Shown here piece by piece: positions 1 to 64,000 of a stretch of DNA of 64,000 nucleotides; position 1 is the first letter of the stretch; each line of letters begins with the position of its first letter. Below the pieces are notes generated by a model. It was not told where the DNA came from. It was given only the letters and a program-made list of their open reading frames with translations, and did no database searches. The DNA comes from an uncultured Gemmatimonadales bacterium (GTDB lineage: Bacteria; Gemmatimonadota; Gemmatimonadetes; Gemmatimonadales; GWC2-71-9), in assembly GCA_963795085.1 (NCBI GenBank), contig CAWCFX010000004.1:448001-512000 (forward strand), written 5' to 3'. The position numbers and the translations under genes were made by a program.

Positions 1-3000
1 AGAGCAAATCATCCGAGAACCGGGTGCGGACGCCACGGCCGCTTTCCGGGTGCCACCAGTGCTGCACGTCCCCTTCCACGAACTGGCGGCTGGCGGCACG
101 CAGGATGTGTTCCCTCGCGACCCCCGGCTCCGCGTACACGAACGCGAGCACGTCCTGCAACTGGTCCCGGAACCCGTAGGCTCCGCTGCTCTGGTAGAGC
201 GCGGAACGGCCCCACATCCGGCAGGCCAGGGCCTGGTAGAGCAGCCAGTGATTGATCATGGCGTCAAAGGATGGCTCCGGGGTCCGCACCGTGATGACGG
301 AAAGCCGGCGTACCCAGCCCAGGGCGGTGGACCGGGCGGCCTCCGCGGCCGTCTCCCGGTAGTGCCGTACCATGCGGACAGCCTCGTCCCGACCGGCGGC
401 GGCCCCGAGTAGTACAGTGACCTCCCGGGTCTCGCCGGGCTGGAGGTGGACCACGCACTGCAGGGCGGCGCAGGGGTCTATGCCGGCGCCGGTGGTGCCG
501 GAAAGCCCGCCCGCCCCGCGCAGCCCGGCTGGGTCGGCGGCCGAGCCGTTGCGCCCGAGGAACTCCCGCCGGTCACCGGTGAAGCCGGTGACCGACTGAG
601 TCAGGGCGCAGAACGCGACCATGTCCTGAAACTGGGGATTGAAATAGTTCCGGGCCAGCATCGCATCCAGCGCGGGATCGAATTCGGTCTGTACCTGGTG
701 CCGGGTATGTTCGCGCTGGCTCCCCAGCGTCCACTCCACGTAGGCGGTGAGCGCCAGCGTCCGGGGCCGGGTGTCCCGGTTGGTCAGGCTGAGCACCGAC
801 AGCTTGACCATGGCATCATCGGCCACGGTCAGCGTCAGCCGGGTGGCGATGCCCCGGTGTTCCTGCTCGAAGGTGGTGACACCCTGTCCGTGCCGCACGA
901 CGGCGGGGATGCCATGGGGAATCGGTGCCGGGGTGGGGCACCAGAGCTCGTCCGACTCGACGTCGCGCAGGTAGATGACCTCACCCGGCGGATCCGACAC
1001 CGGGTCGTTGCTCCACGGTGAGAGGCGGTAGAAATAGCTGTTACGGGCCCAGCTGCATCCGCCGCCCCGCTCGGACACCAGGAAACCGCCATGCTGGTTG
1101 GCGATGACATTGATCCAGGGTGCCGGCGGCACATGGTCGCCGTGCACGCGGATCTCGTATTGTCCGTCCGGCAGTTGCCCGCCGAACCCATTGGGGAAGG
1201 CGAGCGCGGGGTCCCCGGGCGGACGGATGGCCCCTGGTGCATTGGTGCGCCGGGGCGCAGTGCCGGCGGGTGGCGGTCCGCCCGGGCCGGCGTCGGCCTC
1301 CGACCAGTTGCGCCACAGGGCGCGCGCCACCGCCGTGGCGGTGGCCAGCCCGGGAACCCGGGGCAGCGGGTGGTCGTCCGACTCGAGCCCGGTCTCCTCC
1401 TCATCCAACTGGCCCTCGAGGATCCGGCCCAGCGGTCTGCCATCGCAATGCAGGTGAATACGGGCCGTGGCTCGGAGCATCAGCAGTTCTTCCGGTCCCA
1501 GCGTCTCCGTCTTCCTGACGAACACGCCGCCGGGCCGGTCGGCCATGGCCAGGTCGCCGGCCCCCACGAGCGCCCCGGTGATCCGGTCGCCCAGTTCCTG
1601 GTGATAACCCGACTCCTCGGAGTTAAGCACCACCAGGTCCACCGTCATGCCGCGCCGGCGCCAGTACCGGTGCGCCATGATCGCCTGCCGGAGCGTGGGC
1701 AGCCCGTCGGCGGCGGAGATCATGGCCAGCATGATCGGCCAGTCGCCGGAAATACCGCACGACCAGAGCAGCGGTTGGGATCCCCGGTTCTGAAGCAGCT
1801 CGGCCTGGGGCGCCCGCAGCCGCCGGTGCCCGTGGAAGAGATAGCCGGCGACATCCTGAAACACGCCCGCTTCGGCTGGGGTGATGCCGAGTTCCCGCAG
1901 TTCGACCTGGGCCGCAGTCCACGCCAGGTTCAGGGCCCGCTGGGCGGCATGGGGGCCGTGATACCGGCCGGCCAGCTCGAACACCTGTTCCCGGGTGGTG
2001 GCCACCAGGGTGGTAAACGCGACCGAGGCCGACTGCCCCGGCGCGAGCCGCACCCTGGTACGAATCGCGAAGATTGGGTCGAGCACCGCGCCGGTGTGTC
2101 CCGGCAGCCCGCCGTCCCGCTCCATAGCCAGCGGGTCCTGGGTGGTCCGCCCCCTGCCGATGAAGTCGACTCGGCTGGTTTCGCAGGTGACCGGGGCGAT
2201 CCGTTCCGGGCCGGTATCGACGACGTGGGCGCACCAGACGACTGGTTCGGTCGCGGACCGGGGCCGCCGGGAGGCGGTGATCGCGGTACACCACTCGTGC
2301 CATTCCGTCTCGATGAACAGGTTGCTGAAGGCGGGGTGGGAGCGATCGGTGTCGGGCGGCGCCAGCACGATCTCGCTGTAGCTGGTCAGCTCGATGTCCC
2401 GCTCCTCATTGCTGTTGTTGGTCACGGTGACGCGCCGGACCTCCGCCGAGTCGGCCGGGACCACGGTGATCTCGGTCCGGGTGCTAACCGGACCGTCGGT
2501 GCGGTCAAAGACCACCCGGTCGGTGGAAAGGAACGCGTGGTAGCTGTCGGCCGGCGTCCGGAGCGGCTGGTGGGCCGCGGACCACGCGCGACCGGTCCCG
2601 AGGTCTTTCAGGTAGCAGAACTGGCCGGTATCGTCCCGGGTGCCGTCTGCCCGCCAGCGGGTAACCGCCAGGTTCTCGTACCGGCTGTACCCGGCTCCGG
2701 CGTGGGTCACCATGATAGTGTAGGGCTGGTTGCCAAGGAGGGCGGCCCGGGGCGCATCGGTATCGGGTGTGTCGATTACCCGCACCGCGGCCCGCTCCAG
2801 CTCGGGGTCGGGCAGCGATTCGTCCGCCCGCGCGGTCTGTACCGGCTGGAGCACCAGCCGCCGGGGAATCCGCTCGTGGAGGAGCAGTTCGGCGGAGCGG
2901 ACCAGCGGATCGGTGTGAAAACGCCGCTGCCAGACCTCCGCGGTCAGCGCGTTGGTCAGGGCGACCAGCGTCATCCCTTCGTGGTGCGCCATGTACAGGC

Positions 3001-6000
3001 GCACCACCGCCCAGCGCTGTCCGGGATCGGGCCGGGTGTAGTCGAGGGCATCGCGGAAGCCATAGGGACCCAGTGCGCCCTTGCGTTCCAGGGTCTTGAG
3101 ATTGGCCAGCGCCCGCGAGGCGTCAATCATGACCGCGAGACCGGACGCGTAGGGGGCGACCACCAGGTCCCGGCCCAGCCCGCGCTTGAGCGCCAGGTCG
3201 GGGACGCCGAAGGCGCGGTACTGGTACGTCAGGTGGCGGTCGCGGATGTTGTACGCGCTTTCACTCACACCCCAGGGCACGTCCCGCTCGGCGCCGTAGG
3301 CGATATGCCGTTCCAGCGCCGCCCGGTAGGTCTGGTCCAGGACCGTGAAGGGAAACGACTGCATCACCAGCTGGGGCATGAGATATTCGAACATGCTCCC
3401 GCTCCAGCTGACCAGGGCGGTCTGGCCGCCGGCTCGGGTGAGGGTGCGGCCCAGCCGGAACCAGTGGTCCACGGGGACATCGTTCTTGGCGATCGCGACG
3501 AAACTGGCGAGCCGCGCCTCGGAGGCCAGCAGGTCGTAATAGGAAGGATCCAGCGCGTGGCTGGCCTGCTGGTAGCCGATCGCGAAGAGCTTGCGTTTGT
3601 CGTCGAAGAGAAACCGGAAATCCATCTCTTCCACCATTCGGCTGGCTCGGCCGGCCAGCGCCTGCAGCCGGCGAACCACGGCGGTGCCGCCGCTTCCTTC
3701 CTCCTCGATAGTCCGCCAACTGTCGAAGACGACCGTGGCTTCGCTTTCCCGGCGGGGGACCAGCCGGGTGGGCAGCTCGCCGATCCGGCTGCGGTGCTGG
3801 GCGACGAGGCCGCGGCACCAGTCGATCCAGCCTTTGGCGGCCGCGTCTTCGTTGCCCGCCGGGCCGGTGCCGGCCAACTCGTCCCGCGCGGCGTCCAGGG
3901 CATCGGCCAGCCGGTCAAGGATGGGCACCGGCGGGTCCGCCGGCGAGGCCGCCTCGAGGATCCCGCGGGCCTGGAGGACGTGGACCTGTGCGGCGGGACT
4001 GGATTGCCGCTCGGTGCCGACCGCATCTCCCCCGGGATGTTCCAGGAGTTCCCGCGCGAGATCGAGGCCGGTCTGGAGCGCGCGCCAGACGCGCATGTCG
4101 AACACCGGGTCGTCGGCCACCGCGAGACACGCCTGCCGGATTGCCAGCAGGTGGCCGGCCAGGTTGCCGCTGTCCACGGTGGAGATGTAGCCTGGCTCCA
4201 GCACCCGGAGGTCAGCGAGATCATACCAGTTGTAGAAATGTCCGCGGAACCGGTGCATCCGCTCCATGGACGCGAACGCCAGCTCCAGGCGCTCGAGCAT
4301 GGATTCCATGGTGATGAGCCGGAGGTCGTAGGCGCTGATGACGGAGAGCAACTGCAGCCCCATGTTGGTGGGCGAGGTGCGCAGGGTGACGACCGGCGCC
4401 GGGTGTTCCTGGAAATTGTCGGGCACCAGCCAGTTCGACTCCGCGGTCACGAACCGGTCGAAATAGTGCCAGTGCAGCAGCGCGTACCGAAGCGCCTGAG
4501 TCTGTTCCCGGCGATCCAGTCTCCGTTCCCAGCGGTAGACCGGGGTGTTGAGTCCCCGGGCGACCAGCGGTGACGCCAGCCAGAGCGCCGCAAGGGGGAG
4601 CAGGGATGCCAGCAGGACCGGAAGAGTGTCGGCCCGCCACCGGTGCGTTTCCGCCTCGATGGCCAGGCCCGCAAGGGCCAGGGCGACCGCGATGGATGGG
4701 ACCATCGTGAGCCAGGCCCGGCGGCCCGGCGCGGCGCGCTCGATCTGCGAGGCGGTCCGCCATTCCAGGAGGTAACGGCGGGAGACGGCCAGCCGCCAGA
4801 GCGTGCGCAGGATGGCATCGGCCGAGACCCAGGCCTGGTGGGGGAGGAACACCACTCTCACCGCCAGCTGCTGGATACTGGTGATGGCGTCGTGGCCGAC
4901 GGCGGAATAGTAGGCCCGCCAGGACTTGTCCATCGGCGGCCGCATCGCGGCGAGCAGGAGGGCCACCAGCCAGGGAGCCGCGATCGCCGCGAGGCCCAGC
5001 AGGGTCCACCGGGCCGGCGAACCGGGAAAGAGCAGCCAGCCGGCGAACAGAAACGCCAGTTGCCCGATCTCCACCGTACTGCGGCGCATGTTATCGAAAA
5101 TCTTCCAGCGGGAGAGCAGCGAGAGCCGGTTGGGTTCCTGGCCGTCAGGGCCGGGGACCCCGAATCCCAGCCAGGGCAGCAACTGCCAGTCGCCCCGGAT
5201 CCAGCGGTGCTTGCGCCGGGTGTAGGTCGGGTAGGTGCGCGGGTAGTCGTCGTAGACCGTGATGTCGGTGGCGAGCCCGGCCCGGGCGTAGTTGCCCTCG
5301 ATCAGGTCGTGCGACAGGAGGGTGTTCTCGGGAAAGCGCCCGTGGGTGGCCCGCTCAAAGGCGTCCACGTCGTAGATGCCCTTTCCGGTGAAACTTCCCT
5401 CGCCGTAGAGATCCTGGTACACGTCCGACACCGCGGTGGTATAGGGATCCACGCCGGGGTGACCGGAGTGGATCGCGGCGAACCGGGACCGGTGGGCGCT
5501 GGGCAGGGAGACGCCCACCCGGGGCTGCAGGATGCCATAGCCCTGGACGACCCGGCCCCGGACCGGATCGTACACCGCCCGGTTGAGCGGATGGGCCAGC
5601 GCGCCGATCAGCAGCGGGGCGGCGTCCGGGGGGAGCACGGTGTCGGCATCCAGGGTGATGACGTAGCGCACTCCCTGGAGCGGCTGCACCTTCCCCACGA
5701 TGACCGAGAAGGCACCGTCCCCGGCACCCCGCAGAAACCGGTTGAACTCGGCCAGCTTTCCGCGCTTTCGTTCCCAGCCCATCCAGACCCCCTCCTGGGG
5801 ATTCCAGCGGCGGGGGCGGTGGAAGAGGTAAAACGCGGTGTCGTCGCTGTGGCCGTAGCGCTCGTTGAGCGAACGGATGCCGGCGATGGCGGCGGCGATG
5901 ATCTCCTCGTCGCCGCTCACGTGCTCCGAGGGCGCGTCGGTAAAATCGCTGAGCAGCGCGAAGTGCAGGTGCGATTCCCGGTTGGCCAGGAACTGCGCTT

Positions 6001-7549
6001 CCAGGGTCTCCAGCGATTCATGCACCGCGTCCACGCTGTCAAACAGCGTGGGAATGACGACGGCGGTGCGGAACTCCTGCGGCACCCCGTGTTCGCCCAG
6101 GTCCAGCTTGGGGAGCGTGCGGGGCGGCAGCAGGGCGGTTACCAGCTGGTTAACGACGTTGACGGCGATATCGAACGCGGGCAGGAACCCAAAGGCCAGC
6201 ACCAGGGGCCATGCCAGGATGGCGACCGGCTCCGCCAGCCAGAGCAACAGGGCCAGCGCGGCCAGGGTGCCGTTGAGGATCCCCCCGACGAACACGACGT
6301 TGGGATGGCGCACGACCCAGCGGTGCGCCGATTCCCGGAGCGTCGGGCGATACCCCGCCGCGCGCTCCAGCTCGGGCAGCCCGTCGTCGACCAGGTAAAA
6401 CCCGACGTGCTCGCGGCGCCGGTCCTCCTCATGGCCGGGATCCACGCTCCGGGCCAGGTCGACGGCCAGCCGCGCGATGGTCTCCTCAGGGACCTGGCAC
6501 CGCTTGGCGATCCGTTCCACCGAGTGGCGATACTGGTCCCGGGTCGCGAAGGTCATCCTGGGGTAGAAGCCCGAAGGGTCGGTGCGGAGGGCCGACTCCA
6601 TCACGCTCTGCCGCTCTACGAAGACCCGCCAGTCCATGCGCGCCACCGCCCGAAGGCTGGTGATGCTGTTGGCCATGGTGATCTGGGTCAGGGCCAGCCG
6701 CTGGGTGGCCCGCGCCGTGGCATCGTCGGCGTTCAGCCCCTCTTCCTCGATCCACTGCTCCAGCCGCGCCAGCGACGCCACCGGGATCTGGGCCAGCCGG
6801 AGCTGCTGCAGCAGGCGGGAGACAAAGGCGACCGTCAGGGCCGGCGGGCCGGAGACAAAACGCTCGAGGACCTCATTCAGGGCACGGGATCCCGACTCGC
6901 TGGCCTCCTGGATCCGGTGCACCCACCGATCGGCCCCTTCGACCTCGTCCAGGCGTTGCACGGTGCGCAGTGCCATCCGCCGGACATTTTCGATCATGCC
7001 CAGGCGCAGCATGGCGGGCATCGCCCACAGTTCGCCGATGGTCAGGGGCGACATTTCCTGGAACGCGGTCACAAAAGCGTCCACGTTCTCCAGGTCGATC
7101 CGCCCCTCAGTGTGAGAGATCAGGCTGATCGCGACCTGGTACACCCGGGGATACCCGGCCATGGGGCCGGACATCAGTTCCGGCAGTTCCCGGTAGTAGC
7201 CGCGGGGCAGGCTCTCCCTGACCTCGCGGATGTGTTCGACGATGACGTGATAGTTGTCGAGCAGCCATTCGCCGGCCGGCCCGATGTTGATGTCCTGCTC
7301 CACGGCGGCGGCCAGCCTGGTATGGGCGGCCTCGAGAATCCGGCTCGTCTCGGCCAGGCGCGCCAGCGGCGAGGCGCCCCGCCGCCGCCGGCCATAGACC
7401 ACCACCCGCTGGCTCCGGGCCACCCGACGGGCCCGTTCCGCCAGGTGCTCGATTCCAAGCAGCTCGCCCCGGATCGGGCCGGCCAGGGTCGCTTCCCGGC
7501 GCGGCGATCCCTTGCCCAGCAGGCGGGCCAGCAGCCGTGACGGCTTCAA
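1..7549 (-). CDS. ndvB: Cyclic beta-1,2-glucan synthase (NdvB/ChvB-like; GT84 + glucoamylase-like + GH94 domains), 3'-truncated by the window edge
   Basis: Missing from the ORF track because it runs off the window. Manual minus-strand translation from TTG 7549 gives PIRGELLGIEHLAERAR, WMGWERKRGKLAEFN, YVITLDADT, SHDLIEGNYAR, RKHRWIRGDWQLLPW, RTSPTNMGL, SWSGSMFEYLMP, PAPWINVIAN and, at the edge, HWWHPESGRGVRTRFSDDLL. The start codon is uncertain. Confidence 0.9.
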   Translation of the reverse strand, partial: MKPSRLLARLLGKGSPRREATLAGPIRGELLGIEHLAERARRVARSQRVVVYGRRRRGASPLARLAETSRILEAAHTRLAAAVEQDINIGPAGEWLLDNYHVIVEHIREVRESLPRGYYRELPELMSGPMAGYPRVYQVAISLISHTEGRIDLENVDAFVTAFQEMSPLTIGELWAMPAMLRLGMIENVRRMALRTVQRLDEVEGADRWVHRIQEASESGSRALNEVLERFVSGPPALTVAFVSRLLQQLRLAQIPVASLARLEQWIEEEGLNADDATARATQRLALTQITMANSITSLRAVARMDWRVFVERQSVMESALRTDPSGFYPRMTFATRDQYRHSVERIAKRCQVPEETIARLAVDLARSVDPGHEEDRRREHVGFYLVDDGLPELERAAGYRPTLRESAHRWVVRHPNVVFVGGILNGTLAALALLLWLAEPVAILAWPLVLAFGFLPAFDIAVNVVNQLVTALLPPRTLPKLDLGEHGVPQEFRTAVVIPTLFDSVDAVHESLETLEAQFLANRESHLHFALLSDFTDAPSEHVSGDEEIIAAAIAGIRSLNERYGHSDDTAFYLFHRPRRWNPQEGVWMGWERKRGKLAEFNRFLRGAGDGAFSVIVGKVQPLQGVRYVITLDADTVLPPDAAPLLIGALAHPLNRAVYDPVRGRVVQGYGILQPRVGVSLPSAHRSRFAAIHSGHPGVDPYTTAVSDVYQDLYGEGSFTGKGIYDVDAFERATHGRFPENTLLSHDLIEGNYARAGLATDITVYDDYPRTYPTYTRRKHRWIRGDWQLLPWLGFGVPGPDGQEPNRLSLLSRWKIFDNMRRSTVEIGQLAFLFAGWLLFPGSPARWTLLGLAAIAAPWLVALLLAAMRPPMDKSWRAYYSAVGHDAITSIQQLAVRVVFLPHQAWVSADAILRTLWRLAVSRRYLLEWRTASQIERAAPGRRAWLTMVPSIAVALALAGLAIEAETHRWRADTLPVLLASLLPLAALWLASPLVARGLNTPVYRWERRLDRREQTQALRYALLHWHYFDRFVTAESNWLVPDNFQEHPAPVVTLRTSPTNMGLQLLSVISAYDLRLITMESMLERLELAFASMERMHRFRGHFYNWYDLADLRVLEPGYISTVDSGNLAGHLLAIRQACLAVADDPVFDMRVWRALQTGLDLARELLEHPGGDAVGTERQSSPAAQVHVLQARGILEAASPADPPVPILDRLADALDAARDELAGTGPAGNEDAAAKGWIDWCRGLVAQHRSRIGELPTRLVPRRESEATVVFDSWRTIEEEGSGGTAVVRRLQALAGRASRMVEEMDFRFLFDDKRKLFAIGYQQASHALDPSYYDLLASEARLASFVAIAKNDVPVDHWFRLGRTLTRAGGQTALVSWSGSMFEYLMPQLVMQSFPFTVLDQTYRAALERHIAYGAERDVPWGVSESAYNIRDRHLTYQYRAFGVPDLALKRGLGRDLVVAPYASGLAVMIDASRALANLKTLERKGALGPYGFRDALDYTRPDPGQRWAVVRLYMAHHEGMTLVALTNALTAEVWQRRFHTDPLVRSAELLLHERIPRRLVLQPVQTARADESLPDPELERAAVRVIDTPDTDAPRAALLGNQPYTIMVTHAGAGYSRYENLAVTRWRADGTRDDTGQFCYLKDLGTGRAWSAAHQPLRTPADSYHAFLSTDRVVFDRTDGPVSTRTEITVVPADSAEVRRVTVTNNSNEERDIELTSYSEIVLAPPDTDRSHPAFSNLFIETEWHEWCTAITASRRPRSATEPVVWCAHVVDTGPERIAPVTCETSRVDFIGRGRTTQDPLAMERDGGLPGHTGAVLDPIFAIRTRVRLAPGQSASVAFTTLVATTREQVFELAGRYHGPHAAQRALNLAWTAAQVELRELGITPAEAGVFQDVAGYLFHGHRRLRAPQAELLQNRGSQPLLWSCGISGDWPIMLAMISAADGLPTLRQAIMAHRYWRRRGMTVDLVVLNSEESGYHQELGDRITGALVGAGDLAMADRPGGVFVRKTETLGPEELLMLRATARIHLHCDGRPLGRILEGQLDEEETGLESDDHPLPRVPGLATATAVARALWRNWSEADAGPGGPPPAGTAPRRTNAPGAIRPPGDPALAFPNGFGGQLPDGQYEIRVHGDHVPPAPWINVIANQHGGFLVSERGGGCSWARNSYFYRLSPWSNDPVSDPPGEVIYLRDVESDELWCPTPAPIPHGIPAVVRHGQGVTTFEQEHRGIATRLTLTVADDAMVKLSVLSLTNRDTRPRTLALTAYVEWTLGSQREHTRHQVQTEFDPALDAMLARNYFNPQFQDMVAFCALTQSVTGFTGDRREFLGRNGSAADPAGLRGAGGLSGTTGAGIDPCAALQCVVHLQPGETREVTVLLGAAAGRDEAVRMVRHYRETAAEAARSTALGWVRRLSVITVRTPEPSFDAMINHWLLYQALACRMWGRSALYQSSGAYGFRDQLQDVLAFVYAEPGVAREHILRAASRQFVEGDVQHWWHPESGRGVRTRFSDDLL

Positions 7550-7667
7550 TGCTCGAATTCCCTGGGCCACGCTCGTCCCTTCTGCGCTGTCGGTGCGCCT
7601 TCCCTGAGTCGCAATCTAGACTCCCCGCCATGATATTATTGAATCAGCCTCAACTTCACCGGAGCCC

Positions 7668-8753
7668 ATGCGCCGCTCGCCGCTTCTCCTCCTGCTTGGA
7701 CTCTCGGCGGTACCCGCGTCCGCCGTTGCCCAGCGGGAACCAGCCAGGAACGTGGTGTATGTCACGCTGGATGGCCTGCGATGGCAGGAAGTCTTCGATG
7801 GCGCATCCCCCGCATTCATGGGCCGCGACGCGGGCGGCGGCCGGGTGCCCGATTCGGCCGGGCTGGCCGCCCGGTTCTGGAGGCCCGCGGCGAGGGACCG
7901 GCGCCGTGCCCTCATGCCGTTTCTCTGGAGCACCGTGCTGGAACAGGGCCAGATTATCGGGGACCCTGCCCTGGGCGCGAGTGCCTACGTCACCAACGGC
8001 CTCTGGTTTTCCTATCCCGGGTACAGCGAGATGCTGGCGGGCCGCGCCGACCCGCGGATCGACAGCAACGACCCGGTTCCGAATCCCAATGTGACCGTGC
8101 TGGAATGGCTCCACCGGCAACCGGGATTCCCGGGCCGGGTCGCCGCGTTCGGGAGCTGGGAGATCCTCCCGTATATCGTGAATTCCGCCCGGAGCGGAAT
8201 CTACGCCAACGGGGACGGTCCTCCGGTGGCGAATCCGGCCACCGCGCGAGACAGTGCCCTCAATGAACTCAGCGCCCAGTTGCCACCCCTGTGGGGCAGC
8301 ACCCGGCTCGACGGGCCCACCATGCTGGGGGCGCTGGAATACATTCGCCGGGAGAAACCGCGGGTGTTATACGTCATGCTGGGTGAAACCGACGAGTGGG
8401 CGCACGACCAGCGGTACGATCTGTATCTCGACGCCGCCTGGCGTGGAGACCAGTTCATCCGGCAGCTGTGGGAAACGATGCAGGCCATGCCGGAATATGC
8501 CGGCACAACCGCGCTGGTCATCTCTACCGACCACGGCCGGGGGAGCGCCCCGCCAACCTGGGGCAATCACGGGAAGGACTACCCCGAGGCGGGGCGGATC
8601 TGGATCGCGGCTCTCGGCGCCGGGATCCCGGCAAGGGGAAACCGGGCGAACATCGAGGTCACCCAGAGCCAGGTGGCGGCCACTCTGGCCCGGCTGCTGG
8701 GCCTGGACTTCCGGGCCGCGGCGCCCCAGGCCGAGCCTCCGCTGGCGTTCTAG
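7668..8753 (+). CDS. Secreted alkaline-phosphatase-superfamily (metalloenzyme/phosphodiesterase-like) protein
   Basis: 361 aa with a signal peptide. Motifs VVYVTLDGLRWQE, FSYPGYSE, ETDEWAH and LVISTDHGRG are typical of AP-superfamily metal sites. Confidence 0.8.
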   Translation: MRRSPLLLLLGLSAVPASAVAQREPARNVVYVTLDGLRWQEVFDGASPAFMGRDAGGGRVPDSAGLAARFWRPAARDRRRALMPFLWSTVLEQGQIIGDPALGASAYVTNGLWFSYPGYSEMLAGRADPRIDSNDPVPNPNVTVLEWLHRQPGFPGRVAAFGSWEILPYIVNSARSGIYANGDGPPVANPATARDSALNELSAQLPPLWGSTRLDGPTMLGALEYIRREKPRVLYVMLGETDEWAHDQRYDLYLDAAWRGDQFIRQLWETMQAMPEYAGTTALVISTDHGRGSAPPTWGNHGKDYPEAGRIWIAALGAGIPARGNRANIEVTQSQVAATLARLLGLDFRAAAPQAEPPLAF

Positions 8754-8824
8754 CCGCCCTATCCGGCGCCGGTCTCCGGTCGTATCTTGTCCCGGCGCGT
8801 TCCCTCCCCGTGCCCCGAGGCTCC

Positions 8825-10669
8825 ATGAAGGCCGCATCGCTGGTTTTCGCCCTTGGCCTGTCTTTCCTGGCCGGGCCTTCAGGCGGCAATCGCATCACCC
8901 TTCCCGACATCGTGGCCAACGACAACCGGGTTCCCGCGGGGTGGCTGCATGGCGATACCCTGGAGCTCGCCCTGGACGTGCGGATGGGATCGTGGCGGCC
9001 CGAGTCGGATACGGGGCCTGCCGTCGAGGTCGCCGCCTTTGCCGAGCGGGGCCAGGCTCCGACTATCCCGGCGCCCCTGATCCGGGTGCCCGCGGGCACC
9101 CTGATTATTGCGCGGCTGCACAATCTCCTCCCCGATTCCAGCCTCGCCATTCACGGTCTTTTCACCCGGCCCGCCGGCCAGCCCGACAGCCTCGTTCTGG
9201 CCCCGCGCGATTCCGCCATCCTCCAGTTCCGCGCCGGCGAGGTCGGCACCTACCTGTACAAGGCGGTGCCAGGCGCCCACAGCTACGAGCTCGACGAGGA
9301 ACGGGAACAGATGGCCGGGGCCTTTATTGTGGATCCGCCCGGTGGTTCTCCACCCGACCGGGTCTTCGTCATGAATATCTGGGGCCGGCAAATGGACTCG
9401 GCCACCTACGGCAACGCGCTCACTATCAATGGCAGATCCTGGCCCTGGACTGAGCGCATCCGCGCCCAGGTGGGCGACACGCTCCGATGGCGGGTGATTA
9501 ATGCGTCGGGGCGCAACCACCCGATGCACCTGCACGGATTCTACTTCCGGATGGATTCCCACGGCGACTTTGCCAGGGATACGCTATACCCGGCCGAAGA
9601 CCGGCCCCTGCTGGTGACCCAGGGACTCCTTCCCTTCCGCACCATGACGATGGTCTGGAGCCCGGACCGTCCCGGTAACTGGCTCTTTCACTGCCATATC
9701 GGGTTTCACGTGCTGCCTGAGGCACGGGTCAACCCTCCCGGTCATGACCACGAGGACTACCGGGCCCACGATCCCCTTCGCCACATGTCAGGGTTGATCC
9801 TGGGTATCGAAGTCCAGCCGCGGGCCGATGACCCCCCGGAGTCCCGGGACAACCCCGAACGGCTGCGGCTGTTCATCCAGGAAGGCCGGCCGCGGGGCCG
9901 GGCTCTGCGGGCGCTGGGCTTCGTGCTGCAGGAAGGTCACCGCCCGCCCGCTCCCGACTCGGTGGTGTTGCCGGGCACTCCCCTCATTCTGACCCGAGGC
10001 CGCCCGACCGACGTTGTCGTGGTCAACCGGCTCCGGGAGGCGTCGGTGATCCACTGGCACGGTGTCGAGCTGGAGAGCTACTCCGACGGGGTGGCCGGGT
10101 GGAGCGGGATGGGCGATCGCATCGCGCCCTCGGTGGAGCCGGGCGATTCCTTCGTGGCCCGTCTCACCCTGCCGCGCGCAGGCACTTTCATCTATCACAC
10201 CCATCTCAACGACATCGAACAGCTCACCTCCGGCCTCTACGGCGGGATCGTCGTCCTGGAACCCGGCCGGCGCTGGGACCCGGACACCGACCACCTCTAC
10301 GTGGCGGGGTGGGACAGTCCTGCGGAGGATTCAGCCGGTCCCCGCATCCTGCTCAACGGCGATTCCCTGCCGGCAGCCCGAACCCTTCGGGCGGGGGTAA
10401 CCCACCGGTTCCGGTTCATCAACATCGGGCCAGCCGCCCGGTTTAACATCCGGATCTACCGCGATACGACCCTCGCCGAGTGGCGGGTGGTAGCCAAGGA
10501 TGGCGCCGACTTCCCGCCTCGCCGGCGGCGACTGACGCCGGCTCGTTTCCGGTTCGACGTGGGCGAAACATTCGATGCCGAGGTGGTGTTCCGGCCCGGC
10601 ACCTACCGGCTCGTTGCGGCGCTGGGCCCGGCACACCCATTTTACGAGCAGCGACTGGTGGTGCGGTAA
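8825..10669 (+). CDS. Multicopper oxidase, paralog 1 (four cupredoxin-like domains, permuted motif order)
   Basis: Start reassigned to ATG 8825 (MKAASLVFALG, signal-like). Motifs HPMHLHG, WLFHCHIGFH, VIHWHG, GTFIYHTH. Confidence 0.85.
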   Translation: MKAASLVFALGLSFLAGPSGGNRITLPDIVANDNRVPAGWLHGDTLELALDVRMGSWRPESDTGPAVEVAAFAERGQAPTIPAPLIRVPAGTLIIARLHNLLPDSSLAIHGLFTRPAGQPDSLVLAPRDSAILQFRAGEVGTYLYKAVPGAHSYELDEEREQMAGAFIVDPPGGSPPDRVFVMNIWGRQMDSATYGNALTINGRSWPWTERIRAQVGDTLRWRVINASGRNHPMHLHGFYFRMDSHGDFARDTLYPAEDRPLLVTQGLLPFRTMTMVWSPDRPGNWLFHCHIGFHVLPEARVNPPGHDHEDYRAHDPLRHMSGLILGIEVQPRADDPPESRDNPERLRLFIQEGRPRGRALRALGFVLQEGHRPPAPDSVVLPGTPLILTRGRPTDVVVVNRLREASVIHWHGVELESYSDGVAGWSGMGDRIAPSVEPGDSFVARLTLPRAGTFIYHTHLNDIEQLTSGLYGGIVVLEPGRRWDPDTDHLYVAGWDSPAEDSAGPRILLNGDSLPAARTLRAGVTHRFRFINIGPAARFNIRIYRDTTLAEWRVVAKDGADFPPRRRRLTPARFRFDVGETFDAEVVFRPGTYRLVAALGPAHPFYEQRLVVR

Positions 10670-10769
10670 TCGACGCATGCTCCATCGATTGTGGGCAGCG
10701 GACGGCCAGGGTCTTGTGTCTTTGTGTTGGTTCGTCCAGGTATCCGGGAAGCCGAATGGGAGCTGCTTG

Positions 10770-11006
10770 ATGGCCTACCGAAACTTTACCGACCGGCAGG
10801 GAAGGAAATGGGAAATCCGCGAGCGGAGCCGCTCCGAGTGGGAGCTGCATCCCGCCGGCGACAACCGGGAGCGGATGCGCACGGTGCGCTCACCCGGGTA
10901 TGAGAAGGACCCCTTTGAGCTGAGCGTCGAAGAACTGGTGCGGTTGCTGGACGAGCCGGATATCCTGGGCCGGAGCAGGCCACCCAAGTCTCCTTTCGCG
11001 GACTAG
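10770..11006 (+). CDS. Small hypothetical protein (78 aa)
   Basis: MAYRNFTDRQGRKWEIRERSRSEW...KSPFAD. GGGAG lies upstream, the composition is protein-like, and the stop directly abuts the gltS ATG. Confidence 0.65.
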   Translation: MAYRNFTDRQGRKWEIRERSRSEWELHPAGDNRERMRTVRSPGYEKDPFELSVEELVRLLDEPDILGRSRPPKSPFAD

Positions 11007-12233
11007 ATGACCTTCACATTCGACATGATCCAGACCACCGCCCTGGCCGCGGTGGTCCTCTTCGCCGGCTACGAGATTCGCCGCCGGGTCGCCGTACTCG
11101 ACCGCTTCAATATCCCCGCCCCTGTCGTCGGCGGGTTTCTGTTTGCGGCGCTGGCACTGGCGCTCCGACAGGCGGGTCTCGTCACCCTCGAGTTCGACAC
11201 CACCCTGCAGTCGCCCTTCATGATCGCTTTCTTTACCGCGATCGGTTTGGGCGCCAGTCTGGGCCTGCTCAAGATCGGGGGCCCCCAGGTGCTCACCTTC
11301 TGGCTGCTGGCCTCGGTGGTGGCCGTCATTCAGAACGCGGTCGGGGTCGGTCTCGCCACCGCGATGGACGTGCATCCCTTCCTCGGCCTGGTGACCGGCT
11401 CCATCACCATGACCGGCGGGCACGGCACCGGCGCCGCGTTCGGCAAGCTGCTGGAAGAACAGTACCAGTTCCCCGGCGCGGTCACCCTGGCCATGGCCGC
11501 CGCCACCTTCGGGCTGGTCGCAGGCGGGCTGATCGGCAGCCCCATCGGGACCCGGCTGATCGGGCGCGGCGGTCTCAAGCCGGCGCCGACCCCGGTCGTC
11601 GGGGCGCCGCGGGGGTTCGAGGCGGCGGCCGTGAACGAGGAGATCTCGCCCGAGGCGCCGGGCGAGGCGCCCACTGCCTACCTCCTGATGAAGATTCTCA
11701 CCATCATCCTGGTCTGCATGTGGCTGGGCGGGCTCCTCTCCCAGTGGCTGGGGCAGTTCGTCACCCTTCCGGGCTACATCGGCGCTATGATTGTCGCGGC
11801 GGTGTTCCGGAACCTCGCGGACCTGTCGAAGACCGTGCGGATCGAGGCGCGGGTCGTGGACGACCTGGGCACCATCGCGCTGTCGCTCTTTCTCACCATG
11901 GCGCTTATGACGCTCCGGCTCTGGGAGCTGCTCGACCTGGCGCTGCCGATGTTCGTCATTCTTATCGTCCAAGTGGCGATGCTGGCCGCCTTTGCCTACT
12001 GGATCACGTTCCGGGTCATGGGGCGGGACTACGACGCGGCCGTCATGGCCGGCGGCCACTGCGGGTTCGGGTTGGGCGCCACGCCCAACGCGGTAGCCAA
12101 CATGCGCTCCCTGGAGGAGCGCTTCGGCCCCGCGCCGCGGGCCTTTCTCGTCCTGCCCATGGTCGGCGCCTTTTTCATCGACTTTACCAATGCGCTCATC
12201 ATCACGACCTGGATCAACCTGGTAAAACCCTGA
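11007..12233 (+). CDS. gltS: Sodium/glutamate symporter (GltS family)
   Basis: 408 aa polytopic membrane protein with FNIPAPVVGG, GSITMTGGHGTGAAF, AATFGLVAGGLIGSP, GHCGFGLGATPNAVANM and VPMVGAFFIDF-like motifs. Confidence 0.93.
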   Translation: MTFTFDMIQTTALAAVVLFAGYEIRRRVAVLDRFNIPAPVVGGFLFAALALALRQAGLVTLEFDTTLQSPFMIAFFTAIGLGASLGLLKIGGPQVLTFWLLASVVAVIQNAVGVGLATAMDVHPFLGLVTGSITMTGGHGTGAAFGKLLEEQYQFPGAVTLAMAAATFGLVAGGLIGSPIGTRLIGRGGLKPAPTPVVGAPRGFEAAAVNEEISPEAPGEAPTAYLLMKILTIILVCMWLGGLLSQWLGQFVTLPGYIGAMIVAAVFRNLADLSKTVRIEARVVDDLGTIALSLFLTMALMTLRLWELLDLALPMFVILIVQVAMLAAFAYWITFRVMGRDYDAAVMAGGHCGFGLGATPNAVANMRSLEERFGPAPRAFLVLPMVGAFFIDFTNALIITTWINLVKP

Positions 12234-12273
12234 CCATGGGGCGCAATTCCCGGTGTGTGTGGCGCGCAGTACC

Positions 12274-14130
12274 ATGATGGTCCCACAGCTTTTCCTGGCG
12301 GCGCTGGCGCTGGTCCTGCTGCCCGTGCTCCCTCCGGCGGGCCGGGACCCGCCGACCCGCGTCGTCCCCAATGACAACCAGGCCCCCGCCGGAATCCGGC
12401 GAGGCGATACCCTCGAGATCGCGCTCGAGGTCCGGATGGGAACCTGGTATCCGGAAGCGGACAGCGGCCCCGGTATCGAGGTGGCCGCCCTGGCCGAAGC
12501 GGGGTCGGCGCCATCCATACCGGGGCCCCTGGTACGAGTTCCGGCCGGTACGGCAATCGTGGCGACCGTCACCAACCTGCTTCCTGATTCCACCATCGCT
12601 GTCCATGGCCTGGCGACCCATCCTGTCCCGCCCGGCGACAGCCTGGTACTCCGGCCCGGGGAGTCGCGCACGGTTCGCTTCACTGCCGGCGCCCCGGGGA
12701 CCTATCTCTATCGCGCGGTACTCGGCCACTACGTCCTCGACCGCCAGCGGAGCGACGAGCGGGACCAGCTGGCCGGCGCGTTCATCGTGGATCCCCCGGG
12801 CGGATCGCCGGCCGACCGGATACTGGTGATCAACATCTGGGGCGGTCGCCAGGACTCGGTCCGGTGGCACCCGGCCGACTACCGGAACGCCCTGGCGATC
12901 AACGGGCGGTCCTGGCCGTACACCGAACGATTGGAGGCGACGACTGGCGATACCGTCCGCTGGCGGGTGATCAATGCCAGCGGACGGACCCACCCCATGC
13001 ACCTGCACGGGTTCTACTTCCGGGTGCACGCCCGGGGCGATGGGGGGGCGGACACGCTCTACACGGCCGAGCAGAAACGGGAGGCCGTGACCGAGGTCAT
13101 GGGTCCGCTGTCCTCCATGGCAATGAGCTTCGTTCCTGACCGGCCGGGGAACTGGCTGTTCCACTGTCACGTGGGATTCCACGTCATCCCGGAATCCCGG
13201 CTGGACCACGCCCGGGGAGCGTCCCATGCGGGTCATTCGGCGGACGCCGGGGAGCACATGTCCGGCCTCATCAGCGGGCTCGTGGTTCGGCCGGGAGCCG
13301 GCTGGACGGAATCGGCCAGGCCTGACGGGCGCCGGATGCGGCTCTTCGTGCAGGAGGGACGACGGCGGCACCGGGCGCCCCGGACCTTGTCCTACGTGCT
13401 GGAGGAGGGCGGCCGCCCGCCCGCCGCCGACTCGGTCGTCGTGCCCGGCTCTTCCCTGGTGCTCACCCGGGGCCAGGCGACGGATATCGTGGTCGTCAAC
13501 CGGATGAGGGAGCCGACGGCCGTCCACTGGCACGGTATCGAACTGGAGAGTTTTTCCGACGGCGTGGCCGGTTGGAGCGGCACCGACGGCACGCTGGCGC
13601 CCGTCATCGCGCCCGGTGACTCGTTCGTCGCCCGGCTGACGCTGCCCCGGGCCGGCACTTTCATTTATCACACCCACCACAATGACCTGGAGCAACTCAC
13701 GTCCGGCCTCTACGGCGCGATCCTCGTTCTGGAGCCGGGAACGCCATTCGATGCCCGCCGCGACCATCCTTTCGTGGTGGGCTGGGATGGCAACTTTCTT
13801 CCCGCCAGGCAGGTCGTCAATGGCGACTCGCTGCCGGCTCCGCTTCACCTGGTGCCTGGGGTGTCGCACCGGTTCCGGCTGGTCAACATCGGCGCGGCCC
13901 AGCCTGCCGTGTTTGTGCTGAGCCGGGACGGAGAACTGGTCCAGTGGCGCCGGGTCGCCAAGGACGGGGCGGATCTGCCCGCTCACCAGGCGCGGATGGC
14001 ACCGGCGCGGCAACTGGTGCAGGTGGGCGAGACCTACGACATACTGTTTGATCCGATGCCGGGGGAATACCAGTTGCAGGTGAGTTTCCAGGGCCGGCCT
14101 TTCTACACGCGCCGGATCGTGGTCCCCTGA
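12274..14130 (+). CDS. Multicopper oxidase, paralog 2 (same architecture as 8825-10669)
   Basis: Signal-like N-terminus. Motifs HPMHLHG, WLFHCHVGFH, AVHWHG, GTFIYHTHH. Colinear with paralog 1. Confidence 0.85.
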   Translation: MMVPQLFLAALALVLLPVLPPAGRDPPTRVVPNDNQAPAGIRRGDTLEIALEVRMGTWYPEADSGPGIEVAALAEAGSAPSIPGPLVRVPAGTAIVATVTNLLPDSTIAVHGLATHPVPPGDSLVLRPGESRTVRFTAGAPGTYLYRAVLGHYVLDRQRSDERDQLAGAFIVDPPGGSPADRILVINIWGGRQDSVRWHPADYRNALAINGRSWPYTERLEATTGDTVRWRVINASGRTHPMHLHGFYFRVHARGDGGADTLYTAEQKREAVTEVMGPLSSMAMSFVPDRPGNWLFHCHVGFHVIPESRLDHARGASHAGHSADAGEHMSGLISGLVVRPGAGWTESARPDGRRMRLFVQEGRRRHRAPRTLSYVLEEGGRPPAADSVVVPGSSLVLTRGQATDIVVVNRMREPTAVHWHGIELESFSDGVAGWSGTDGTLAPVIAPGDSFVARLTLPRAGTFIYHTHHNDLEQLTSGLYGAILVLEPGTPFDARRDHPFVVGWDGNFLPARQVVNGDSLPAPLHLVPGVSHRFRLVNIGAAQPAVFVLSRDGELVQWRRVAKDGADLPAHQARMAPARQLVQVGETYDILFDPMPGEYQLQVSFQGRPFYTRRIVVP

Positions 14131-14183
14131 TCGCACACTTGCCTCACCTCCCCCGAACGGGGATCTTTGAGGCCACCCTCTAC

Positions 14184-14252
14184 ATGGCCAAGCTGCTGAC
14201 TAATACATACGTACCGGTCCAGGGCAGACCCCCGCTGCCGGGTCAATCTTGA
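14184..14252 (+). other. Putative leader ORF (22 aa) whose TGA overlaps the TTG start of K1
   Basis: MAKLLTNTYVPVQGRPPLPGQS*, TTGA overlap at 14249-14252. Confidence 0.35.
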
Positions 14253-16870
14253 GCCTGCCCGCCGGCCTCGTGACCGCCCTGGCCGACCGCTACCGCCTCG
14301 AGCGGGAGCTGGGGCAGGGCGGCATGGCCACCGTATACCTCGCCGAGGACCTTCGGCACGACCGCAAGGTCGCGGTCAAGGTGCTGCGGCCGGACATTTC
14401 CGCCATCCTGGGCGGCGAGCGGTTCCTCGCCGAGATCAAGACCACGGCCAACCTGCAGCACCCGCACATCCTTCCGCTCCACGACTCGGGCGAGGCGGCG
14501 GGCATGGTGTACTACGTCATGCCCTATGTCCAGGGGGAAAGCCTGCGGGACCGTCTCGTCCGGGACCACCAGCTGCCGGTGGACGAGGCGGTCCGGATCG
14601 GCCGGGAGATCGCCGACGCGCTGCAGTACGCCCACGAGCACGGCATTGTCCACCGGGACATCAAGCCGGAGAACATCCTGCTCCACGGCGGCCACGCGAT
14701 GGTGGCCGATTTCGGGATTGCGCTGGCCGCCAGCCGGAGCGACGGCGCGAGCCGGATGACCGAGACCGGCATGTCGCTGGGCACGCCCCACTACATGGCG
14801 CCCGAGCAGGCCATGGGTGAGCGCGAGATCACGCCGCGCTGCGACGTGTATGCCCTGGGCTGCGTGGTCTACGAGATGCTGGCCGGCGAGCCGCCTTTCA
14901 CCGGGCCCACCGCGCAGGCGATCATCGCCCGGGTGATGACCGAAGAGCCGCGGAGCCTGGCGATCCAGCGGCGGTCGGTGCCGGAGTACGTCGAGGCCGC
15001 GGTCAATCATGCGCTGGAGAAGCTGCCCGCCGACCGGTTTCCCACCGCCCGGGCCTTCGGCGAGGCGCTGGCCGGCCCGGTCACTGCCGCCGCAGGCTGG
15101 TCCCGCTCCTCCACCGCTGCCCGCCGGGTCGATCGGTCGTCTCCCTTGCGCCGGGGTCTTCCTTATCTATTAACCGCGCTGGGACTGCTGGCGGGTGTCC
15201 TGATCGGCAGTCGGCTGGGGGAGAAGGCGGCGCCGCCCCGACCGCTCCGGCTGGTGGTGCCCATCCCCGCCGAGACTCCGCCGGTGGCCATCCGGCTCTC
15301 GCCGGATGGAAGCACCCTCGCGTACATCAGCGGCCAGGGCGGGCGGCTGGCGATTTACGTCCGCCGGCTGGACGAGCTGGCGGCTCGCCGCCTCGAGGGA
15401 ACCGAGGACGCGTTCACCCTCAGCTTCTCCCCCGACGGGGAATACATCGCCTTCATGGTGGGAACCACCGCCCGGCGAGTACCCGTGCGCGGCGGAGCGG
15501 CGGTGGGGATCCCGGTGCAGACCGCGGCGGGGACCGTCACCGCCGCCCTGGAGTACGCCGGTCCCGACCGGTTCGTCATGAGCACGCAGGACGGCCTGGT
15601 CAGGGTGGGGCCGAACGGCGAGCTGGAGCTGTTCGCCCGGCAGGATTCCGCGGCCGGCGAGTCCGCCCTCTCCCTCAACCAGGTCCTGCCCGATGGGTGG
15701 GTGCTGGGGCGGAGCTGGACTGAGCCGCCCTACGGACCAATCCTCGCCTTCGATCCGGCCTCCGGAAAGCGGATCGTGATCGCCCCGGTCGTCGCGTCGT
15801 GGGCCGGATATGCCGACGGAGTCCTCGCCTGGACCCTGGCCGACGGGGCGCTCTATGCGGCGCCGTTCGATCTCGAGAACAAGCGGCTCGCCGGCCCTGC
15901 CCGCCCGGTCGGAGCCACGGTGCTCTCCGTACTCGGGTTCGTCCCACCGGTAACGATCGCGCCCGGCGGCCTGGCCTACGTTCCGACCCGCCCGCGATCC
16001 CTGGTGAAGATCTCCCGGGGTGGAGAGGTGACCCCCCTGCTCGAATCCGACCGGACCTACCACGACCCCCGGGTGTCCCCTGACGGGCGGCGAATCGCGC
16101 TGGACCTGACCGACCAGGAGCGCGATATCTGGCTCCTCGACATCGCCGATGCCACGCTGACCCGGTTCGGCTTCGATTCCGTGGCGCACGATGCCGAGTG
16201 GATGCCCGATGGACGGGGCCTCCTGTTCGCGGCCATCCGGGGCGGGAAGATCGGGGTCTTTCGGCGGCGGTTCGATTCGGGCGGCGCGGCGGACTCGGTC
16301 TTCGTCGGCCCCCAGCAGGTGACCATCCATACCTTGACTGCCGACGGCCGCACCGGCATCGGCGTCTCGCTCGATGCCGGGAGTTTCGACATCGTGTCCA
16401 TGGATCTCGCCGGGAACGACCCGACCCCTCGGCCCATCCTCCAGTCCCGGTACTCCGAGGGCTGGCCCGCGCTCTCGCCGGACGGCCGGTGGCTGGCGTA
16501 CCAGTCGGACGAGTCGGGACGGCAGGAGGTGTATATCCGGTCCTGGCCGGGCCTGGGGAACAAGGTCCAGGTGTCCCAGGGGGGCAGCGAGCCGGCCTGG
16601 TCGCCCGATGGGCGGGAACTGTTCTACCGGTCGGTGGGTGAGGGCCAGGAGTGGCTGGTCGCCGCCACGCTGGAGTGGGGCGACGTGCCGCGGGTCCGCT
16701 CCCGGGCCCGGCTCTTCGGCGTCGATAACATCGAGTTCGCCACCCCCCACCGGAATTACGACGTTTTTCCCGACGGCCGCTCCTTCGTGATGGTGCGCCA
16801 GGGGCAGCCGGACCAGCGGGCGGAGGTGGTGTACCTGCAAAATCTCCACCAGCTCGCCGGCACGCGATGA
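14249..16870 (+). CDS. K1: Ser/Thr protein kinase + TM + TolB/PD40-like beta-propeller
   Basis: ELGQGGMATVY, VAVK, HRDIKPEN, DFG, APE. Hydrophobic segment LPYLLTALGLLAGVLIG, followed by SPDG-type repeats. Confidence 0.93.
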   Translation: MSLPAGLVTALADRYRLERELGQGGMATVYLAEDLRHDRKVAVKVLRPDISAILGGERFLAEIKTTANLQHPHILPLHDSGEAAGMVYYVMPYVQGESLRDRLVRDHQLPVDEAVRIGREIADALQYAHEHGIVHRDIKPENILLHGGHAMVADFGIALAASRSDGASRMTETGMSLGTPHYMAPEQAMGEREITPRCDVYALGCVVYEMLAGEPPFTGPTAQAIIARVMTEEPRSLAIQRRSVPEYVEAAVNHALEKLPADRFPTARAFGEALAGPVTAAAGWSRSSTAARRVDRSSPLRRGLPYLLTALGLLAGVLIGSRLGEKAAPPRPLRLVVPIPAETPPVAIRLSPDGSTLAYISGQGGRLAIYVRRLDELAARRLEGTEDAFTLSFSPDGEYIAFMVGTTARRVPVRGGAAVGIPVQTAAGTVTAALEYAGPDRFVMSTQDGLVRVGPNGELELFARQDSAAGESALSLNQVLPDGWVLGRSWTEPPYGPILAFDPASGKRIVIAPVVASWAGYADGVLAWTLADGALYAAPFDLENKRLAGPARPVGATVLSVLGFVPPVTIAPGGLAYVPTRPRSLVKISRGGEVTPLLESDRTYHDPRVSPDGRRIALDLTDQERDIWLLDIADATLTRFGFDSVAHDAEWMPDGRGLLFAAIRGGKIGVFRRRFDSGGAADSVFVGPQQVTIHTLTADGRTGIGVSLDAGSFDIVSMDLAGNDPTPRPILQSRYSEGWPALSPDGRWLAYQSDESGRQEVYIRSWPGLGNKVQVSQGGSEPAWSPDGRELFYRSVGEGQEWLVAATLEWGDVPRVRSRARLFGVDNIEFATPHRNYDVFPDGRSFVMVRQGQPDQRAEVVYLQNLHQLAGTR

Positions 16871-16920
16871 CGTCCCGCCGCGGCACCGATAAGCTCCCCT
16901 CTCGACCGCGACTGGCATGA
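16867..16920 (+). other. Putative relay ORF (17 aa) with ATGA overlaps at both ends
   Basis: MTSRRGTDKLPSRPRLA*. Its ATG overlaps the K1 stop and its TGA overlaps ATG 16917. Confidence 0.4.
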
Positions 16921-17141
16921 CGGTGGACGGGTCGCTCGCCGCCGCCTTGGCCGACCGCTACCGCATCGAGCGGGCCGCGACTCACGTCGCTGCTCGGCAC
17001 GCCATCGCTTCGCGATTCCGCCTGTTCGAGAATCCTTCGGGCGGGAATTTCCGAAATAGATGGACTCACCAAGTGAAGTCGCTCCGCGACGTTGTGCCGA
17101 GCAGCGACGTAAATCGTGATTGCGGCGAGGTGGATGAATGA
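16917..17141 (+). CDS. False-start mini-ORF 1 (74 aa): kinase N-terminus followed by hairpin-encoded sequence
   Basis: MTVDGSLAAALADRYRIER|AATHVAARHAIASR...VPSSD. Its stop overlaps the K2 ATG. Homologous to 32166-32390 and 35029-35244. Confidence 0.5.
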   Translation: MTVDGSLAAALADRYRIERAATHVAARHAIASRFRLFENPSGGNFRNRWTHQVKSLRDVVPSSDVNRDCGEVDE

Positions 17142-17195
17142 CCACCGCGGAGCGCCTTGCCCAGGCCCTGGCCGACCGCTACCGCATCGAGCGGG
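16944..17195. repeat. Hairpin element copy 1 with flanking direct repeats
   Basis: Perfect 17 bp inverted repeat ACGTCGCTGCTCGGCAC (16984-17000) / GTGCCGAGCAGCGACGT (17094-17110). The 31 bp direct repeats at 16944-16974 and 17165-17195 are 30/31 identical, 221 bp apart. Confidence 0.85.
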
Positions 17196-19456
17196 AGCTG
17201 GGCGCCGGCGGCATGGCTACCGTGTACCTGGCCCACGACCTCCGCCACGACCGAAAGGTCGCCATCAAGGTCCTCCGGCCCGAGCTGGCCGCCGTGATCG
17301 GGGCGGAGCGGTTTCTCGCCGAGATCAGGGTGACGGCCAACCTGCAGCATCCCAACCTGCTGCCGCTCTTCGACTCGGGCGCGGCCGGGAGCTTTCTCTA
17401 TTATGTAATGCCCTTTGTCGAGGGCGAAACGCTGCGCCACCGGCTGGAGCGGGAGCGGCAGCTCCCGGTGGAGGAAGTCGTTCGCATCGTGACGCTGCTG
17501 TCGGGGGCGCTGGACTATGCCCACGCGCACGGAGTCATCCACCGTGACTTGAAACCGGAGAACATCCTGCTCCAGGCCGGCCAGCCGGTGATCGCCGATT
17601 TCGGCATCGCGCTGGCCGTGGCCCAGGCCGGCGGCGCTCGGGTCACCGAGACCGGTCTCTCCCTCGGCACCCCGCACTACATGAGCCCGGAACAGGCGGC
17701 GGGGGAACGGGAGATCACGGCGCACTCGGACCAGTACTCATTGGCGGCGGTGACGTACGAGCTGCTGAGCGGCGAGCCCCCGCACACCGGGCCCACGGCG
17801 CAGGTTATCGTGGCCCGCCTGATGACGGAGCGACCGCGCCGTCTCCGGGCGACCCGCTCGGCGGTGCCGCCGAGCGTTGATGCCGCGGTCGCTCGGGCGC
17901 TGAACAAGACGCCGGCGGATCGCTTCCCGTCCTGCGGCGCCTTTGCCCAGGCCATGGTGGCCCGGGCAACCCGGCGCCGGGTGGCCGGGTTCCTGGCTGC
18001 CGCCGCGCTCGCCGGGCTGGCGCTGACCGCTGCAGCCCTGTTTCTCCGGGGCCGTGAGCCGGCGGCGAGCGGCGGCGCGACACAATCGCTCGCCGTCCTT
18101 CCGTTGACCAACCTGAGCGGCGACCCGGCGGACGATTACTTCGGGATCGGCCTCGCGGAAGAGATGACCCGTGCCATCGCCCAGACTGGTGTCCGGGTGA
18201 TCGGGCGGGTCAGTGCAGGGGCGCTGCAGGCCCGGGGTCTCGACGAGCGCGCAATCGCGGAGGAACTGGGGGTCACCTCCCTCCTCACCGGTACGGTCCA
18301 GCGCTCCTCCGGCCAGGTGCGGATCAGCGTCACCCTGGTGTCGGCCAGTGATGGCGCTGTCCGCTGGAGCGAGCGGTACGACCGGCCCGTGGCCAACGTG
18401 TTCGCCGTGCAGGACGAGATCGCCGGCACCGTGGCCTCAACCCTGCTCGGCTCACTGAACCGCCGGGCCACCCCGGCTCGCCAGGCGGAGACGACCGACC
18501 CCGAGGCCCACGCCCTTTTCCTCCAGGGGCAGGTGCTCTTCAACCGGCGGGGCGCGGCCAACCTGCGCCAGGCGATCGTCCTCTTCGAGCGCGCCGCGGC
18601 GCGCGATCCAGGCTATGCCCGGGCCCAGGCGTCGCTGGCGATGGCGCAAGCCGTCCTCCCGGCCTACGTGGTGGACAGCACCCCGGAGATTCTCGCCAGC
18701 GCGGTCGCGGCGGCCGAGCGGGCCATCGCCATGGACTCGACCATCCCCGAGTCGTATACCGCGCTGGGCTACGGGTATTCGCTGCTGGGACAATTGCGCC
18801 GGGCCGAGCTCAACTTCCGTCGTTCGCTGGCGCTCGATTCAACCGTATCCACGACTTGGGGATGGTATTCGCTGCTCTCCAGCCGGCTGGGCGAGTTCCG
18901 GGAGGCCCAGGCCCAGGTGGCGCGGGGGCGCGAGCTGGAGCCGGCCTCCATGATCGCCCGGATCTGGGAAGCCCAGATCCTCCATGCCGAGGGCCGGTTT
19001 GCCGAGGCCGATTCGCTGGCCAGCGCCACCATGGCCATGGACTCGACGTTCCTGCTGGCCTGGACCTGGCGGGCCAACGCCCTGATGGCCATGGGGCAGA
19101 CGGCGCTCGCCGTGTCGCTGCTGGAGCGCCAGGTGGCGAAGCTGCCGCCCGTGGGTCGGCCCGAGCAGGCGCATGGCCAGCTCGCCTATGCCTACGCCAT
19201 CGCCGGCAGAATCCCCGAGGCGCGCGCGATGCTCCGGACGATCCGGGCGAGAAACGGCGGCGACCTTCCCGCCTTCGGTGCCGTGGCCGCGACGCTGGAA
19301 GAGCTGGGCGACCACGAGGAGGCCGTGGAGGTCCTGGGCCGGGCGATCAGCCGGAGCGACACCTGGACCGTCCAGTTCCCCCGGGTGGCGCAATATGCCC
19401 GGCTGCGGCGGGACCCGCGCGCGGCGGCCATGCTCGACCGACTGGCGGTGCGGTAA
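17138..19456 (+). CDS. K2: Ser/Thr kinase + TM + TolB-N-like domain + TPR
   Basis: HRDLKPEN, DFG. TM VAGFLAAAALAGLALTAAALFL. SLAVLPLTNLSGDPADDYFGIGLAEE, then helical TPR-like repeats. Confidence 0.92.
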   Translation: MTTAERLAQALADRYRIERELGAGGMATVYLAHDLRHDRKVAIKVLRPELAAVIGAERFLAEIRVTANLQHPNLLPLFDSGAAGSFLYYVMPFVEGETLRHRLERERQLPVEEVVRIVTLLSGALDYAHAHGVIHRDLKPENILLQAGQPVIADFGIALAVAQAGGARVTETGLSLGTPHYMSPEQAAGEREITAHSDQYSLAAVTYELLSGEPPHTGPTAQVIVARLMTERPRRLRATRSAVPPSVDAAVARALNKTPADRFPSCGAFAQAMVARATRRRVAGFLAAAALAGLALTAAALFLRGREPAASGGATQSLAVLPLTNLSGDPADDYFGIGLAEEMTRAIAQTGVRVIGRVSAGALQARGLDERAIAEELGVTSLLTGTVQRSSGQVRISVTLVSASDGAVRWSERYDRPVANVFAVQDEIAGTVASTLLGSLNRRATPARQAETTDPEAHALFLQGQVLFNRRGAANLRQAIVLFERAAARDPGYARAQASLAMAQAVLPAYVVDSTPEILASAVAAAERAIAMDSTIPESYTALGYGYSLLGQLRRAELNFRRSLALDSTVSTTWGWYSLLSSRLGEFREAQAQVARGRELEPASMIARIWEAQILHAEGRFAEADSLASATMAMDSTFLLAWTWRANALMAMGQTALAVSLLERQVAKLPPVGRPEQAHGQLAYAYAIAGRIPEARAMLRTIRARNGGDLPAFGAVAATLEELGDHEEAVEVLGRAISRSDTWTVQFPRVAQYARLRRDPRAAAMLDRLAVR

Positions 19457-19457
19457 G

Positions 19458-22061
19458 ATGAGCGATCCGATGTCCCGCCTCGCGACCGGCCTGGCCGACC
19501 GTTACCGCGTCGAGCGGGAGTTGGGGCAGGGCGGCATGGCCACCGTGTATCTCGCTGAAGATCTGAAGCACCGTCGCAACGTCGCGATCAAGGTGCTGCA
19601 TCCCGATCTGGGCGCGGCACTCGGCGCGGAGCGCTTTCTCTCGGAGATCAGCACCACGGCTCGCCTGCAGCACCCGCACATCCTCCCACTGCTCGATAGC
19701 GGCGAGGCCGACGGCCTTCTCTACTATGTGATGCCGCTCGTCACCGGGGAGACCTTGCGCTCGCGGCTCGAGCGGGAACGGCAGCTGCCGGTCCAGGATG
19801 CAGTTCGCATCGCCCGCGAGGTGGCCGATGCCCTCGGCTGCGCTCACGCCCAGGGCGTCATCCATCGCGATATCAAGCCGGAGAACATCCTGCTCCAGGG
19901 GGGCCACGCGCTGGTCGCGGATTTCGGAATTGCCCTCGCCGTTCAGGAGGCGGGCGGGCAGCGACTGACGCAGACGGGACTCTCGCTCGGCACGCCGCAG
20001 TACATGTCACCCGAACAGGCGATGGGCGAGAAGCAGGTTGACCGGCGCAGTGATATCTACGCGCTCGGCGCTGTGACGTACGAGATGCTCATCGGGGAAG
20101 CGCCGTTCACCGGACCAACGGTGCAGTCTATTGTGGCCCGGATCATGACCGAAGAACCCCGTCACCTGGGAGTACAGAGAAAGGCAGTGCCTGGGCCGGT
20201 CGAGCATGCGGTGCTGCGCGCTCTCGAGAAGCTGCCCGCCGACCGGTGGGCGAGCGCGGAAGCCTTTGCCGCGGCACTCGAGGAGCAGCCTGGCCCGGCG
20301 CCGCGCGCGTCCGCTCCCCGGGCCATTGCGCCGGCACCACGGGTCCGCCTGGTGATCGGGGTGGCCATCCTCGCGCTCGGTCTGCTTGCCGCCGCATGGT
20401 ACGTAAGCCGGGCACCGGGCAACCCATCGGCTAAGCCCCGCATCGTGGTGTTACCGGCCGTGAATCTGGCCGGCGCGGAGCAGGCCTACCTCGCCGATGG
20501 TATCGCGGAGGAGATCAACAACCGGCTGGTGGGATTGACCGGGGTCGAAGTCATTGGCCGCACCAGTGCCGAGCGATACCGGGGCACTCAGCTCACGCCG
20601 CGCCAGATCGGCGCCGAGCTCGACGCCAACTTCATCCTGGCGCTGCGCATCGGCATGGAGGGCCCGGCGGACGGCCAACGCATCAGGGTGAGTGCCGAGC
20701 TCCTCAATGCGGCAAACGAGACCCAGGTATGGGGGAAGACGTACCAGGCTCGGGCCACCGCGGACAACTTCGCGATGCAGGGTGAGATCGCCACCCAGGT
20801 GGCGGAGGAAATGGGTGTGACCCTGATCTCCGGAGACAGCGCCCGAGTCGCGGAGCGTCCCACCGAGAACCAGGAAGCCTATGACGACTACCTCAGGGCC
20901 ACTGGAATTCTCCGCGAGAAGAGCTCGATCACCCAGTTCTTCGATGCCGCCCGGTACCTGCAGCGCGCGGTGGACCGGGATCCCGGGTTCGCCCAGGCGT
21001 GGGCGGCCCTGGGATACGCGCACGCTGAGATCTACTGGTTCTGGGGCGACCACTCGGCGGCTCGCCAGGAGTTGGCCCGGGCTGCCGGCGAGCGTGCTCG
21101 CGCGCTGGCGCCGAATGCCGCCGAAACCCACTTCGCCCTCGGCGTGATCGCCTACCATGGACACCTCGATTTTCCCCGTGCCCTCGAGCATCTCAACGCC
21201 GCGATCGCCGCCAAGCCGGGCCAGGCCCGCTTCCTGGAGTTCGTCGCCTACGTCCAGCGGCGTTCAGGCGACCTGGAAGCGGCGCTGGCAAACGCCCGGC
21301 GGGCGCTCGCGCTTGATCCCCGGAACGTACGGATCCTGGGTGACGCCATGGGCCAGACGCTGGTGTACCTGGGACACTCAGCCGAAGCGCTGAGGTCTGC
21401 CGCCCGGGCGACCGATCTCGATCCCGAGGACTGGCAACCGCACCATACCCTGATGCTGGCACACACGCAGATGGGAGATCTCGCCGGGGCAGAGGCCGCC
21501 GCCCGGGCCACCATGGTACGGCCGGGAGTGCAGGGCTTCCTGGTGGACCGGCCGAGGGACCTGGCCTGGGTCATAGGACGCCTTCCGCTGGAAGAGCAAG
21601 TCACCCTCGCGCACACCTATCCTCCTCTCAGTCCCGAGATATCTGACACGGCGATGTATTTCCTGGTACACGCGGAGATCCTGAGCAGCGCGGGACTCGA
21701 CGGCCGAGTGAAATATGAACGTGCAGCCGAGCATATCGAGCGGCTCATTGCCAGCCAGCCGAATGAAGGTTGGTACTACGACCGCCTGGGCACGGCCTAC
21801 CGGGGACTGGGGCGAGTGGATGAGGCCATTCGCGCGGGACGCCGGGCGGTCGAGCTGCTGGCACCGCTCGACCGATTTGAAGGACCCGAGGTCTCCCTCA
21901 ACCTCGCCCAGAGTTACCTGGCTGCCGGGGACCAGGGGCAGGCCGCTGCACTGGCGCGGGCGTTCATCCGGTCTTTGCCGGGCAACCGGCTCCTTCTCAA
22001 GCACGATCCTCAATACGCCGCCTTACGCGATCTGCCCCAGGTGAGGGAGCTGCTGCGATGA
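19458..22061 (+). CDS. K3: Ser/Thr kinase + TM + TolB-N-like domain + TPR
   Basis: Start reassigned to ATG 19458 (MSDPMSRLATGLADRY), 1 nt after the K2 TAA. HRDIKPEN, DFG. TM LVIGVAILALGLLAAAWYV. IVVLPAVNLAG...YLADGIAEEI, then TPRs. Confidence 0.92.
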   Translation: MSDPMSRLATGLADRYRVERELGQGGMATVYLAEDLKHRRNVAIKVLHPDLGAALGAERFLSEISTTARLQHPHILPLLDSGEADGLLYYVMPLVTGETLRSRLERERQLPVQDAVRIAREVADALGCAHAQGVIHRDIKPENILLQGGHALVADFGIALAVQEAGGQRLTQTGLSLGTPQYMSPEQAMGEKQVDRRSDIYALGAVTYEMLIGEAPFTGPTVQSIVARIMTEEPRHLGVQRKAVPGPVEHAVLRALEKLPADRWASAEAFAAALEEQPGPAPRASAPRAIAPAPRVRLVIGVAILALGLLAAAWYVSRAPGNPSAKPRIVVLPAVNLAGAEQAYLADGIAEEINNRLVGLTGVEVIGRTSAERYRGTQLTPRQIGAELDANFILALRIGMEGPADGQRIRVSAELLNAANETQVWGKTYQARATADNFAMQGEIATQVAEEMGVTLISGDSARVAERPTENQEAYDDYLRATGILREKSSITQFFDAARYLQRAVDRDPGFAQAWAALGYAHAEIYWFWGDHSAARQELARAAGERARALAPNAAETHFALGVIAYHGHLDFPRALEHLNAAIAAKPGQARFLEFVAYVQRRSGDLEAALANARRALALDPRNVRILGDAMGQTLVYLGHSAEALRSAARATDLDPEDWQPHHTLMLAHTQMGDLAGAEAAARATMVRPGVQGFLVDRPRDLAWVIGRLPLEEQVTLAHTYPPLSPEISDTAMYFLVHAEILSSAGLDGRVKYERAAEHIERLIASQPNEGWYYDRLGTAYRGLGRVDEAIRAGRRAVELLAPLDRFEGPEVSLNLAQSYLAAGDQGQAAALARAFIRSLPGNRLLLKHDPQYAALRDLPQVRELLR

Positions 22062-24772
22062 GCGGTGCTCTGGACCGACTGTCATCCGCCCTCGCCGAGC
22101 GCTACCGTATCGAGCAGGAACTCGGCGCCGGCGGCATGGCCACCGTGTACCTGGCCCACGATGTCCGCCACGACCGCAAGGTCGCCATCAAGGTCCTCCG
22201 CCCCGAGCTGGCCGCGGTGATCGGCGCCGAGCGCTTCCTCCGAGAGATCAAGACGGTCGCCAACCTGCAGCATCCCCACATCCTCGGCCTGATCGACTCC
22301 GGCGAGGTAAACGGCACCGCCTATTACGTCATGCCCTTCGTCGAGGGCGAGTCGCTCCGCGACCGGCTGAGCCGGGAGAAACAGTTGCCGGTCCCCCTCG
22401 CCGTCCGCTGGGCCAGCGAGATCGCGGCGGCGCTCGACTACGCTCACCGCCACGGCGTGATCCATCGGGACATCAAGCCGGAGAACATCCTGCTCCACGA
22501 CGGCTCGGCGCTCGTCGCCGACTTCGGCATCGCGCTGGCGGTGACCTCCGTCGGCGGGAGCCGGATGACCGAGACCGGGATGTCCCTGGGCACCCCCCAC
22601 TACATGAGCCCCGAGCAGGCGATGGGGGAGCGGGAGATCGGCCCGGCCAGCGATGTCTATGCCCTTGGCGCGGTGACCTTCGAAATGCTGGCCGGCGAGC
22701 CACCTTTCACCGGTCCTACCGCCCAGGCCATCGTTGCCCGGGTGATGACCGCGGAGCCGCCCGACCTGGCATCATTGCGGAAGACAGTGCCGGAGCACGT
22801 CGCGGCAGCAGTTGATACCGCGCTACAGAAGCTTCCCGCCGACCGGTTTCCCACCGCGACCGCATTTGCCCAGGCGCTGGGAGCCCCGGGGCCCACGACC
22901 GGCCGGCGGGTGCGCGCGGTGGTCGGCCCGGTCCGCCGGTCGGTCCCGCTTTTCCTTGCCATCGGGCTCGCCGCGCTCGCGCTGGTGCTGGGCGGACTGG
23001 CGGCCGTGCTGGCCTTGGGCGCCAGGCGCGGAGACCCAGTCGGGGTCCGGGTGGCCGCCCGGCTTCCCGCCGGCCAGGAATTCCTCGCCGGTCGGGCCCT
23101 CGGCGTGGCAATTCCTCCCGACGGCTCCGGCGTCCTTTATCTGGGGCCCGGCGTCGGCCGGCGGCTGCAGTACTGGTTCCGCCAATGGGACCGGATCGGC
23201 GCCGAGCGGCTGACCCGCTCGGTCGATGAAGGGTGCTGCGCCAGCTACTCTCCCTCCGGCGACACGATCGCGTACCTCTCTGCCCCCCGCTCACTCAACC
23301 TGCTCCCGCTCAACGGCGGGCAGGCGACCACGCTGTCCGATTCCGGGTTGCTTTCGGTGACCGACTGGTGGGCCGGCCTCGACTGGTCGAAGGATGGCTG
23401 GCTCTACGCCGGCGGCTCCGAAGGCCTGCTCAGGATTGATCCCCGAACCGGGGCCCGCGAGATCGTGGCCCGGCACGACTCGGCCCGTGGCGACCTGGCC
23501 TTCCTCTGGCCCCAGGTACTGCCGGGGGGCAAGGGCGCGGTGGTGACGGTAGTCGGGCGACAGGCTCCGATCGATCCCGAGCGCGCCTCGATCGGGATCG
23601 TCGATTTCAGCACGGGACGGGTCCGGGTGATCCAGCAGGGCATCCGTGCGATTTACGCTTCCACGGGGCACCTGCTCGTAGTCAAGCCCAACGGCGTGCT
23701 CTGGGCGGTGCCCTTCGACCCGGGGTCCTTCGACGTGCGGGGGACCGAGCGCGAGTTGCGCGATACGCTCGCGGTCCGCACCGGGAGCGCCGGCCCGGGC
23801 ACCGTCGATCTCGCGCTGGACCGCCACGGAACCCTGGTCTACGTGGCGGGCGGCATCGAGTCGTTCCGGGCGGTCATGGTCGATCGTTCCGGCGCCGTGC
23901 GCCCCCTGTCCGATGATGTCGCCGCCCTCCTGCTGGACAGCCCCGCCCTTTCGTCCGACGGCCGCCGGCTGGCGATCGGGATGCGCGCCGAGGACCGCAC
24001 GTCCCAGATCTGGGTCCATGCCATGGGCGATGGCGCCATGGGCCGGTTGACCTTCGACGGTCTCCTGAACATTCGGCCGCGCTGGCGTCCGGGAACCGGC
24101 ACCCTGAGCTACCTTGGCTTTGCCGGGATCGGCAAGATCGACTTCCACGTGTTCGAGCGCGACGCCGGCGGACGGGGCGGCGTGCGCCGGATCTTCACGG
24201 GCGACCCGCGAAGCGTGGGGTCCCACGCCTGGTCGCCCGACGGACGGTGGCTGATTTTCCGGACCGACGACCAGGCCGCCGGCAACGGCGACATTCTCGC
24301 CATCCGTCCCGGGGTGGACACCGTGCCCCGCGCCCTGGTGGCCACCCCCGCCGAGGAAATGGGCCCGGCCGTATCTCCGGATGGCCGGTGGCTGGCGTAT
24401 ACCTCCAATGAAACCGGCCGCCGGGAGGTGTACGTCCGTCCCTTCCCCGCGACCGACGAGGCGCGCTTCCTGATCTCGCCCAGCGGCGGCATGACCCCGG
24501 TCTGGGCCCGGAACGGGCGAGAGCTGTTCTACCTGGACGCGTCCGGCAACATGGTCGCCGTCCCGGTCGAAGGCGGCGACTCGTTTCGCTCCGGCTCGCC
24601 CGAGGTCCTGTTCCCGGCGACCCAATATTTCACGATGCCCTACCATCCGCAGTATGACGTGACGCCCGATGGCCAGCGCTTCGTGATGCTGAGCGCCCGG
24701 TCGGAAAACCTCGGGCTGGTCCTGGTGACCGGATTTCTTGCCGACCTGGAGCGACGGATGGAAACACAATGA
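22058..24772 (+). CDS. K4: Ser/Thr kinase + TM + TolB/PD40-like propeller
   Basis: Intact kinase motifs, a long hydrophobic segment, and C-terminal SPDGRWLAYTSNETGRREVYVRPFP. ATGA overlap with K3. Confidence 0.93.
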   Translation: MSGALDRLSSALAERYRIEQELGAGGMATVYLAHDVRHDRKVAIKVLRPELAAVIGAERFLREIKTVANLQHPHILGLIDSGEVNGTAYYVMPFVEGESLRDRLSREKQLPVPLAVRWASEIAAALDYAHRHGVIHRDIKPENILLHDGSALVADFGIALAVTSVGGSRMTETGMSLGTPHYMSPEQAMGEREIGPASDVYALGAVTFEMLAGEPPFTGPTAQAIVARVMTAEPPDLASLRKTVPEHVAAAVDTALQKLPADRFPTATAFAQALGAPGPTTGRRVRAVVGPVRRSVPLFLAIGLAALALVLGGLAAVLALGARRGDPVGVRVAARLPAGQEFLAGRALGVAIPPDGSGVLYLGPGVGRRLQYWFRQWDRIGAERLTRSVDEGCCASYSPSGDTIAYLSAPRSLNLLPLNGGQATTLSDSGLLSVTDWWAGLDWSKDGWLYAGGSEGLLRIDPRTGAREIVARHDSARGDLAFLWPQVLPGGKGAVVTVVGRQAPIDPERASIGIVDFSTGRVRVIQQGIRAIYASTGHLLVVKPNGVLWAVPFDPGSFDVRGTERELRDTLAVRTGSAGPGTVDLALDRHGTLVYVAGGIESFRAVMVDRSGAVRPLSDDVAALLLDSPALSSDGRRLAIGMRAEDRTSQIWVHAMGDGAMGRLTFDGLLNIRPRWRPGTGTLSYLGFAGIGKIDFHVFERDAGGRGGVRRIFTGDPRSVGSHAWSPDGRWLIFRTDDQAAGNGDILAIRPGVDTVPRALVATPAEEMGPAVSPDGRWLAYTSNETGRREVYVRPFPATDEARFLISPSGGMTPVWARNGRELFYLDASGNMVAVPVEGGDSFRSGSPEVLFPATQYFTMPYHPQYDVTPDGQRFVMLSARSENLGLVLVTGFLADLERRMETQ

Positions 24773-25968
24773 AAGGGGGCCTCGTGCGGGTCCCATACCT
24801 TCTCATGCTGCTGACCGGTTGCTCGGCGTCCCGGGAGGCGGCGGCTCCACCCGCGGAAGGCAGCGACTATCTCTACCTCTGGACCGCCGGCGCCGACTCG
24901 GCGGCCCCCGACTTCCTCGCCGTCTACGACGTGCGGCCTGACAGCGGGCGATACGGCGCGCTGGTGACGACCGTGCCGGTCGGGAGCGGAAACAACGGCC
25001 CGCATCACAGCGAGCACGAGCTGGCGGCCGACCGGCAGCTGTTCGTCAACGGGTATGGGAGCGGTAAGAGCTTCATCTTCGACCTCCGCGATGGCGCCAC
25101 CCCGAAGCTGGTTGGCGAGTTCGGCGACCAGGCGGGGATGAGCCACCCGCACAGCTTCCTCCGCCTGCCCGGCGGCAACGTGCTGGCCACATATCAGATG
25201 AGGCACGATTCCGCGGGCATGGGGCCGGGCGGCCTGGTCGAGATGACCCCGGCCGGCGCCGTGGTCCGTTCCAGCCCGGCGACGGGACCAGGCGTCCCGC
25301 CGGGCCTCCGTGTGTATTCCGGCGCCGTGGTGCCGGCCCTCGACCGGATCGTCACCTCGACGACCGACATGGACGAGAAGAACCCGTACCTGGCCGACCA
25401 GGTCCAGGTCTGGCGGCTTTCGACCCTGGAACTCCTGCACACGATCACGCTTCCGCCGGGCCCGCTCGGCGACGAGAGTCACTACACCGCGGAACCCCGG
25501 CTTCTTTCCGACGGCCGGACCGTCATGGTCTCCACCTTCAATTGCGGGCTGTACCTGCTCGAAGGCCTTGACGGTGACGAGCCCGCCGGCCGCCTGGTGG
25601 CGACCTTCCCCCGGAAGCCGGACAGTTATTGCGCCATCCCGGTGGTGGCGGGGCGGTTCTGGCTGACGACCGTGCCTGCGGTTCCCGGCGTGGTGAGCCT
25701 CGACATCTCGGACCCGGCCAACCCGCGGGAAGCCGGGCGGCTGGCGCTGGGCGCGGAGGACATTCCCCACTGGATCGCGCTGGAGCCCAACGGCCGGCGG
25801 GTGGTGATGACCGGGTATGGCGCGATGAAGAACCGGGTGCTGATGGCGACGTTCGATTCCGCGACCGGCAGGCTGGCGCTGGACCAGCGATTCCGCCCGG
25901 TGGATGCCTCGACTGCCGGCTTCTCCGTCGACGGCATCCCCCACGGCGCGGTGTTCAGCCGGCCATGA
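24769..25968 (+). CDS. SBP56 (selenium-binding protein/methanethiol oxidase)-like beta-propeller lipoprotein
   Basis: Lipobox LLTGC, PDFLAVYDVRPDSGRYG...PHHSEH, PHSF, PHWIA and C-terminal PHGAVF. ATGA overlap with K4. Confidence 0.7.
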   Translation: MKGGLVRVPYLLMLLTGCSASREAAAPPAEGSDYLYLWTAGADSAAPDFLAVYDVRPDSGRYGALVTTVPVGSGNNGPHHSEHELAADRQLFVNGYGSGKSFIFDLRDGATPKLVGEFGDQAGMSHPHSFLRLPGGNVLATYQMRHDSAGMGPGGLVEMTPAGAVVRSSPATGPGVPPGLRVYSGAVVPALDRIVTSTTDMDEKNPYLADQVQVWRLSTLELLHTITLPPGPLGDESHYTAEPRLLSDGRTVMVSTFNCGLYLLEGLDGDEPAGRLVATFPRKPDSYCAIPVVAGRFWLTTVPAVPGVVSLDISDPANPREAGRLALGAEDIPHWIALEPNGRRVVMTGYGAMKNRVLMATFDSATGRLALDQRFRPVDASTAGFSVDGIPHGAVFSRP

Positions 25969-26029
25969 CGGGCGGGCGCGGAATGGCCCCCTGTCAGTCC
26001 ACCGCCCTGGCGGTGCCGAACGGCGAAAT

Positions 26030-26058
26030 TTGACAATGTGACCATATATGGTCATAAT
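26030..26058 (+). promoter_or_regulatory. Sigma70-type promoter with palindromic operator for the TA operon
   Basis: TTGACA (26030-26035), 17 nt spacer, CATAAT (26053-26058). Perfect 16 bp palindrome TGACCATATATGGTCA (26039-26054). The ATG follows 6 nt after the -10 box. Confidence 0.8.
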
Positions 26059-26064
26059 GAGGCC

Positions 26065-26334
26065 ATGAAAACCCGAGCGGAAAAGCAGGTCAAGGTCGCC
26101 GAGCTGAAGGCTCGGCTCAGCGCGTATCTCAAGGCCGTCCGCCGGGGGGAACCGGTCACCGTCTGCGACCGGGATACCCCGATCGCCCGGCTGGTGCCCT
26201 ACCGGCCAGCGGGTGAACCGCTCGCCGTCCGGGAGCCGGTGCGTGCGCTGGACGCCGTCACCCTGCCCGCGCCGCTGAAGCGCCCGGTGGACAGCCTGGC
26301 GGTTCTGCTCGAGGGACGGCAGCCATCACGGTGA
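26065..26334 (+). CDS. vapB: Phd/YefM-family antitoxin
   Basis: 89 aa. VKVAELKARLSAYLKAVRRGEPVTVCDRDTPIARLVP is a typical Phd_YefM N-terminus. Overlaps the PIN gene. Confidence 0.88.
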   Translation: MKTRAEKQVKVAELKARLSAYLKAVRRGEPVTVCDRDTPIARLVPYRPAGEPLAVREPVRALDAVTLPAPLKRPVDSLAVLLEGRQPSR

Positions 26335-26750
26335 TTGCCTATCTCGACGCCTCCGTGGTCCTCCGCCTGGTGCTGGGAGAGCCGAACCGGCTGGCCGAGT
26401 GGGCTGCGGTAACGGCCGCGGTGGCCAGCGCCCTGACCGAGGTCGAATCGCTCCGGACGCTGGACCGGCTGGTCCGCCTCGGCGCGCTGCCCGAGGCGGA
26501 GCTGGTGCCCCGGCGCGAGGCGGTCTATCGGATGCTGGAAGCCGCCGAAGTCGTCGACGTTGGCCGGCCGGTGCTCCGCCGCGCCTCCGATCCCTTTCCG
26601 ACTCCACTGGGAACCCTGGATGCCATTCACCTTGCGACCGCCCTGGCCTGGCGGGACATTCGGAACCTGGAGGTGACCATGGCCACGCACGACCTGGCAC
26701 TGGCGGCGGCATCGCGCGCCGTGGGCCTGCCGGTGGTGGGCGCGCCATGA
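26331..26750 (+). CDS. vapC: VapC-family PIN-domain toxin
   Basis: 139 aa with YLDASVVL, TEVES, LGTLDAIHLATA and ATHD acidic PIN motifs. Confidence 0.9.
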   Translation: MIAYLDASVVLRLVLGEPNRLAEWAAVTAAVASALTEVESLRTLDRLVRLGALPEAELVPRREAVYRMLEAAEVVDVGRPVLRRASDPFPTPLGTLDAIHLATALAWRDIRNLEVTMATHDLALAAASRAVGLPVVGAP

Positions 26751-26781
26751 CCATCCTGCGACGAATCTCGCCGGAGGCGCC

Positions 26782-26785
<4 letters not shown>
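26747..26785 (+). other. Putative relay ORF (12 aa) between vapC and K5
   Basis: MTILRRISPEAP*, ATGA overlaps at both ends. Confidence 0.4.
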
Positions 26786-29391
<2,606 letters not shown>

Positions 29392-29449
29392 CGGGCCTGG
29401 TGTGCCATCCACCGCGCGCCAACACCCTGACAAAGGACACGGACCCAGG

Positions 29450-29484
29450 ATGCGATCGATGGTCGATCGGCCTGGCCTGACGCA

Positions 29485-29488
<4 letters not shown>
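29450..29488 (+). other. Putative leader ORF (12 aa; extendable to GTG 29402) overlapping the K6 start
   Basis: MRSMVDRPGLTQ*, TGA overlaps ATG 29485. Confidence 0.3.
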
Positions 29489-32165
<2,677 letters not shown>

Positions 32166-32169
<4 letters not shown>

Positions 32170-32386
32170 CCGGGGCCCGCGATCGACTCGCCGCTGCCCT
32201 CGCCGACCGCTACCGCATCGAGCGGGCCGCGACTTACGTCGCTGCTCGGCCCGGCGTCGCTTCGCGACTGCAGCGAGAACATTCTGCTCCGGCCAGACTG
32301 CAATCACCCTGCCATGGACCCAGGCGCACCGAATCGCGCAGCGATGGTGTGCCGAGCAGCGACGGAAGTCGCGGAACGATCAGGCA

Positions 32387-32390
<4 letters not shown>
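32166..32390 (+). CDS. False-start mini-ORF 2 (74 aa)
   Basis: MTGARDRLAAALADRYRIER|AATYVAARPGVASRLQREH...VPSSD. ATGA overlaps with the K6 stop and the K7 start. Confidence 0.55.
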
Positions 32391-35028
<2,638 letters not shown>

Positions 35029-35029
<1 letters not shown>

Positions 35030-35244
35030 TGGTTCCCCCGGCTCTCGCCACCACCCTGGCCGATCGCTACCGCCTCGAACAGGCCGCGACTTACGTCGCT
35101 GCTCGGCACGGCGTCGCTTCGCGACTGCAGCGAGAACATTCTGCTCCGGCAAGACTGCAATCAACCTGTCATGGACCCAGGCGCACCAACTCGCGCAGCG
35201 ATGGTGTGCCGAGCCGCGACGGAAGTCGCGGGAATAGGCAATGA
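35029..35244 (+). CDS. False-start mini-ORF 3 (71 aa)
   Basis: GTG start overlapping the K7 TAG. MVPPALATTLADRYRLEQ|AATYVAARHGVASRLQREH... Its stop overlaps the K8 ATG. Confidence 0.55.
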
Positions 35245-35301
35245 CGGAAGCCCCCGTCCGTCTCGCCGCCGCCCTGGCCGATCGCTATCGACTCGAGCGG
35301 G
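35053..35301. repeat. Hairpin element copy 3 with flanking direct repeats
   Basis: Inverted repeat 35084-35109 / 35206-35231, 24/26 complementary. The interior is nearly identical to copy 2. The direct repeats share CCCTGGCCGATCGCTA (35054, 35272), 218 bp apart. Confidence 0.88.
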
Positions 35302-37073
35302 AGCTGGGCGCCGGCGGCATGGCCACGGTGTATCTTGCGCACGACATCAAGCACGACCGGAAGGTGGCCATCAAGGTGCTCCGGCCCGAGCTGGCCGCGG
35401 TGATCGGCGCCGAGCGATTCCTCCGCGAGATCAAGACCATCGCCAACCTGCAGCATCCCCATATCCTCGGCCTGATCGATTCCGGCAAAGTGAACGGCAC
35501 GGCGTACTACGTGATGCCATTCGTGGAAGGGGAATCCCTTCGCGACCGGCTGAATCGGGAAAAGCAGCTCCCCATCACTGACGCGGTCCGGCTGGCCACC
35601 GAGGTGGCCGGCGCGCTCGGCTACGCCCACCGGCATGGCGTGATCCACCGCGACATCAAGCCGGAAAACATCTTGCTGCATGATGGCTTGGCCCTTTTGG
35701 CGGATTTCGGCATCGCCCTGGCCGTGAGCAGCGCCGGAGGCCGGATGACCGAGACCGGGATGAGCCTCGGCACGCCCCACTACATGTCGCCGGAGCAGGC
35801 GATGGGTGAACGGGAGATCGGCCCCACGAGCGACGTGTATGCGCTCGGTGTGGTTACGTACGAGATGCTCACGGGGGAACCACCCTTTTCCGGTCCGACG
35901 GCGCAAGCCATCTTTGCAAAGGTGATGACCGAGAAGCCGGCGCCGATCATGCTGCGGCGTGATACCGTTCCGGAAACCATCGCACGCGCGGTCGTCACGG
36001 CGCTGCAGAAGATTCCCGCCGATCGGTTTCGCAACACGGCGGAGTTCATCGCGGCGCTGACGGCTACTTCCGCGTCGCCGGGTGGACCCGGCGCCCATAC
36101 GCGAACCGTCTCGCTGGTAACCGGCAGCTTCGTGATCACGGAAGCGCACTGCAGACTGCTTTCCCGCGCGTCGTTCGATCCCCGGCTCATCGGGTCCGAG
36201 CTTCAGTATTTCGATAATGGCGTCGCCTCTCCCGTTCTGCTGTGTTTCATCCCGGCCTTTGGCCGCGGGTCAGACCAGAACATGGAGATGCTCTCGCGGA
36301 TTGGCTATCGGGCGGTCGTTCCCACCTTGCGCGGGTTCGAGCTGGACACGCCGTGGCGCCCCACGCTCACCATCGACGATCACATCGTGCTGATCCGCGA
36401 GTTTCTCCGTGAGCTTGCGACCCAGCTCGAGCCGGCGCTGATTATCGTCGCCGGTTTCTCCACCGCCGCGGATATTGCGCTGCGGTTTGCCGCGGCCCCC
36501 GATCCTGCCGCGACCCTTCGGGTAGACGGGTGCCTGACCCTGGGGGGAAACCTGGCGCCGAGTACGTGCTTCTTTACCAGCGTGCTGGCTTCAATGAAAA
36601 ATGACGACGACGATACCTTGCTGGCCGCCCTTCGGCAGGTCAGTGACACGGCCACGTCGCTCGACGAATGGGTGAACATCTGCCAGTACGCCCTCAGGAT
36701 CGCGTCGACCTTTCGGAACCAGTTGGGCGTGGTGCGGACCTTTGCGAGTGGGCTTTGGGCGCCTTTCGCCACCGAGGAGCTCACCCCCTTCGCGAACTGG
36801 TACCGGGCGGCGATGGCCAACGGTTGCCGGCTGAGTTGCGTGTTCGAGGACACGCCCATGTACCGTGGGCTCGTGCGGGAGTTGCAACTGCGAAACCTGG
36901 ACGAGGGACTCCTGGGAGAACGGTATGAAGAAGGTTCGATAATTAATGAGGCCGGGACTTCCCACTTCGATCTCGTCGAGCCGGGGCGTGTGGCCCGACA
37001 CGTTGATGCGCTCGTCACCCGCCTGCGCGGCAACAGCGGGGCCCGCCCCAGCTCGGCCGGCTCCCCGCGATAG
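35241..37073 (+). CDS. K8: Ser/Thr kinase + alpha/beta-hydrolase-fold domain, no TM
   Basis: Intact kinase motifs. The C-terminus has VLLCFIPAFG, GYRAVVPTLRGF, IIVAGFSTAADIA (nucleophile-elbow-like) and TSHFDL. No clear TM segment. Confidence 0.85.
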   Translation: MTEAPVRLAAALADRYRLERELGAGGMATVYLAHDIKHDRKVAIKVLRPELAAVIGAERFLREIKTIANLQHPHILGLIDSGKVNGTAYYVMPFVEGESLRDRLNREKQLPITDAVRLATEVAGALGYAHRHGVIHRDIKPENILLHDGLALLADFGIALAVSSAGGRMTETGMSLGTPHYMSPEQAMGEREIGPTSDVYALGVVTYEMLTGEPPFSGPTAQAIFAKVMTEKPAPIMLRRDTVPETIARAVVTALQKIPADRFRNTAEFIAALTATSASPGGPGAHTRTVSLVTGSFVITEAHCRLLSRASFDPRLIGSELQYFDNGVASPVLLCFIPAFGRGSDQNMEMLSRIGYRAVVPTLRGFELDTPWRPTLTIDDHIVLIREFLRELATQLEPALIIVAGFSTAADIALRFAAAPDPAATLRVDGCLTLGGNLAPSTCFFTSVLASMKNDDDDTLLAALRQVSDTATSLDEWVNICQYALRIASTFRNQLGVVRTFASGLWAPFATEELTPFANWYRAAMANGCRLSCVFEDTPMYRGLVRELQLRNLDEGLLGERYEEGSIINEAGTSHFDLVEPGRVARHVDALVTRLRGNSGARPSSAGSPR

Positions 37074-37079
37074 CGGCCA

Positions 37080-37133
37080 ATGACTCACACCGAGAATCGT
37101 CACCGTCCCACGGACGCGAAGGAAAAGCCATGA
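37080..37133 (+). other. Putative relay ORF (17 aa) between K8 and K9
   Basis: MTHTENRHRPTDAKEKP*. Its ATG is 6 nt after the K8 stop and its TGA overlaps the K9 ATG. Confidence 0.4.
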
Positions 37134-39850
37134 CTGGGCCTATAGCGCGTCTCACGACAGCCCTGGCCGACCGCTATCGACTCGAGCGGGAGCTGGGCGC
37201 CGGCGGCATGGCCACGGTCTACCTCGCCCACGATCTTAAGCACGACCGGAAGGTGGCCATCAAGGTCCTCCGGCCGGAGCTGGCCGCCGTCATCGGGGCG
37301 GACCGCTTTCTTTCCGAAATCAAGACCACGGCCAATCTGCAGCATCCTCATATCCTGCCGCTGCATGATTCGGGAGCGGCCGATTCTTTCCTTTATTACG
37401 TGATGCCGTTCATCGAGGGCGAGTCCCTCCGCGACCGGCTCACCCGGGAGAAGCAACTCCCGGTGAACGACGCGGTCCGGATCGCCACCGAGGTGGCGGG
37501 AGCCCTGGATTACGCCCATCGTCACCACGTCATCCACCGGGACATCAAACCCGAGAACATCCTGCTCCACGACGGCCGGGCCCTGGTCGCCGATTTCGGC
37601 ATCGCGCTGGCCGCCAGCAAGGCCGGCGGCAGCCGGATGACCGAGACCGGCGTGAGTCTCGGCACTCCACAGTACATGTCGCCGGAGCAGGCGATGGGCG
37701 AGCGGGTGATCGGTCCGCCAAGCGATGTATACGCGCTGGGAGCGGTCACCTATGAAATGCTCACCGGTGAACCGCCCTTCAGCGGTCCGTCGGCGCAGGC
37801 CATTCTCGCCAAGATCATGACGGCGGAACCGGCCGAGATTACTTCGCTGCGGAGGACCGTACCGATCCACGTAGCCGATGCGGTGCATACGGCGCTCCAG
37901 AAACTGCCGGCCGATCGGTTCTCCAGCGCCTCCGCCTTCGCCGATGCGCTGGGAAACTCCACCCCGGGGCGCACTCGGGTCAACGGAATGCGGGTGGCAG
38001 AACGGTCAGGCCGCCGAGGCATTCGACCTCCGATCGTCGCCGCCATCGCCGCGGCAGGTCTGTTCGCCGGAATCGCCGCTGCGGGGTTCTTCCAGGGCGA
38101 CGACGGATCGCGCCTGCCCGCCATGCGCTTGATGATGCAGTTCCCCGCCGGGCAGGAGTTCCGGGCCGGACGAACTCCCGTGATTACCGCGGCGCCGGAC
38201 GGCTCAGGCGTCCTGTATAACGGGCCGGGGGTGACGACACGGACCCAGTTCTGGTTTCGACCATGGAACCGGATCACCGGTGAGCGGCTCTCCCGCTCGC
38301 TCGATGAAGCATGCTGTGCCACCTATTCGCCGTCGGGGGACACGATTGCCTACCTGTCGGCTCCCCGCCAGCTCAATATCCTCCCGCTGACTGGTGGTCT
38401 CCCGGGCACCCTTCCTGACAGCGGCCTCCTCTCAGTGACCGACTGGTTCGGCGGCCTGGATTGGGCGGACGATGGCTGGCTGTATGCGGCAGGAATTGAG
38501 GGGTTGATCCGGATCGAGCCGCGCACCCGGAAGGTGGAGTTGCTGGCCCCGCACGATTCCGCCCGGGGTGACGTGGCGTTCCTCTGGCCCGAGGTTCTTC
38601 CCGGCGGGAAGGGAGTCATCGTTACTGTGCCTGACCGCGCGTCCACCACCGACCCCGAGCGCGCTTCGATCGGCATTGCCAACCTTTCATCCGGGCGGGT
38701 CGACATCATCCTCCAGGGTGTCCGGGCCATCTACTCGCCCACCGGGCATCTCATTGTGGTCAAGCCCAATGGTGTGCTGTGGGCGGTGCCGTTCGACGTA
38801 GCTTCGCTCCAGGTGAAGGGAACCGCGCGGGAATTGGCCGACACGCTGTCGGTCCGGTCAGGAAGTGCGGCCCCCGGGGTGGCAGATCTCGCGCTCGACC
38901 GGAACGGAACGCTGACCTATGTCGCGGGAGGCATCGCCTCCTATCGGGTGGTGTGGGTGGATCGATCGGGCGACTGGCAGCCCTTCGGTGACAGCCTTCA
39001 TTTCCCTGCGATAGTTGGGATCGCCCTGTCCGCTGACGGGAAACGTCTGGCCGTCGGACTCGCGACTGAGGGTCGCAATGTGGATCTTTGGGTCCAGCCG
39101 GTCGCCGGGGGGCCCCGGGTGCGCCGGACATTCGATGGCGTTTATATCCGTCCTCGCTGGCGGCCGCGCAGCAGCAGCATCTCGTTTGTCGGCCGCCACG
39201 ATTCAACCGTTGGCGTGGGGTTCCACCTCTTCGAAGCGGATGTTCGGTGGGAAGGCGAGATCCGCCGGCTGGCCGATGTCGAGTCCCGTCACATCGGCGG
39301 TCACTCCTGGTCTCCTGACGGGCAGTGGTTGATCTACCGCACGGATGACCAGGAACCCGGCAATGGGGATATCATGGCGATACGCCCCGGCCTGGACAGG
39401 GCACCTCGTCCATTGGTTGCTACGCCGGCGGAAGAACTTGCACCAGCCGTTTCTCCTGATGGTCGCTGGCTGGCATATACGTCAAACGAATCCGGCAGGC
39501 GGGAAGTCTATGTGCGACCTTTTCCCGCCACCAGCGAAGCACGATACCAAGTCTCAACAGCGGGAGGGGTTACTCCGGTCTGGAGTCCCACCGGGAGGGA
39601 GCTGTTTTTCCTTGACGCATCCCAGAACATGGTAGCCATGCCGGTCGCGCCCGGCCCCGGGTTCCGGACCGGCTCACCCCAAGTGCTCTTCTCCGCTACG
39701 GGATACTTCAGCCAGGTCTACCAGCAGATGTTTGATGTTTCCTCCGACGGGCAGCAGTTTGTCATGATCCGGGCCGAAGCTCGTGAGCAAGGCGTTGTGG
39801 TAGTGACGGGTTTTCTCGATGACCTCAAGCACCGAATGGCGGACCGATGA
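37130..39850 (+). CDS. K9: Ser/Thr kinase + TM + propeller (sensor paralogous to K4)
   Basis: Intact kinase motifs. The C-terminus is colinear with K4 (DEACCATYSPSGDTIAYLSAPR, HDSARGDVAFLWP). Confidence 0.93.
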   Translation: MTGPIARLTTALADRYRLERELGAGGMATVYLAHDLKHDRKVAIKVLRPELAAVIGADRFLSEIKTTANLQHPHILPLHDSGAADSFLYYVMPFIEGESLRDRLTREKQLPVNDAVRIATEVAGALDYAHRHHVIHRDIKPENILLHDGRALVADFGIALAASKAGGSRMTETGVSLGTPQYMSPEQAMGERVIGPPSDVYALGAVTYEMLTGEPPFSGPSAQAILAKIMTAEPAEITSLRRTVPIHVADAVHTALQKLPADRFSSASAFADALGNSTPGRTRVNGMRVAERSGRRGIRPPIVAAIAAAGLFAGIAAAGFFQGDDGSRLPAMRLMMQFPAGQEFRAGRTPVITAAPDGSGVLYNGPGVTTRTQFWFRPWNRITGERLSRSLDEACCATYSPSGDTIAYLSAPRQLNILPLTGGLPGTLPDSGLLSVTDWFGGLDWADDGWLYAAGIEGLIRIEPRTRKVELLAPHDSARGDVAFLWPEVLPGGKGVIVTVPDRASTTDPERASIGIANLSSGRVDIILQGVRAIYSPTGHLIVVKPNGVLWAVPFDVASLQVKGTARELADTLSVRSGSAAPGVADLALDRNGTLTYVAGGIASYRVVWVDRSGDWQPFGDSLHFPAIVGIALSADGKRLAVGLATEGRNVDLWVQPVAGGPRVRRTFDGVYIRPRWRPRSSSISFVGRHDSTVGVGFHLFEADVRWEGEIRRLADVESRHIGGHSWSPDGQWLIYRTDDQEPGNGDIMAIRPGLDRAPRPLVATPAEELAPAVSPDGRWLAYTSNESGRREVYVRPFPATSEARYQVSTAGGVTPVWSPTGRELFFLDASQNMVAMPVAPGPGFRTGSPQVLFSATGYFSQVYQQMFDVSSDGQQFVMIRAEAREQGVVVVTGFLDDLKHRMADR

Positions 39851-42501
39851 GCGTGGTTCCTTCCCGTCTGGCCGAGGCTCTTAGCCGTAGCTACCGGATC
39901 GAGCGGGAGCTCGGCGCTGGCGGCATGGCCACGGTATACCTGGCGCAGGACCTGAAGCACGACCGGAAGGTGGCCATCAAGGTACTCCGGCCCGAGCTGG
40001 CTGCCGTCATCGGGGCGGATCGGTTTCTCTCCGAGATCAAGACCACGGCCAACCTGCAGCACCCGCATATCCTGCCGCTGCACGATTCGGGAGCGGCCGA
40101 TTCTTTCCTGTATTACGTCATGCCGTTCATCGAGGGCGAGTCCCTCCGCGACCGGCTTACCCGGGAGAAACAGCTCCCGGTGAACGACGCGGTCCGGATC
40201 GCCACCGAGGTGGCGGGAGCCCTGGATTACGCCCATCGTCACAACGTCATCCACCGCGACATCAAGCCCGAGAACATCCTGCTCCACGACGGCCGGGCCC
40301 TGGTGGCAGACTTCGGGATCGCCCTGGCCGCGAGCAAGGCCGGCGGCACCCGGATGACCGAGACCGGGATGTCGCTGGGGACGCCGCACTACATGAGTCC
40401 CGAGCAAGCGATGGGCGAGCGGGAGATTACCGCGCGCTCCGACGTCTACGCCCTCGGCGCCGTCACCTACGAGCTGCTGCTGGGGGAGCCGCCCTTCACG
40501 GGACCCACCGCCCAGGCCATCGTCGCCAAGGTGATGACCGCCGAGCCGGTGACCATCACCGGCCAGCGAAGAACGGTCCCCCCGCATGTAGAGGCGGCGG
40601 TGTTCACCGCACTGGAGAAGCTTCCGGCGGACCGGTTTGCCAGCGCGGCCGAGTTTGCCCAGGCGCTGGCCGGTGGGGTGAGCACGACCACTCGCACCGG
40701 CTCTCGCGGTGCCCCCAGGTCAAAGGCGAGCGCCGGTCCCTGGCGCGCGATCAGCGCGGCACTCGGTGCGGTGCTCCTGGCTCTCCTCGGCATCGTCGGC
40801 TGGAACATGACCCACCGCTCCTCCGCCGGGGGACCCAGCGTCTACGATGCGGCGCTCCCGGTCGACGCTCCCATGACCTTCGCCTTCACCGCAGCGGCGA
40901 ATACGTATGGGACTCCGCTTCGGAATCTTTCGGTCGCGAGGAACGGGGATTTCGCGGTGTACGTCGCCCCGCGAGGCGACTCCACCGTGCTGTGGTACCG
41001 CAGCCTCCGGGATGCCACCGTCCGGCCCATCCCCGGAACCGTCGGGGCCACGGCACCACGGATCTCTCCCGACGGGAACCGGGTTGCCTACTTCGTCGGC
41101 GGAATGGTGATGGTGTCCCCCGTCGCCGGTGGAGAGGCCAGGCGGCTCTTCACCGGGCAGGCGGGGTCGGCCCTCAACTGGCTGTCCGGGGATACCCTGC
41201 TCGCCCTGCACCAGGACGGGACCCGCATCGTCTGGCTCGATCCCGAGGCTGGCCCGATCAAGGAGGGGTCGATGCAGACCCGCTGCCCCTTCGGCCGATG
41301 GATCGCCGAACGAAGGGCATTGTTGTGCGACTGGAATATCGTTTCCTACTATGTCGATCCCGAGACCGGTATGCGGAGCAACGACCTGCGGATCCGGGGG
41401 GCGGGCGGTCGGGCGGGTGCGCTCCTTCACGGCAGCAGTGCACGGGTTATTGACGGGCGCTACCTGGTCTACCTCGCGGCAGACGGAGACCTTCGCGCCG
41501 CACCGTACGATATTGAAACCGACCTGGTGGGGCGCTCGGTCTCGCTGGTGCGGGGGATCCGGCGCGAGGGGGTAGGCGAGGGCCAATTCGAGGTCACCAG
41601 CGAAGGCGCCCTGGTCTATGCGCCAGGCAAGGACGCGACGGTGGGTCGCCTCGTTCGCCTCCGGGCCGGCGGCGTTCCGGAACCCCTGCCGGTGCCGGAG
41701 GCAACCTATCAGCGCTATGATCTCAGCCCGGACGGGCGCTGGCTTGCCGCCGCGGTCCTAGCGGCCGCGGGGCAGGAGCTCCGAGTCTACGATCTTCGGG
41801 ATGGCCAGCAGCAGATTTGGCTCCGCGCCGACCTGATCCGGCATCCGCTCTGGGGACCGGCGGGGGGTGACCTCGTCGTGAGCGTGCGGGACTCCAACCG
41901 GTGGTCGCTGCTTGCCGGATCGCTGACCCTGGGCCGACTGAAGGACACCCTGTTCACCACCGATTCAGCCAACGCCCTCGACGCGGTCGATTTCCACTCC
42001 GCCGACGATATCATCCTCCAGCACTGGGAACGGTCGGCCGTCTTTCGCCTGAACCCCCAGGCCCCGAACGGCGGACCCCGCCCCATCTTCAACGAAGACG
42101 CCCGGTTTGCTTCGGTGTCTCCCGATGGGAAGCACCTGGCATATCAGACAACGGAGGGCAACCGGATCATGATCACGTCGTATCCGGTAGCGGGACGACG
42201 GTGGCAGGCGGCAACGGAAGGGGCTGAGCCATTCTGGCTTTCGTCGAACACGGTCATTTATCGCTCCGGCATCTCGTGGTATCAGGTGCGAATCGACCCG
42301 GTGACTGGTGAGCCCAGCGGGCCCGGCACGCTCTGGGCCCGGGATCCCCGGTTCTCCGATACCTCCGGCTGGTCCAACCGGCCGTCGCATGACGGCGGGA
42401 TCATCTACGTCCAGGCGCCGGCGGAAACCAGCGCGGGCTACCTTCGGGTGATTCCCGACTGGGTGACCCAGATGAAGGCCGCCGTGGACGCGGCGAACTG
42501 A
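39847..42501 (+). CDS. K10: Ser/Thr kinase + TM + divergent propeller
   Basis: Intact kinase motifs. TM AISAALGAVLLALLGIVGW. ISPDG/LSPDG/VSPDG repeats. ATGA overlap with K9. Confidence 0.92.
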   Translation: MSVVPSRLAEALSRSYRIERELGAGGMATVYLAQDLKHDRKVAIKVLRPELAAVIGADRFLSEIKTTANLQHPHILPLHDSGAADSFLYYVMPFIEGESLRDRLTREKQLPVNDAVRIATEVAGALDYAHRHNVIHRDIKPENILLHDGRALVADFGIALAASKAGGTRMTETGMSLGTPHYMSPEQAMGEREITARSDVYALGAVTYELLLGEPPFTGPTAQAIVAKVMTAEPVTITGQRRTVPPHVEAAVFTALEKLPADRFASAAEFAQALAGGVSTTTRTGSRGAPRSKASAGPWRAISAALGAVLLALLGIVGWNMTHRSSAGGPSVYDAALPVDAPMTFAFTAAANTYGTPLRNLSVARNGDFAVYVAPRGDSTVLWYRSLRDATVRPIPGTVGATAPRISPDGNRVAYFVGGMVMVSPVAGGEARRLFTGQAGSALNWLSGDTLLALHQDGTRIVWLDPEAGPIKEGSMQTRCPFGRWIAERRALLCDWNIVSYYVDPETGMRSNDLRIRGAGGRAGALLHGSSARVIDGRYLVYLAADGDLRAAPYDIETDLVGRSVSLVRGIRREGVGEGQFEVTSEGALVYAPGKDATVGRLVRLRAGGVPEPLPVPEATYQRYDLSPDGRWLAAAVLAAAGQELRVYDLRDGQQQIWLRADLIRHPLWGPAGGDLVVSVRDSNRWSLLAGSLTLGRLKDTLFTTDSANALDAVDFHSADDIILQHWERSAVFRLNPQAPNGGPRPIFNEDARFASVSPDGKHLAYQTTEGNRIMITSYPVAGRRWQAATEGAEPFWLSSNTVIYRSGISWYQVRIDPVTGEPSGPGTLWARDPRFSDTSGWSNRPSHDGGIIYVQAPAETSAGYLRVIPDWVTQMKAAVDAAN

Positions 42502-42506
42502 GCGCC

Positions 42507-43241
42507 TTACTCCAGCACCAGGCCGATATCAAACACGCCCCGATACCCGGCCCCGTCGCGCTGGACATCCAGCACCAGCTCCGCCCCCCGCTCCCGGCGG
42601 AAGATGCCGTCACCCGGGTTCCGGGTCCGCGGCTGGCGGTTGCCGGCGTAGGGCGTGGCGGCAAGGACCTGGTCGGATGCCGTGTCGTCGAAGTAGAGCT
42701 GGGAAGTGAAATCGTAGCCCCGCTGCCCGGCCGGGTCGGTCCGGAGCTTGAAGTGAATGTGCACCGTGCGACCCTGGTACCAACCCGGGTAAATCGTCCG
42801 GAAGGCGGCCCGCCCGTCGGCCCCGGTCCGCTGGTGTCCCCGAAGGAACTGTTGCCCAGTGGTGTCGAAGAACCCGTTAATATCCTTCACACCCGAGTAC
42901 ACCCCCGCGGCATCACACTGCCAGACGTCCACCAGGACGCCGGGCAGAGGTGCGCAGGTCGTTCCACTGATCCGGGACACCTGGAAGGCCAGCGCCAGCG
43001 GGACACCCTCCGGGATCCTTCCACTGGCCGGGTCGGCCCGGATGTCCGACCGGTCGAGCATGGTGTCCACGAAGTAGGGCCCCTCGGTCTGCGCCGGCCG
43101 GACGACGCATGCCGGCAGCTTCCCGCCCGGAGGCCGGACCAGCGCACCCCCGGGGATCGCGGCACAGGCCAGCGCGCCGAGGGAGGCGAGGACTTCACGG
43201 CGGCTCAGGACCTGGCCAATGGGGCGGTCGTCGTCGAGCAT
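42507..43241 (-). CDS. Intradiol ring-cleavage dioxygenase-like protein, probably Tat-exported
   Basis: Start reassigned to ATG 43241 (GGAGA SD). SRREVL twin-arginine motif, then EGPYF, VDVWQCDAAGVYS and TIYPGWYQGRTVHIHFK. Confidence 0.85.
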   Translation of the reverse strand: MLDDDRPIGQVLSRREVLASLGALACAAIPGGALVRPPGGKLPACVVRPAQTEGPYFVDTMLDRSDIRADPASGRIPEGVPLALAFQVSRISGTTCAPLPGVLVDVWQCDAAGVYSGVKDINGFFDTTGQQFLRGHQRTGADGRAAFRTIYPGWYQGRTVHIHFKLRTDPAGQRGYDFTSQLYFDDTASDQVLAATPYAGNRQPRTRNPGDGIFRRERGAELVLDVQRDGAGYRGVFDIGLVLE

Positions 43242-43331
43242 GAGTTCTCCGGCCAGAGTAAGGGGAGGACTGCTACTCCCAAGGTAAGGTTCGCCGTCGC
43301 TCTGCGCATCTCGCACCTCTAAGGAGACCGG

Positions 43332-43364
43332 ATGTCCCCCGATCTTTTGCCGGACCAGCCATGA
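43332..43364 (+). other. Putative leader ORF (10 aa) with strong SD, overlapping the K11 start
   Basis: AAGGAG (43321-43326), 5 nt, ATG. MSPDLLPDQP*, TGA overlaps ATG 43361. Confidence 0.5.
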
Positions 43365-45970
43365 CCACGGCGCTTGCCCAGGCGCTGGGCGACCGCTACC
43401 GGCTGGAGCGGAAGGTGGGCGAGGGCGGCATGGCCACGGTCTATCTCGCCCAGGACCTCAGGCACGACCGCCGGGTCGCCATCAAGGTGCTGCGTCCCGA
43501 GCTGGCCGCCGTCATCGGCGCGCAGCGGTTCCTCTCCGAAATCAAGACGACCGCGAACCTGCAGCACCCCCACATCCTGGCGCTGCACGATTCCGGAGAA
43601 GCCAGCGGCACGGTGTTCTATGTCATGCCGTACGTCCAGGGCGAATCGCTGCGCGACCGGCTGTCGCGGGAGCACCAGCTGCCCGTGGATGAGGCCGTCC
43701 GCATCGCGCGGGAAGTCGCCGACGCGCTGGACTACGCCCACCGGCATGGGGTGATCCACCGCGACATCAAACCCGAAAACGTCCTGCTCCACGATGGCCG
43801 GGTGCAGGTGGCGGATTTCGGAATTGCGCTGGCGGTGAGCCGCTCCGACGGCGGCTCCCGGATGACCGAGACCGGCATGAGCCTCGGTACGCCGCACTAC
43901 ATGGCGCCGGAGCAGGCCATGGGCGAGCGCGACATAACGCCCAAGGCCGATATCTATGCGCTCGGCTGCATGACCTACGAGATGCTGTGCGGCGAGCCGC
44001 CGTTCACCGGCCCCACGGCCCAGGCCATCATCGCCCGGATGATGACCGAAGAACCGCGCCCGCTCACCATACAGCGCAAGTCGATTCCGCCCCACGTGGA
44101 AGCCGCGGTCCGCACGGCACTGGAGAAGCTGCCGGCCGACCGGATGTCATCGGCCGCCGAGTTCGGCGCGGCGTTGGTGAATCCGGGGTATGTCACCCGG
44201 TCCGGCACCGGGGCCCGCAATGCCGTGACGATCCATGGCCGCGCCCGCGCCGGCCGGCCCTCCGTGATCGCGGTCGTTGCAGCCGTACTGCTGGGCGTGG
44301 GGGGGCTGATCGCCGGGCGCTGGCTGGGGCAGCCTCATCCCGGCCCGCTTCCCGAAGTCCGGTTCACCCTGGCACTTCCCGACACGGCGCGCTACGTGGA
44401 CACCTTCGGCCGCTCCGTGGCGGTCTCTCCGGACGGTCGTCTCCTGGTGTACACCGGCGGAACCGAGGGCCTGCACCGGCTCTTTGCCCGCCGGCTGGAC
44501 GAGCAGGTGCCGGCCGCGCTCGCCGGGACCGAGGGCGGATACATGCCGTTCTTCTCTCCTGATGGCGAGTGGGTCGGCTTCGTCGCCAACCAGCGGCTGA
44601 TGAAGGTTCGCCTCTCGGGCGGCGTCCCGGTGGTGGTGGCGCAGCTGCTGGGCAACGTCGTCGCGGGAGCGACCTGGGGCATCCACGACGATATTGTCCT
44701 GGAGGATGTCTCGGGGCTGGTCCGGGTCAAGGCGGCCGGCGGCCGGCTCGACATGCTGGTTCCCATCGATTCGCAGAACCTGCTCATCGAATGGCCCAGC
44801 TTCCTGCCCGATGGCGAGGCCATCCTGTGTGCCGTCAGCGGAACCGATACCAGGACGCGAATCGGCGTGATCACCGTGGCCGACGGCAAGGTCTCGGTCT
44901 TCGAGGATATCACGGGGAGCGATCCCCGCTTTGTCGCTCCGGGAACGGTGATGTGGTTGTCGCCCGAGGGCGTGATGCTGGCGGCGGCGTTCGACCCGAA
45001 ACGCCGCACCTTCAGCGGCCCGCCATCGCCGGTCATGGAGAACGTGGTCGAAGACTTCCGGGGCGCCAAGGTCGCCCTGGGACCCGGGATCGCCGTGCGG
45101 GTCGAGGGCACGTCGCAGCGGGCCCAGATGCTCCGCTTCGGGCGGGACGGCACCGGGCGCCGCAACGAGATGCGGGGCGCACAGAACTACACGACGCCGC
45201 GCTTCTCGCCCGATGGCCGCCGGGTCGCGTTCGTGAGCAACTTCCTCGGGGGCGAGCTCTGGGTGGCCGACCGGTCCCGGGGCACCCTGCAGCGCCTGGC
45301 GCTCGCCGGGCAGGCGATCGGGCCTGAATGGTCGCGCGATGGACGGCGCCTCGTGTTCGGATATATGACGCGCGCGAGCTCCAGCTGGGATATTCACGCG
45401 ATGTCCGCCGATGGATCGGGCTCGGCGGAACCGCTCATCCAGACGCCGGAGACCGAGTTCCCGGCTGGCTGGGGCGCGGACGGGAGCCTCGCGTTCTGGC
45501 GATCCACCCTGAACCGCGGGGACATTCTCTACCGCGACAGCGGGGGAACGGAGCATCCCTTTGCCAACTCGCCCGCGGATGAACGATCCCCGGTGCTCTC
45601 GCCCGACGGCCGCTGGCTGGCCTATGTCTCGGATGAGTCGGGCCGGCGCGAGGTGTACGTCCGCCCGTTCCCGGCCGGTCCGGGGCGGTGGCAGGTTTCC
45701 AGCGAGGGCGGCATCGAGCCACGCTGGTCCAGGGGCGGGCGGGAAATCATCTATCGCGACCGCGGCTGGCTCCTCGCGGTCTCGCTGACCCCTGGTCCGG
45801 ACCTGGTGGTCGGGCGGGTCGACTCGCTCTTTCGCGGCGCCTTCGCGATCAGCGGAGTCCGGGCCCAGTATGACGTGAGCGGCGATGGCGCGGAGTTCCT
45901 GATGGTGGGGGTGCCGCCGGAATCGCGTACCCTCAGCGTCACGCTCAATCCGGGGGGCCTGCCGCGATGA
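43361..45970 (+). CDS. K11: Ser/Thr kinase + TM + TolB/PD40-like propeller
   Basis: Intact kinase motifs, most similar to K1. TM VIAVVAAVLLGVGGLIA. SPDG repeats. Confidence 0.93.
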   Translation: MTTALAQALGDRYRLERKVGEGGMATVYLAQDLRHDRRVAIKVLRPELAAVIGAQRFLSEIKTTANLQHPHILALHDSGEASGTVFYVMPYVQGESLRDRLSREHQLPVDEAVRIAREVADALDYAHRHGVIHRDIKPENVLLHDGRVQVADFGIALAVSRSDGGSRMTETGMSLGTPHYMAPEQAMGERDITPKADIYALGCMTYEMLCGEPPFTGPTAQAIIARMMTEEPRPLTIQRKSIPPHVEAAVRTALEKLPADRMSSAAEFGAALVNPGYVTRSGTGARNAVTIHGRARAGRPSVIAVVAAVLLGVGGLIAGRWLGQPHPGPLPEVRFTLALPDTARYVDTFGRSVAVSPDGRLLVYTGGTEGLHRLFARRLDEQVPAALAGTEGGYMPFFSPDGEWVGFVANQRLMKVRLSGGVPVVVAQLLGNVVAGATWGIHDDIVLEDVSGLVRVKAAGGRLDMLVPIDSQNLLIEWPSFLPDGEAILCAVSGTDTRTRIGVITVADGKVSVFEDITGSDPRFVAPGTVMWLSPEGVMLAAAFDPKRRTFSGPPSPVMENVVEDFRGAKVALGPGIAVRVEGTSQRAQMLRFGRDGTGRRNEMRGAQNYTTPRFSPDGRRVAFVSNFLGGELWVADRSRGTLQRLALAGQAIGPEWSRDGRRLVFGYMTRASSSWDIHAMSADGSGSAEPLIQTPETEFPAGWGADGSLAFWRSTLNRGDILYRDSGGTEHPFANSPADERSPVLSPDGRWLAYVSDESGRREVYVRPFPAGPGRWQVSSEGGIEPRWSRGGREIIYRDRGWLLAVSLTPGPDLVVGRVDSLFRGAFAISGVRAQYDVSGDGAEFLMVGVPPESRTLSVTLNPGGLPR

Positions 45971-46011
45971 CCCGGCGCATCGTGCCCCCGGGCCTCGGAA
46001 CCGGGCGATGA
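45967..46011 (+). other. Putative relay ORF (14 aa) between K11 and K12
   Basis: MTRRIVPPGLGTGR*, ATGA overlaps at both ends. Confidence 0.4.
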
Positions 46012-48269
46012 CGGCGCCCATGGAGGGGCTCGCCGCCGCGCTCGCCGACCGCTACCGGCTGGAGCGGGAGGTGGGCAAGGGCGGCATGGCCACGGTCTAT
46101 CTCGCCCAGGACCTCAAGCATCACCGCCGGGTCGCCATCAAGGTGCTCCATCCTCAGCTGGCCGCGTCGGTCGGGGGCGACCGGTTTCTCGCCGAGATCC
46201 GCACCACGGCAAACCTGCAGCACCCGCATATCCTCCCCCTGTTCGACAGCGGGCGCGTCACCCTGGCAGCGCCTCCCCACGGGGCGGAGGGCGAAATACT
46301 GTACTACGTCATGCCCTTCATCGAGGGCGAATCGCTCCGGGACCGGCTCACCCGGGAGAAACAGCTCCCCCTCGAGGACTCCCTGCAGATCATGCGGGAG
46401 GTTGCCGATGCGCTCGACTACGCCCACCGGGCCGGGGTAGTGCATCGCGACATCAAGCCGGAGAACATCATGCTGAGCGGCGGGCATGCCATCGTCGCCG
46501 ATTTCGGCATCGCCCGCGCCGTCGGCGACGAGCACTCGACCCGGCTGACCCAGACCGGCGCGGTGGTCGGCACCCCCGCCTACCTGAGCCCCGAGCAGGT
46601 CACCGGCGAGCCGCTCGACGGCCGGAGCGACCTCTACAGCCTCGGCTGCGTGCTCTATGAATGCCTGACCGGCGAGATTCCCTTTGCCGGCCCGGCGATG
46701 TCCACCATGGCGCAGCGGGTGGTGGCACCACCCCCATCGGTCAGGGCCAGGCGGACCGAGACGCCGTCCCAGGTCGACCAGCTGGTGGCGCGGGCAATGG
46801 CCACCCAGGCGACCGATCGCTTTTCCACCGGCCGCGAGATGGTCGCCGCACTCGTCGCCCCCCGGCGGGAAAGCCGGCGCGATGGCCGCCAGGCCATGGT
46901 CGTCCTGCCTTTCGCCAACCAGAGCCCCGACCCGGAGAACGAGTACTTCAGCGACGGCCTGACCGAAGAGATCATCAGCGCGCTCTCCGGCATCAAGTCG
47001 CTCTCCGTGATTTCCCGGACATCGGCGATGCAGCTGAAAGGGACCACCAGGGATGTCCGGACCATCGGGCGTGACCTGGGCGTGCAGTACGTGCTCGAAG
47101 GCAGCGTCCGCAAGGCGGGGAACTCGCTCCGGATCACGACCCGGCTGATCGACGCCGCGAGCGATGCGCAACTCTGGGGGGACAAGTACGGCGGGACCAT
47201 GGACGACGTGTTCGAAGTCCAGGAGCGGGTGGCCCGGGAGATCGTCAAGGCGCTCGGCATATCGCTGACCAGCGACGAAGACCAGCGCCTGGCCCGCCGG
47301 GCGATCGAGCATCCCCAGGCGTTCGAGTGGTATCTCCAGGCCCGCGTCGAGTTCCGCCGCTACGGCTCGTCCATCGACCACGGCATGGCGCTGCTCGACC
47401 GGGCCATTGCCATCGAGGGCCAGACTCCACCGCTCCGCGCGCTGGCCGCCTGGGCCCAGGTGTCCCTGGTCCGTTCCGGGCACGCCGCAGGCCGCGGCGG
47501 GCTGGATGAAGCCGAAGCGGTCGCCCGTGCCCTGATCGAGGAAGCTCCCGAGGCTCCCTATGGCCATGCCCTGCTGGGGTTCATTGCCTATGAGCGAAGC
47601 CGGGCAGCGGATGCGGTGCGGCACCTCCTGGCGGCGCTCGAGCGCGAGCCCAACGACGCCGACAACATGTTCTACCTGGTCGTGTCTTACATCGCCGCGG
47701 GGCAGGAGTTCCGGGCCGTAGATGCGGCGGCACGCCTGATGGCGAGCGACCCGCTGTCGCCCCTGGCCTGGATGACGGCCGGGATCGCGCCCTGGTTTAC
47801 CGGGCAGGTCGGAGACGCCTTGGCCAGCCTGGTCCGGGCGGTAGAGCTGGATGAGAAGAACCTCCTGGCCCTCTGGAGCCTGGGCTACGCCTATGCGCTG
47901 GATGGGCAAATGACCGAAAGCGCGAAGGTGGCGGAAACCCTGCGGCTGAAGGACCCCGATTTCACCTATACCCGCCACCTCCTCGCCCTGGTGGCCGCAG
48001 TGGACGGCCGGAGGGACGATGCGCTCCGGCAACTGGACGGGGTGGAGGGTCTCGACGCGCATCATCACCTGCACCTGGCCGAAGCGTTTGCCATGGCCGG
48101 CGAGACCGACCGCGCCCTGTCGCTCCTCGAGGAAGCGGTCCACCAGGGGTTCCATCCTTACAATTTTATTGTCGACTACTGTCCGTTCCTGGCCCCGCTC
48201 CGGGAGACCCCGCGGTTCGCGGTGGTCGCGGCCCTGGCCCGGAAACGCTCCGACGAGTTTCACCCATGA
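46008..48269 (+). CDS. K12: Ser/Thr kinase + TolB-N-like domain + TPR, no TM
   Basis: HRDIKPEN, DFGIAR. N-lobe insertion RVTLAAPPHGAEGEI. MVVLPFANQSPDPENEYFSDGLTEEII directly follows the kinase, then TPRs. Confidence 0.92.
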   Translation: MTAPMEGLAAALADRYRLEREVGKGGMATVYLAQDLKHHRRVAIKVLHPQLAASVGGDRFLAEIRTTANLQHPHILPLFDSGRVTLAAPPHGAEGEILYYVMPFIEGESLRDRLTREKQLPLEDSLQIMREVADALDYAHRAGVVHRDIKPENIMLSGGHAIVADFGIARAVGDEHSTRLTQTGAVVGTPAYLSPEQVTGEPLDGRSDLYSLGCVLYECLTGEIPFAGPAMSTMAQRVVAPPPSVRARRTETPSQVDQLVARAMATQATDRFSTGREMVAALVAPRRESRRDGRQAMVVLPFANQSPDPENEYFSDGLTEEIISALSGIKSLSVISRTSAMQLKGTTRDVRTIGRDLGVQYVLEGSVRKAGNSLRITTRLIDAASDAQLWGDKYGGTMDDVFEVQERVAREIVKALGISLTSDEDQRLARRAIEHPQAFEWYLQARVEFRRYGSSIDHGMALLDRAIAIEGQTPPLRALAAWAQVSLVRSGHAAGRGGLDEAEAVARALIEEAPEAPYGHALLGFIAYERSRAADAVRHLLAALEREPNDADNMFYLVVSYIAAGQEFRAVDAAARLMASDPLSPLAWMTAGIAPWFTGQVGDALASLVRAVELDEKNLLALWSLGYAYALDGQMTESAKVAETLRLKDPDFTYTRHLLALVAAVDGRRDDALRQLDGVEGLDAHHHLHLAEAFAMAGETDRALSLLEEAVHQGFHPYNFIVDYCPFLAPLRETPRFAVVAALARKRSDEFHP

Positions 48270-50938
48270 GCGGCCCGGCCCCGCGACTCGCTGCGGCTCT
48301 CGCTGACCGCTATCGCCTCGAGCGGGAGCTGGGCCAGGGCGGCATGGCCACCGTGTACCTCGCCGAAGACCTGAAACACCGCCGCTGGGTCGCCATCAAG
48401 GTGCTCCGCCCCGAGCTGGCCGCGGTGATCGGCGCCGAGCGGTTCCTCCGTGAGATCCACACCATCGCCGCGCTCCAGCATCCCCACATCCTCGGCCTGA
48501 TTGACAGCGGAGAAGTGCAGGGGACCGCGTATTACGTCATGCCGTTCGTCGAGGGAGAATCGCTGCGCGACCGGCTGGCCCGGGAAAAGCAGCTGGCCGT
48601 GGGCGAGGCAGTGCGGATCGGGACCGAAGTGGCTGCTGCGCTGGACTATGCCCACCGCCACGGTGTGATCCATCGCGACATCAAGCCGGAGAACATCCTG
48701 CTGCACGATGGCTCGGCGCTGGTCGCCGATTTCGGGATTGCGCTGGCCGTGTCCACCGCCGGCGGCAGCCGGATGACCGAAACCGGCATGTCGCTCGGGA
48801 CCCCCCATTACATGAGCCCGGAGCAGGCGATGGGCGAGCGGGAGATCACCGGCCGCTCCGATGTCTATGCTCTGGGGGTGGTGGTGTACGAGATGCTGGC
48901 GGGGGAGCCGCCGTTCACCGGCCCCACGGCCCAGTCGATCGTCGCCAAGGTGCTCACCGAGGAGCCGCGTTCCCTGGCCGCCCGGCGGCACACCGTGTCA
49001 CTCACCGTAGAATCCGCGGTCATGACCGCGCTGGAGAAGCTTCCCGCCGACCGCTTTGCCAGCCCCGCGCAGTTCGCCGATGCCTTGAATGGACGGACGG
49101 AGCTCTCCGGTACGCACCGGCGGGCCGGTTCGCCGGTGCGCGGACCGGCGGCCGGGAAGCGGCTGGGATTGCTTCTCGCGATCGTCATCGCGGCAATATC
49201 GGTGGGACTGGCCGCGTGGAGTTGGTTCGGGGTAAGCCGCCGGCCGGACCAGCCGTCGCGCCAGTTCGTCTCCATGGGCCGGGACCTCCCGGTTTCGACC
49301 ACGGTGCCATCCCTGGCGCTCTCCCCGGACGGGATGATCCTCGCGTTTGTCACCCAGAATGCCGGCCGGCCGATCTACCTCAAGCACCGGGACCAGCTCG
49401 AGCCCCTTCCCCTAACCGGCACGGAAGGGGGAAACAACCCGGTGTTCTCGCCCGACGGCCAGTGGATCGCTTTCGTGGTCCAGGGCCAGCTCAAGAAGAT
49501 CCGGGTGAGCGGGGGTGCTATCGCCACGATTGCCGACTCCGTGGGCCAGACCCTGGGGTCCTTCGGGGGAGCCACCTGGCTGGACGACAACACGCTGGTC
49601 TATACCACCACGAACCTGCTGGCCCTGAAGCAGGTGAGCGCCGATGGTGGCGAAGCGACTCTGGTGCTCCCCGACACCCTGCTCCAGGGGCGGGGCAGTG
49701 GAAACCCGGTTGCGATGCCCGGATCCCGGGGCGTTCTCTTCAAGAGCTGTATCTCCGGCTGCAACGTGATGGCCATTCATGCGTTGGATCTTGAGACCGG
49801 CGCGGTGAAAGTCCTGGTCAACGATGCCGCCCTGGCCTGGTATCTCGGCGAGGACCGGTTGCTCTACGTGCGAAGGGATGGCGTGGGCCTGGTCGCTCCG
49901 TTCGATCCGGACCGGCTGGAGCTCACCGGCCCGGGTGTGCCGATCCTCGATGGCGTGCTGGTGAACAACGGGTATCCCCACCTGACCTGGTCCCGTTCCG
50001 GGACCCTGGCCTATCTCGCGGGGACGGGGAACGCCGCCGAGACCGAGGTGGTCCGGGTGAATCGGGGCGGGACAGCGACGCCGATCGACTCCACCTGGTA
50101 CGGCGCGTTCAACTCGCTCGCCGTTTCGCCCGACGGCCGCCGGGTGGTGGTAGGCGCGGGGGCCACCGCGGGCGGTCTGAATGTCTGGATCAAGGAACTC
50201 GACCGGGGGCCCTTTACCCGCCTCACCTTCAACGGAGCGGACCGCCGCCCGGCCTGGTCGCCCGATGGCCGCACGGTTGCCTTTCTCCGGGACTCGGCGG
50301 CCCTGGGGTGGGTCGTGGGCCGTGCCAGCGATGGCAGCGGCGCGGATATCACGCTGGGTCTGACCAGCCGGATTCTCCAGGAGGTTGACTGGTCCTCTGA
50401 TGGCCGCTGGATCGTGGCCCGGACCGACAACGGCACGGCGGGAAATGGCGACATCATCGGAATCCGGGTGGGGAAGGACACCGTCGAGGCTCCCCTGGCG
50501 GCCACCCCGTTCACCGAGCTGCACCCGGCGCTCTCTCCCGACAGCCGCTGGCTGGCCTATACCTCTAATGAGTCGGGGTTGAACGAAGTCTATGTACGCC
50601 CATTCCCCAACACTGCCGGCGGCCGGTGGCAGATCTCCCGCGGTGGCGGGGCGCAGCCCCGGTGGTCCCGTGACGGGCGTGAACTGTTTTTCCTGCGGGA
50701 CACCGACCTGATGGCCGCGCGCGTCAGCGCCCGGACGGGCTTTGAGGTGGAAAGCGTGGAGCGTCTGTTCAGCGTGCGGGACTTCCGGCAGGACCAATTT
50801 CACCAGACCTACGACGTGTCGCCCGATGGGCGCTTCCTGTTCATGGTCGGCCGCCGGGCACTGGTTGAGGCGGGTCCGCCCCGGATTGCCTGGGTCGAGG
50901 GCTGGCTCGACGACCTGGACGCCAGGCTCAAGCGGTAA
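48266..50938 (+). CDS. K13: Ser/Thr kinase + TM + TolB/PD40-like propeller
   Basis: Intact kinase motifs. TM LGLLLAIVIAAISVGLAAWSWF. SPDG repeats. ATGA overlap with K12. Confidence 0.93.
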   Translation: MSGPAPRLAAALADRYRLERELGQGGMATVYLAEDLKHRRWVAIKVLRPELAAVIGAERFLREIHTIAALQHPHILGLIDSGEVQGTAYYVMPFVEGESLRDRLAREKQLAVGEAVRIGTEVAAALDYAHRHGVIHRDIKPENILLHDGSALVADFGIALAVSTAGGSRMTETGMSLGTPHYMSPEQAMGEREITGRSDVYALGVVVYEMLAGEPPFTGPTAQSIVAKVLTEEPRSLAARRHTVSLTVESAVMTALEKLPADRFASPAQFADALNGRTELSGTHRRAGSPVRGPAAGKRLGLLLAIVIAAISVGLAAWSWFGVSRRPDQPSRQFVSMGRDLPVSTTVPSLALSPDGMILAFVTQNAGRPIYLKHRDQLEPLPLTGTEGGNNPVFSPDGQWIAFVVQGQLKKIRVSGGAIATIADSVGQTLGSFGGATWLDDNTLVYTTTNLLALKQVSADGGEATLVLPDTLLQGRGSGNPVAMPGSRGVLFKSCISGCNVMAIHALDLETGAVKVLVNDAALAWYLGEDRLLYVRRDGVGLVAPFDPDRLELTGPGVPILDGVLVNNGYPHLTWSRSGTLAYLAGTGNAAETEVVRVNRGGTATPIDSTWYGAFNSLAVSPDGRRVVVGAGATAGGLNVWIKELDRGPFTRLTFNGADRRPAWSPDGRTVAFLRDSAALGWVVGRASDGSGADITLGLTSRILQEVDWSSDGRWIVARTDNGTAGNGDIIGIRVGKDTVEAPLAATPFTELHPALSPDSRWLAYTSNESGLNEVYVRPFPNTAGGRWQISRGGGAQPRWSRDGRELFFLRDTDLMAARVSARTGFEVESVERLFSVRDFRQDQFHQTYDVSPDGRFLFMVGRRALVEAGPPRIAWVEGWLDDLDARLKR

Positions 50939-50970
50939 GCACCCCGTTCATTCGAAACCCCGAGGCTTTC

Positions 50971-51987
50971 ATGAAACCGCACCTCGCCATCCTCTTTGTC
51001 GTCGCCTGTGCCCCGGCGTCCGTCCCCCCCCCGGGGCCGGTGACTCCCACCGCGATCGAACAGTCCAGCGGGACCACCGCCCTGCTCATCGCGATCAGCC
51101 CGGTCAGCAACGATGTGGCCTGGGCCAGCGGCACCCAGGGGACCTGGCTCCGGACCACCGATGGCGGTGCCACCTGGCAAACCGGCCGGGTCGCCGGAGC
51201 CGACACGCTCCAGTTCCGCGATGTCCACGCCGTGGACGTGAACACGGCGTTCCTCCTCTCGATCGGCAACGGCGACCAGTCACGGATCTATTTCACCCGT
51301 GATGGCGGAACGAGCTGGGCCCTCCAGTTCACCAACCCTCTTCCCGAGGCGTTCTACGACTGTTTCGATTTCTGGGACCCGAAGCGGGGGCTCGCGATCG
51401 GCGATGCCGTCAACGGACAAACCATGGTGCTGGAGACCACTGATGGCGGCGAACACTGGAACCTGATTCCTCCCTCCCGGCTGCCGCCCGCGCTCGAGGG
51501 CGAAGGCAGTTTCGCCGCGAGCGGCACCTGTCTCGTTACCCGCCCCGGCGGGCCACGCCTGGATCGCGGCGGGCCTGCCGCTCGCCCGGCTGCTGCATAC
51601 CGCGGATTACGGCCGGACCTGGTCGGTGGACACCATGCCGCTGTCCACCATCGCCTCGGTGAGCTTTCGCGACGACCGCCACGGCATCGTCCTCGGCAGC
51701 GACACGACCGCCGGCAGCGCGGCCACCAGGGACGGCGGCCGGACCTGGACCCGGGGGGGACCCCAACCGCTCGCGTCCGGGATCTACGGCGGCGTGTTTG
51801 TCCCCGGGGCCCGGGTACCCACGGTGGTGGCGGTGGGCCCCGCCGGCCTGGCCTGGTCCCGCGATGACGGAATGTCATGGACGGTCATCAACCGGAACGT
51901 GTATTGGTCGGTGGGCTTCACGTCTCGCCCGGCGTCGGCTGGGCGGTCGGGCGCGGGGGCCGCATAACCCGGCTGGAGGGGTTCTGA
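50971..51987 (+). pseudogene. BNR/YCF48-like beta-propeller lipoprotein with two apparent frameshifts (pseudogene or sequencing indels)
   Basis: Asp-box repeats (TTDGGATW, TRDGGTSW, TTDGGEHW) in the first frame. Homology continues in another frame after ~51551 (HAWIAAG...TADYGRTW, TRDGGRTW, SRDDGMSW) and shifts again at ~51924 ([19 protein letters not shown]). Confidence 0.75.
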
Positions 51988-51988
51988 C

Positions 51989-53281
51989 ATGATGCCCATG
52001 CCACCGTGGGGGGTCCGTGTCAGCGTCCTGCTGTGCCTGGCCGCCCCGCGGCTCTGGAGCCAGGACCTTCCATCCGGAAACCCGGAAGTGCTCGGGTTGT
52101 CTTCGGAGCGGCTGGCCCGGATCGGCGGGGTGGTGGCGCAATACACCGATTCCGGGAAGGTGGCCGGGGTTGTGACCATGGTCCTTCGAAACGGCCAGGT
52201 GGTTCACCGTGGGGCCTCTGGCTGGGCGGACCGGGAAGGGAACCGCCGGATGAGCGAAGACGCGCTCTTCCGCATCGCCTCCCAGACCAAGGCGGTCACC
52301 AGCGTCGCGGTCATGATGCTGGTCGAAGAAGGGCGGATCCAGTTGGGCACCCCGGTCAGCGCTTTCCTCCCGGGGTTCGCCAGCAGTACGGTAGCGGTGC
52401 CCACGGATAGCGGCGTCGCCCTCGTGCCTGCTGCCCGCCTGGTCACGGTTCGCGATCTGCTGACGCACACTGCGGGGATTTCGTACGGCACCGACCCAGC
52501 TATCGCGGAGCGCTACCGGGCCGCCGGGCTGGGCCCGGCCGCCGGGTGGGGGTGGTACACCGCCGATAAGGACGAGCCGGTGTGCGTCACCATGGACCGG
52601 CTTGCCACGCTGCCCCAGGCCGCCCAGCCTCGCGCCGGGTTCGTCTATGGCTACGCCACTGATATCCTCGGCTGCGTGGTCGAGCGCGTCTCCGGGATCC
52701 CCCTCGACCAGTACTTTCGGTCCCGCATCTTCGAACCCCTGCAGATGCGTAATACCTGGTTCTTCCCGCCGCCGGAGGCCGCCGGCCGCCTGGCGGTGGT
52801 GTACGCGGTGACCGAAGACGGGCGTCTGGTGCCCGCACCCGAGGGCGCCAGGGGGCAGGGCCACTACCTGGCCGGGCCCCGGCGGAGTTTCTCAGGCGGC
52901 GCCGGCCTGGTCTCCACCGCCGGCGACTACGCCCGCTTTCTCCAGATGCTCCTGAACGGAGGAGAGCTTGCCGGCCAGCGGCTGCTCAGTCCGGCGAGCG
53001 TCGCGCTGATGACGCGCGACCACCTGGACTCGCTCTATTCCGCAGCCGGCCGGGGATTCGGACTGGGTTTCGAGGTCATCGAGGATCCCGGGCTCGCTGG
53101 CGAGTACGGATCGGTGGGCCGCTATGGGTGGGGTGGGGCGTACGGGACAAACTACTGGGTGGACCCGGCGGAAAAGCTGGTGGCCGTCTACATGGTGCAG
53201 TTGCTGCCCCAGCGCGGGATGGACCTCGCCGGCCGGTTCCGGACCCTGGTATACCAGGCGATCGTGAAGCCGGCCCCGTGA
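51989..53281 (+). CDS. Serine hydrolase (class C beta-lactamase-like family)
   Basis: Signal peptide, FRIASQTK (SxxK), [32 protein letters not shown]. Confidence 0.92.
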
Positions 53282-53299
53282 CCCGAGGCAGCGCGAGAC

Positions 53300-54391
53300 T
53301 CAGTTTTGATCTTCGACCAGGCTTCGATAACTGACCCCTGGATTGCTCACCATCTCAAGGAAACGCTCCACCGTCTGCAGGTGCTGGGAGCTGAAGTGCC
53401 CCGGCTGGGCCGTGGCACCCCCGAAGCCGCGGTCGAACCAGCTGCGAATCAGCACGGCGCCGGGCTGCGGGGGCAGTTGCCGGACGCTCTCCACGTAGGT
53501 ATCGAAACTCCCGTTCCGGAGCAGGTAGAACTCTACGTTGGACACGTAGAACGCTGAGACCGTCTGGCCGGTGGCCCGGAGGTAGCCGCCGATCGCACGC
53601 ATCGCGCCGGTTCCTCCCAGGTCGCCCACCACGGGGATGACACGGTTGCGCCGCTGGAGGTCGCGGACCGTCCGCCACCGTTCCTCCGAGGCGAGATAAC
53701 TGCGCCGCCGGCCTTCGCGGTCGGTTTCCAGGTAGAGTCGGCGGACCGTGGGGTACTCCCGTGTCGGGGGCCGGCCCAGGGTGGAAAAGGTCAGGGCCAG
53801 CCCCTTCACCGCGAACTCATCGTGAAACCGGCGAATCGTTGCCAGGTCGGCCGCGGAAAGGGCGAGGCCAAGACCGAGGATTCGGCGAACCAGGGCCTCG
53901 TGGACCATCCGGTGGCCGGCGGAGTCGAAGGGCAGGCGATCAAGGCTATCCAGCAGGGCGGACAGATCCTGGCGCGACCAGTCGCCGCCGGCCCGCTCCC
54001 GCCCGTAGAGCTGGGCCAGGAAATCCATGCGGTTCTCCGCACTCTCGAAGAGGGCCTTGAAGAGCAGGTGGAGCAGCAGGTTGTCCCGCCGGACGTCGAT
54101 CAGCAGGGCCAGGTCGGGGCGTACTTCCGCGATATAGCTGAAGTTCTGTTCCGGGCCGACGCCCAGGTACACGCCGCCCCGGACCCGGCGGCGCTCGAGA
54201 TCTCCCATGACATGCAGGTAGGCGGTCTCATTGGAGACCAGGTTGTCGGTGTCGAAGTATCCCTCCGGCTCGGAGAGGGTATCCACCAGCCTGGCGAACT
54301 CGAGCGCCGGGGCGGGAGCCGAGCGCTGAGGCGTGCAGCCGGCCAGTACCAGGGCGAGAAAGAGGAGATGTCGCTGGTTCACCAATCGCAT
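53300..54391 (-). CDS. Hypothetical lipoprotein
   Basis: 363 aa with lipobox LAGC and globular composition (GGVYLGVGPEQNFSY, FYVSNVEFYL). Function not recognised. Confidence 0.75.
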   Translation of the reverse strand: MRLVNQRHLLFLALVLAGCTPQRSAPAPALEFARLVDTLSEPEGYFDTDNLVSNETAYLHVMGDLERRRVRGGVYLGVGPEQNFSYIAEVRPDLALLIDVRRDNLLLHLLFKALFESAENRMDFLAQLYGRERAGGDWSRQDLSALLDSLDRLPFDSAGHRMVHEALVRRILGLGLALSAADLATIRRFHDEFAVKGLALTFSTLGRPPTREYPTVRRLYLETDREGRRRSYLASEERWRTVRDLQRRNRVIPVVGDLGGTGAMRAIGGYLRATGQTVSAFYVSNVEFYLLRNGSFDTYVESVRQLPPQPGAVLIRSWFDRGFGGATAQPGHFSSQHLQTVERFLEMVSNPGVSYRSLVEDQN

Positions 54392-54489
54392 GCTGAGCCC
54401 TGCCGGTTCCGGGTTGCCTTCGCGATCCTCTAATCAAACACGACCGCGGGCAGGCGTCGATGTCCCGGCAGGGCCGCGCCAGCCGGTAC

Positions 54490-54518
54490 TTGACATATTT
54501 AGACACTTGTCTCAATAT
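54490..54518 (+). promoter_or_regulatory. Sigma70-type promoter with ArsR-type inverted-repeat operator
   Basis: TTGACA (54490-54495), 17 nt spacer, CAATAT (54513-54518). Inverted repeat ATATTTAGACA-CT-TGTCTCAATAT (10/11). The ATG follows 6 nt after the -10 box. Confidence 0.7.
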
Positions 54519-54524
54519 CTAATC

Positions 54525-54797
54525 ATGAATGATAGCGTATTCCGGGCCCTTTCCGATCCCACCCGGCGCAAGATCCTGGAGCTGCTCGCCAGAGGCGACC
54601 GCTCAGCCGGCGAGATCGCCGAGAAGTTCCCGGTGAGCTTTGCGTCGGTCTCCCATCACCTGGGGGTCCTTCGCTCGGCCGGGTTGGTCGCTACCGAGCG
54701 GCAGGGGCAGAGCATCGTCTATCGCCTCGACACCACCGTGTACCAGGAACTGATGCGCTCGCTCCTCAAGATGTTCGGAAAGGACCAGCATGCGTAA
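54525..54797 (+). CDS. sdpR: ArsR/SmtB-family repressor (SdpR-like)
   Basis: 90 aa, VFRALSDPTRRKILELL...SAGEIA...SVSHHLGVLRSAGLV...RQGQSIVYRLDTTV, directly upstream of an sdpI-like gene. Confidence 0.85.
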   Translation: MNDSVFRALSDPTRRKILELLARGDRSAGEIAEKFPVSFASVSHHLGVLRSAGLVATERQGQSIVYRLDTTVYQELMRSLLKMFGKDQHA

Positions 54798-55434
54798 CCG
54801 CAACTTCGGATTCGTCATGGCGGCCGTGGGCATCGCCTTCTCGGTCTGGGCCTGGCCCCGGCTTCCCGAGGTGGTGACGACCCACTGGAACCTGAAGGGC
54901 GAGCCGGACGGATTTTCCCCGCGGTGGATGGCAGCCGGGTTGCTGCCGCTCGTCCAGGTGGGACTGGTGCTGGTCTTCCGGGTCCTGCCCCGGATCGATC
55001 CGCGGGGCGAGAACTACGCGAAATTCAGCGCCACCTACTGGGTGATTGCCAACAGCGTCATCCTCTTCCTGGCCGGGGTGCATGTTGCCATGCTTCTCGA
55101 GGCCATGGGCATCCCGGTCGACGTCCACCGGATGATCGGTCTGAGCGTCGGGCTCCTGCTCATGGTCATGGGCAACTATCTAGGCAAGGTGCAGCCCAAC
55201 TGGTTCATGGGCGTGCGCACCCCGTGGACCCTGGCCAGCGAGAAGGTCTGGCGACGGACGAATCGCACGGCCGGGTGGCTCTTCGTCCTGGCGGGCCTGC
55301 TCATTGTCATATCGGCATTTATCCCTTCGATCCCGACCGTCACCGTGATGGGGGTTGCCGTGGCCCTCGCTGCGCTCATCCCGGTGATCCAGTCCTACAT
55401 CCTCTGGAAAAAGGAGCAATCCAATGCGCGCTAG
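54790..55434 (+). CDS. sdpI: SdpI-family membrane immunity protein
   Basis: LPEVVTTHWNLKGEPDGF, LPRIDP, GNYLGKVQPNWFMGVRTPWTLASEKVWRRTNR. Multiple TM segments. Confidence 0.88.
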   Translation: MRNRNFGFVMAAVGIAFSVWAWPRLPEVVTTHWNLKGEPDGFSPRWMAAGLLPLVQVGLVLVFRVLPRIDPRGENYAKFSATYWVIANSVILFLAGVHVAMLLEAMGIPVDVHRMIGLSVGLLLMVMGNYLGKVQPNWFMGVRTPWTLASEKVWRRTNRTAGWLFVLAGLLIVISAFIPSIPTVTVMGVAVALAALIPVIQSYILWKKEQSNAR

Positions 55435-56467
55435 CATATTGGTCATGGCCTGCCTCGCCATTTCCAGCCGGGTGGTTGCCCAGGGAGCACCGGGTCAGCG
55501 AGCGGATACGCTTCCGCCCTCCGGCGCCGAGGAGACCGAGTTTTCGTTTGCTAACGGCAGCGTGACCCTGGCTGGCACGTTGACCGTTCCTCGGACGCGC
55601 GCCGCGGCGGTGCCGGTTGCCGTCATCATTGCCGGCTCCGGGCCCACCGATCGCAACGGGAACAGCCATCTCGGCCCGGGAGTGGTCTATCGCAGCAACG
55701 CGCTGAGTCAGCTCGCCTGGCGGCTCGCCGAAGATGGCATCGCGTCTTTGCGATACGACAAGCGGGTCCTTCCAGCCAGCATGAAACAGATTGACACGAC
55801 TCGGCAGGATGCGCTCGCGGAATACCAGCAATACATTGAATTCGACAATTTTGTGGAAGACGCCGCTGCCGCTGCCCGGTCGCTCGAACATGATCCCCGG
55901 TTCTCGATGGTGATCCTGGTGGGGCACAGCGAGGGAGCCGGGCTCGCCGTCCGGGCTGCCAATCGCGGGGCCCCGGTTCGCGGAGTCGTTCTGCTCGCGG
56001 GTCTGGGACGGCCGTTTCTGGTGACATTGCGGTCGCAGTTGGCGGCCCAATTCGACGCTGCGGCCATGCTGACCTACGACAGCGCCATGGCGAGGTTCCT
56101 GCGCGGCGACCCCACCGGACCGGTCCCGCCCGGCCTGGGGCCACTCTTTGCCCCGGCGAACCGATCGTATATGCGAACGTCATCCGAGTTTGACCCGTCA
56201 CTCGAGGTCGCACAACTCGACGTTCCCGTCCTGATCGTCCAGGGGACGACGGACATCCAGGTGTCGGTGGAGGATGCCGGTCTGTTACACCGGACCCGGC
56301 CCGGGGCTATTCTGGTGGTCCTCGAGGGAGCCAACCACGTCTTCAAGCACGTGCCGGGGACCAGCCAGGCGGCCCAGCTGCCCAGTTACACCGATCCCAC
56401 GATGGCGATCGTTCCCGAGTTGCCCGCGGCGATCACGCGCTGGGTGGGTCGGCTGCCGGAACGGTAG
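55424..56467 (+). CDS. Secreted alpha/beta hydrolase
   Basis: LAGTLTVP, IIAGSGPTDRNGN, LRYDKR, GHSEG, QGTTDIQV, ANHVFK. Confidence 0.9.
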   Translation: MRASILVMACLAISSRVVAQGAPGQRADTLPPSGAEETEFSFANGSVTLAGTLTVPRTRAAAVPVAVIIAGSGPTDRNGNSHLGPGVVYRSNALSQLAWRLAEDGIASLRYDKRVLPASMKQIDTTRQDALAEYQQYIEFDNFVEDAAAAARSLEHDPRFSMVILVGHSEGAGLAVRAANRGAPVRGVVLLAGLGRPFLVTLRSQLAAQFDAAAMLTYDSAMARFLRGDPTGPVPPGLGPLFAPANRSYMRTSSEFDPSLEVAQLDVPVLIVQGTTDIQVSVEDAGLLHRTRPGAILVVLEGANHVFKHVPGTSQAAQLPSYTDPTMAIVPELPAAITRWVGRLPER

Positions 56468-56524
56468 GCTCGGCGATGAAACCAGGTGGAGGCTTTCGCC
56501 CGGCCATGGATTCCCTGGATTCGG

Positions 56525-57286
56525 TCAAAACCCGATGGACACCCCGGTGTGCAGTGTCGTGTCCAGCGATTCGATCCCGTCCGGCGGCCGGCTGTCGTAA
56601 CGAAGATCGAAGCGAACGGACATCGCAATCTCGCGGGTGATGCCCACCGCCAGCTGCAGGTTCTCCAGGATCCGGAGGTCTCCGGGATGGACGATCCATG
56701 GCTGCACGTAGGTTGTCATGGAGAGGGATAAATGCTCACCCGAACTGGCCCGGAGGGAAATGTAGTTACTGAGCCTAGCGACATTTGTGCGGGCCGGGTG
56801 GGTCGCGGCCGGGGGCAGCTCCAGCCGCTCGTGTTCCATCATGATGGAACTGCCTGCCCACGCGCCATTGGGGCCCCGGTCCAGCAGCCGGACCCGGAGG
56901 CCGGTGCCCAGAAGGCCGCGAAAGTCTATCAGGCGCGGCTTGTCGTAATTGACCTGGCCGTACCATTCCCAGGCCAGCCGCGGCGTCAGCGGGTAGCTCT
57001 GCCTAAGATGGGCGAGCCCGGTGCTGGTGAACTGCTGCCCCTTGAGCAGCCCCAGGGTCGCTTCGCCCACCAGGAAGGTGGTCAGCCGCCGCCCGGGGAT
57101 GTCCACCCTGCCGCGAAGGCCCAGGTCAACCAGTTCGACGTTTCCAGTCTTGACCGCCAGGTCCGCGCCCAGCGTGCCGGAAACGCCGGAGTCAGCGGGC
57201 ACCGGCCGAAGGCTCTCGGTGTTGACCTGCGCCAGAAGCGGGGAACAGTTGAGCCCGAGGAGAACAACGAGAAATCGGAAGGACAT
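56525..57286 (-). CDS. DUF481-like outer-membrane beta-barrel protein
   Basis: Signal peptide ending AQVNTESLR, amphipathic beta-strands, C-terminal F. Confidence 0.65.
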   Translation of the reverse strand: MSFRFLVVLLGLNCSPLLAQVNTESLRPVPADSGVSGTLGADLAVKTGNVELVDLGLRGRVDIPGRRLTTFLVGEATLGLLKGQQFTSTGLAHLRQSYPLTPRLAWEWYGQVNYDKPRLIDFRGLLGTGLRVRLLDRGPNGAWAGSSIMMEHERLELPPAATHPARTNVARLSNYISLRASSGEHLSLSMTTYVQPWIVHPGDLRILENLQLAVGITREIAMSVRFDLRYDSRPPDGIESLDTTLHTGVSIGF

Positions 57287-57345
57287 CTTCGGACAATAGA
57301 CGCGGCGGGATGAATGCTCAAGAACTACGTCTCACCTCTCACTTC

Positions 57346-58947
57346 TCACCCGTACACCTCCACCCGGTCCCGCCCGCTCGACTTGGCGCGGTACAGCGCC
57401 TTGTCCGCCGCCGCCACGATCGAGCTGGCGGTGCTGCAGTCCGCCGGGCAGGTCGCTACCCCGATGCTTACCCGGATCGGGATCTCCTGGCCTTCCCGGG
57501 TGGTGGCGGGCCGTCCGATCAGCGCCTCCCGGAGCTTGCCCGCGAGGGTGACGGCGCCATCACGCTGGCAGCGGCGCAGGATCATCCCGATCTCCTCGCC
57601 ACCGTAGCGGCCGATGATGTCGCTGGCCCGCACCGTGGCCTGGAAAATCCGCGCAAGGTGGAGCAGCACCTGGTCGCCGGCCAGGTGGCCGTGGGTGTCG
57701 TTGACCCGCTTGAAGTGGTCCACGTCGATCATCAGGAACGAGAACGGCTCCTGGTGCCGCCGCGCGTACTCCACCGCGTGTTCGAGCTCGGCCATCAGCG
57801 TCGCGTGGTTGAGCAGCCCGGTCAGCCCGTCCCGGTGGACCATCTCGCGCACCCGGCGCCCCCGTTCCGCCCGGTTGATCACCAGCTGCAGCAGCAACTC
57901 CGGATCTACCGGCATCGGAAGGATATGGTCCGCGCCGGCCCGCAGCGCCTCGATCTGGTCGCTGGTAGTCCGGTCGTTGGCGAGGAACACGATCGGCAGC
58001 AGCGCGAACCTGGGGTCCTGCCGCACCAGCCGAGCCAGCGTGAACCCGTCCATCCCGCGCAGGTGGGCATCCAGCAGGAGCAGGTCGGGCAGGTCCCGCA
58101 CCAGGGTTTCCCGCGCCTGCATGGGATCCTGGCAATGGCTCACCAGGATGTTGGCTCGGGACAGGATGGCGGCGATCGACTCGGCATCCTCGTCCTTCTC
58201 CATCACCAGCAGGACGCTGGACGGGGGGGTCCCGATCCGGGCCAGGGTCTTGGCGTAGACCGGCAAGTCGTGGCCGACCCGGTCCAGCGGCAGGATCGTA
58301 TCGATGCCCGCCGCCACCGCGCGAAGCCGGTCGCTGTCCCCCGTCGGGTCCACCAGCACAATGCTCCGGGGCCGCAGCGGCCGCCGCCCCGACAGCGCGG
58401 CCGCCGTCGCGTACGGATCGGAGTGGGCTTGCCCGCCGACCACCACCACCATGTCCGGCGTGTCCGACACCGCCAGCAGCGGCGGGTCGCTGACCGGAGT
58501 CGTCTCCACCTGGTACCCCACGCCCCGCAACACTTCTTCCAGCTGGCTGGTGACCGGTCCCGGGTTGCCGAAGATCAGCGCCGTCCACCGGAACCCGGAG
58601 GGTGGCACCGCGGTGGATCCCGGGGTGAGCCCGTTGCCCGACTGGTTGAAGCAGGCCGCCAGCCGGTCGATCGCATCGTCCAGCCGGCCCGCATCGCCCG
58701 CCGAGGGCGGCGGATCGGTCTTGAGCCACCGTTCCATCGTCTGCCCGATTTCGCTCACCTCGGGAAAGCCGTAGCTGCCTCCCGATCCCGCCAGCCGGTG
58801 AAACAGGATGATGAGGGACTTGATGGCGTCGGGTTCCCCCGCCCGAAAGGCGGCCACGTCCTTCCGGAGCTCGGCCATCCGGGTCGGTGAATCCGCCACG
58901 TATTCCCGGCGAAGCTGGGCCAGCACCTGTGCCAGATCCTCGCTCAC
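57346..58947 (-). CDS. Hpt-REC-REC-GGDEF diguanylate cyclase
   Basis: Hpt HRLAGSGG, REC PDLLLLD, then DGLTGLLN, IDVDHFKRVNDTHGH, RASD I-site and RYGGEEI. GTG start with GGAGG SD overlaps the upstream stop. Confidence 0.9.
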   Translation of the reverse strand: MSEDLAQVLAQLRREYVADSPTRMAELRKDVAAFRAGEPDAIKSLIILFHRLAGSGGSYGFPEVSEIGQTMERWLKTDPPPSAGDAGRLDDAIDRLAACFNQSGNGLTPGSTAVPPSGFRWTALIFGNPGPVTSQLEEVLRGVGYQVETTPVSDPPLLAVSDTPDMVVVVGGQAHSDPYATAAALSGRRPLRPRSIVLVDPTGDSDRLRAVAAGIDTILPLDRVGHDLPVYAKTLARIGTPPSSVLLVMEKDEDAESIAAILSRANILVSHCQDPMQARETLVRDLPDLLLLDAHLRGMDGFTLARLVRQDPRFALLPIVFLANDRTTSDQIEALRAGADHILPMPVDPELLLQLVINRAERGRRVREMVHRDGLTGLLNHATLMAELEHAVEYARRHQEPFSFLMIDVDHFKRVNDTHGHLAGDQVLLHLARIFQATVRASDIIGRYGGEEIGMILRRCQRDGAVTLAGKLREALIGRPATTREGQEIPIRVSIGVATCPADCSTASSIVAAADKALYRAKSSGRDRVEVYG

Positions 58948-59624
58948 CGCGGCCTCCACGAATTGAGCGTCCGCGCCGCCGCCGCGACGAACGCGGGAGA
59001 TACGCTCCAGTGGCCCCGCACCTCGCGGCCATTCCGCGAACCGATCAGGGCGGTCGTGCCGTCAATGACCGCGATGAGGGGATCTCCCGGCCAGACCAGG
59101 GCGGTCACCGCCGCCACCGGCGCGAAATCGAGGGTTACCGGCGAGGTGGACAGCAGGGTCAGCGGCAGGTTGGCCGCGGCCACCCGGCGCAACGTGGGGG
59201 CCAGGATGGGGTAGGCATCGGGTGGGAGGAGCAGGGCCACGCTGGACTGGGCCCGGGTAATTTCGTGGGTGATCACCTGCAGCGCCCCGCGCGGCGAGTT
59301 GATGTCCACCAGGGTGGGGCTTTCCTGCCCGCCAAAACTCGCCAGTGCTTCGTTGAGCCGCTCGAGCTCCTGCCCCTGGCGGTTGGTGATCCGGGCCAGC
59401 AGCGCGCGTGGCGACTCCGCCCGGTACCGCTTGGGCCGGTCTCCCTCCACCAGTGCGGCGCCCTTGGTGACCAGGCCTTCGAGCGCACCATAGGTATTGG
59501 CCCGGGCCAGGCCCGCCGCCTGGGCGATGGCGTAACCGGTCCCCTCGCCCGACTCGAGCAGGACCTGGTAGACCCTGCTCTCGGTGGGCGTGAATCCAAA
59601 GGGCGTAAGATCGATTGCGGACAT
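58944..59624 (-). CDS. TrmB-family transcriptional regulator
   Basis: GFTPTESRVYQVLL...GTGYAIAQAAGLARANTYGALEGLVTKG...PKRYRAESP. Confidence 0.85.
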   Translation of the reverse strand: MSAIDLTPFGFTPTESRVYQVLLESGEGTGYAIAQAAGLARANTYGALEGLVTKGAALVEGDRPKRYRAESPRALLARITNRQGQELERLNEALASFGGQESPTLVDINSPRGALQVITHEITRAQSSVALLLPPDAYPILAPTLRRVAAANLPLTLLSTSPVTLDFAPVAAVTALVWPGDPLIAVIDGTTALIGSRNGREVRGHWSVSPAFVAAAARTLNSWRPR

Positions 59625-59661
59625 CCTGCTTTCGGTTGGAAGCGGAGAGTGCCCCGAACTC

Positions 59662-60816
59662 CTACCGTGTCTCGGTGGTCCACCCGAGCAGCGTGGCGAT
59701 CAGCGCCAGGCGGAACGTAACGTCGACCTGCCGGCTTTCCGTGTGCTTGCTGGATTCGGCTTCCAGCGGGAAGTAATGATAGGCGGCCCGGTTCTGCAGC
59801 TTGGGCTGAGACCGCAGGTTCTTGGGGTGCCAGACCCCGCTCTCGTCACAGTCCTTGAGCAGCCGGGTGAGCACCCGGGTTGCGACCGGCGCTGTGTGCA
59901 AGGCCCCGATCCGGGCGAGCAGCTCGATGAAATGCAGCGCCAGGGGAATATCCTTGGCATTGCCTTTGGCATCGGCGTCGATCGGATCCCCGAGCAACAG
60001 GTGCTGGGGTTTGAGCGCCTTTTTCCCGACCTGGACGACATAGGCCTTCTTGGGCGCCGGCTGCGCCAGGTAGTGCCCCAGGCGCTCGGTAAACCCGGCC
60101 CGCTCCCGCTGAAGATTGGGCATCGCGGCGATGGTCGCCACGGAATACCAGGTGGGCGGCGTCGCCTCCGGGTGGAGCACGGTCTTGCTGCCGCTTCGGA
60201 CAAACGGCTTCTCGGCAAGGGGGCTCCGCAGGAAATGGGAAACCTCGTTGGCTATCTTGTGCGCCGCGCCCCGCACCCGCGGATCCTCCAGATGCCCCGA
60301 CTCCGCCAGCGCCGCCGTGGCTGCTTCGCGGATCGAGTTCCTCGCCCACTCGCGCGCCAGCGGCTCGGCTTTCACCAGCTTCTGGAACTCGAAGAGCAGG
60401 GCCGGGTCTTCGTCCCGTGAAAGCAGCCGAAACAACATCCGCTCGGTCAGCCGATAGGGACGGGTATCGCGCGGATAGCCGAGTTGCACCAGCCGCCGGT
60501 ACTGCGGCACGGTCCCGACGTCCTTGATGCCGGCGGCCGCGCTCGGCGCCAGGCCCAGCAGGTTGGCGGACCAGACCCCGGTCTCTTTCTGCTTCTTGAG
60601 AACCAGCGCGGCGGCCTTGGACTCGACCACGGCGGCCTGGGCAGTCGCAATGTCCTCGGCGCTGACCGATCCGCCAGGGGCCAGCTCGGCCAAGGTGCGG
60701 TAGCGGACGGTCTCACAGCCCTTTTCCAGGAGCCACGAGATCGGAACGCTGTGATGGCTAGGGAGATCCAGAAGCACTCCTCTGTCAGGGGAGGCCAAGG
60801 CTGCAAACGGCGGCAA
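59662..60816 (-). CDS. Conserved-looking hypothetical protein (mostly alpha-helical)
   Basis: 384 aa ORF with coding-like composition, co-oriented with the TrmB/DGC genes. The start is uncertain. Confidence 0.75.
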   Translation of the reverse strand: MPPFAALASPDRGVLLDLPSHHSVPISWLLEKGCETVRYRTLAELAPGGSVSAEDIATAQAAVVESKAAALVLKKQKETGVWSANLLGLAPSAAAGIKDVGTVPQYRRLVQLGYPRDTRPYRLTERMLFRLLSRDEDPALLFEFQKLVKAEPLAREWARNSIREAATAALAESGHLEDPRVRGAAHKIANEVSHFLRSPLAEKPFVRSGSKTVLHPEATPPTWYSVATIAAMPNLQRERAGFTERLGHYLAQPAPKKAYVVQVGKKALKPQHLLLGDPIDADAKGNAKDIPLALHFIELLARIGALHTAPVATRVLTRLLKDCDESGVWHPKNLRSQPKLQNRAAYHYFPLEAESSKHTESRQVDVTFRLALIATLLGWTTETR

Positions 60817-60951
60817 AAATACACCGGATAGAGCCGAGCTACTAGGGGCTGGGACGGAAAAGCGTTAAAAAGTAGGGATTTACGACCCCGATGTTTCATA
60901 TGGCGACGTAAAGGTCGATCACCGGGGCCGGATCAGGCTCACGGGGCTGAT

Positions 60952-62583
60952 TCAACGCAGTCGTTGCTCCCCCGCCGCCCTGAACTCCGACCCCTCGGAC
61001 CAGGTTGGCGGGGCCGCCGTTTCGGCGATCAGCATGGCAGTCCGCAGCACGACTTTGATCTGCTGGACGGCCCCGGCCATGGTGAACCAGTCCAGCATTT
61101 CGTCCGCCGCCTGGTGATACCGGGCCTGGTTGTACTCCTCCTTCCGCGCCCGCCCCCAGCCCTCCTCCCGGCCCAGGTACATATCGCCGGGTTCGACCGA
61201 GAGGCTGGGTACCCCGGCCCGTGCGAACGGGAAGTGATCCGATCGAAAGAACGATCCCCGGATCAGCGCTCCGGAATCCACCGTCACCCGAAGGCCCTCC
61301 GCGGCGGCGGCCCGCCGGAACACGGTGCCCAGCGAACTGTGCTCGGTGCCCAGGGCGGACACGTCCCGGGTCGGGCCGTAGAGGTTCATCACATCCATGT
61401 TCAGCATGGCGGCAACCCGCTGGAATGGTACCGAGGGCCGGGCTGCGTAGGCCTGGGAGCCAATCAATCCCGATTCTTCGGCGGCGATCGCCATGAAAAC
61501 GATGGAGCGTCCCGGCCGCACGCCACTCCGCGCGAAGGCCTCCGCGGCGGCCAGTACCGCGGCGGTGCCGCTCGCGTTGTCCTCGGCGCCGTTGTAGATC
61601 GAGTCGCCGTTGACCGGCGCGCGAACGCCGAGGTGGTCGTAGTGGCCACCAATGATGACCACCTCGTCCGCCCGCGGCCCCCGGCCGGGGTACTTCGCAG
61701 CCACGTTATGGGTGGCCGACCGGCGAATCTCGCTTCTCACCCGGGCTTCCACGGAAACATTGAGGGCCACCGGCCTGAATCCCTGGCGTACCGCGCTCGC
61801 GGTCAGCCCGGCCAGGTCCTGCCCAGCGCGGCGCGCGAGATTCGCGGCTGCGGCTTCGCTGAGCCACCCGGCCACCACCAGGGAACTGGCCGGGGTCTCC
61901 AGCCGGACCTGGGGTCCGGTCCAGGATCCCGTCACGGTTGCCCAGCCGTAGGTCGCGCTCTCCGGCGTGTGCACCAGCAGTACGCCGGCGGCTCCCTGCC
62001 GGGCGGCCTCTTCCAGCTTGTAGGTCCACCGGCCGTAATAGGTGAGCGCCCGCCCCTTGAAAATCGTCGAGTCGCGCAGGCCGGGATCGTTGACGAGCAG
62101 CAGGACGACCTTTCCCCTGACGTCCAGGCCTGCGTAGTCATTCCACCCGTACTCGGGCGCCACGATGCCGTACCCCGCGAACACGACCTCACCCCGGGTT
62201 TCGACCTCGGGTTCGTTGCGCATGGACCAGAGCACGAAGTCGTCCCGGTAGCTGAGCGGCTGGCCCTCGCCGGCCAGCCGCAGCACCGGGTCGGGGGTCA
62301 ACGAGATGATGGGGACCCGGTGATACCAGGTGCCGCTGTCGCCCGCGGGTTCCAGGCCCAGCCGGGTGAACTGGGAAGCGATGTACCGCGCCGCCAGCTC
62401 ACCGCCCCGGGTGCCGGGCGCCCGTCCCTCGAGCAGGTCGTCGGAGAGGAACTCCAGGTGGGCACGGAGCGCGCTGGAGTCCACCGCCCGTGCCACCCGC
62501 GTGGCTGCGGACGGGCCTTGCTGAGCCACCAGCCCATTCGCCGCCAGGGCCAGCGCCGTTAACGCGATCAATGTTCTGCGCAT
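60952..62583 (-). CDS. M28-family aminopeptidase with PA domain
   Basis: Start reassigned to ATG 62583 (signal peptide). LSDDLLEGRAPGTRG, GHYDHLG, GAEDNASG, AEESGL, NMD, RSDH, YHQ. Confidence 0.92.
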   Translation of the reverse strand: MRRTLIALTALALAANGLVAQQGPSAATRVARAVDSSALRAHLEFLSDDLLEGRAPGTRGGELAARYIASQFTRLGLEPAGDSGTWYHRVPIISLTPDPVLRLAGEGQPLSYRDDFVLWSMRNEPEVETRGEVVFAGYGIVAPEYGWNDYAGLDVRGKVVLLLVNDPGLRDSTIFKGRALTYYGRWTYKLEEAARQGAAGVLLVHTPESATYGWATVTGSWTGPQVRLETPASSLVVAGWLSEAAAANLARRAGQDLAGLTASAVRQGFRPVALNVSVEARVRSEIRRSATHNVAAKYPGRGPRADEVVIIGGHYDHLGVRAPVNGDSIYNGAEDNASGTAAVLAAAEAFARSGVRPGRSIVFMAIAAEESGLIGSQAYAARPSVPFQRVAAMLNMDVMNLYGPTRDVSALGTEHSSLGTVFRRAAAAEGLRVTVDSGALIRGSFFRSDHFPFARAGVPSLSVEPGDMYLGREEGWGRARKEEYNQARYHQAADEMLDWFTMAGAVQQIKVVLRTAMLIAETAAPPTWSEGSEFRAAGEQRLR

Positions 62584-62618
62584 CTCGTTCCGCCTCCAGG
62601 AGGTCCTGCCAGGTTGAT

Positions 62619-64000
62619 TCAATCCCGCCTAAAGCGCGACCCAGGCGCCCACGCGGGGCGGTCTGCCGCGCTGGCCACGTCCAGGGCCATTCGGGCCACG
62701 ACCCGGGCCTGCTGCATCGCGCCCGCCATGCTGAAAGTACTGTCCATCTGGTCGGCCGGCTGGTGATACCGCTCGGCGAAGTACCGGTTCCACTGGTCCA
62801 GCGCCCAGGCGGGACTTCGTCCGACGAAGCTCCAGCCCAGGAACACGAACACGGCGGGGACCCCGGCCCGGGCAAAGGGGAGCTGGTCCGAGCGGAGGAA
62901 AAAGGCCTCGATGGAGTCCGGCTGGGAAGCCGGTACCAGCAACCCTTCTGCCCGGGCCGCCCGCCGAAATGAACCGTCCAGCGAGGATTCCCGGAGACCC
63001 AGCGCAGAGGCATCCCGGGTCGCGCCATGCAGGTTGGCCGCGTCCAGGTTGATCATCGCGGCCACCGAAGCCAGCGGCACCGGCGGCCGCGCCACAAAGG
63101 CTTCCGCCCCTACCAGCCCGATCTCTTCGGCATCGAATCCAACGAACAACAGGGACCGCGATGGCGAAACCCCGCTTCTGGCGAACGCCTCGGCGAGGGC
63201 CAGCAGCTGAGCCGTACCGCCGGCGTTATCCTCGGCGCCGTTGTAGATCGAGTCGCCGTTCACGGCAGGACCGATCCCCAGGTGATCGTAGTGCGCGCCA
63301 ATGACGACAACCTGGTCTGCCAGAGGCCCCGATCCCGCGAGCCGGCCCGCCACGTTTCGGCCATTGATGGTCCGAACCTGGTTGGTGACGGTCCCCTGCA
63401 CCGGGACTCCCAGCCGGATCGGGCCGGTCATCCCCGCCCGGCTCATCGCGATCGCCTGGTCAAGTGTATGGCCCGCGGCGCCGAGCAGCCGCTCTCCCCC
63501 GGTGGCACTGAGCCAGCCGGAGACAGCCGCGTCGTTCGGCGCCGCCCCCGCGCCTGGCATGTCGCTGGTGACCTGCTCCTGGCTCCAGTACTGCTGGATC
63601 TCGTGCCAATCGAATCCGGCGATATCCCGCCGATGGATCACCAGAGTGGCAAGGGCGCCATGGCGAGCCGCCACCATGGTCTTGTAGGCCCGGCTGTCGG
63701 CCTCGTCCGGGAGCTTCGCCGGCGGAACCCCCGGCGGCAATCCCGCCAGGACGACGACCACTTTTCCGCTGACATCCTGACCCCGGTAGTCGTCCCACAC
63801 CGCCGAGGATATCCCATACCCGGCGAAGACGGCCTCGTTTCGGAAATGGGCCTCTTCTCCGGCGGCTACGGTCGTGAGCAACTGTTCGGTTCCGTAATGA
63901 AGACTGTCGGAGCCGATGACCACCGTGGAGGCGATGTTGCGGACGATGCGAAACCTGAAATGGTGAAACCAGGTCCCGTCGTCACCTGCCGGACGCAGTC
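62619..64000 (-). CDS. Second M28-family aminopeptidase, 5'-truncated by the window edge
   Basis: The frame is open to the edge (LRPAGDDGTWFH...). GAHYDHLG, GAEDNAGG, AEEIGL, NLD, RSDQ, YHQPAD. Confidence 0.9.
   Translation of the reverse strand, partial: LRPAGDDGTWFHHFRFRIVRNIASTVVIGSDSLHYGTEQLLTTVAAGEEAHFRNEAVFAGYGISSAVWDDYRGQDVSGKVVVVLAGLPPGVPPAKLPDEADSRAYKTMVAARHGALATLVIHRRDIAGFDWHEIQQYWSQEQVTSDMPGAGAAPNDAAVSGWLSATGGERLLGAAGHTLDQAIAMSRAGMTGPIRLGVPVQGTVTNQVRTINGRNVAGRLAGSGPLADQVVVIGAHYDHLGIGPAVNGDSIYNGAEDNAGGTAQLLALAEAFARSGVSPSRSLLFVGFDAEEIGLVGAEAFVARPPVPLASVAAMINLDAANLHGATRDASALGLRESSLDGSFRRAARAEGLLVPASQPDSIEAFFLRSDQLPFARAGVPAVFVFLGWSFVGRSPAWALDQWNRYFAERYHQPADQMDSTFSMAGAMQQARVVARMALDVASAADRPAWAPGSRFRRD

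Follow-up and report, generated by a model that had tools for sequence, protein, structure and literature searches.

The locus raises the question of why 13 Hanks-type Ser/Thr kinase genes, closely related in their kinase domains and different in what follows, lie co-oriented on the plus strand of one stretch of bacterial DNA, at positions 14249 to 50938 of the window (the whole 64,000-nucleotide stretch that was analyzed). The preliminary description saw in them a constant-kinase, variable-sensor repertoire that could serve as a diversifying surveillance or immune-like system. Our analysis points to a simpler answer. The locus is probably a “kinase island” of long standing, in which 13 intact receptor-type kinases in tandem arose by ordinary expansion of signaling genes. 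Because such rows are typical of the lineage and the receptor types are old and conserved, we prefer ordinary expansion to an immune-like diversifying system.

The host genome is a 3.9-Mb soil Gemmatimonadales metagenome-assembled genome (93% complete), in which a profile search found 53 full Pkinase matches versus 42 HisKA matches; about a quarter of the 53 fall in this single locus. At the DNA level, the 5′ part of the kinase recurs in 13 copies with 61 to 94% identity over 300 nt, which is far beyond chance.

Kinase domains and gene organization

All 13 proteins match Pkinase (PF00069) with 150 to 184 bits (cut-off, 31.7; E values of 4e-54 to 1e-43). G-x-GGMATVY, VA(I/V)K, the alphaC Glu, HRD(I/L)KPEN, and DFG are kept throughout, as are a T-E/Q-T activation loop and (S/A)PE, and by these motifs all 13 kinases are predicted to be catalytically intact, in agreement with the preliminary description. 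The Pfam search comprised 14 open reading frames (ORFs), namely, the 13 kinases and an SBP56-like propeller gene, and the starts of K03 and K07 were placed downstream of the longest-ORF start, at the ATG preceding the conserved N terminus. In 11 of the 13 proteins, the kinase domain is followed by a single hydrophobic helix (amino acids [aa] 281 to 324; 19-residue Kyte-Doolittle mean, 1.73 to 2.58), and no such helix was found in K08 and K12 (Kyte-Doolittle maxima, 1.15 and 1.04). Eleven members are thus predicted to combine a cytoplasmic kinase, a single transmembrane (TM) helix, and an extracytoplasmic sensor. It had also been noted that no phosphatase or FHA gene accompanies the array; indeed, the profile search gave no PP2C or FHA match within the window, and the 3 PP2C and 7 FHA matches of the host genome all lie outside it.

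Genes of the array are chained through 4-nt stop/start overlaps (the starts of K04 and K13 overlap the stops of K03 and K12, respectively, by 4 nt) and through short upstream ORFs, which suggests that their translation may be coupled. The upstream ORFs belong to a hairpin-bearing element that occurs in three plus-strand copies, ahead of K02, K07, and K08. The first copy (16917 to 17141) has 74 codons, an ATG start, a kinase-like N terminus, and a long hairpin, and its stop lies within the ATGA of K02. The second (32166 to 32390) likewise has 74 codons, with its ATG just past the K06 stop and its own stop within the ATGA of K07. The third (35030 to 35244), whose stop lies within the ATGA of K08, is 92% identical to the K07 copy over 188 nt.

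Sensor halves and their closest known relatives

C-terminal halves fall into the architectures listed in the preliminary description: nine with a helix and PD40 propellers, two with a helix, a TolB_N/FlgO-like domain, and TPRs, and two that are soluble. PD40 was found in K01 (14249 to 16870; TTG start; TM helix at aa 303 to 321; Pkinase, 3.3e-50; PD40, 9e-28), K04 (22058 to 24772), K05 (26782 to 29391), K06 (29485 to 32169), K07 (32387 to 35029), K09 (37130 to 39850), K10 (39847 to 42501; weak, E value of 3.5e-7), K11 (43361 to 45970), and K13 (48266 to 50938). The double propeller of K05 represents a separate sensor class, and in the kinase tree K05 is sister to a dispersed paralog. TPRs are present in K02 (17138 to 19456; TM helix at aa 285 to 303; Pkinase, 9.6e-44), K03 (19458 to 22061; TM helix), and K12 (46008 to 48269), a soluble protein with a divergent, insert-bearing kinase domain. 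K02 (6.7e-4 and 3.2e-5) and K12 also match FlgO/TolB_N-like families in Pfam. A direct profile search gave no match for the corresponding domain of K03, which was assigned by homology to that of K02 (36% identity over 129 aa; E value of 2e-15).

The second soluble member, K08 (35241 to 37073), joins the kinase to a divergent alpha/beta-hydrolase-like domain. Its C terminus has no direct Pfam match and a single-sequence structure prediction reached a pLDDT of only 38.6. The assignment comes from relatives: Abhydrolase_1, _2, _3, or _6 was found in 19 of 36 scanned homologs of this C terminus, and a profile of the domain family matches haloalkane dehalogenases at 1e-7. A G-x-S-x-G/A nucleophile elbow and a His are retained, with G125, S127, and H295 invariant in 44 aligned sequences, including K08.

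The sensor of K10, the only one modeled, is predicted to be all-beta (pLDDT, 92.2; pTM, 0.89), and the best Foldseek matches of the model are two-propeller proteins. Residues 270 to 536 of the sensor superpose on Escherichia coli TolB (1c5k_A) with a Z score of 24.7 and an rmsd of 2.5 Å over 237 residues, and this second propeller also matches other TolB structures (2ojh_A, Z score of 24.1; 7mx5_B, Z score of 22.7). Likeness to TolB further extends to the PD40 repeats and to the TolB_N/FlgO-like domain of K02, K03, and K12. However, the array propeller follows another propeller and is part of a protein that also has a kinase and a membrane anchor, and propellers and TolB_N-like domains reside in separate genes. 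Identity with TolB itself was rejected for K01, which scored 100.7 bits with TIGR02800 (cut-off, 343) and 47 bits with PRK01029 (cut-off, 405).

In overall layout, the propeller-type members resemble PknD of Mycobacterium tuberculosis, in which a Hanks kinase at the cytoplasmic N terminus is joined through one membrane helix to a beta-propeller at the extracytoplasmic C terminus. The PknD sensor is one six-bladed NHL propeller, whereas the array sensors are tandem PD40/TolB-type double propellers (as modeled for K10), and the fold search with the K10 sensor placed TolB above NHL propellers (Z scores of 24.7 versus 19.1). Furthermore, the array brings together nine such genes, and its host, a member of the Gemmatimonadales, is a diderm. 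As PknD equivalogs, the five kinases scanned were rejected (NCBIfam PRK13184, 148 to 166 bits versus a cut-off of 839). Nine putative transmembrane receptor kinases are described for M. tuberculosis, a beta-propeller being among their sensor domains, and the PknD propeller is credited to Good et al. 2004 (PMC1847690).

A survey lists TPR, PASTA, WD40, GAF, PD40, and APH as the commonest domains tethered to prokaryotic kinases (PMC2877116), and another describes kinase-TPR architectures in many bacteria (PMC1262709). Going by the available portions of these two sources, the individual architectures of the array are of known kinds, as the preliminary description had said of its kinase-PD40 and kinase-TPR fusions; in the same portions, neither Gemmatimonadota nor arrays of such size are mentioned. 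Our full-text literature search found no account of tandem arrays of 13 to 25 such genes, of their translational chaining, or of conversion of kinase halves.

Distribution of the array and its sensors in Gemmatimonadales

Profile and sequence matches indicate that this kinase family has expanded throughout the order and that the array is part of that expansion. Pkinase matches number 14 to 74 in each of 20 relatives. By a first-look count, the 30 same-family genomes have 16 to 117 kinase candidates each and the 10 genomes from a second family of the order have 14 to 39, versus only 1 to 7 in other classes of the phylum; of four further families in this class, three have 0 to 4 and the fourth has 57. 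Rows of 5 to 25 kinase genes were found across the family. Among 26 loci that are 19 kb or longer, 11 have three or more kinases (maximum, 8); one genome has 13 co-oriented kinase matches within 38 kb, and another has 25 plus-strand matches and 1 minus-strand match within 98 kb.

The sensors, too, are shared. For 10 of the 13, orthologs with at least 48% identity exist elsewhere (48 to 83%). In a sample of 143 loci, orthologs at this level were found for K01 (3), K02 (1), K04/K09 (1), K07 (1), K10 (9), K11 (2), K12 (2), and K13 (12). None was found in this sample for K03, K05, and K06, and therefore some sensors could be lineage restricted. K10 carries the most isolated sensor of the array, and K10-type sensors (50 to 83% identity) occur in 119 clusters among the matches listed, the window's own aside. 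The K08 domain has a homolog with 59% identity and 230 representative relatives.

Array turnover and alternative explanations

The array is evolutionarily dynamic, with gain, loss, and exchange of modules. In a genome of the same genus (G004), an array adjoins the same multicopper oxidase gene and comprises at least 19 kinases over three contigs. Clear sensor orthologs at this syntenic locus were identified for 2 of the 13 members, K12 and K13; because G004 is 94% complete and, of its 68 Pkinase matches, the comparison covered 40 kinase ORFs from 26 stretches (24 contigs), some “missing” orthologs may be unsampled. Phylogenies of the two halves conflict. Approximately unbiased (AU) tests, for which groups were chosen after the tree of the other domain had been seen, reject several sensor-defined clades on the kinase tree (P values of 0.019, 6e-5, and 2.5e-5) and kinase-defined clades on the sensor tree (P values of 0.013 and 9e-5); there was no rejection for K13 with its ortholog (P = 0.22) or for K01 plus K11 (P = 0.07). 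A static old expansion, with the same 13 genes in the same order and congruent trees in relatives, is contradicted by these results.

Kinase and sensor halves also differ in their divergence. The kinases of K06 and K07 are 94% identical, and their sensors are 31% identical. In kinase patches of the K06/K07 and K09/K10 pairs, third-codon identity is 87 to 93%, dropping to 30 to 50% past approximately aa 265; the longest runs of identical variable sites that the pairs share are 48 and 54 sites in length (global P ≤ 0.001), and their kinase dS values (0.42 and 0.68) compare with sensor dS values of 1.13 and 1.73. The “constant kinase, variable sensor” appearance has two demonstrated sources: (i) purifying selection is stronger on the kinase half, and (ii) gene conversion occasionally acts between neighboring kinase halves, stopping at the end of the kinase domain. 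In the ordinary expansion that we favor, the array would have changed by duplication (K04/K09, whose sensors are 63% identical), loss, rearrangement, and replacement of sensor halves.

A more far-reaching reading of the same data is that kinase islands are a modular receptor-assembly system, in which kinase 5′ halves, whose similarity is maintained by local gene conversion, act as homology arms, or recombination handles, by which sensor halves (double propellers, TolB_N-TPR, or hydrolase-like) are swapped, newly combined, and re-sorted among 5 to 25 chained genes within and between arrays, the hairpin/upstream-ORF elements being junction scars or regulators. If true, this would be a bacterial counterpart of the evolution of plant receptor-kinase clusters, serving environmental or envelope sensing and not immunity. 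Several observations are as expected of it: conversion tracts stop at the kinase/linker boundary, K02 (TPR type) and K08 (hydrolase type) nest within a clade of propeller-type kinases, a class-A sensor is attached to a core-clade kinase in G004, and the three upstream elements hold relics of 13 to 20 kinase N-terminal codons beside hairpins with arms of approximately 40 bp, which could be footprints of exchange. We nevertheless consider it unlikely. Globally significant tracts were detected in only 2 of 78 gene pairs, and kinase dS among array genes is mostly 0.7 to 1.5; therefore, exchange appears to be rare and old. In the 14 closest K10 orthologs, identity is 87 to 95% in the kinase, 70 to 82% in the sensor, and 27 to 67% in the linker/TM region, whereas the kinases of K10 and other array members are 51 to 87% identical; this paralog specificity argues that the kinases are not freely interchangeable. 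Finally, a search of 95 loci gave no match to the hairpin core.

Less probable still, and to our mind quite improbable, is the immune-like reading put forward in the preliminary description. In such a system, fast-evolving receptors for phages, competitors, or foreign molecules would feed one shared kinase output, as in plant receptor-kinase or NLR clusters. Part of that proposal stands, since the layout is modular and dynamic: members are born and die, as seen in the number and content of the congener's array and in the in-array duplicate sensors of K04 and K09, and the histories of kinase and sensor are uncoupled. A toxin-antitoxin pair within the array and the fusion of a K08-type hydrolase domain to TIR in one distant homolog would also fit. 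However, hypervariable or positively selected sensors were not found. The sensors form the conserved ortholog families described above, and whole-domain sensor dN/dS is below 1 in five of five pairs, values that are rough because synonymous sites are near saturation (pS of 0.52 to 0.68; GC3 of 0.75 to 0.89). The 93%-complete host genome contains no reverse transcriptase (RVT_1) match that would indicate diversity-generating retroelement machinery. PADLOC models of anti-phage kinases, applied without cut-off, do match the array kinases (PD-T4-6, E values down to 1e-94; MAD6, approximately 1e-62 to 1e-75; the BREX kinase PglW, 1e-26 to 1e-33, listed for 2 of the 13), but these matches are limited to the generic kinase domain (at most, residues ~5 to 347), and the NCBIfam scores are far below the cut-offs (MAD6 of MADS, 151 to 179 bits versus 460; PglW, 66 to 88 versus 990). 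BREX or MADS partner genes, including a methyltransferase, were not found among the window ORFs scanned, and arrays of this kind are a fixed feature of the whole bacterial family. The array probably opens no new class of immune or diversity-generating system.

That the array is an assembly artifact, a collapse or misjoin over repeated kinase domains such as those in which contigs of short-read relatives break (C72, C37, and C117 of G004 end in kinase matches), is scarcely credible. The assembly has 6 contigs, and the one that contains the window is 777 kb long; the copies are only 61 to 94% identical, with longest exact shared runs of approximately 57 to 69 nt; all the genes are complete ORFs, each with a sensor of its own; equal or larger arrays exist in other near-complete genomes; and, among short contig pieces from three soil runs, there are exact matches to gene-specific parts and to one intergenic/K08 junction.

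Proposed mode of action

As an ordinary kinase island, the array would consist of 11 bitopic receptors, in which one membrane helix links an N-terminal kinase in the cytoplasm to a sensor in the periplasm, and of two cytoplasmic members, K12 with its TolB_N-like domain and TPRs and K08 with its hydrolase-like domain keeping Ser and His. Nine of the periplasmic sensors would be tandem double beta-propellers with a TolB-like second propeller, extrapolating from K10, the one modeled, and two would be TolB_N/FlgO-like domains with TPRs. By analogy with PknB/PknD-type receptor kinases, binding of a ligand outside may lead to kinase dimerization and autophosphorylation of the T-x-T activation loop. 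The activated kinase could then phosphorylate cytoplasmic targets, e.g., the FHA proteins encoded elsewhere in the genome, and the three genomic PP2C phosphatases may reverse this modification. Because each sensor type is an ancient paralog family with orthologs in Gemmatimonadales, it most likely recognizes its own conserved envelope- or environment-derived ligand and is not part of a hypervariable repertoire.

Gemmatimonadales are abundant and mostly uncultured soil bacteria. An array of old, conserved receptor types would offer a catalog of about ten different and widely shared sensors of the periplasm, for each of which a ligand can be sought, and it is a clean natural case of gene conversion that is limited to one domain of bacterial tandem paralogs.

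Other genes of the locus

Five features of the locus go unmentioned in the preliminary description: the SBP56-like gene, the toxin-antitoxin pair, the minus-strand dioxygenase-like gene, the three hairpin-bearing upstream ORFs, and the BNR-type gene that follows K13. Flanking and interrupting genes encode a glucan synthase, multicopper oxidases, GltS, an SBP56-like protein, a dioxygenase-like protein, a BNR protein, a beta-lactamase-type hydrolase, SdpI, and peptidases. The SBP56-like gene (24769 to 25968, plus strand; SBP56, 2.5e-9) overlaps the K04 stop by 4 nt and encodes a putative beta-propeller lipoprotein with an LLTGC lipobox; its orthologs (68 to 74% identity) lie inside the kinase arrays of other genomes. 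A VapBC-like type II toxin-antitoxin pair (26065 to 26750, plus strand) sits inside the array. The small gene for a Phd/YefM-like antitoxin (26065 to 26334; PhdYeFM, 28.8 bits, just below the cut-off of 29.8) comes first and overlaps by 4 nt the gene for a PIN/VapC toxin (26331 to 26750; PIN, 42.6 bits; cut-off, 23.6), and a promoter-like site (11 of 12 positions matching) precedes the pair at 26030 to 26058. A minus-strand gene (42507 to 43316) that breaks up the array between K10 and K11 is Dioxygenase_C-like (1.2e-10), with all NCBIfam matches under their cut-offs. The gene for a BNR/Ycf48-like lipoprotein (50971 to 51867, plus strand) begins 32 nt past K13, and a homolog with 65% identity is located within the array of the congener.

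Architecture of the array

The kinase array noticed in the preliminary description is real, and the interpretation attached to it is borne out in part. Between 14249 and 50938 of the window (G+C, 0.64 to 0.71) lie 13 co-oriented open reading frames of 610 to 906 codons (K01 to K13, plus strand), on a contig of 777 kb in an assembly of 3.89 Mb, 6 contigs, and 93% completeness. Each frame encodes an N-terminal Pfam Pkinase domain (150 to 184 bits), and every one of the 13 retains the Gly-rich loop G-x-GGMATVY, VA(I/V)K, the alphaC Glu, HRD(I/L)KPEN, DFG, the T-E/Q-T activation loop, and (S/A)PE; by the appearance of these motifs, none looks like a pseudokinase. PD40 repeats are found by Pfam in nine of the kinases and TPR repeats in three, with a FlgO/TolB_N-like domain N-terminal to the TPRs in K02 and K12. 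The post-transmembrane segment of K03 has no direct match in the Pfam scan and is 36% identical to the K02 FlgO/TolB_N-like domain over 129 amino acids (BLASTP, E value of 2e-15). Eleven of the 13 proteins have a single hydrophobic helix C-terminal to the kinase; K08 and K12 lack it. The described set of 13 co-oriented genes with intact motifs (nine membrane-anchored propellers, two membrane-anchored and one soluble TolB_N-like/TPR protein, and one soluble alpha/beta-hydrolase-like protein) is therefore correct in every count. The reported lack of phosphatase and FHA genes in the window is likewise correct: the genome, with 53 full kinase matches and 42 HisKA matches, has 3 matches to PP2C and, in 4 open frames, 7 to FHA, all of them outside. 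The K12 kinase (starting at 46008) carries an insert of about 10 to 13 residues after a conserved DSG (…VTLAAPPHGAEGE…).

All 13 kinase genes start at an ATGA. True 4-nucleotide stop/start overlaps exist at four junctions (K03-K04-SBP56, the last being a propeller lipoprotein gene, K09-K10, and K12-K13), and mini upstream open reading frames terminate precisely in the start-site ATGA of K09 (37080 to 37133), K11 (43332 to 43364), and K12 (45967 to 46011), the last of which begins on the K11 stop. This arrangement suggests that translation may be chained along the array. Scans for promoters (2 versus 1.3 in the first half, 1 versus 1.9 in the second half) and terminators (7 versus 5.5 and 5 versus 7.3, respectively) were no better than shuffled controls.

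An element of about 200 nucleotides is present in three copies, before K02 (16917 to 17141), K07 (32166 to 32390), and K08 (35030 to 35244). Its 5' end is a relic of a kinase N terminus (..LAAALADRYRIER), followed by an inverted repeat whose arms measure about 40 bp and whose consensus fold has an energy of -79.5 kcal/mol; an open reading frame of 74 to 82 codons runs through the repeat to a stop in the kinase's ATGA. Between the K07 and K08 copies, identity is 92% over 188 nucleotides, above that of the coding DNA next to them. An origin as a genome-wide repeat or MITE is rejected, since the core, allowing 0 to 1 mismatch, is confined in the genome to the three array sites, apart from a lone arm at another place on the contig. 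A search of 95 other loci did not find the core, and no Rfam family matches window positions 14000 to 52000 at an E value of ≤0.1. The element may serve translational coupling or may be a recombination scar.

Kinase and sensor histories

The layout of a constant kinase joined to differing sensors (the parts C-terminal to the kinase) holds on quantitative comparison. Kinase domains of the array are 51 to 94% identical, whereas sensors of the same class are 23 to 36% identical, save for K04/K09 (63%). When all 53 kinase domains of the genome are placed in one tree, ten of the array kinases group together (SH-aLRT, 98), with K03 as sister to that clade (94); K12 stands apart, and K05 groups with a dispersed paralogue (99). 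Because the members cluster in this way, the bulk of the array arose by local duplication. The kinases of K02 (TPR type) and K08 (hydrolase type) are nested among propeller-type kinases, and thus the sensor half has been replaced at least twice.

Separate trees of the two halves, as proposed in the preliminary description, are incongruent in five AU rejections, for groups that were chosen after inspection of the other domain's tree. The kinase tree rejects K04+K09 (P = 0.019), K06+K13+orthologue (P = 6e-5), and K01+orthologue (P = 2.5e-5), and the sensor tree rejects K06+K07 (P = 0.013) and K09+K10 (P = 9e-5). Incongruence does not extend to K13 and its orthologue in the kinase tree (P = 0.22) or to K01+K11 in the sensor tree (P = 0.07).

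The conflict is explained by conversion between adjacent kinase halves. In the neighboring pairs K06/K07 (starting at 29485 and 32387) and K09/K10 (37130 and 39847), third-codon identity is 87 to 93% in patches of the kinase and 30 to 50% (saturated) past about residue 265. A Sawyer-type permutation finds runs of 48 and 54 identical variable sites in these pairs (global P ≤ 0.001) and no globally significant run in the other 76 gene pairs. Their kinase dS values are 0.42 and 0.68, versus sensor values of 1.13 and 1.73. A recent whole-gene duplication of K06/K07 is rejected, as sensor identity is 31% and sensor dS is saturated. The kinases are thus held alike by purifying selection and, in addition, by occasional neighbor-to-neighbor gene conversion that is limited to the kinase half; with kinase dS in the array at 0.46 to 1.54 overall, conversion is neither recent nor pervasive.

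Base composition varies along the array. G+C dips to 0.647 at window positions 36000 to 40000, versus 0.67 to 0.71 elsewhere, and GC3 is 0.75 in K09 and 0.80 in both K03 and K08, below the 0.83 to 0.89 of the remaining ten kinases; these three may be members with a different history.

Turnover and distribution of the array

The best genome from the same genus (G004; completeness, 94%) has flanking orthologues of just 64 to 74% identity, and kinases also follow its counterpart of the multicopper oxidase gene that precedes K01. The locus there is split among three or more contigs, of which two terminate within a kinase domain, and contains at least 19 kinases in total. Among the 40 kinase open reading frames compared (of 68 Pkinase matches), clear sensor orthologues exist only for K12 (63%) and K13 (57%); the best matches of ten other array sensors are 27 to 38% identical, no better than home paralogues, and the K08 domain has no match. 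K12 differs from its orthologue more in the kinase (dN, 0.37) than in the sensor (dN, 0.28), a pattern opposite to that of the other genes. Fragments of the array linkage recur in other loci with varying order: K13 followed by a beta-lactamase-type gene (L067); K10 and K11 with the oxidase (L099); K10, the SBP56-like gene, and a K04/K09-type gene (L040); and K10 followed by K13 (L037 and L080). A static old expansion does not agree with the G004 locus, and the array is an old island that has been repeatedly rearranged, expanded, and pruned.

Rows of this kind are common in relatives. At least three kinases are present in 11 of 26 loci (each at least 19 kb and centered on a related kinase), with a maximum of 8 in 20 kb; one contig (contig 3 of G056) has 13 plus-strand kinase hits in 38 kb, and another (contig 3 of G039) has 25 plus-strand hits and 1 minus-strand hit in 98 kb. 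Twenty relatives have 14 to 74 kinase matches per genome. Across 60 well-assembled genomes sampled from the phylum, the first-look candidates amount to 16 to 117 in the window's family (30 genomes, including the unpublished G068 with 28, within the family range), 14 to 39 in 10 genomes of a second family of the order, 0 to 4 in three of the four other families of the class, 57 in the fourth, and 1 to 7 in other classes. Because co-oriented kinase rows are common in relatives, the 13-gene array is typical of the family, not exceptional.

Named-record relatives of the K08 kinase are nearly all metagenome-assembled genomes labeled Gemmatimonadales, Gemmatimonadota, or Gemmatimonadaceae. Two short loci, L035 (2.9 kb) and L047 (2.7 kb), binned as Ilumatobacteraceae and Vicinamibacteria, encode kinase domains 74 to 75% identical to that of K08 and are probably mis-binned fragments.

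Predicted sensor folds

The K10 sensor, which has the weakest PD40 signal, was picked for modeling with an input alignment of 66 sequences. The model (pLDDT, 92.2; pTM, 0.89) is all beta, with about 50 strands. Its top Foldseek matches are tandem two-propeller proteins (probability, 1.0), with TM scores of 0.28 to 0.34 that are low because the interdomain angle differs. In a structural search against representatives, residues 270 to 536 superpose on Escherichia coli TolB (1c5k_A) with a Z score of 24.7 and a root mean square deviation of 2.5 Å over 237 residues; two further TolB structures match at Z scores of 22.7 to 24.1, and YWTD and NHL propellers are lower (19 to 20). On these matches, the sensor is predicted to be a double propeller with a TolB-like second half. 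It is not TolB itself, given 100.7 bits with the NCBIfam TolB model versus a cutoff of 343; precomputed annotation gives the family of K10-type sensors as PF26549.

The C-terminal 320 residues of K08 (36111 to 37070) have no direct Pfam match and belong to a family of 230 representative relatives; one homologue is 59% identical. Matches to alpha/beta-hydrolase families occur in 19 of the 36 relatives scanned; 17 of the 36 are kinase fusions or fragments, 2 carry an OmpR-type DNA-binding domain, and 1 carries TIR (the DNA-binding and TIR fusions were noted in proteins P0027, P0033, and P0146). A G-x-S motif and a His are invariant across the family, K08 included, and the family profile reaches haloalkane dehalogenases (1e-7). 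A single-sequence AlphaFold model was unusable (pLDDT, 38.6), and the assignment leans on the homologues. The K08-type domain is a sizeable unannotated family, and its fusions suggest a reusable sensor or enzyme module. The retained Ser and His and the fusions elsewhere would fit a predicted role of the K08 domain as a cytoplasmic small-molecule sensor or enzyme.

Selection on the sensors

The proposal that the array is a diversifying surveillance or immune-like system is not supported. The K10 sensor forms the longest branch in the array sensor tree and is without a G004 counterpart; a search with it returned 408 relatives, and the 119 clusters listed besides the window's own are 50 to 83% identical over the whole sensor. 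The 14 closest K10 orthologues are 87 to 95% identical in the kinase, 70 to 82% in the sensor, and 27 to 67% in the linker and transmembrane segment. We also surveyed 143 loci fetched from other genomes and metagenomes (1.55 Mb) for sensor orthologues that cover the full length at 48% identity or more. They were found in 12 loci for K13, 9 for K10, 3 for K01, 2 each for K11 and K12, and 1 each for K02, K04/K09, and K07; none was found for K03, K05, or K06. A metagenome scan that used the K10 sensor returned no relative, and a second, with an alignment as query, picked kinase motifs and yielded no relative closer than 65%. Among sequencing runs, no RNA data set is listed as containing the sequence, and three soil DNA runs contain only 6 to 10% of the sampled words, with assembled pieces of 33 to 583 nucleotides.

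Whole-sensor dN/dS by the Nei-Gojobori method is below 1 in all five pairs, rough values with synonymous sites near saturation; for K13 and its G004 orthologue, dN is 0.35 and dS is 1.19. The genome has no reverse transcriptase match. The PADLOC models PD-T4-6, MAD6, and PglW match the array kinases strongly, over the generic kinase domain only, and with the NCBIfam versions of defense-kinase models the array kinases are far below the cutoffs. The array is modular and undergoes turnover, and a diversifying or immune-like nature is unlikely.

Putative function and neighboring genes

According to two surveys (PMC2877116 and PMC1262709), PD40 and TPR are among the commonest kinase-tethered domains, so that kinase-PD40 and kinase-TPR fusions are individually known, as had been assumed, and a further report presents PknD-type propeller receptors as established (PMC1847690). 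The array belongs among the expanded bacterial receptor Ser/Thr kinases, already a known kind; no description of kinase arrays in Gemmatimonadota was found in the full-text literature searched. By analogy with PknB/PknD-type kinases, ligand binding to the periplasmic sensor would lead to kinase dimerization and autophosphorylation of the activation loop, and the signal would pass to cytoplasmic substrates, with the three PP2C phosphatases resetting it. The TolB-like propellers and the TolB_N/FlgO-like domains, along with two propeller lipoproteins linked to the array, hint that the cues may come from the envelope or from exopolymers. The K10 kinase is closer to its orthologues (87 to 95%) than to other array members (51 to 87%), and this paralogue specificity argues for array kinases that may be partly private in function.

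The two lipoproteins are SBP56-like (24769 to 25968, overlapping the K04 stop by 4 nucleotides) and BNR/Ycf48-like (50971 to 51867, 32 nucleotides after K13). Both have orthologues of 65 to 74% identity inside kinase arrays elsewhere (G004, L030, and L040), and they are possible co-receptors or ligands. The gap between the SBP56-like gene and K05 is 813 nucleotides, versus 93 in the G004 contig, and holds a type II toxin-antitoxin pair, a Phd/YefM-like antitoxin (26065 to 26334) and a PIN/VapC toxin (26331 to 26750) whose genes overlap by 4 nucleotides. The antitoxin gene is preceded by the window's best sigma-70-like site, with 11 of 12 matches (pair region, 26030 to 26750). A dioxygenase-like gene (42507 to 43316) lies on the strand opposite to the kinases. 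On the minus strand at 2 to 7570, an open frame of more than 2,523 codons, with GH94 supersandwich, glucoamylase, and glycosyltransferase-2 domains, runs off the window; judged by these domains, it would encode a cyclic beta-1,2-glucan synthase-like protein just upstream of the oxidase/GltS/kinase region.
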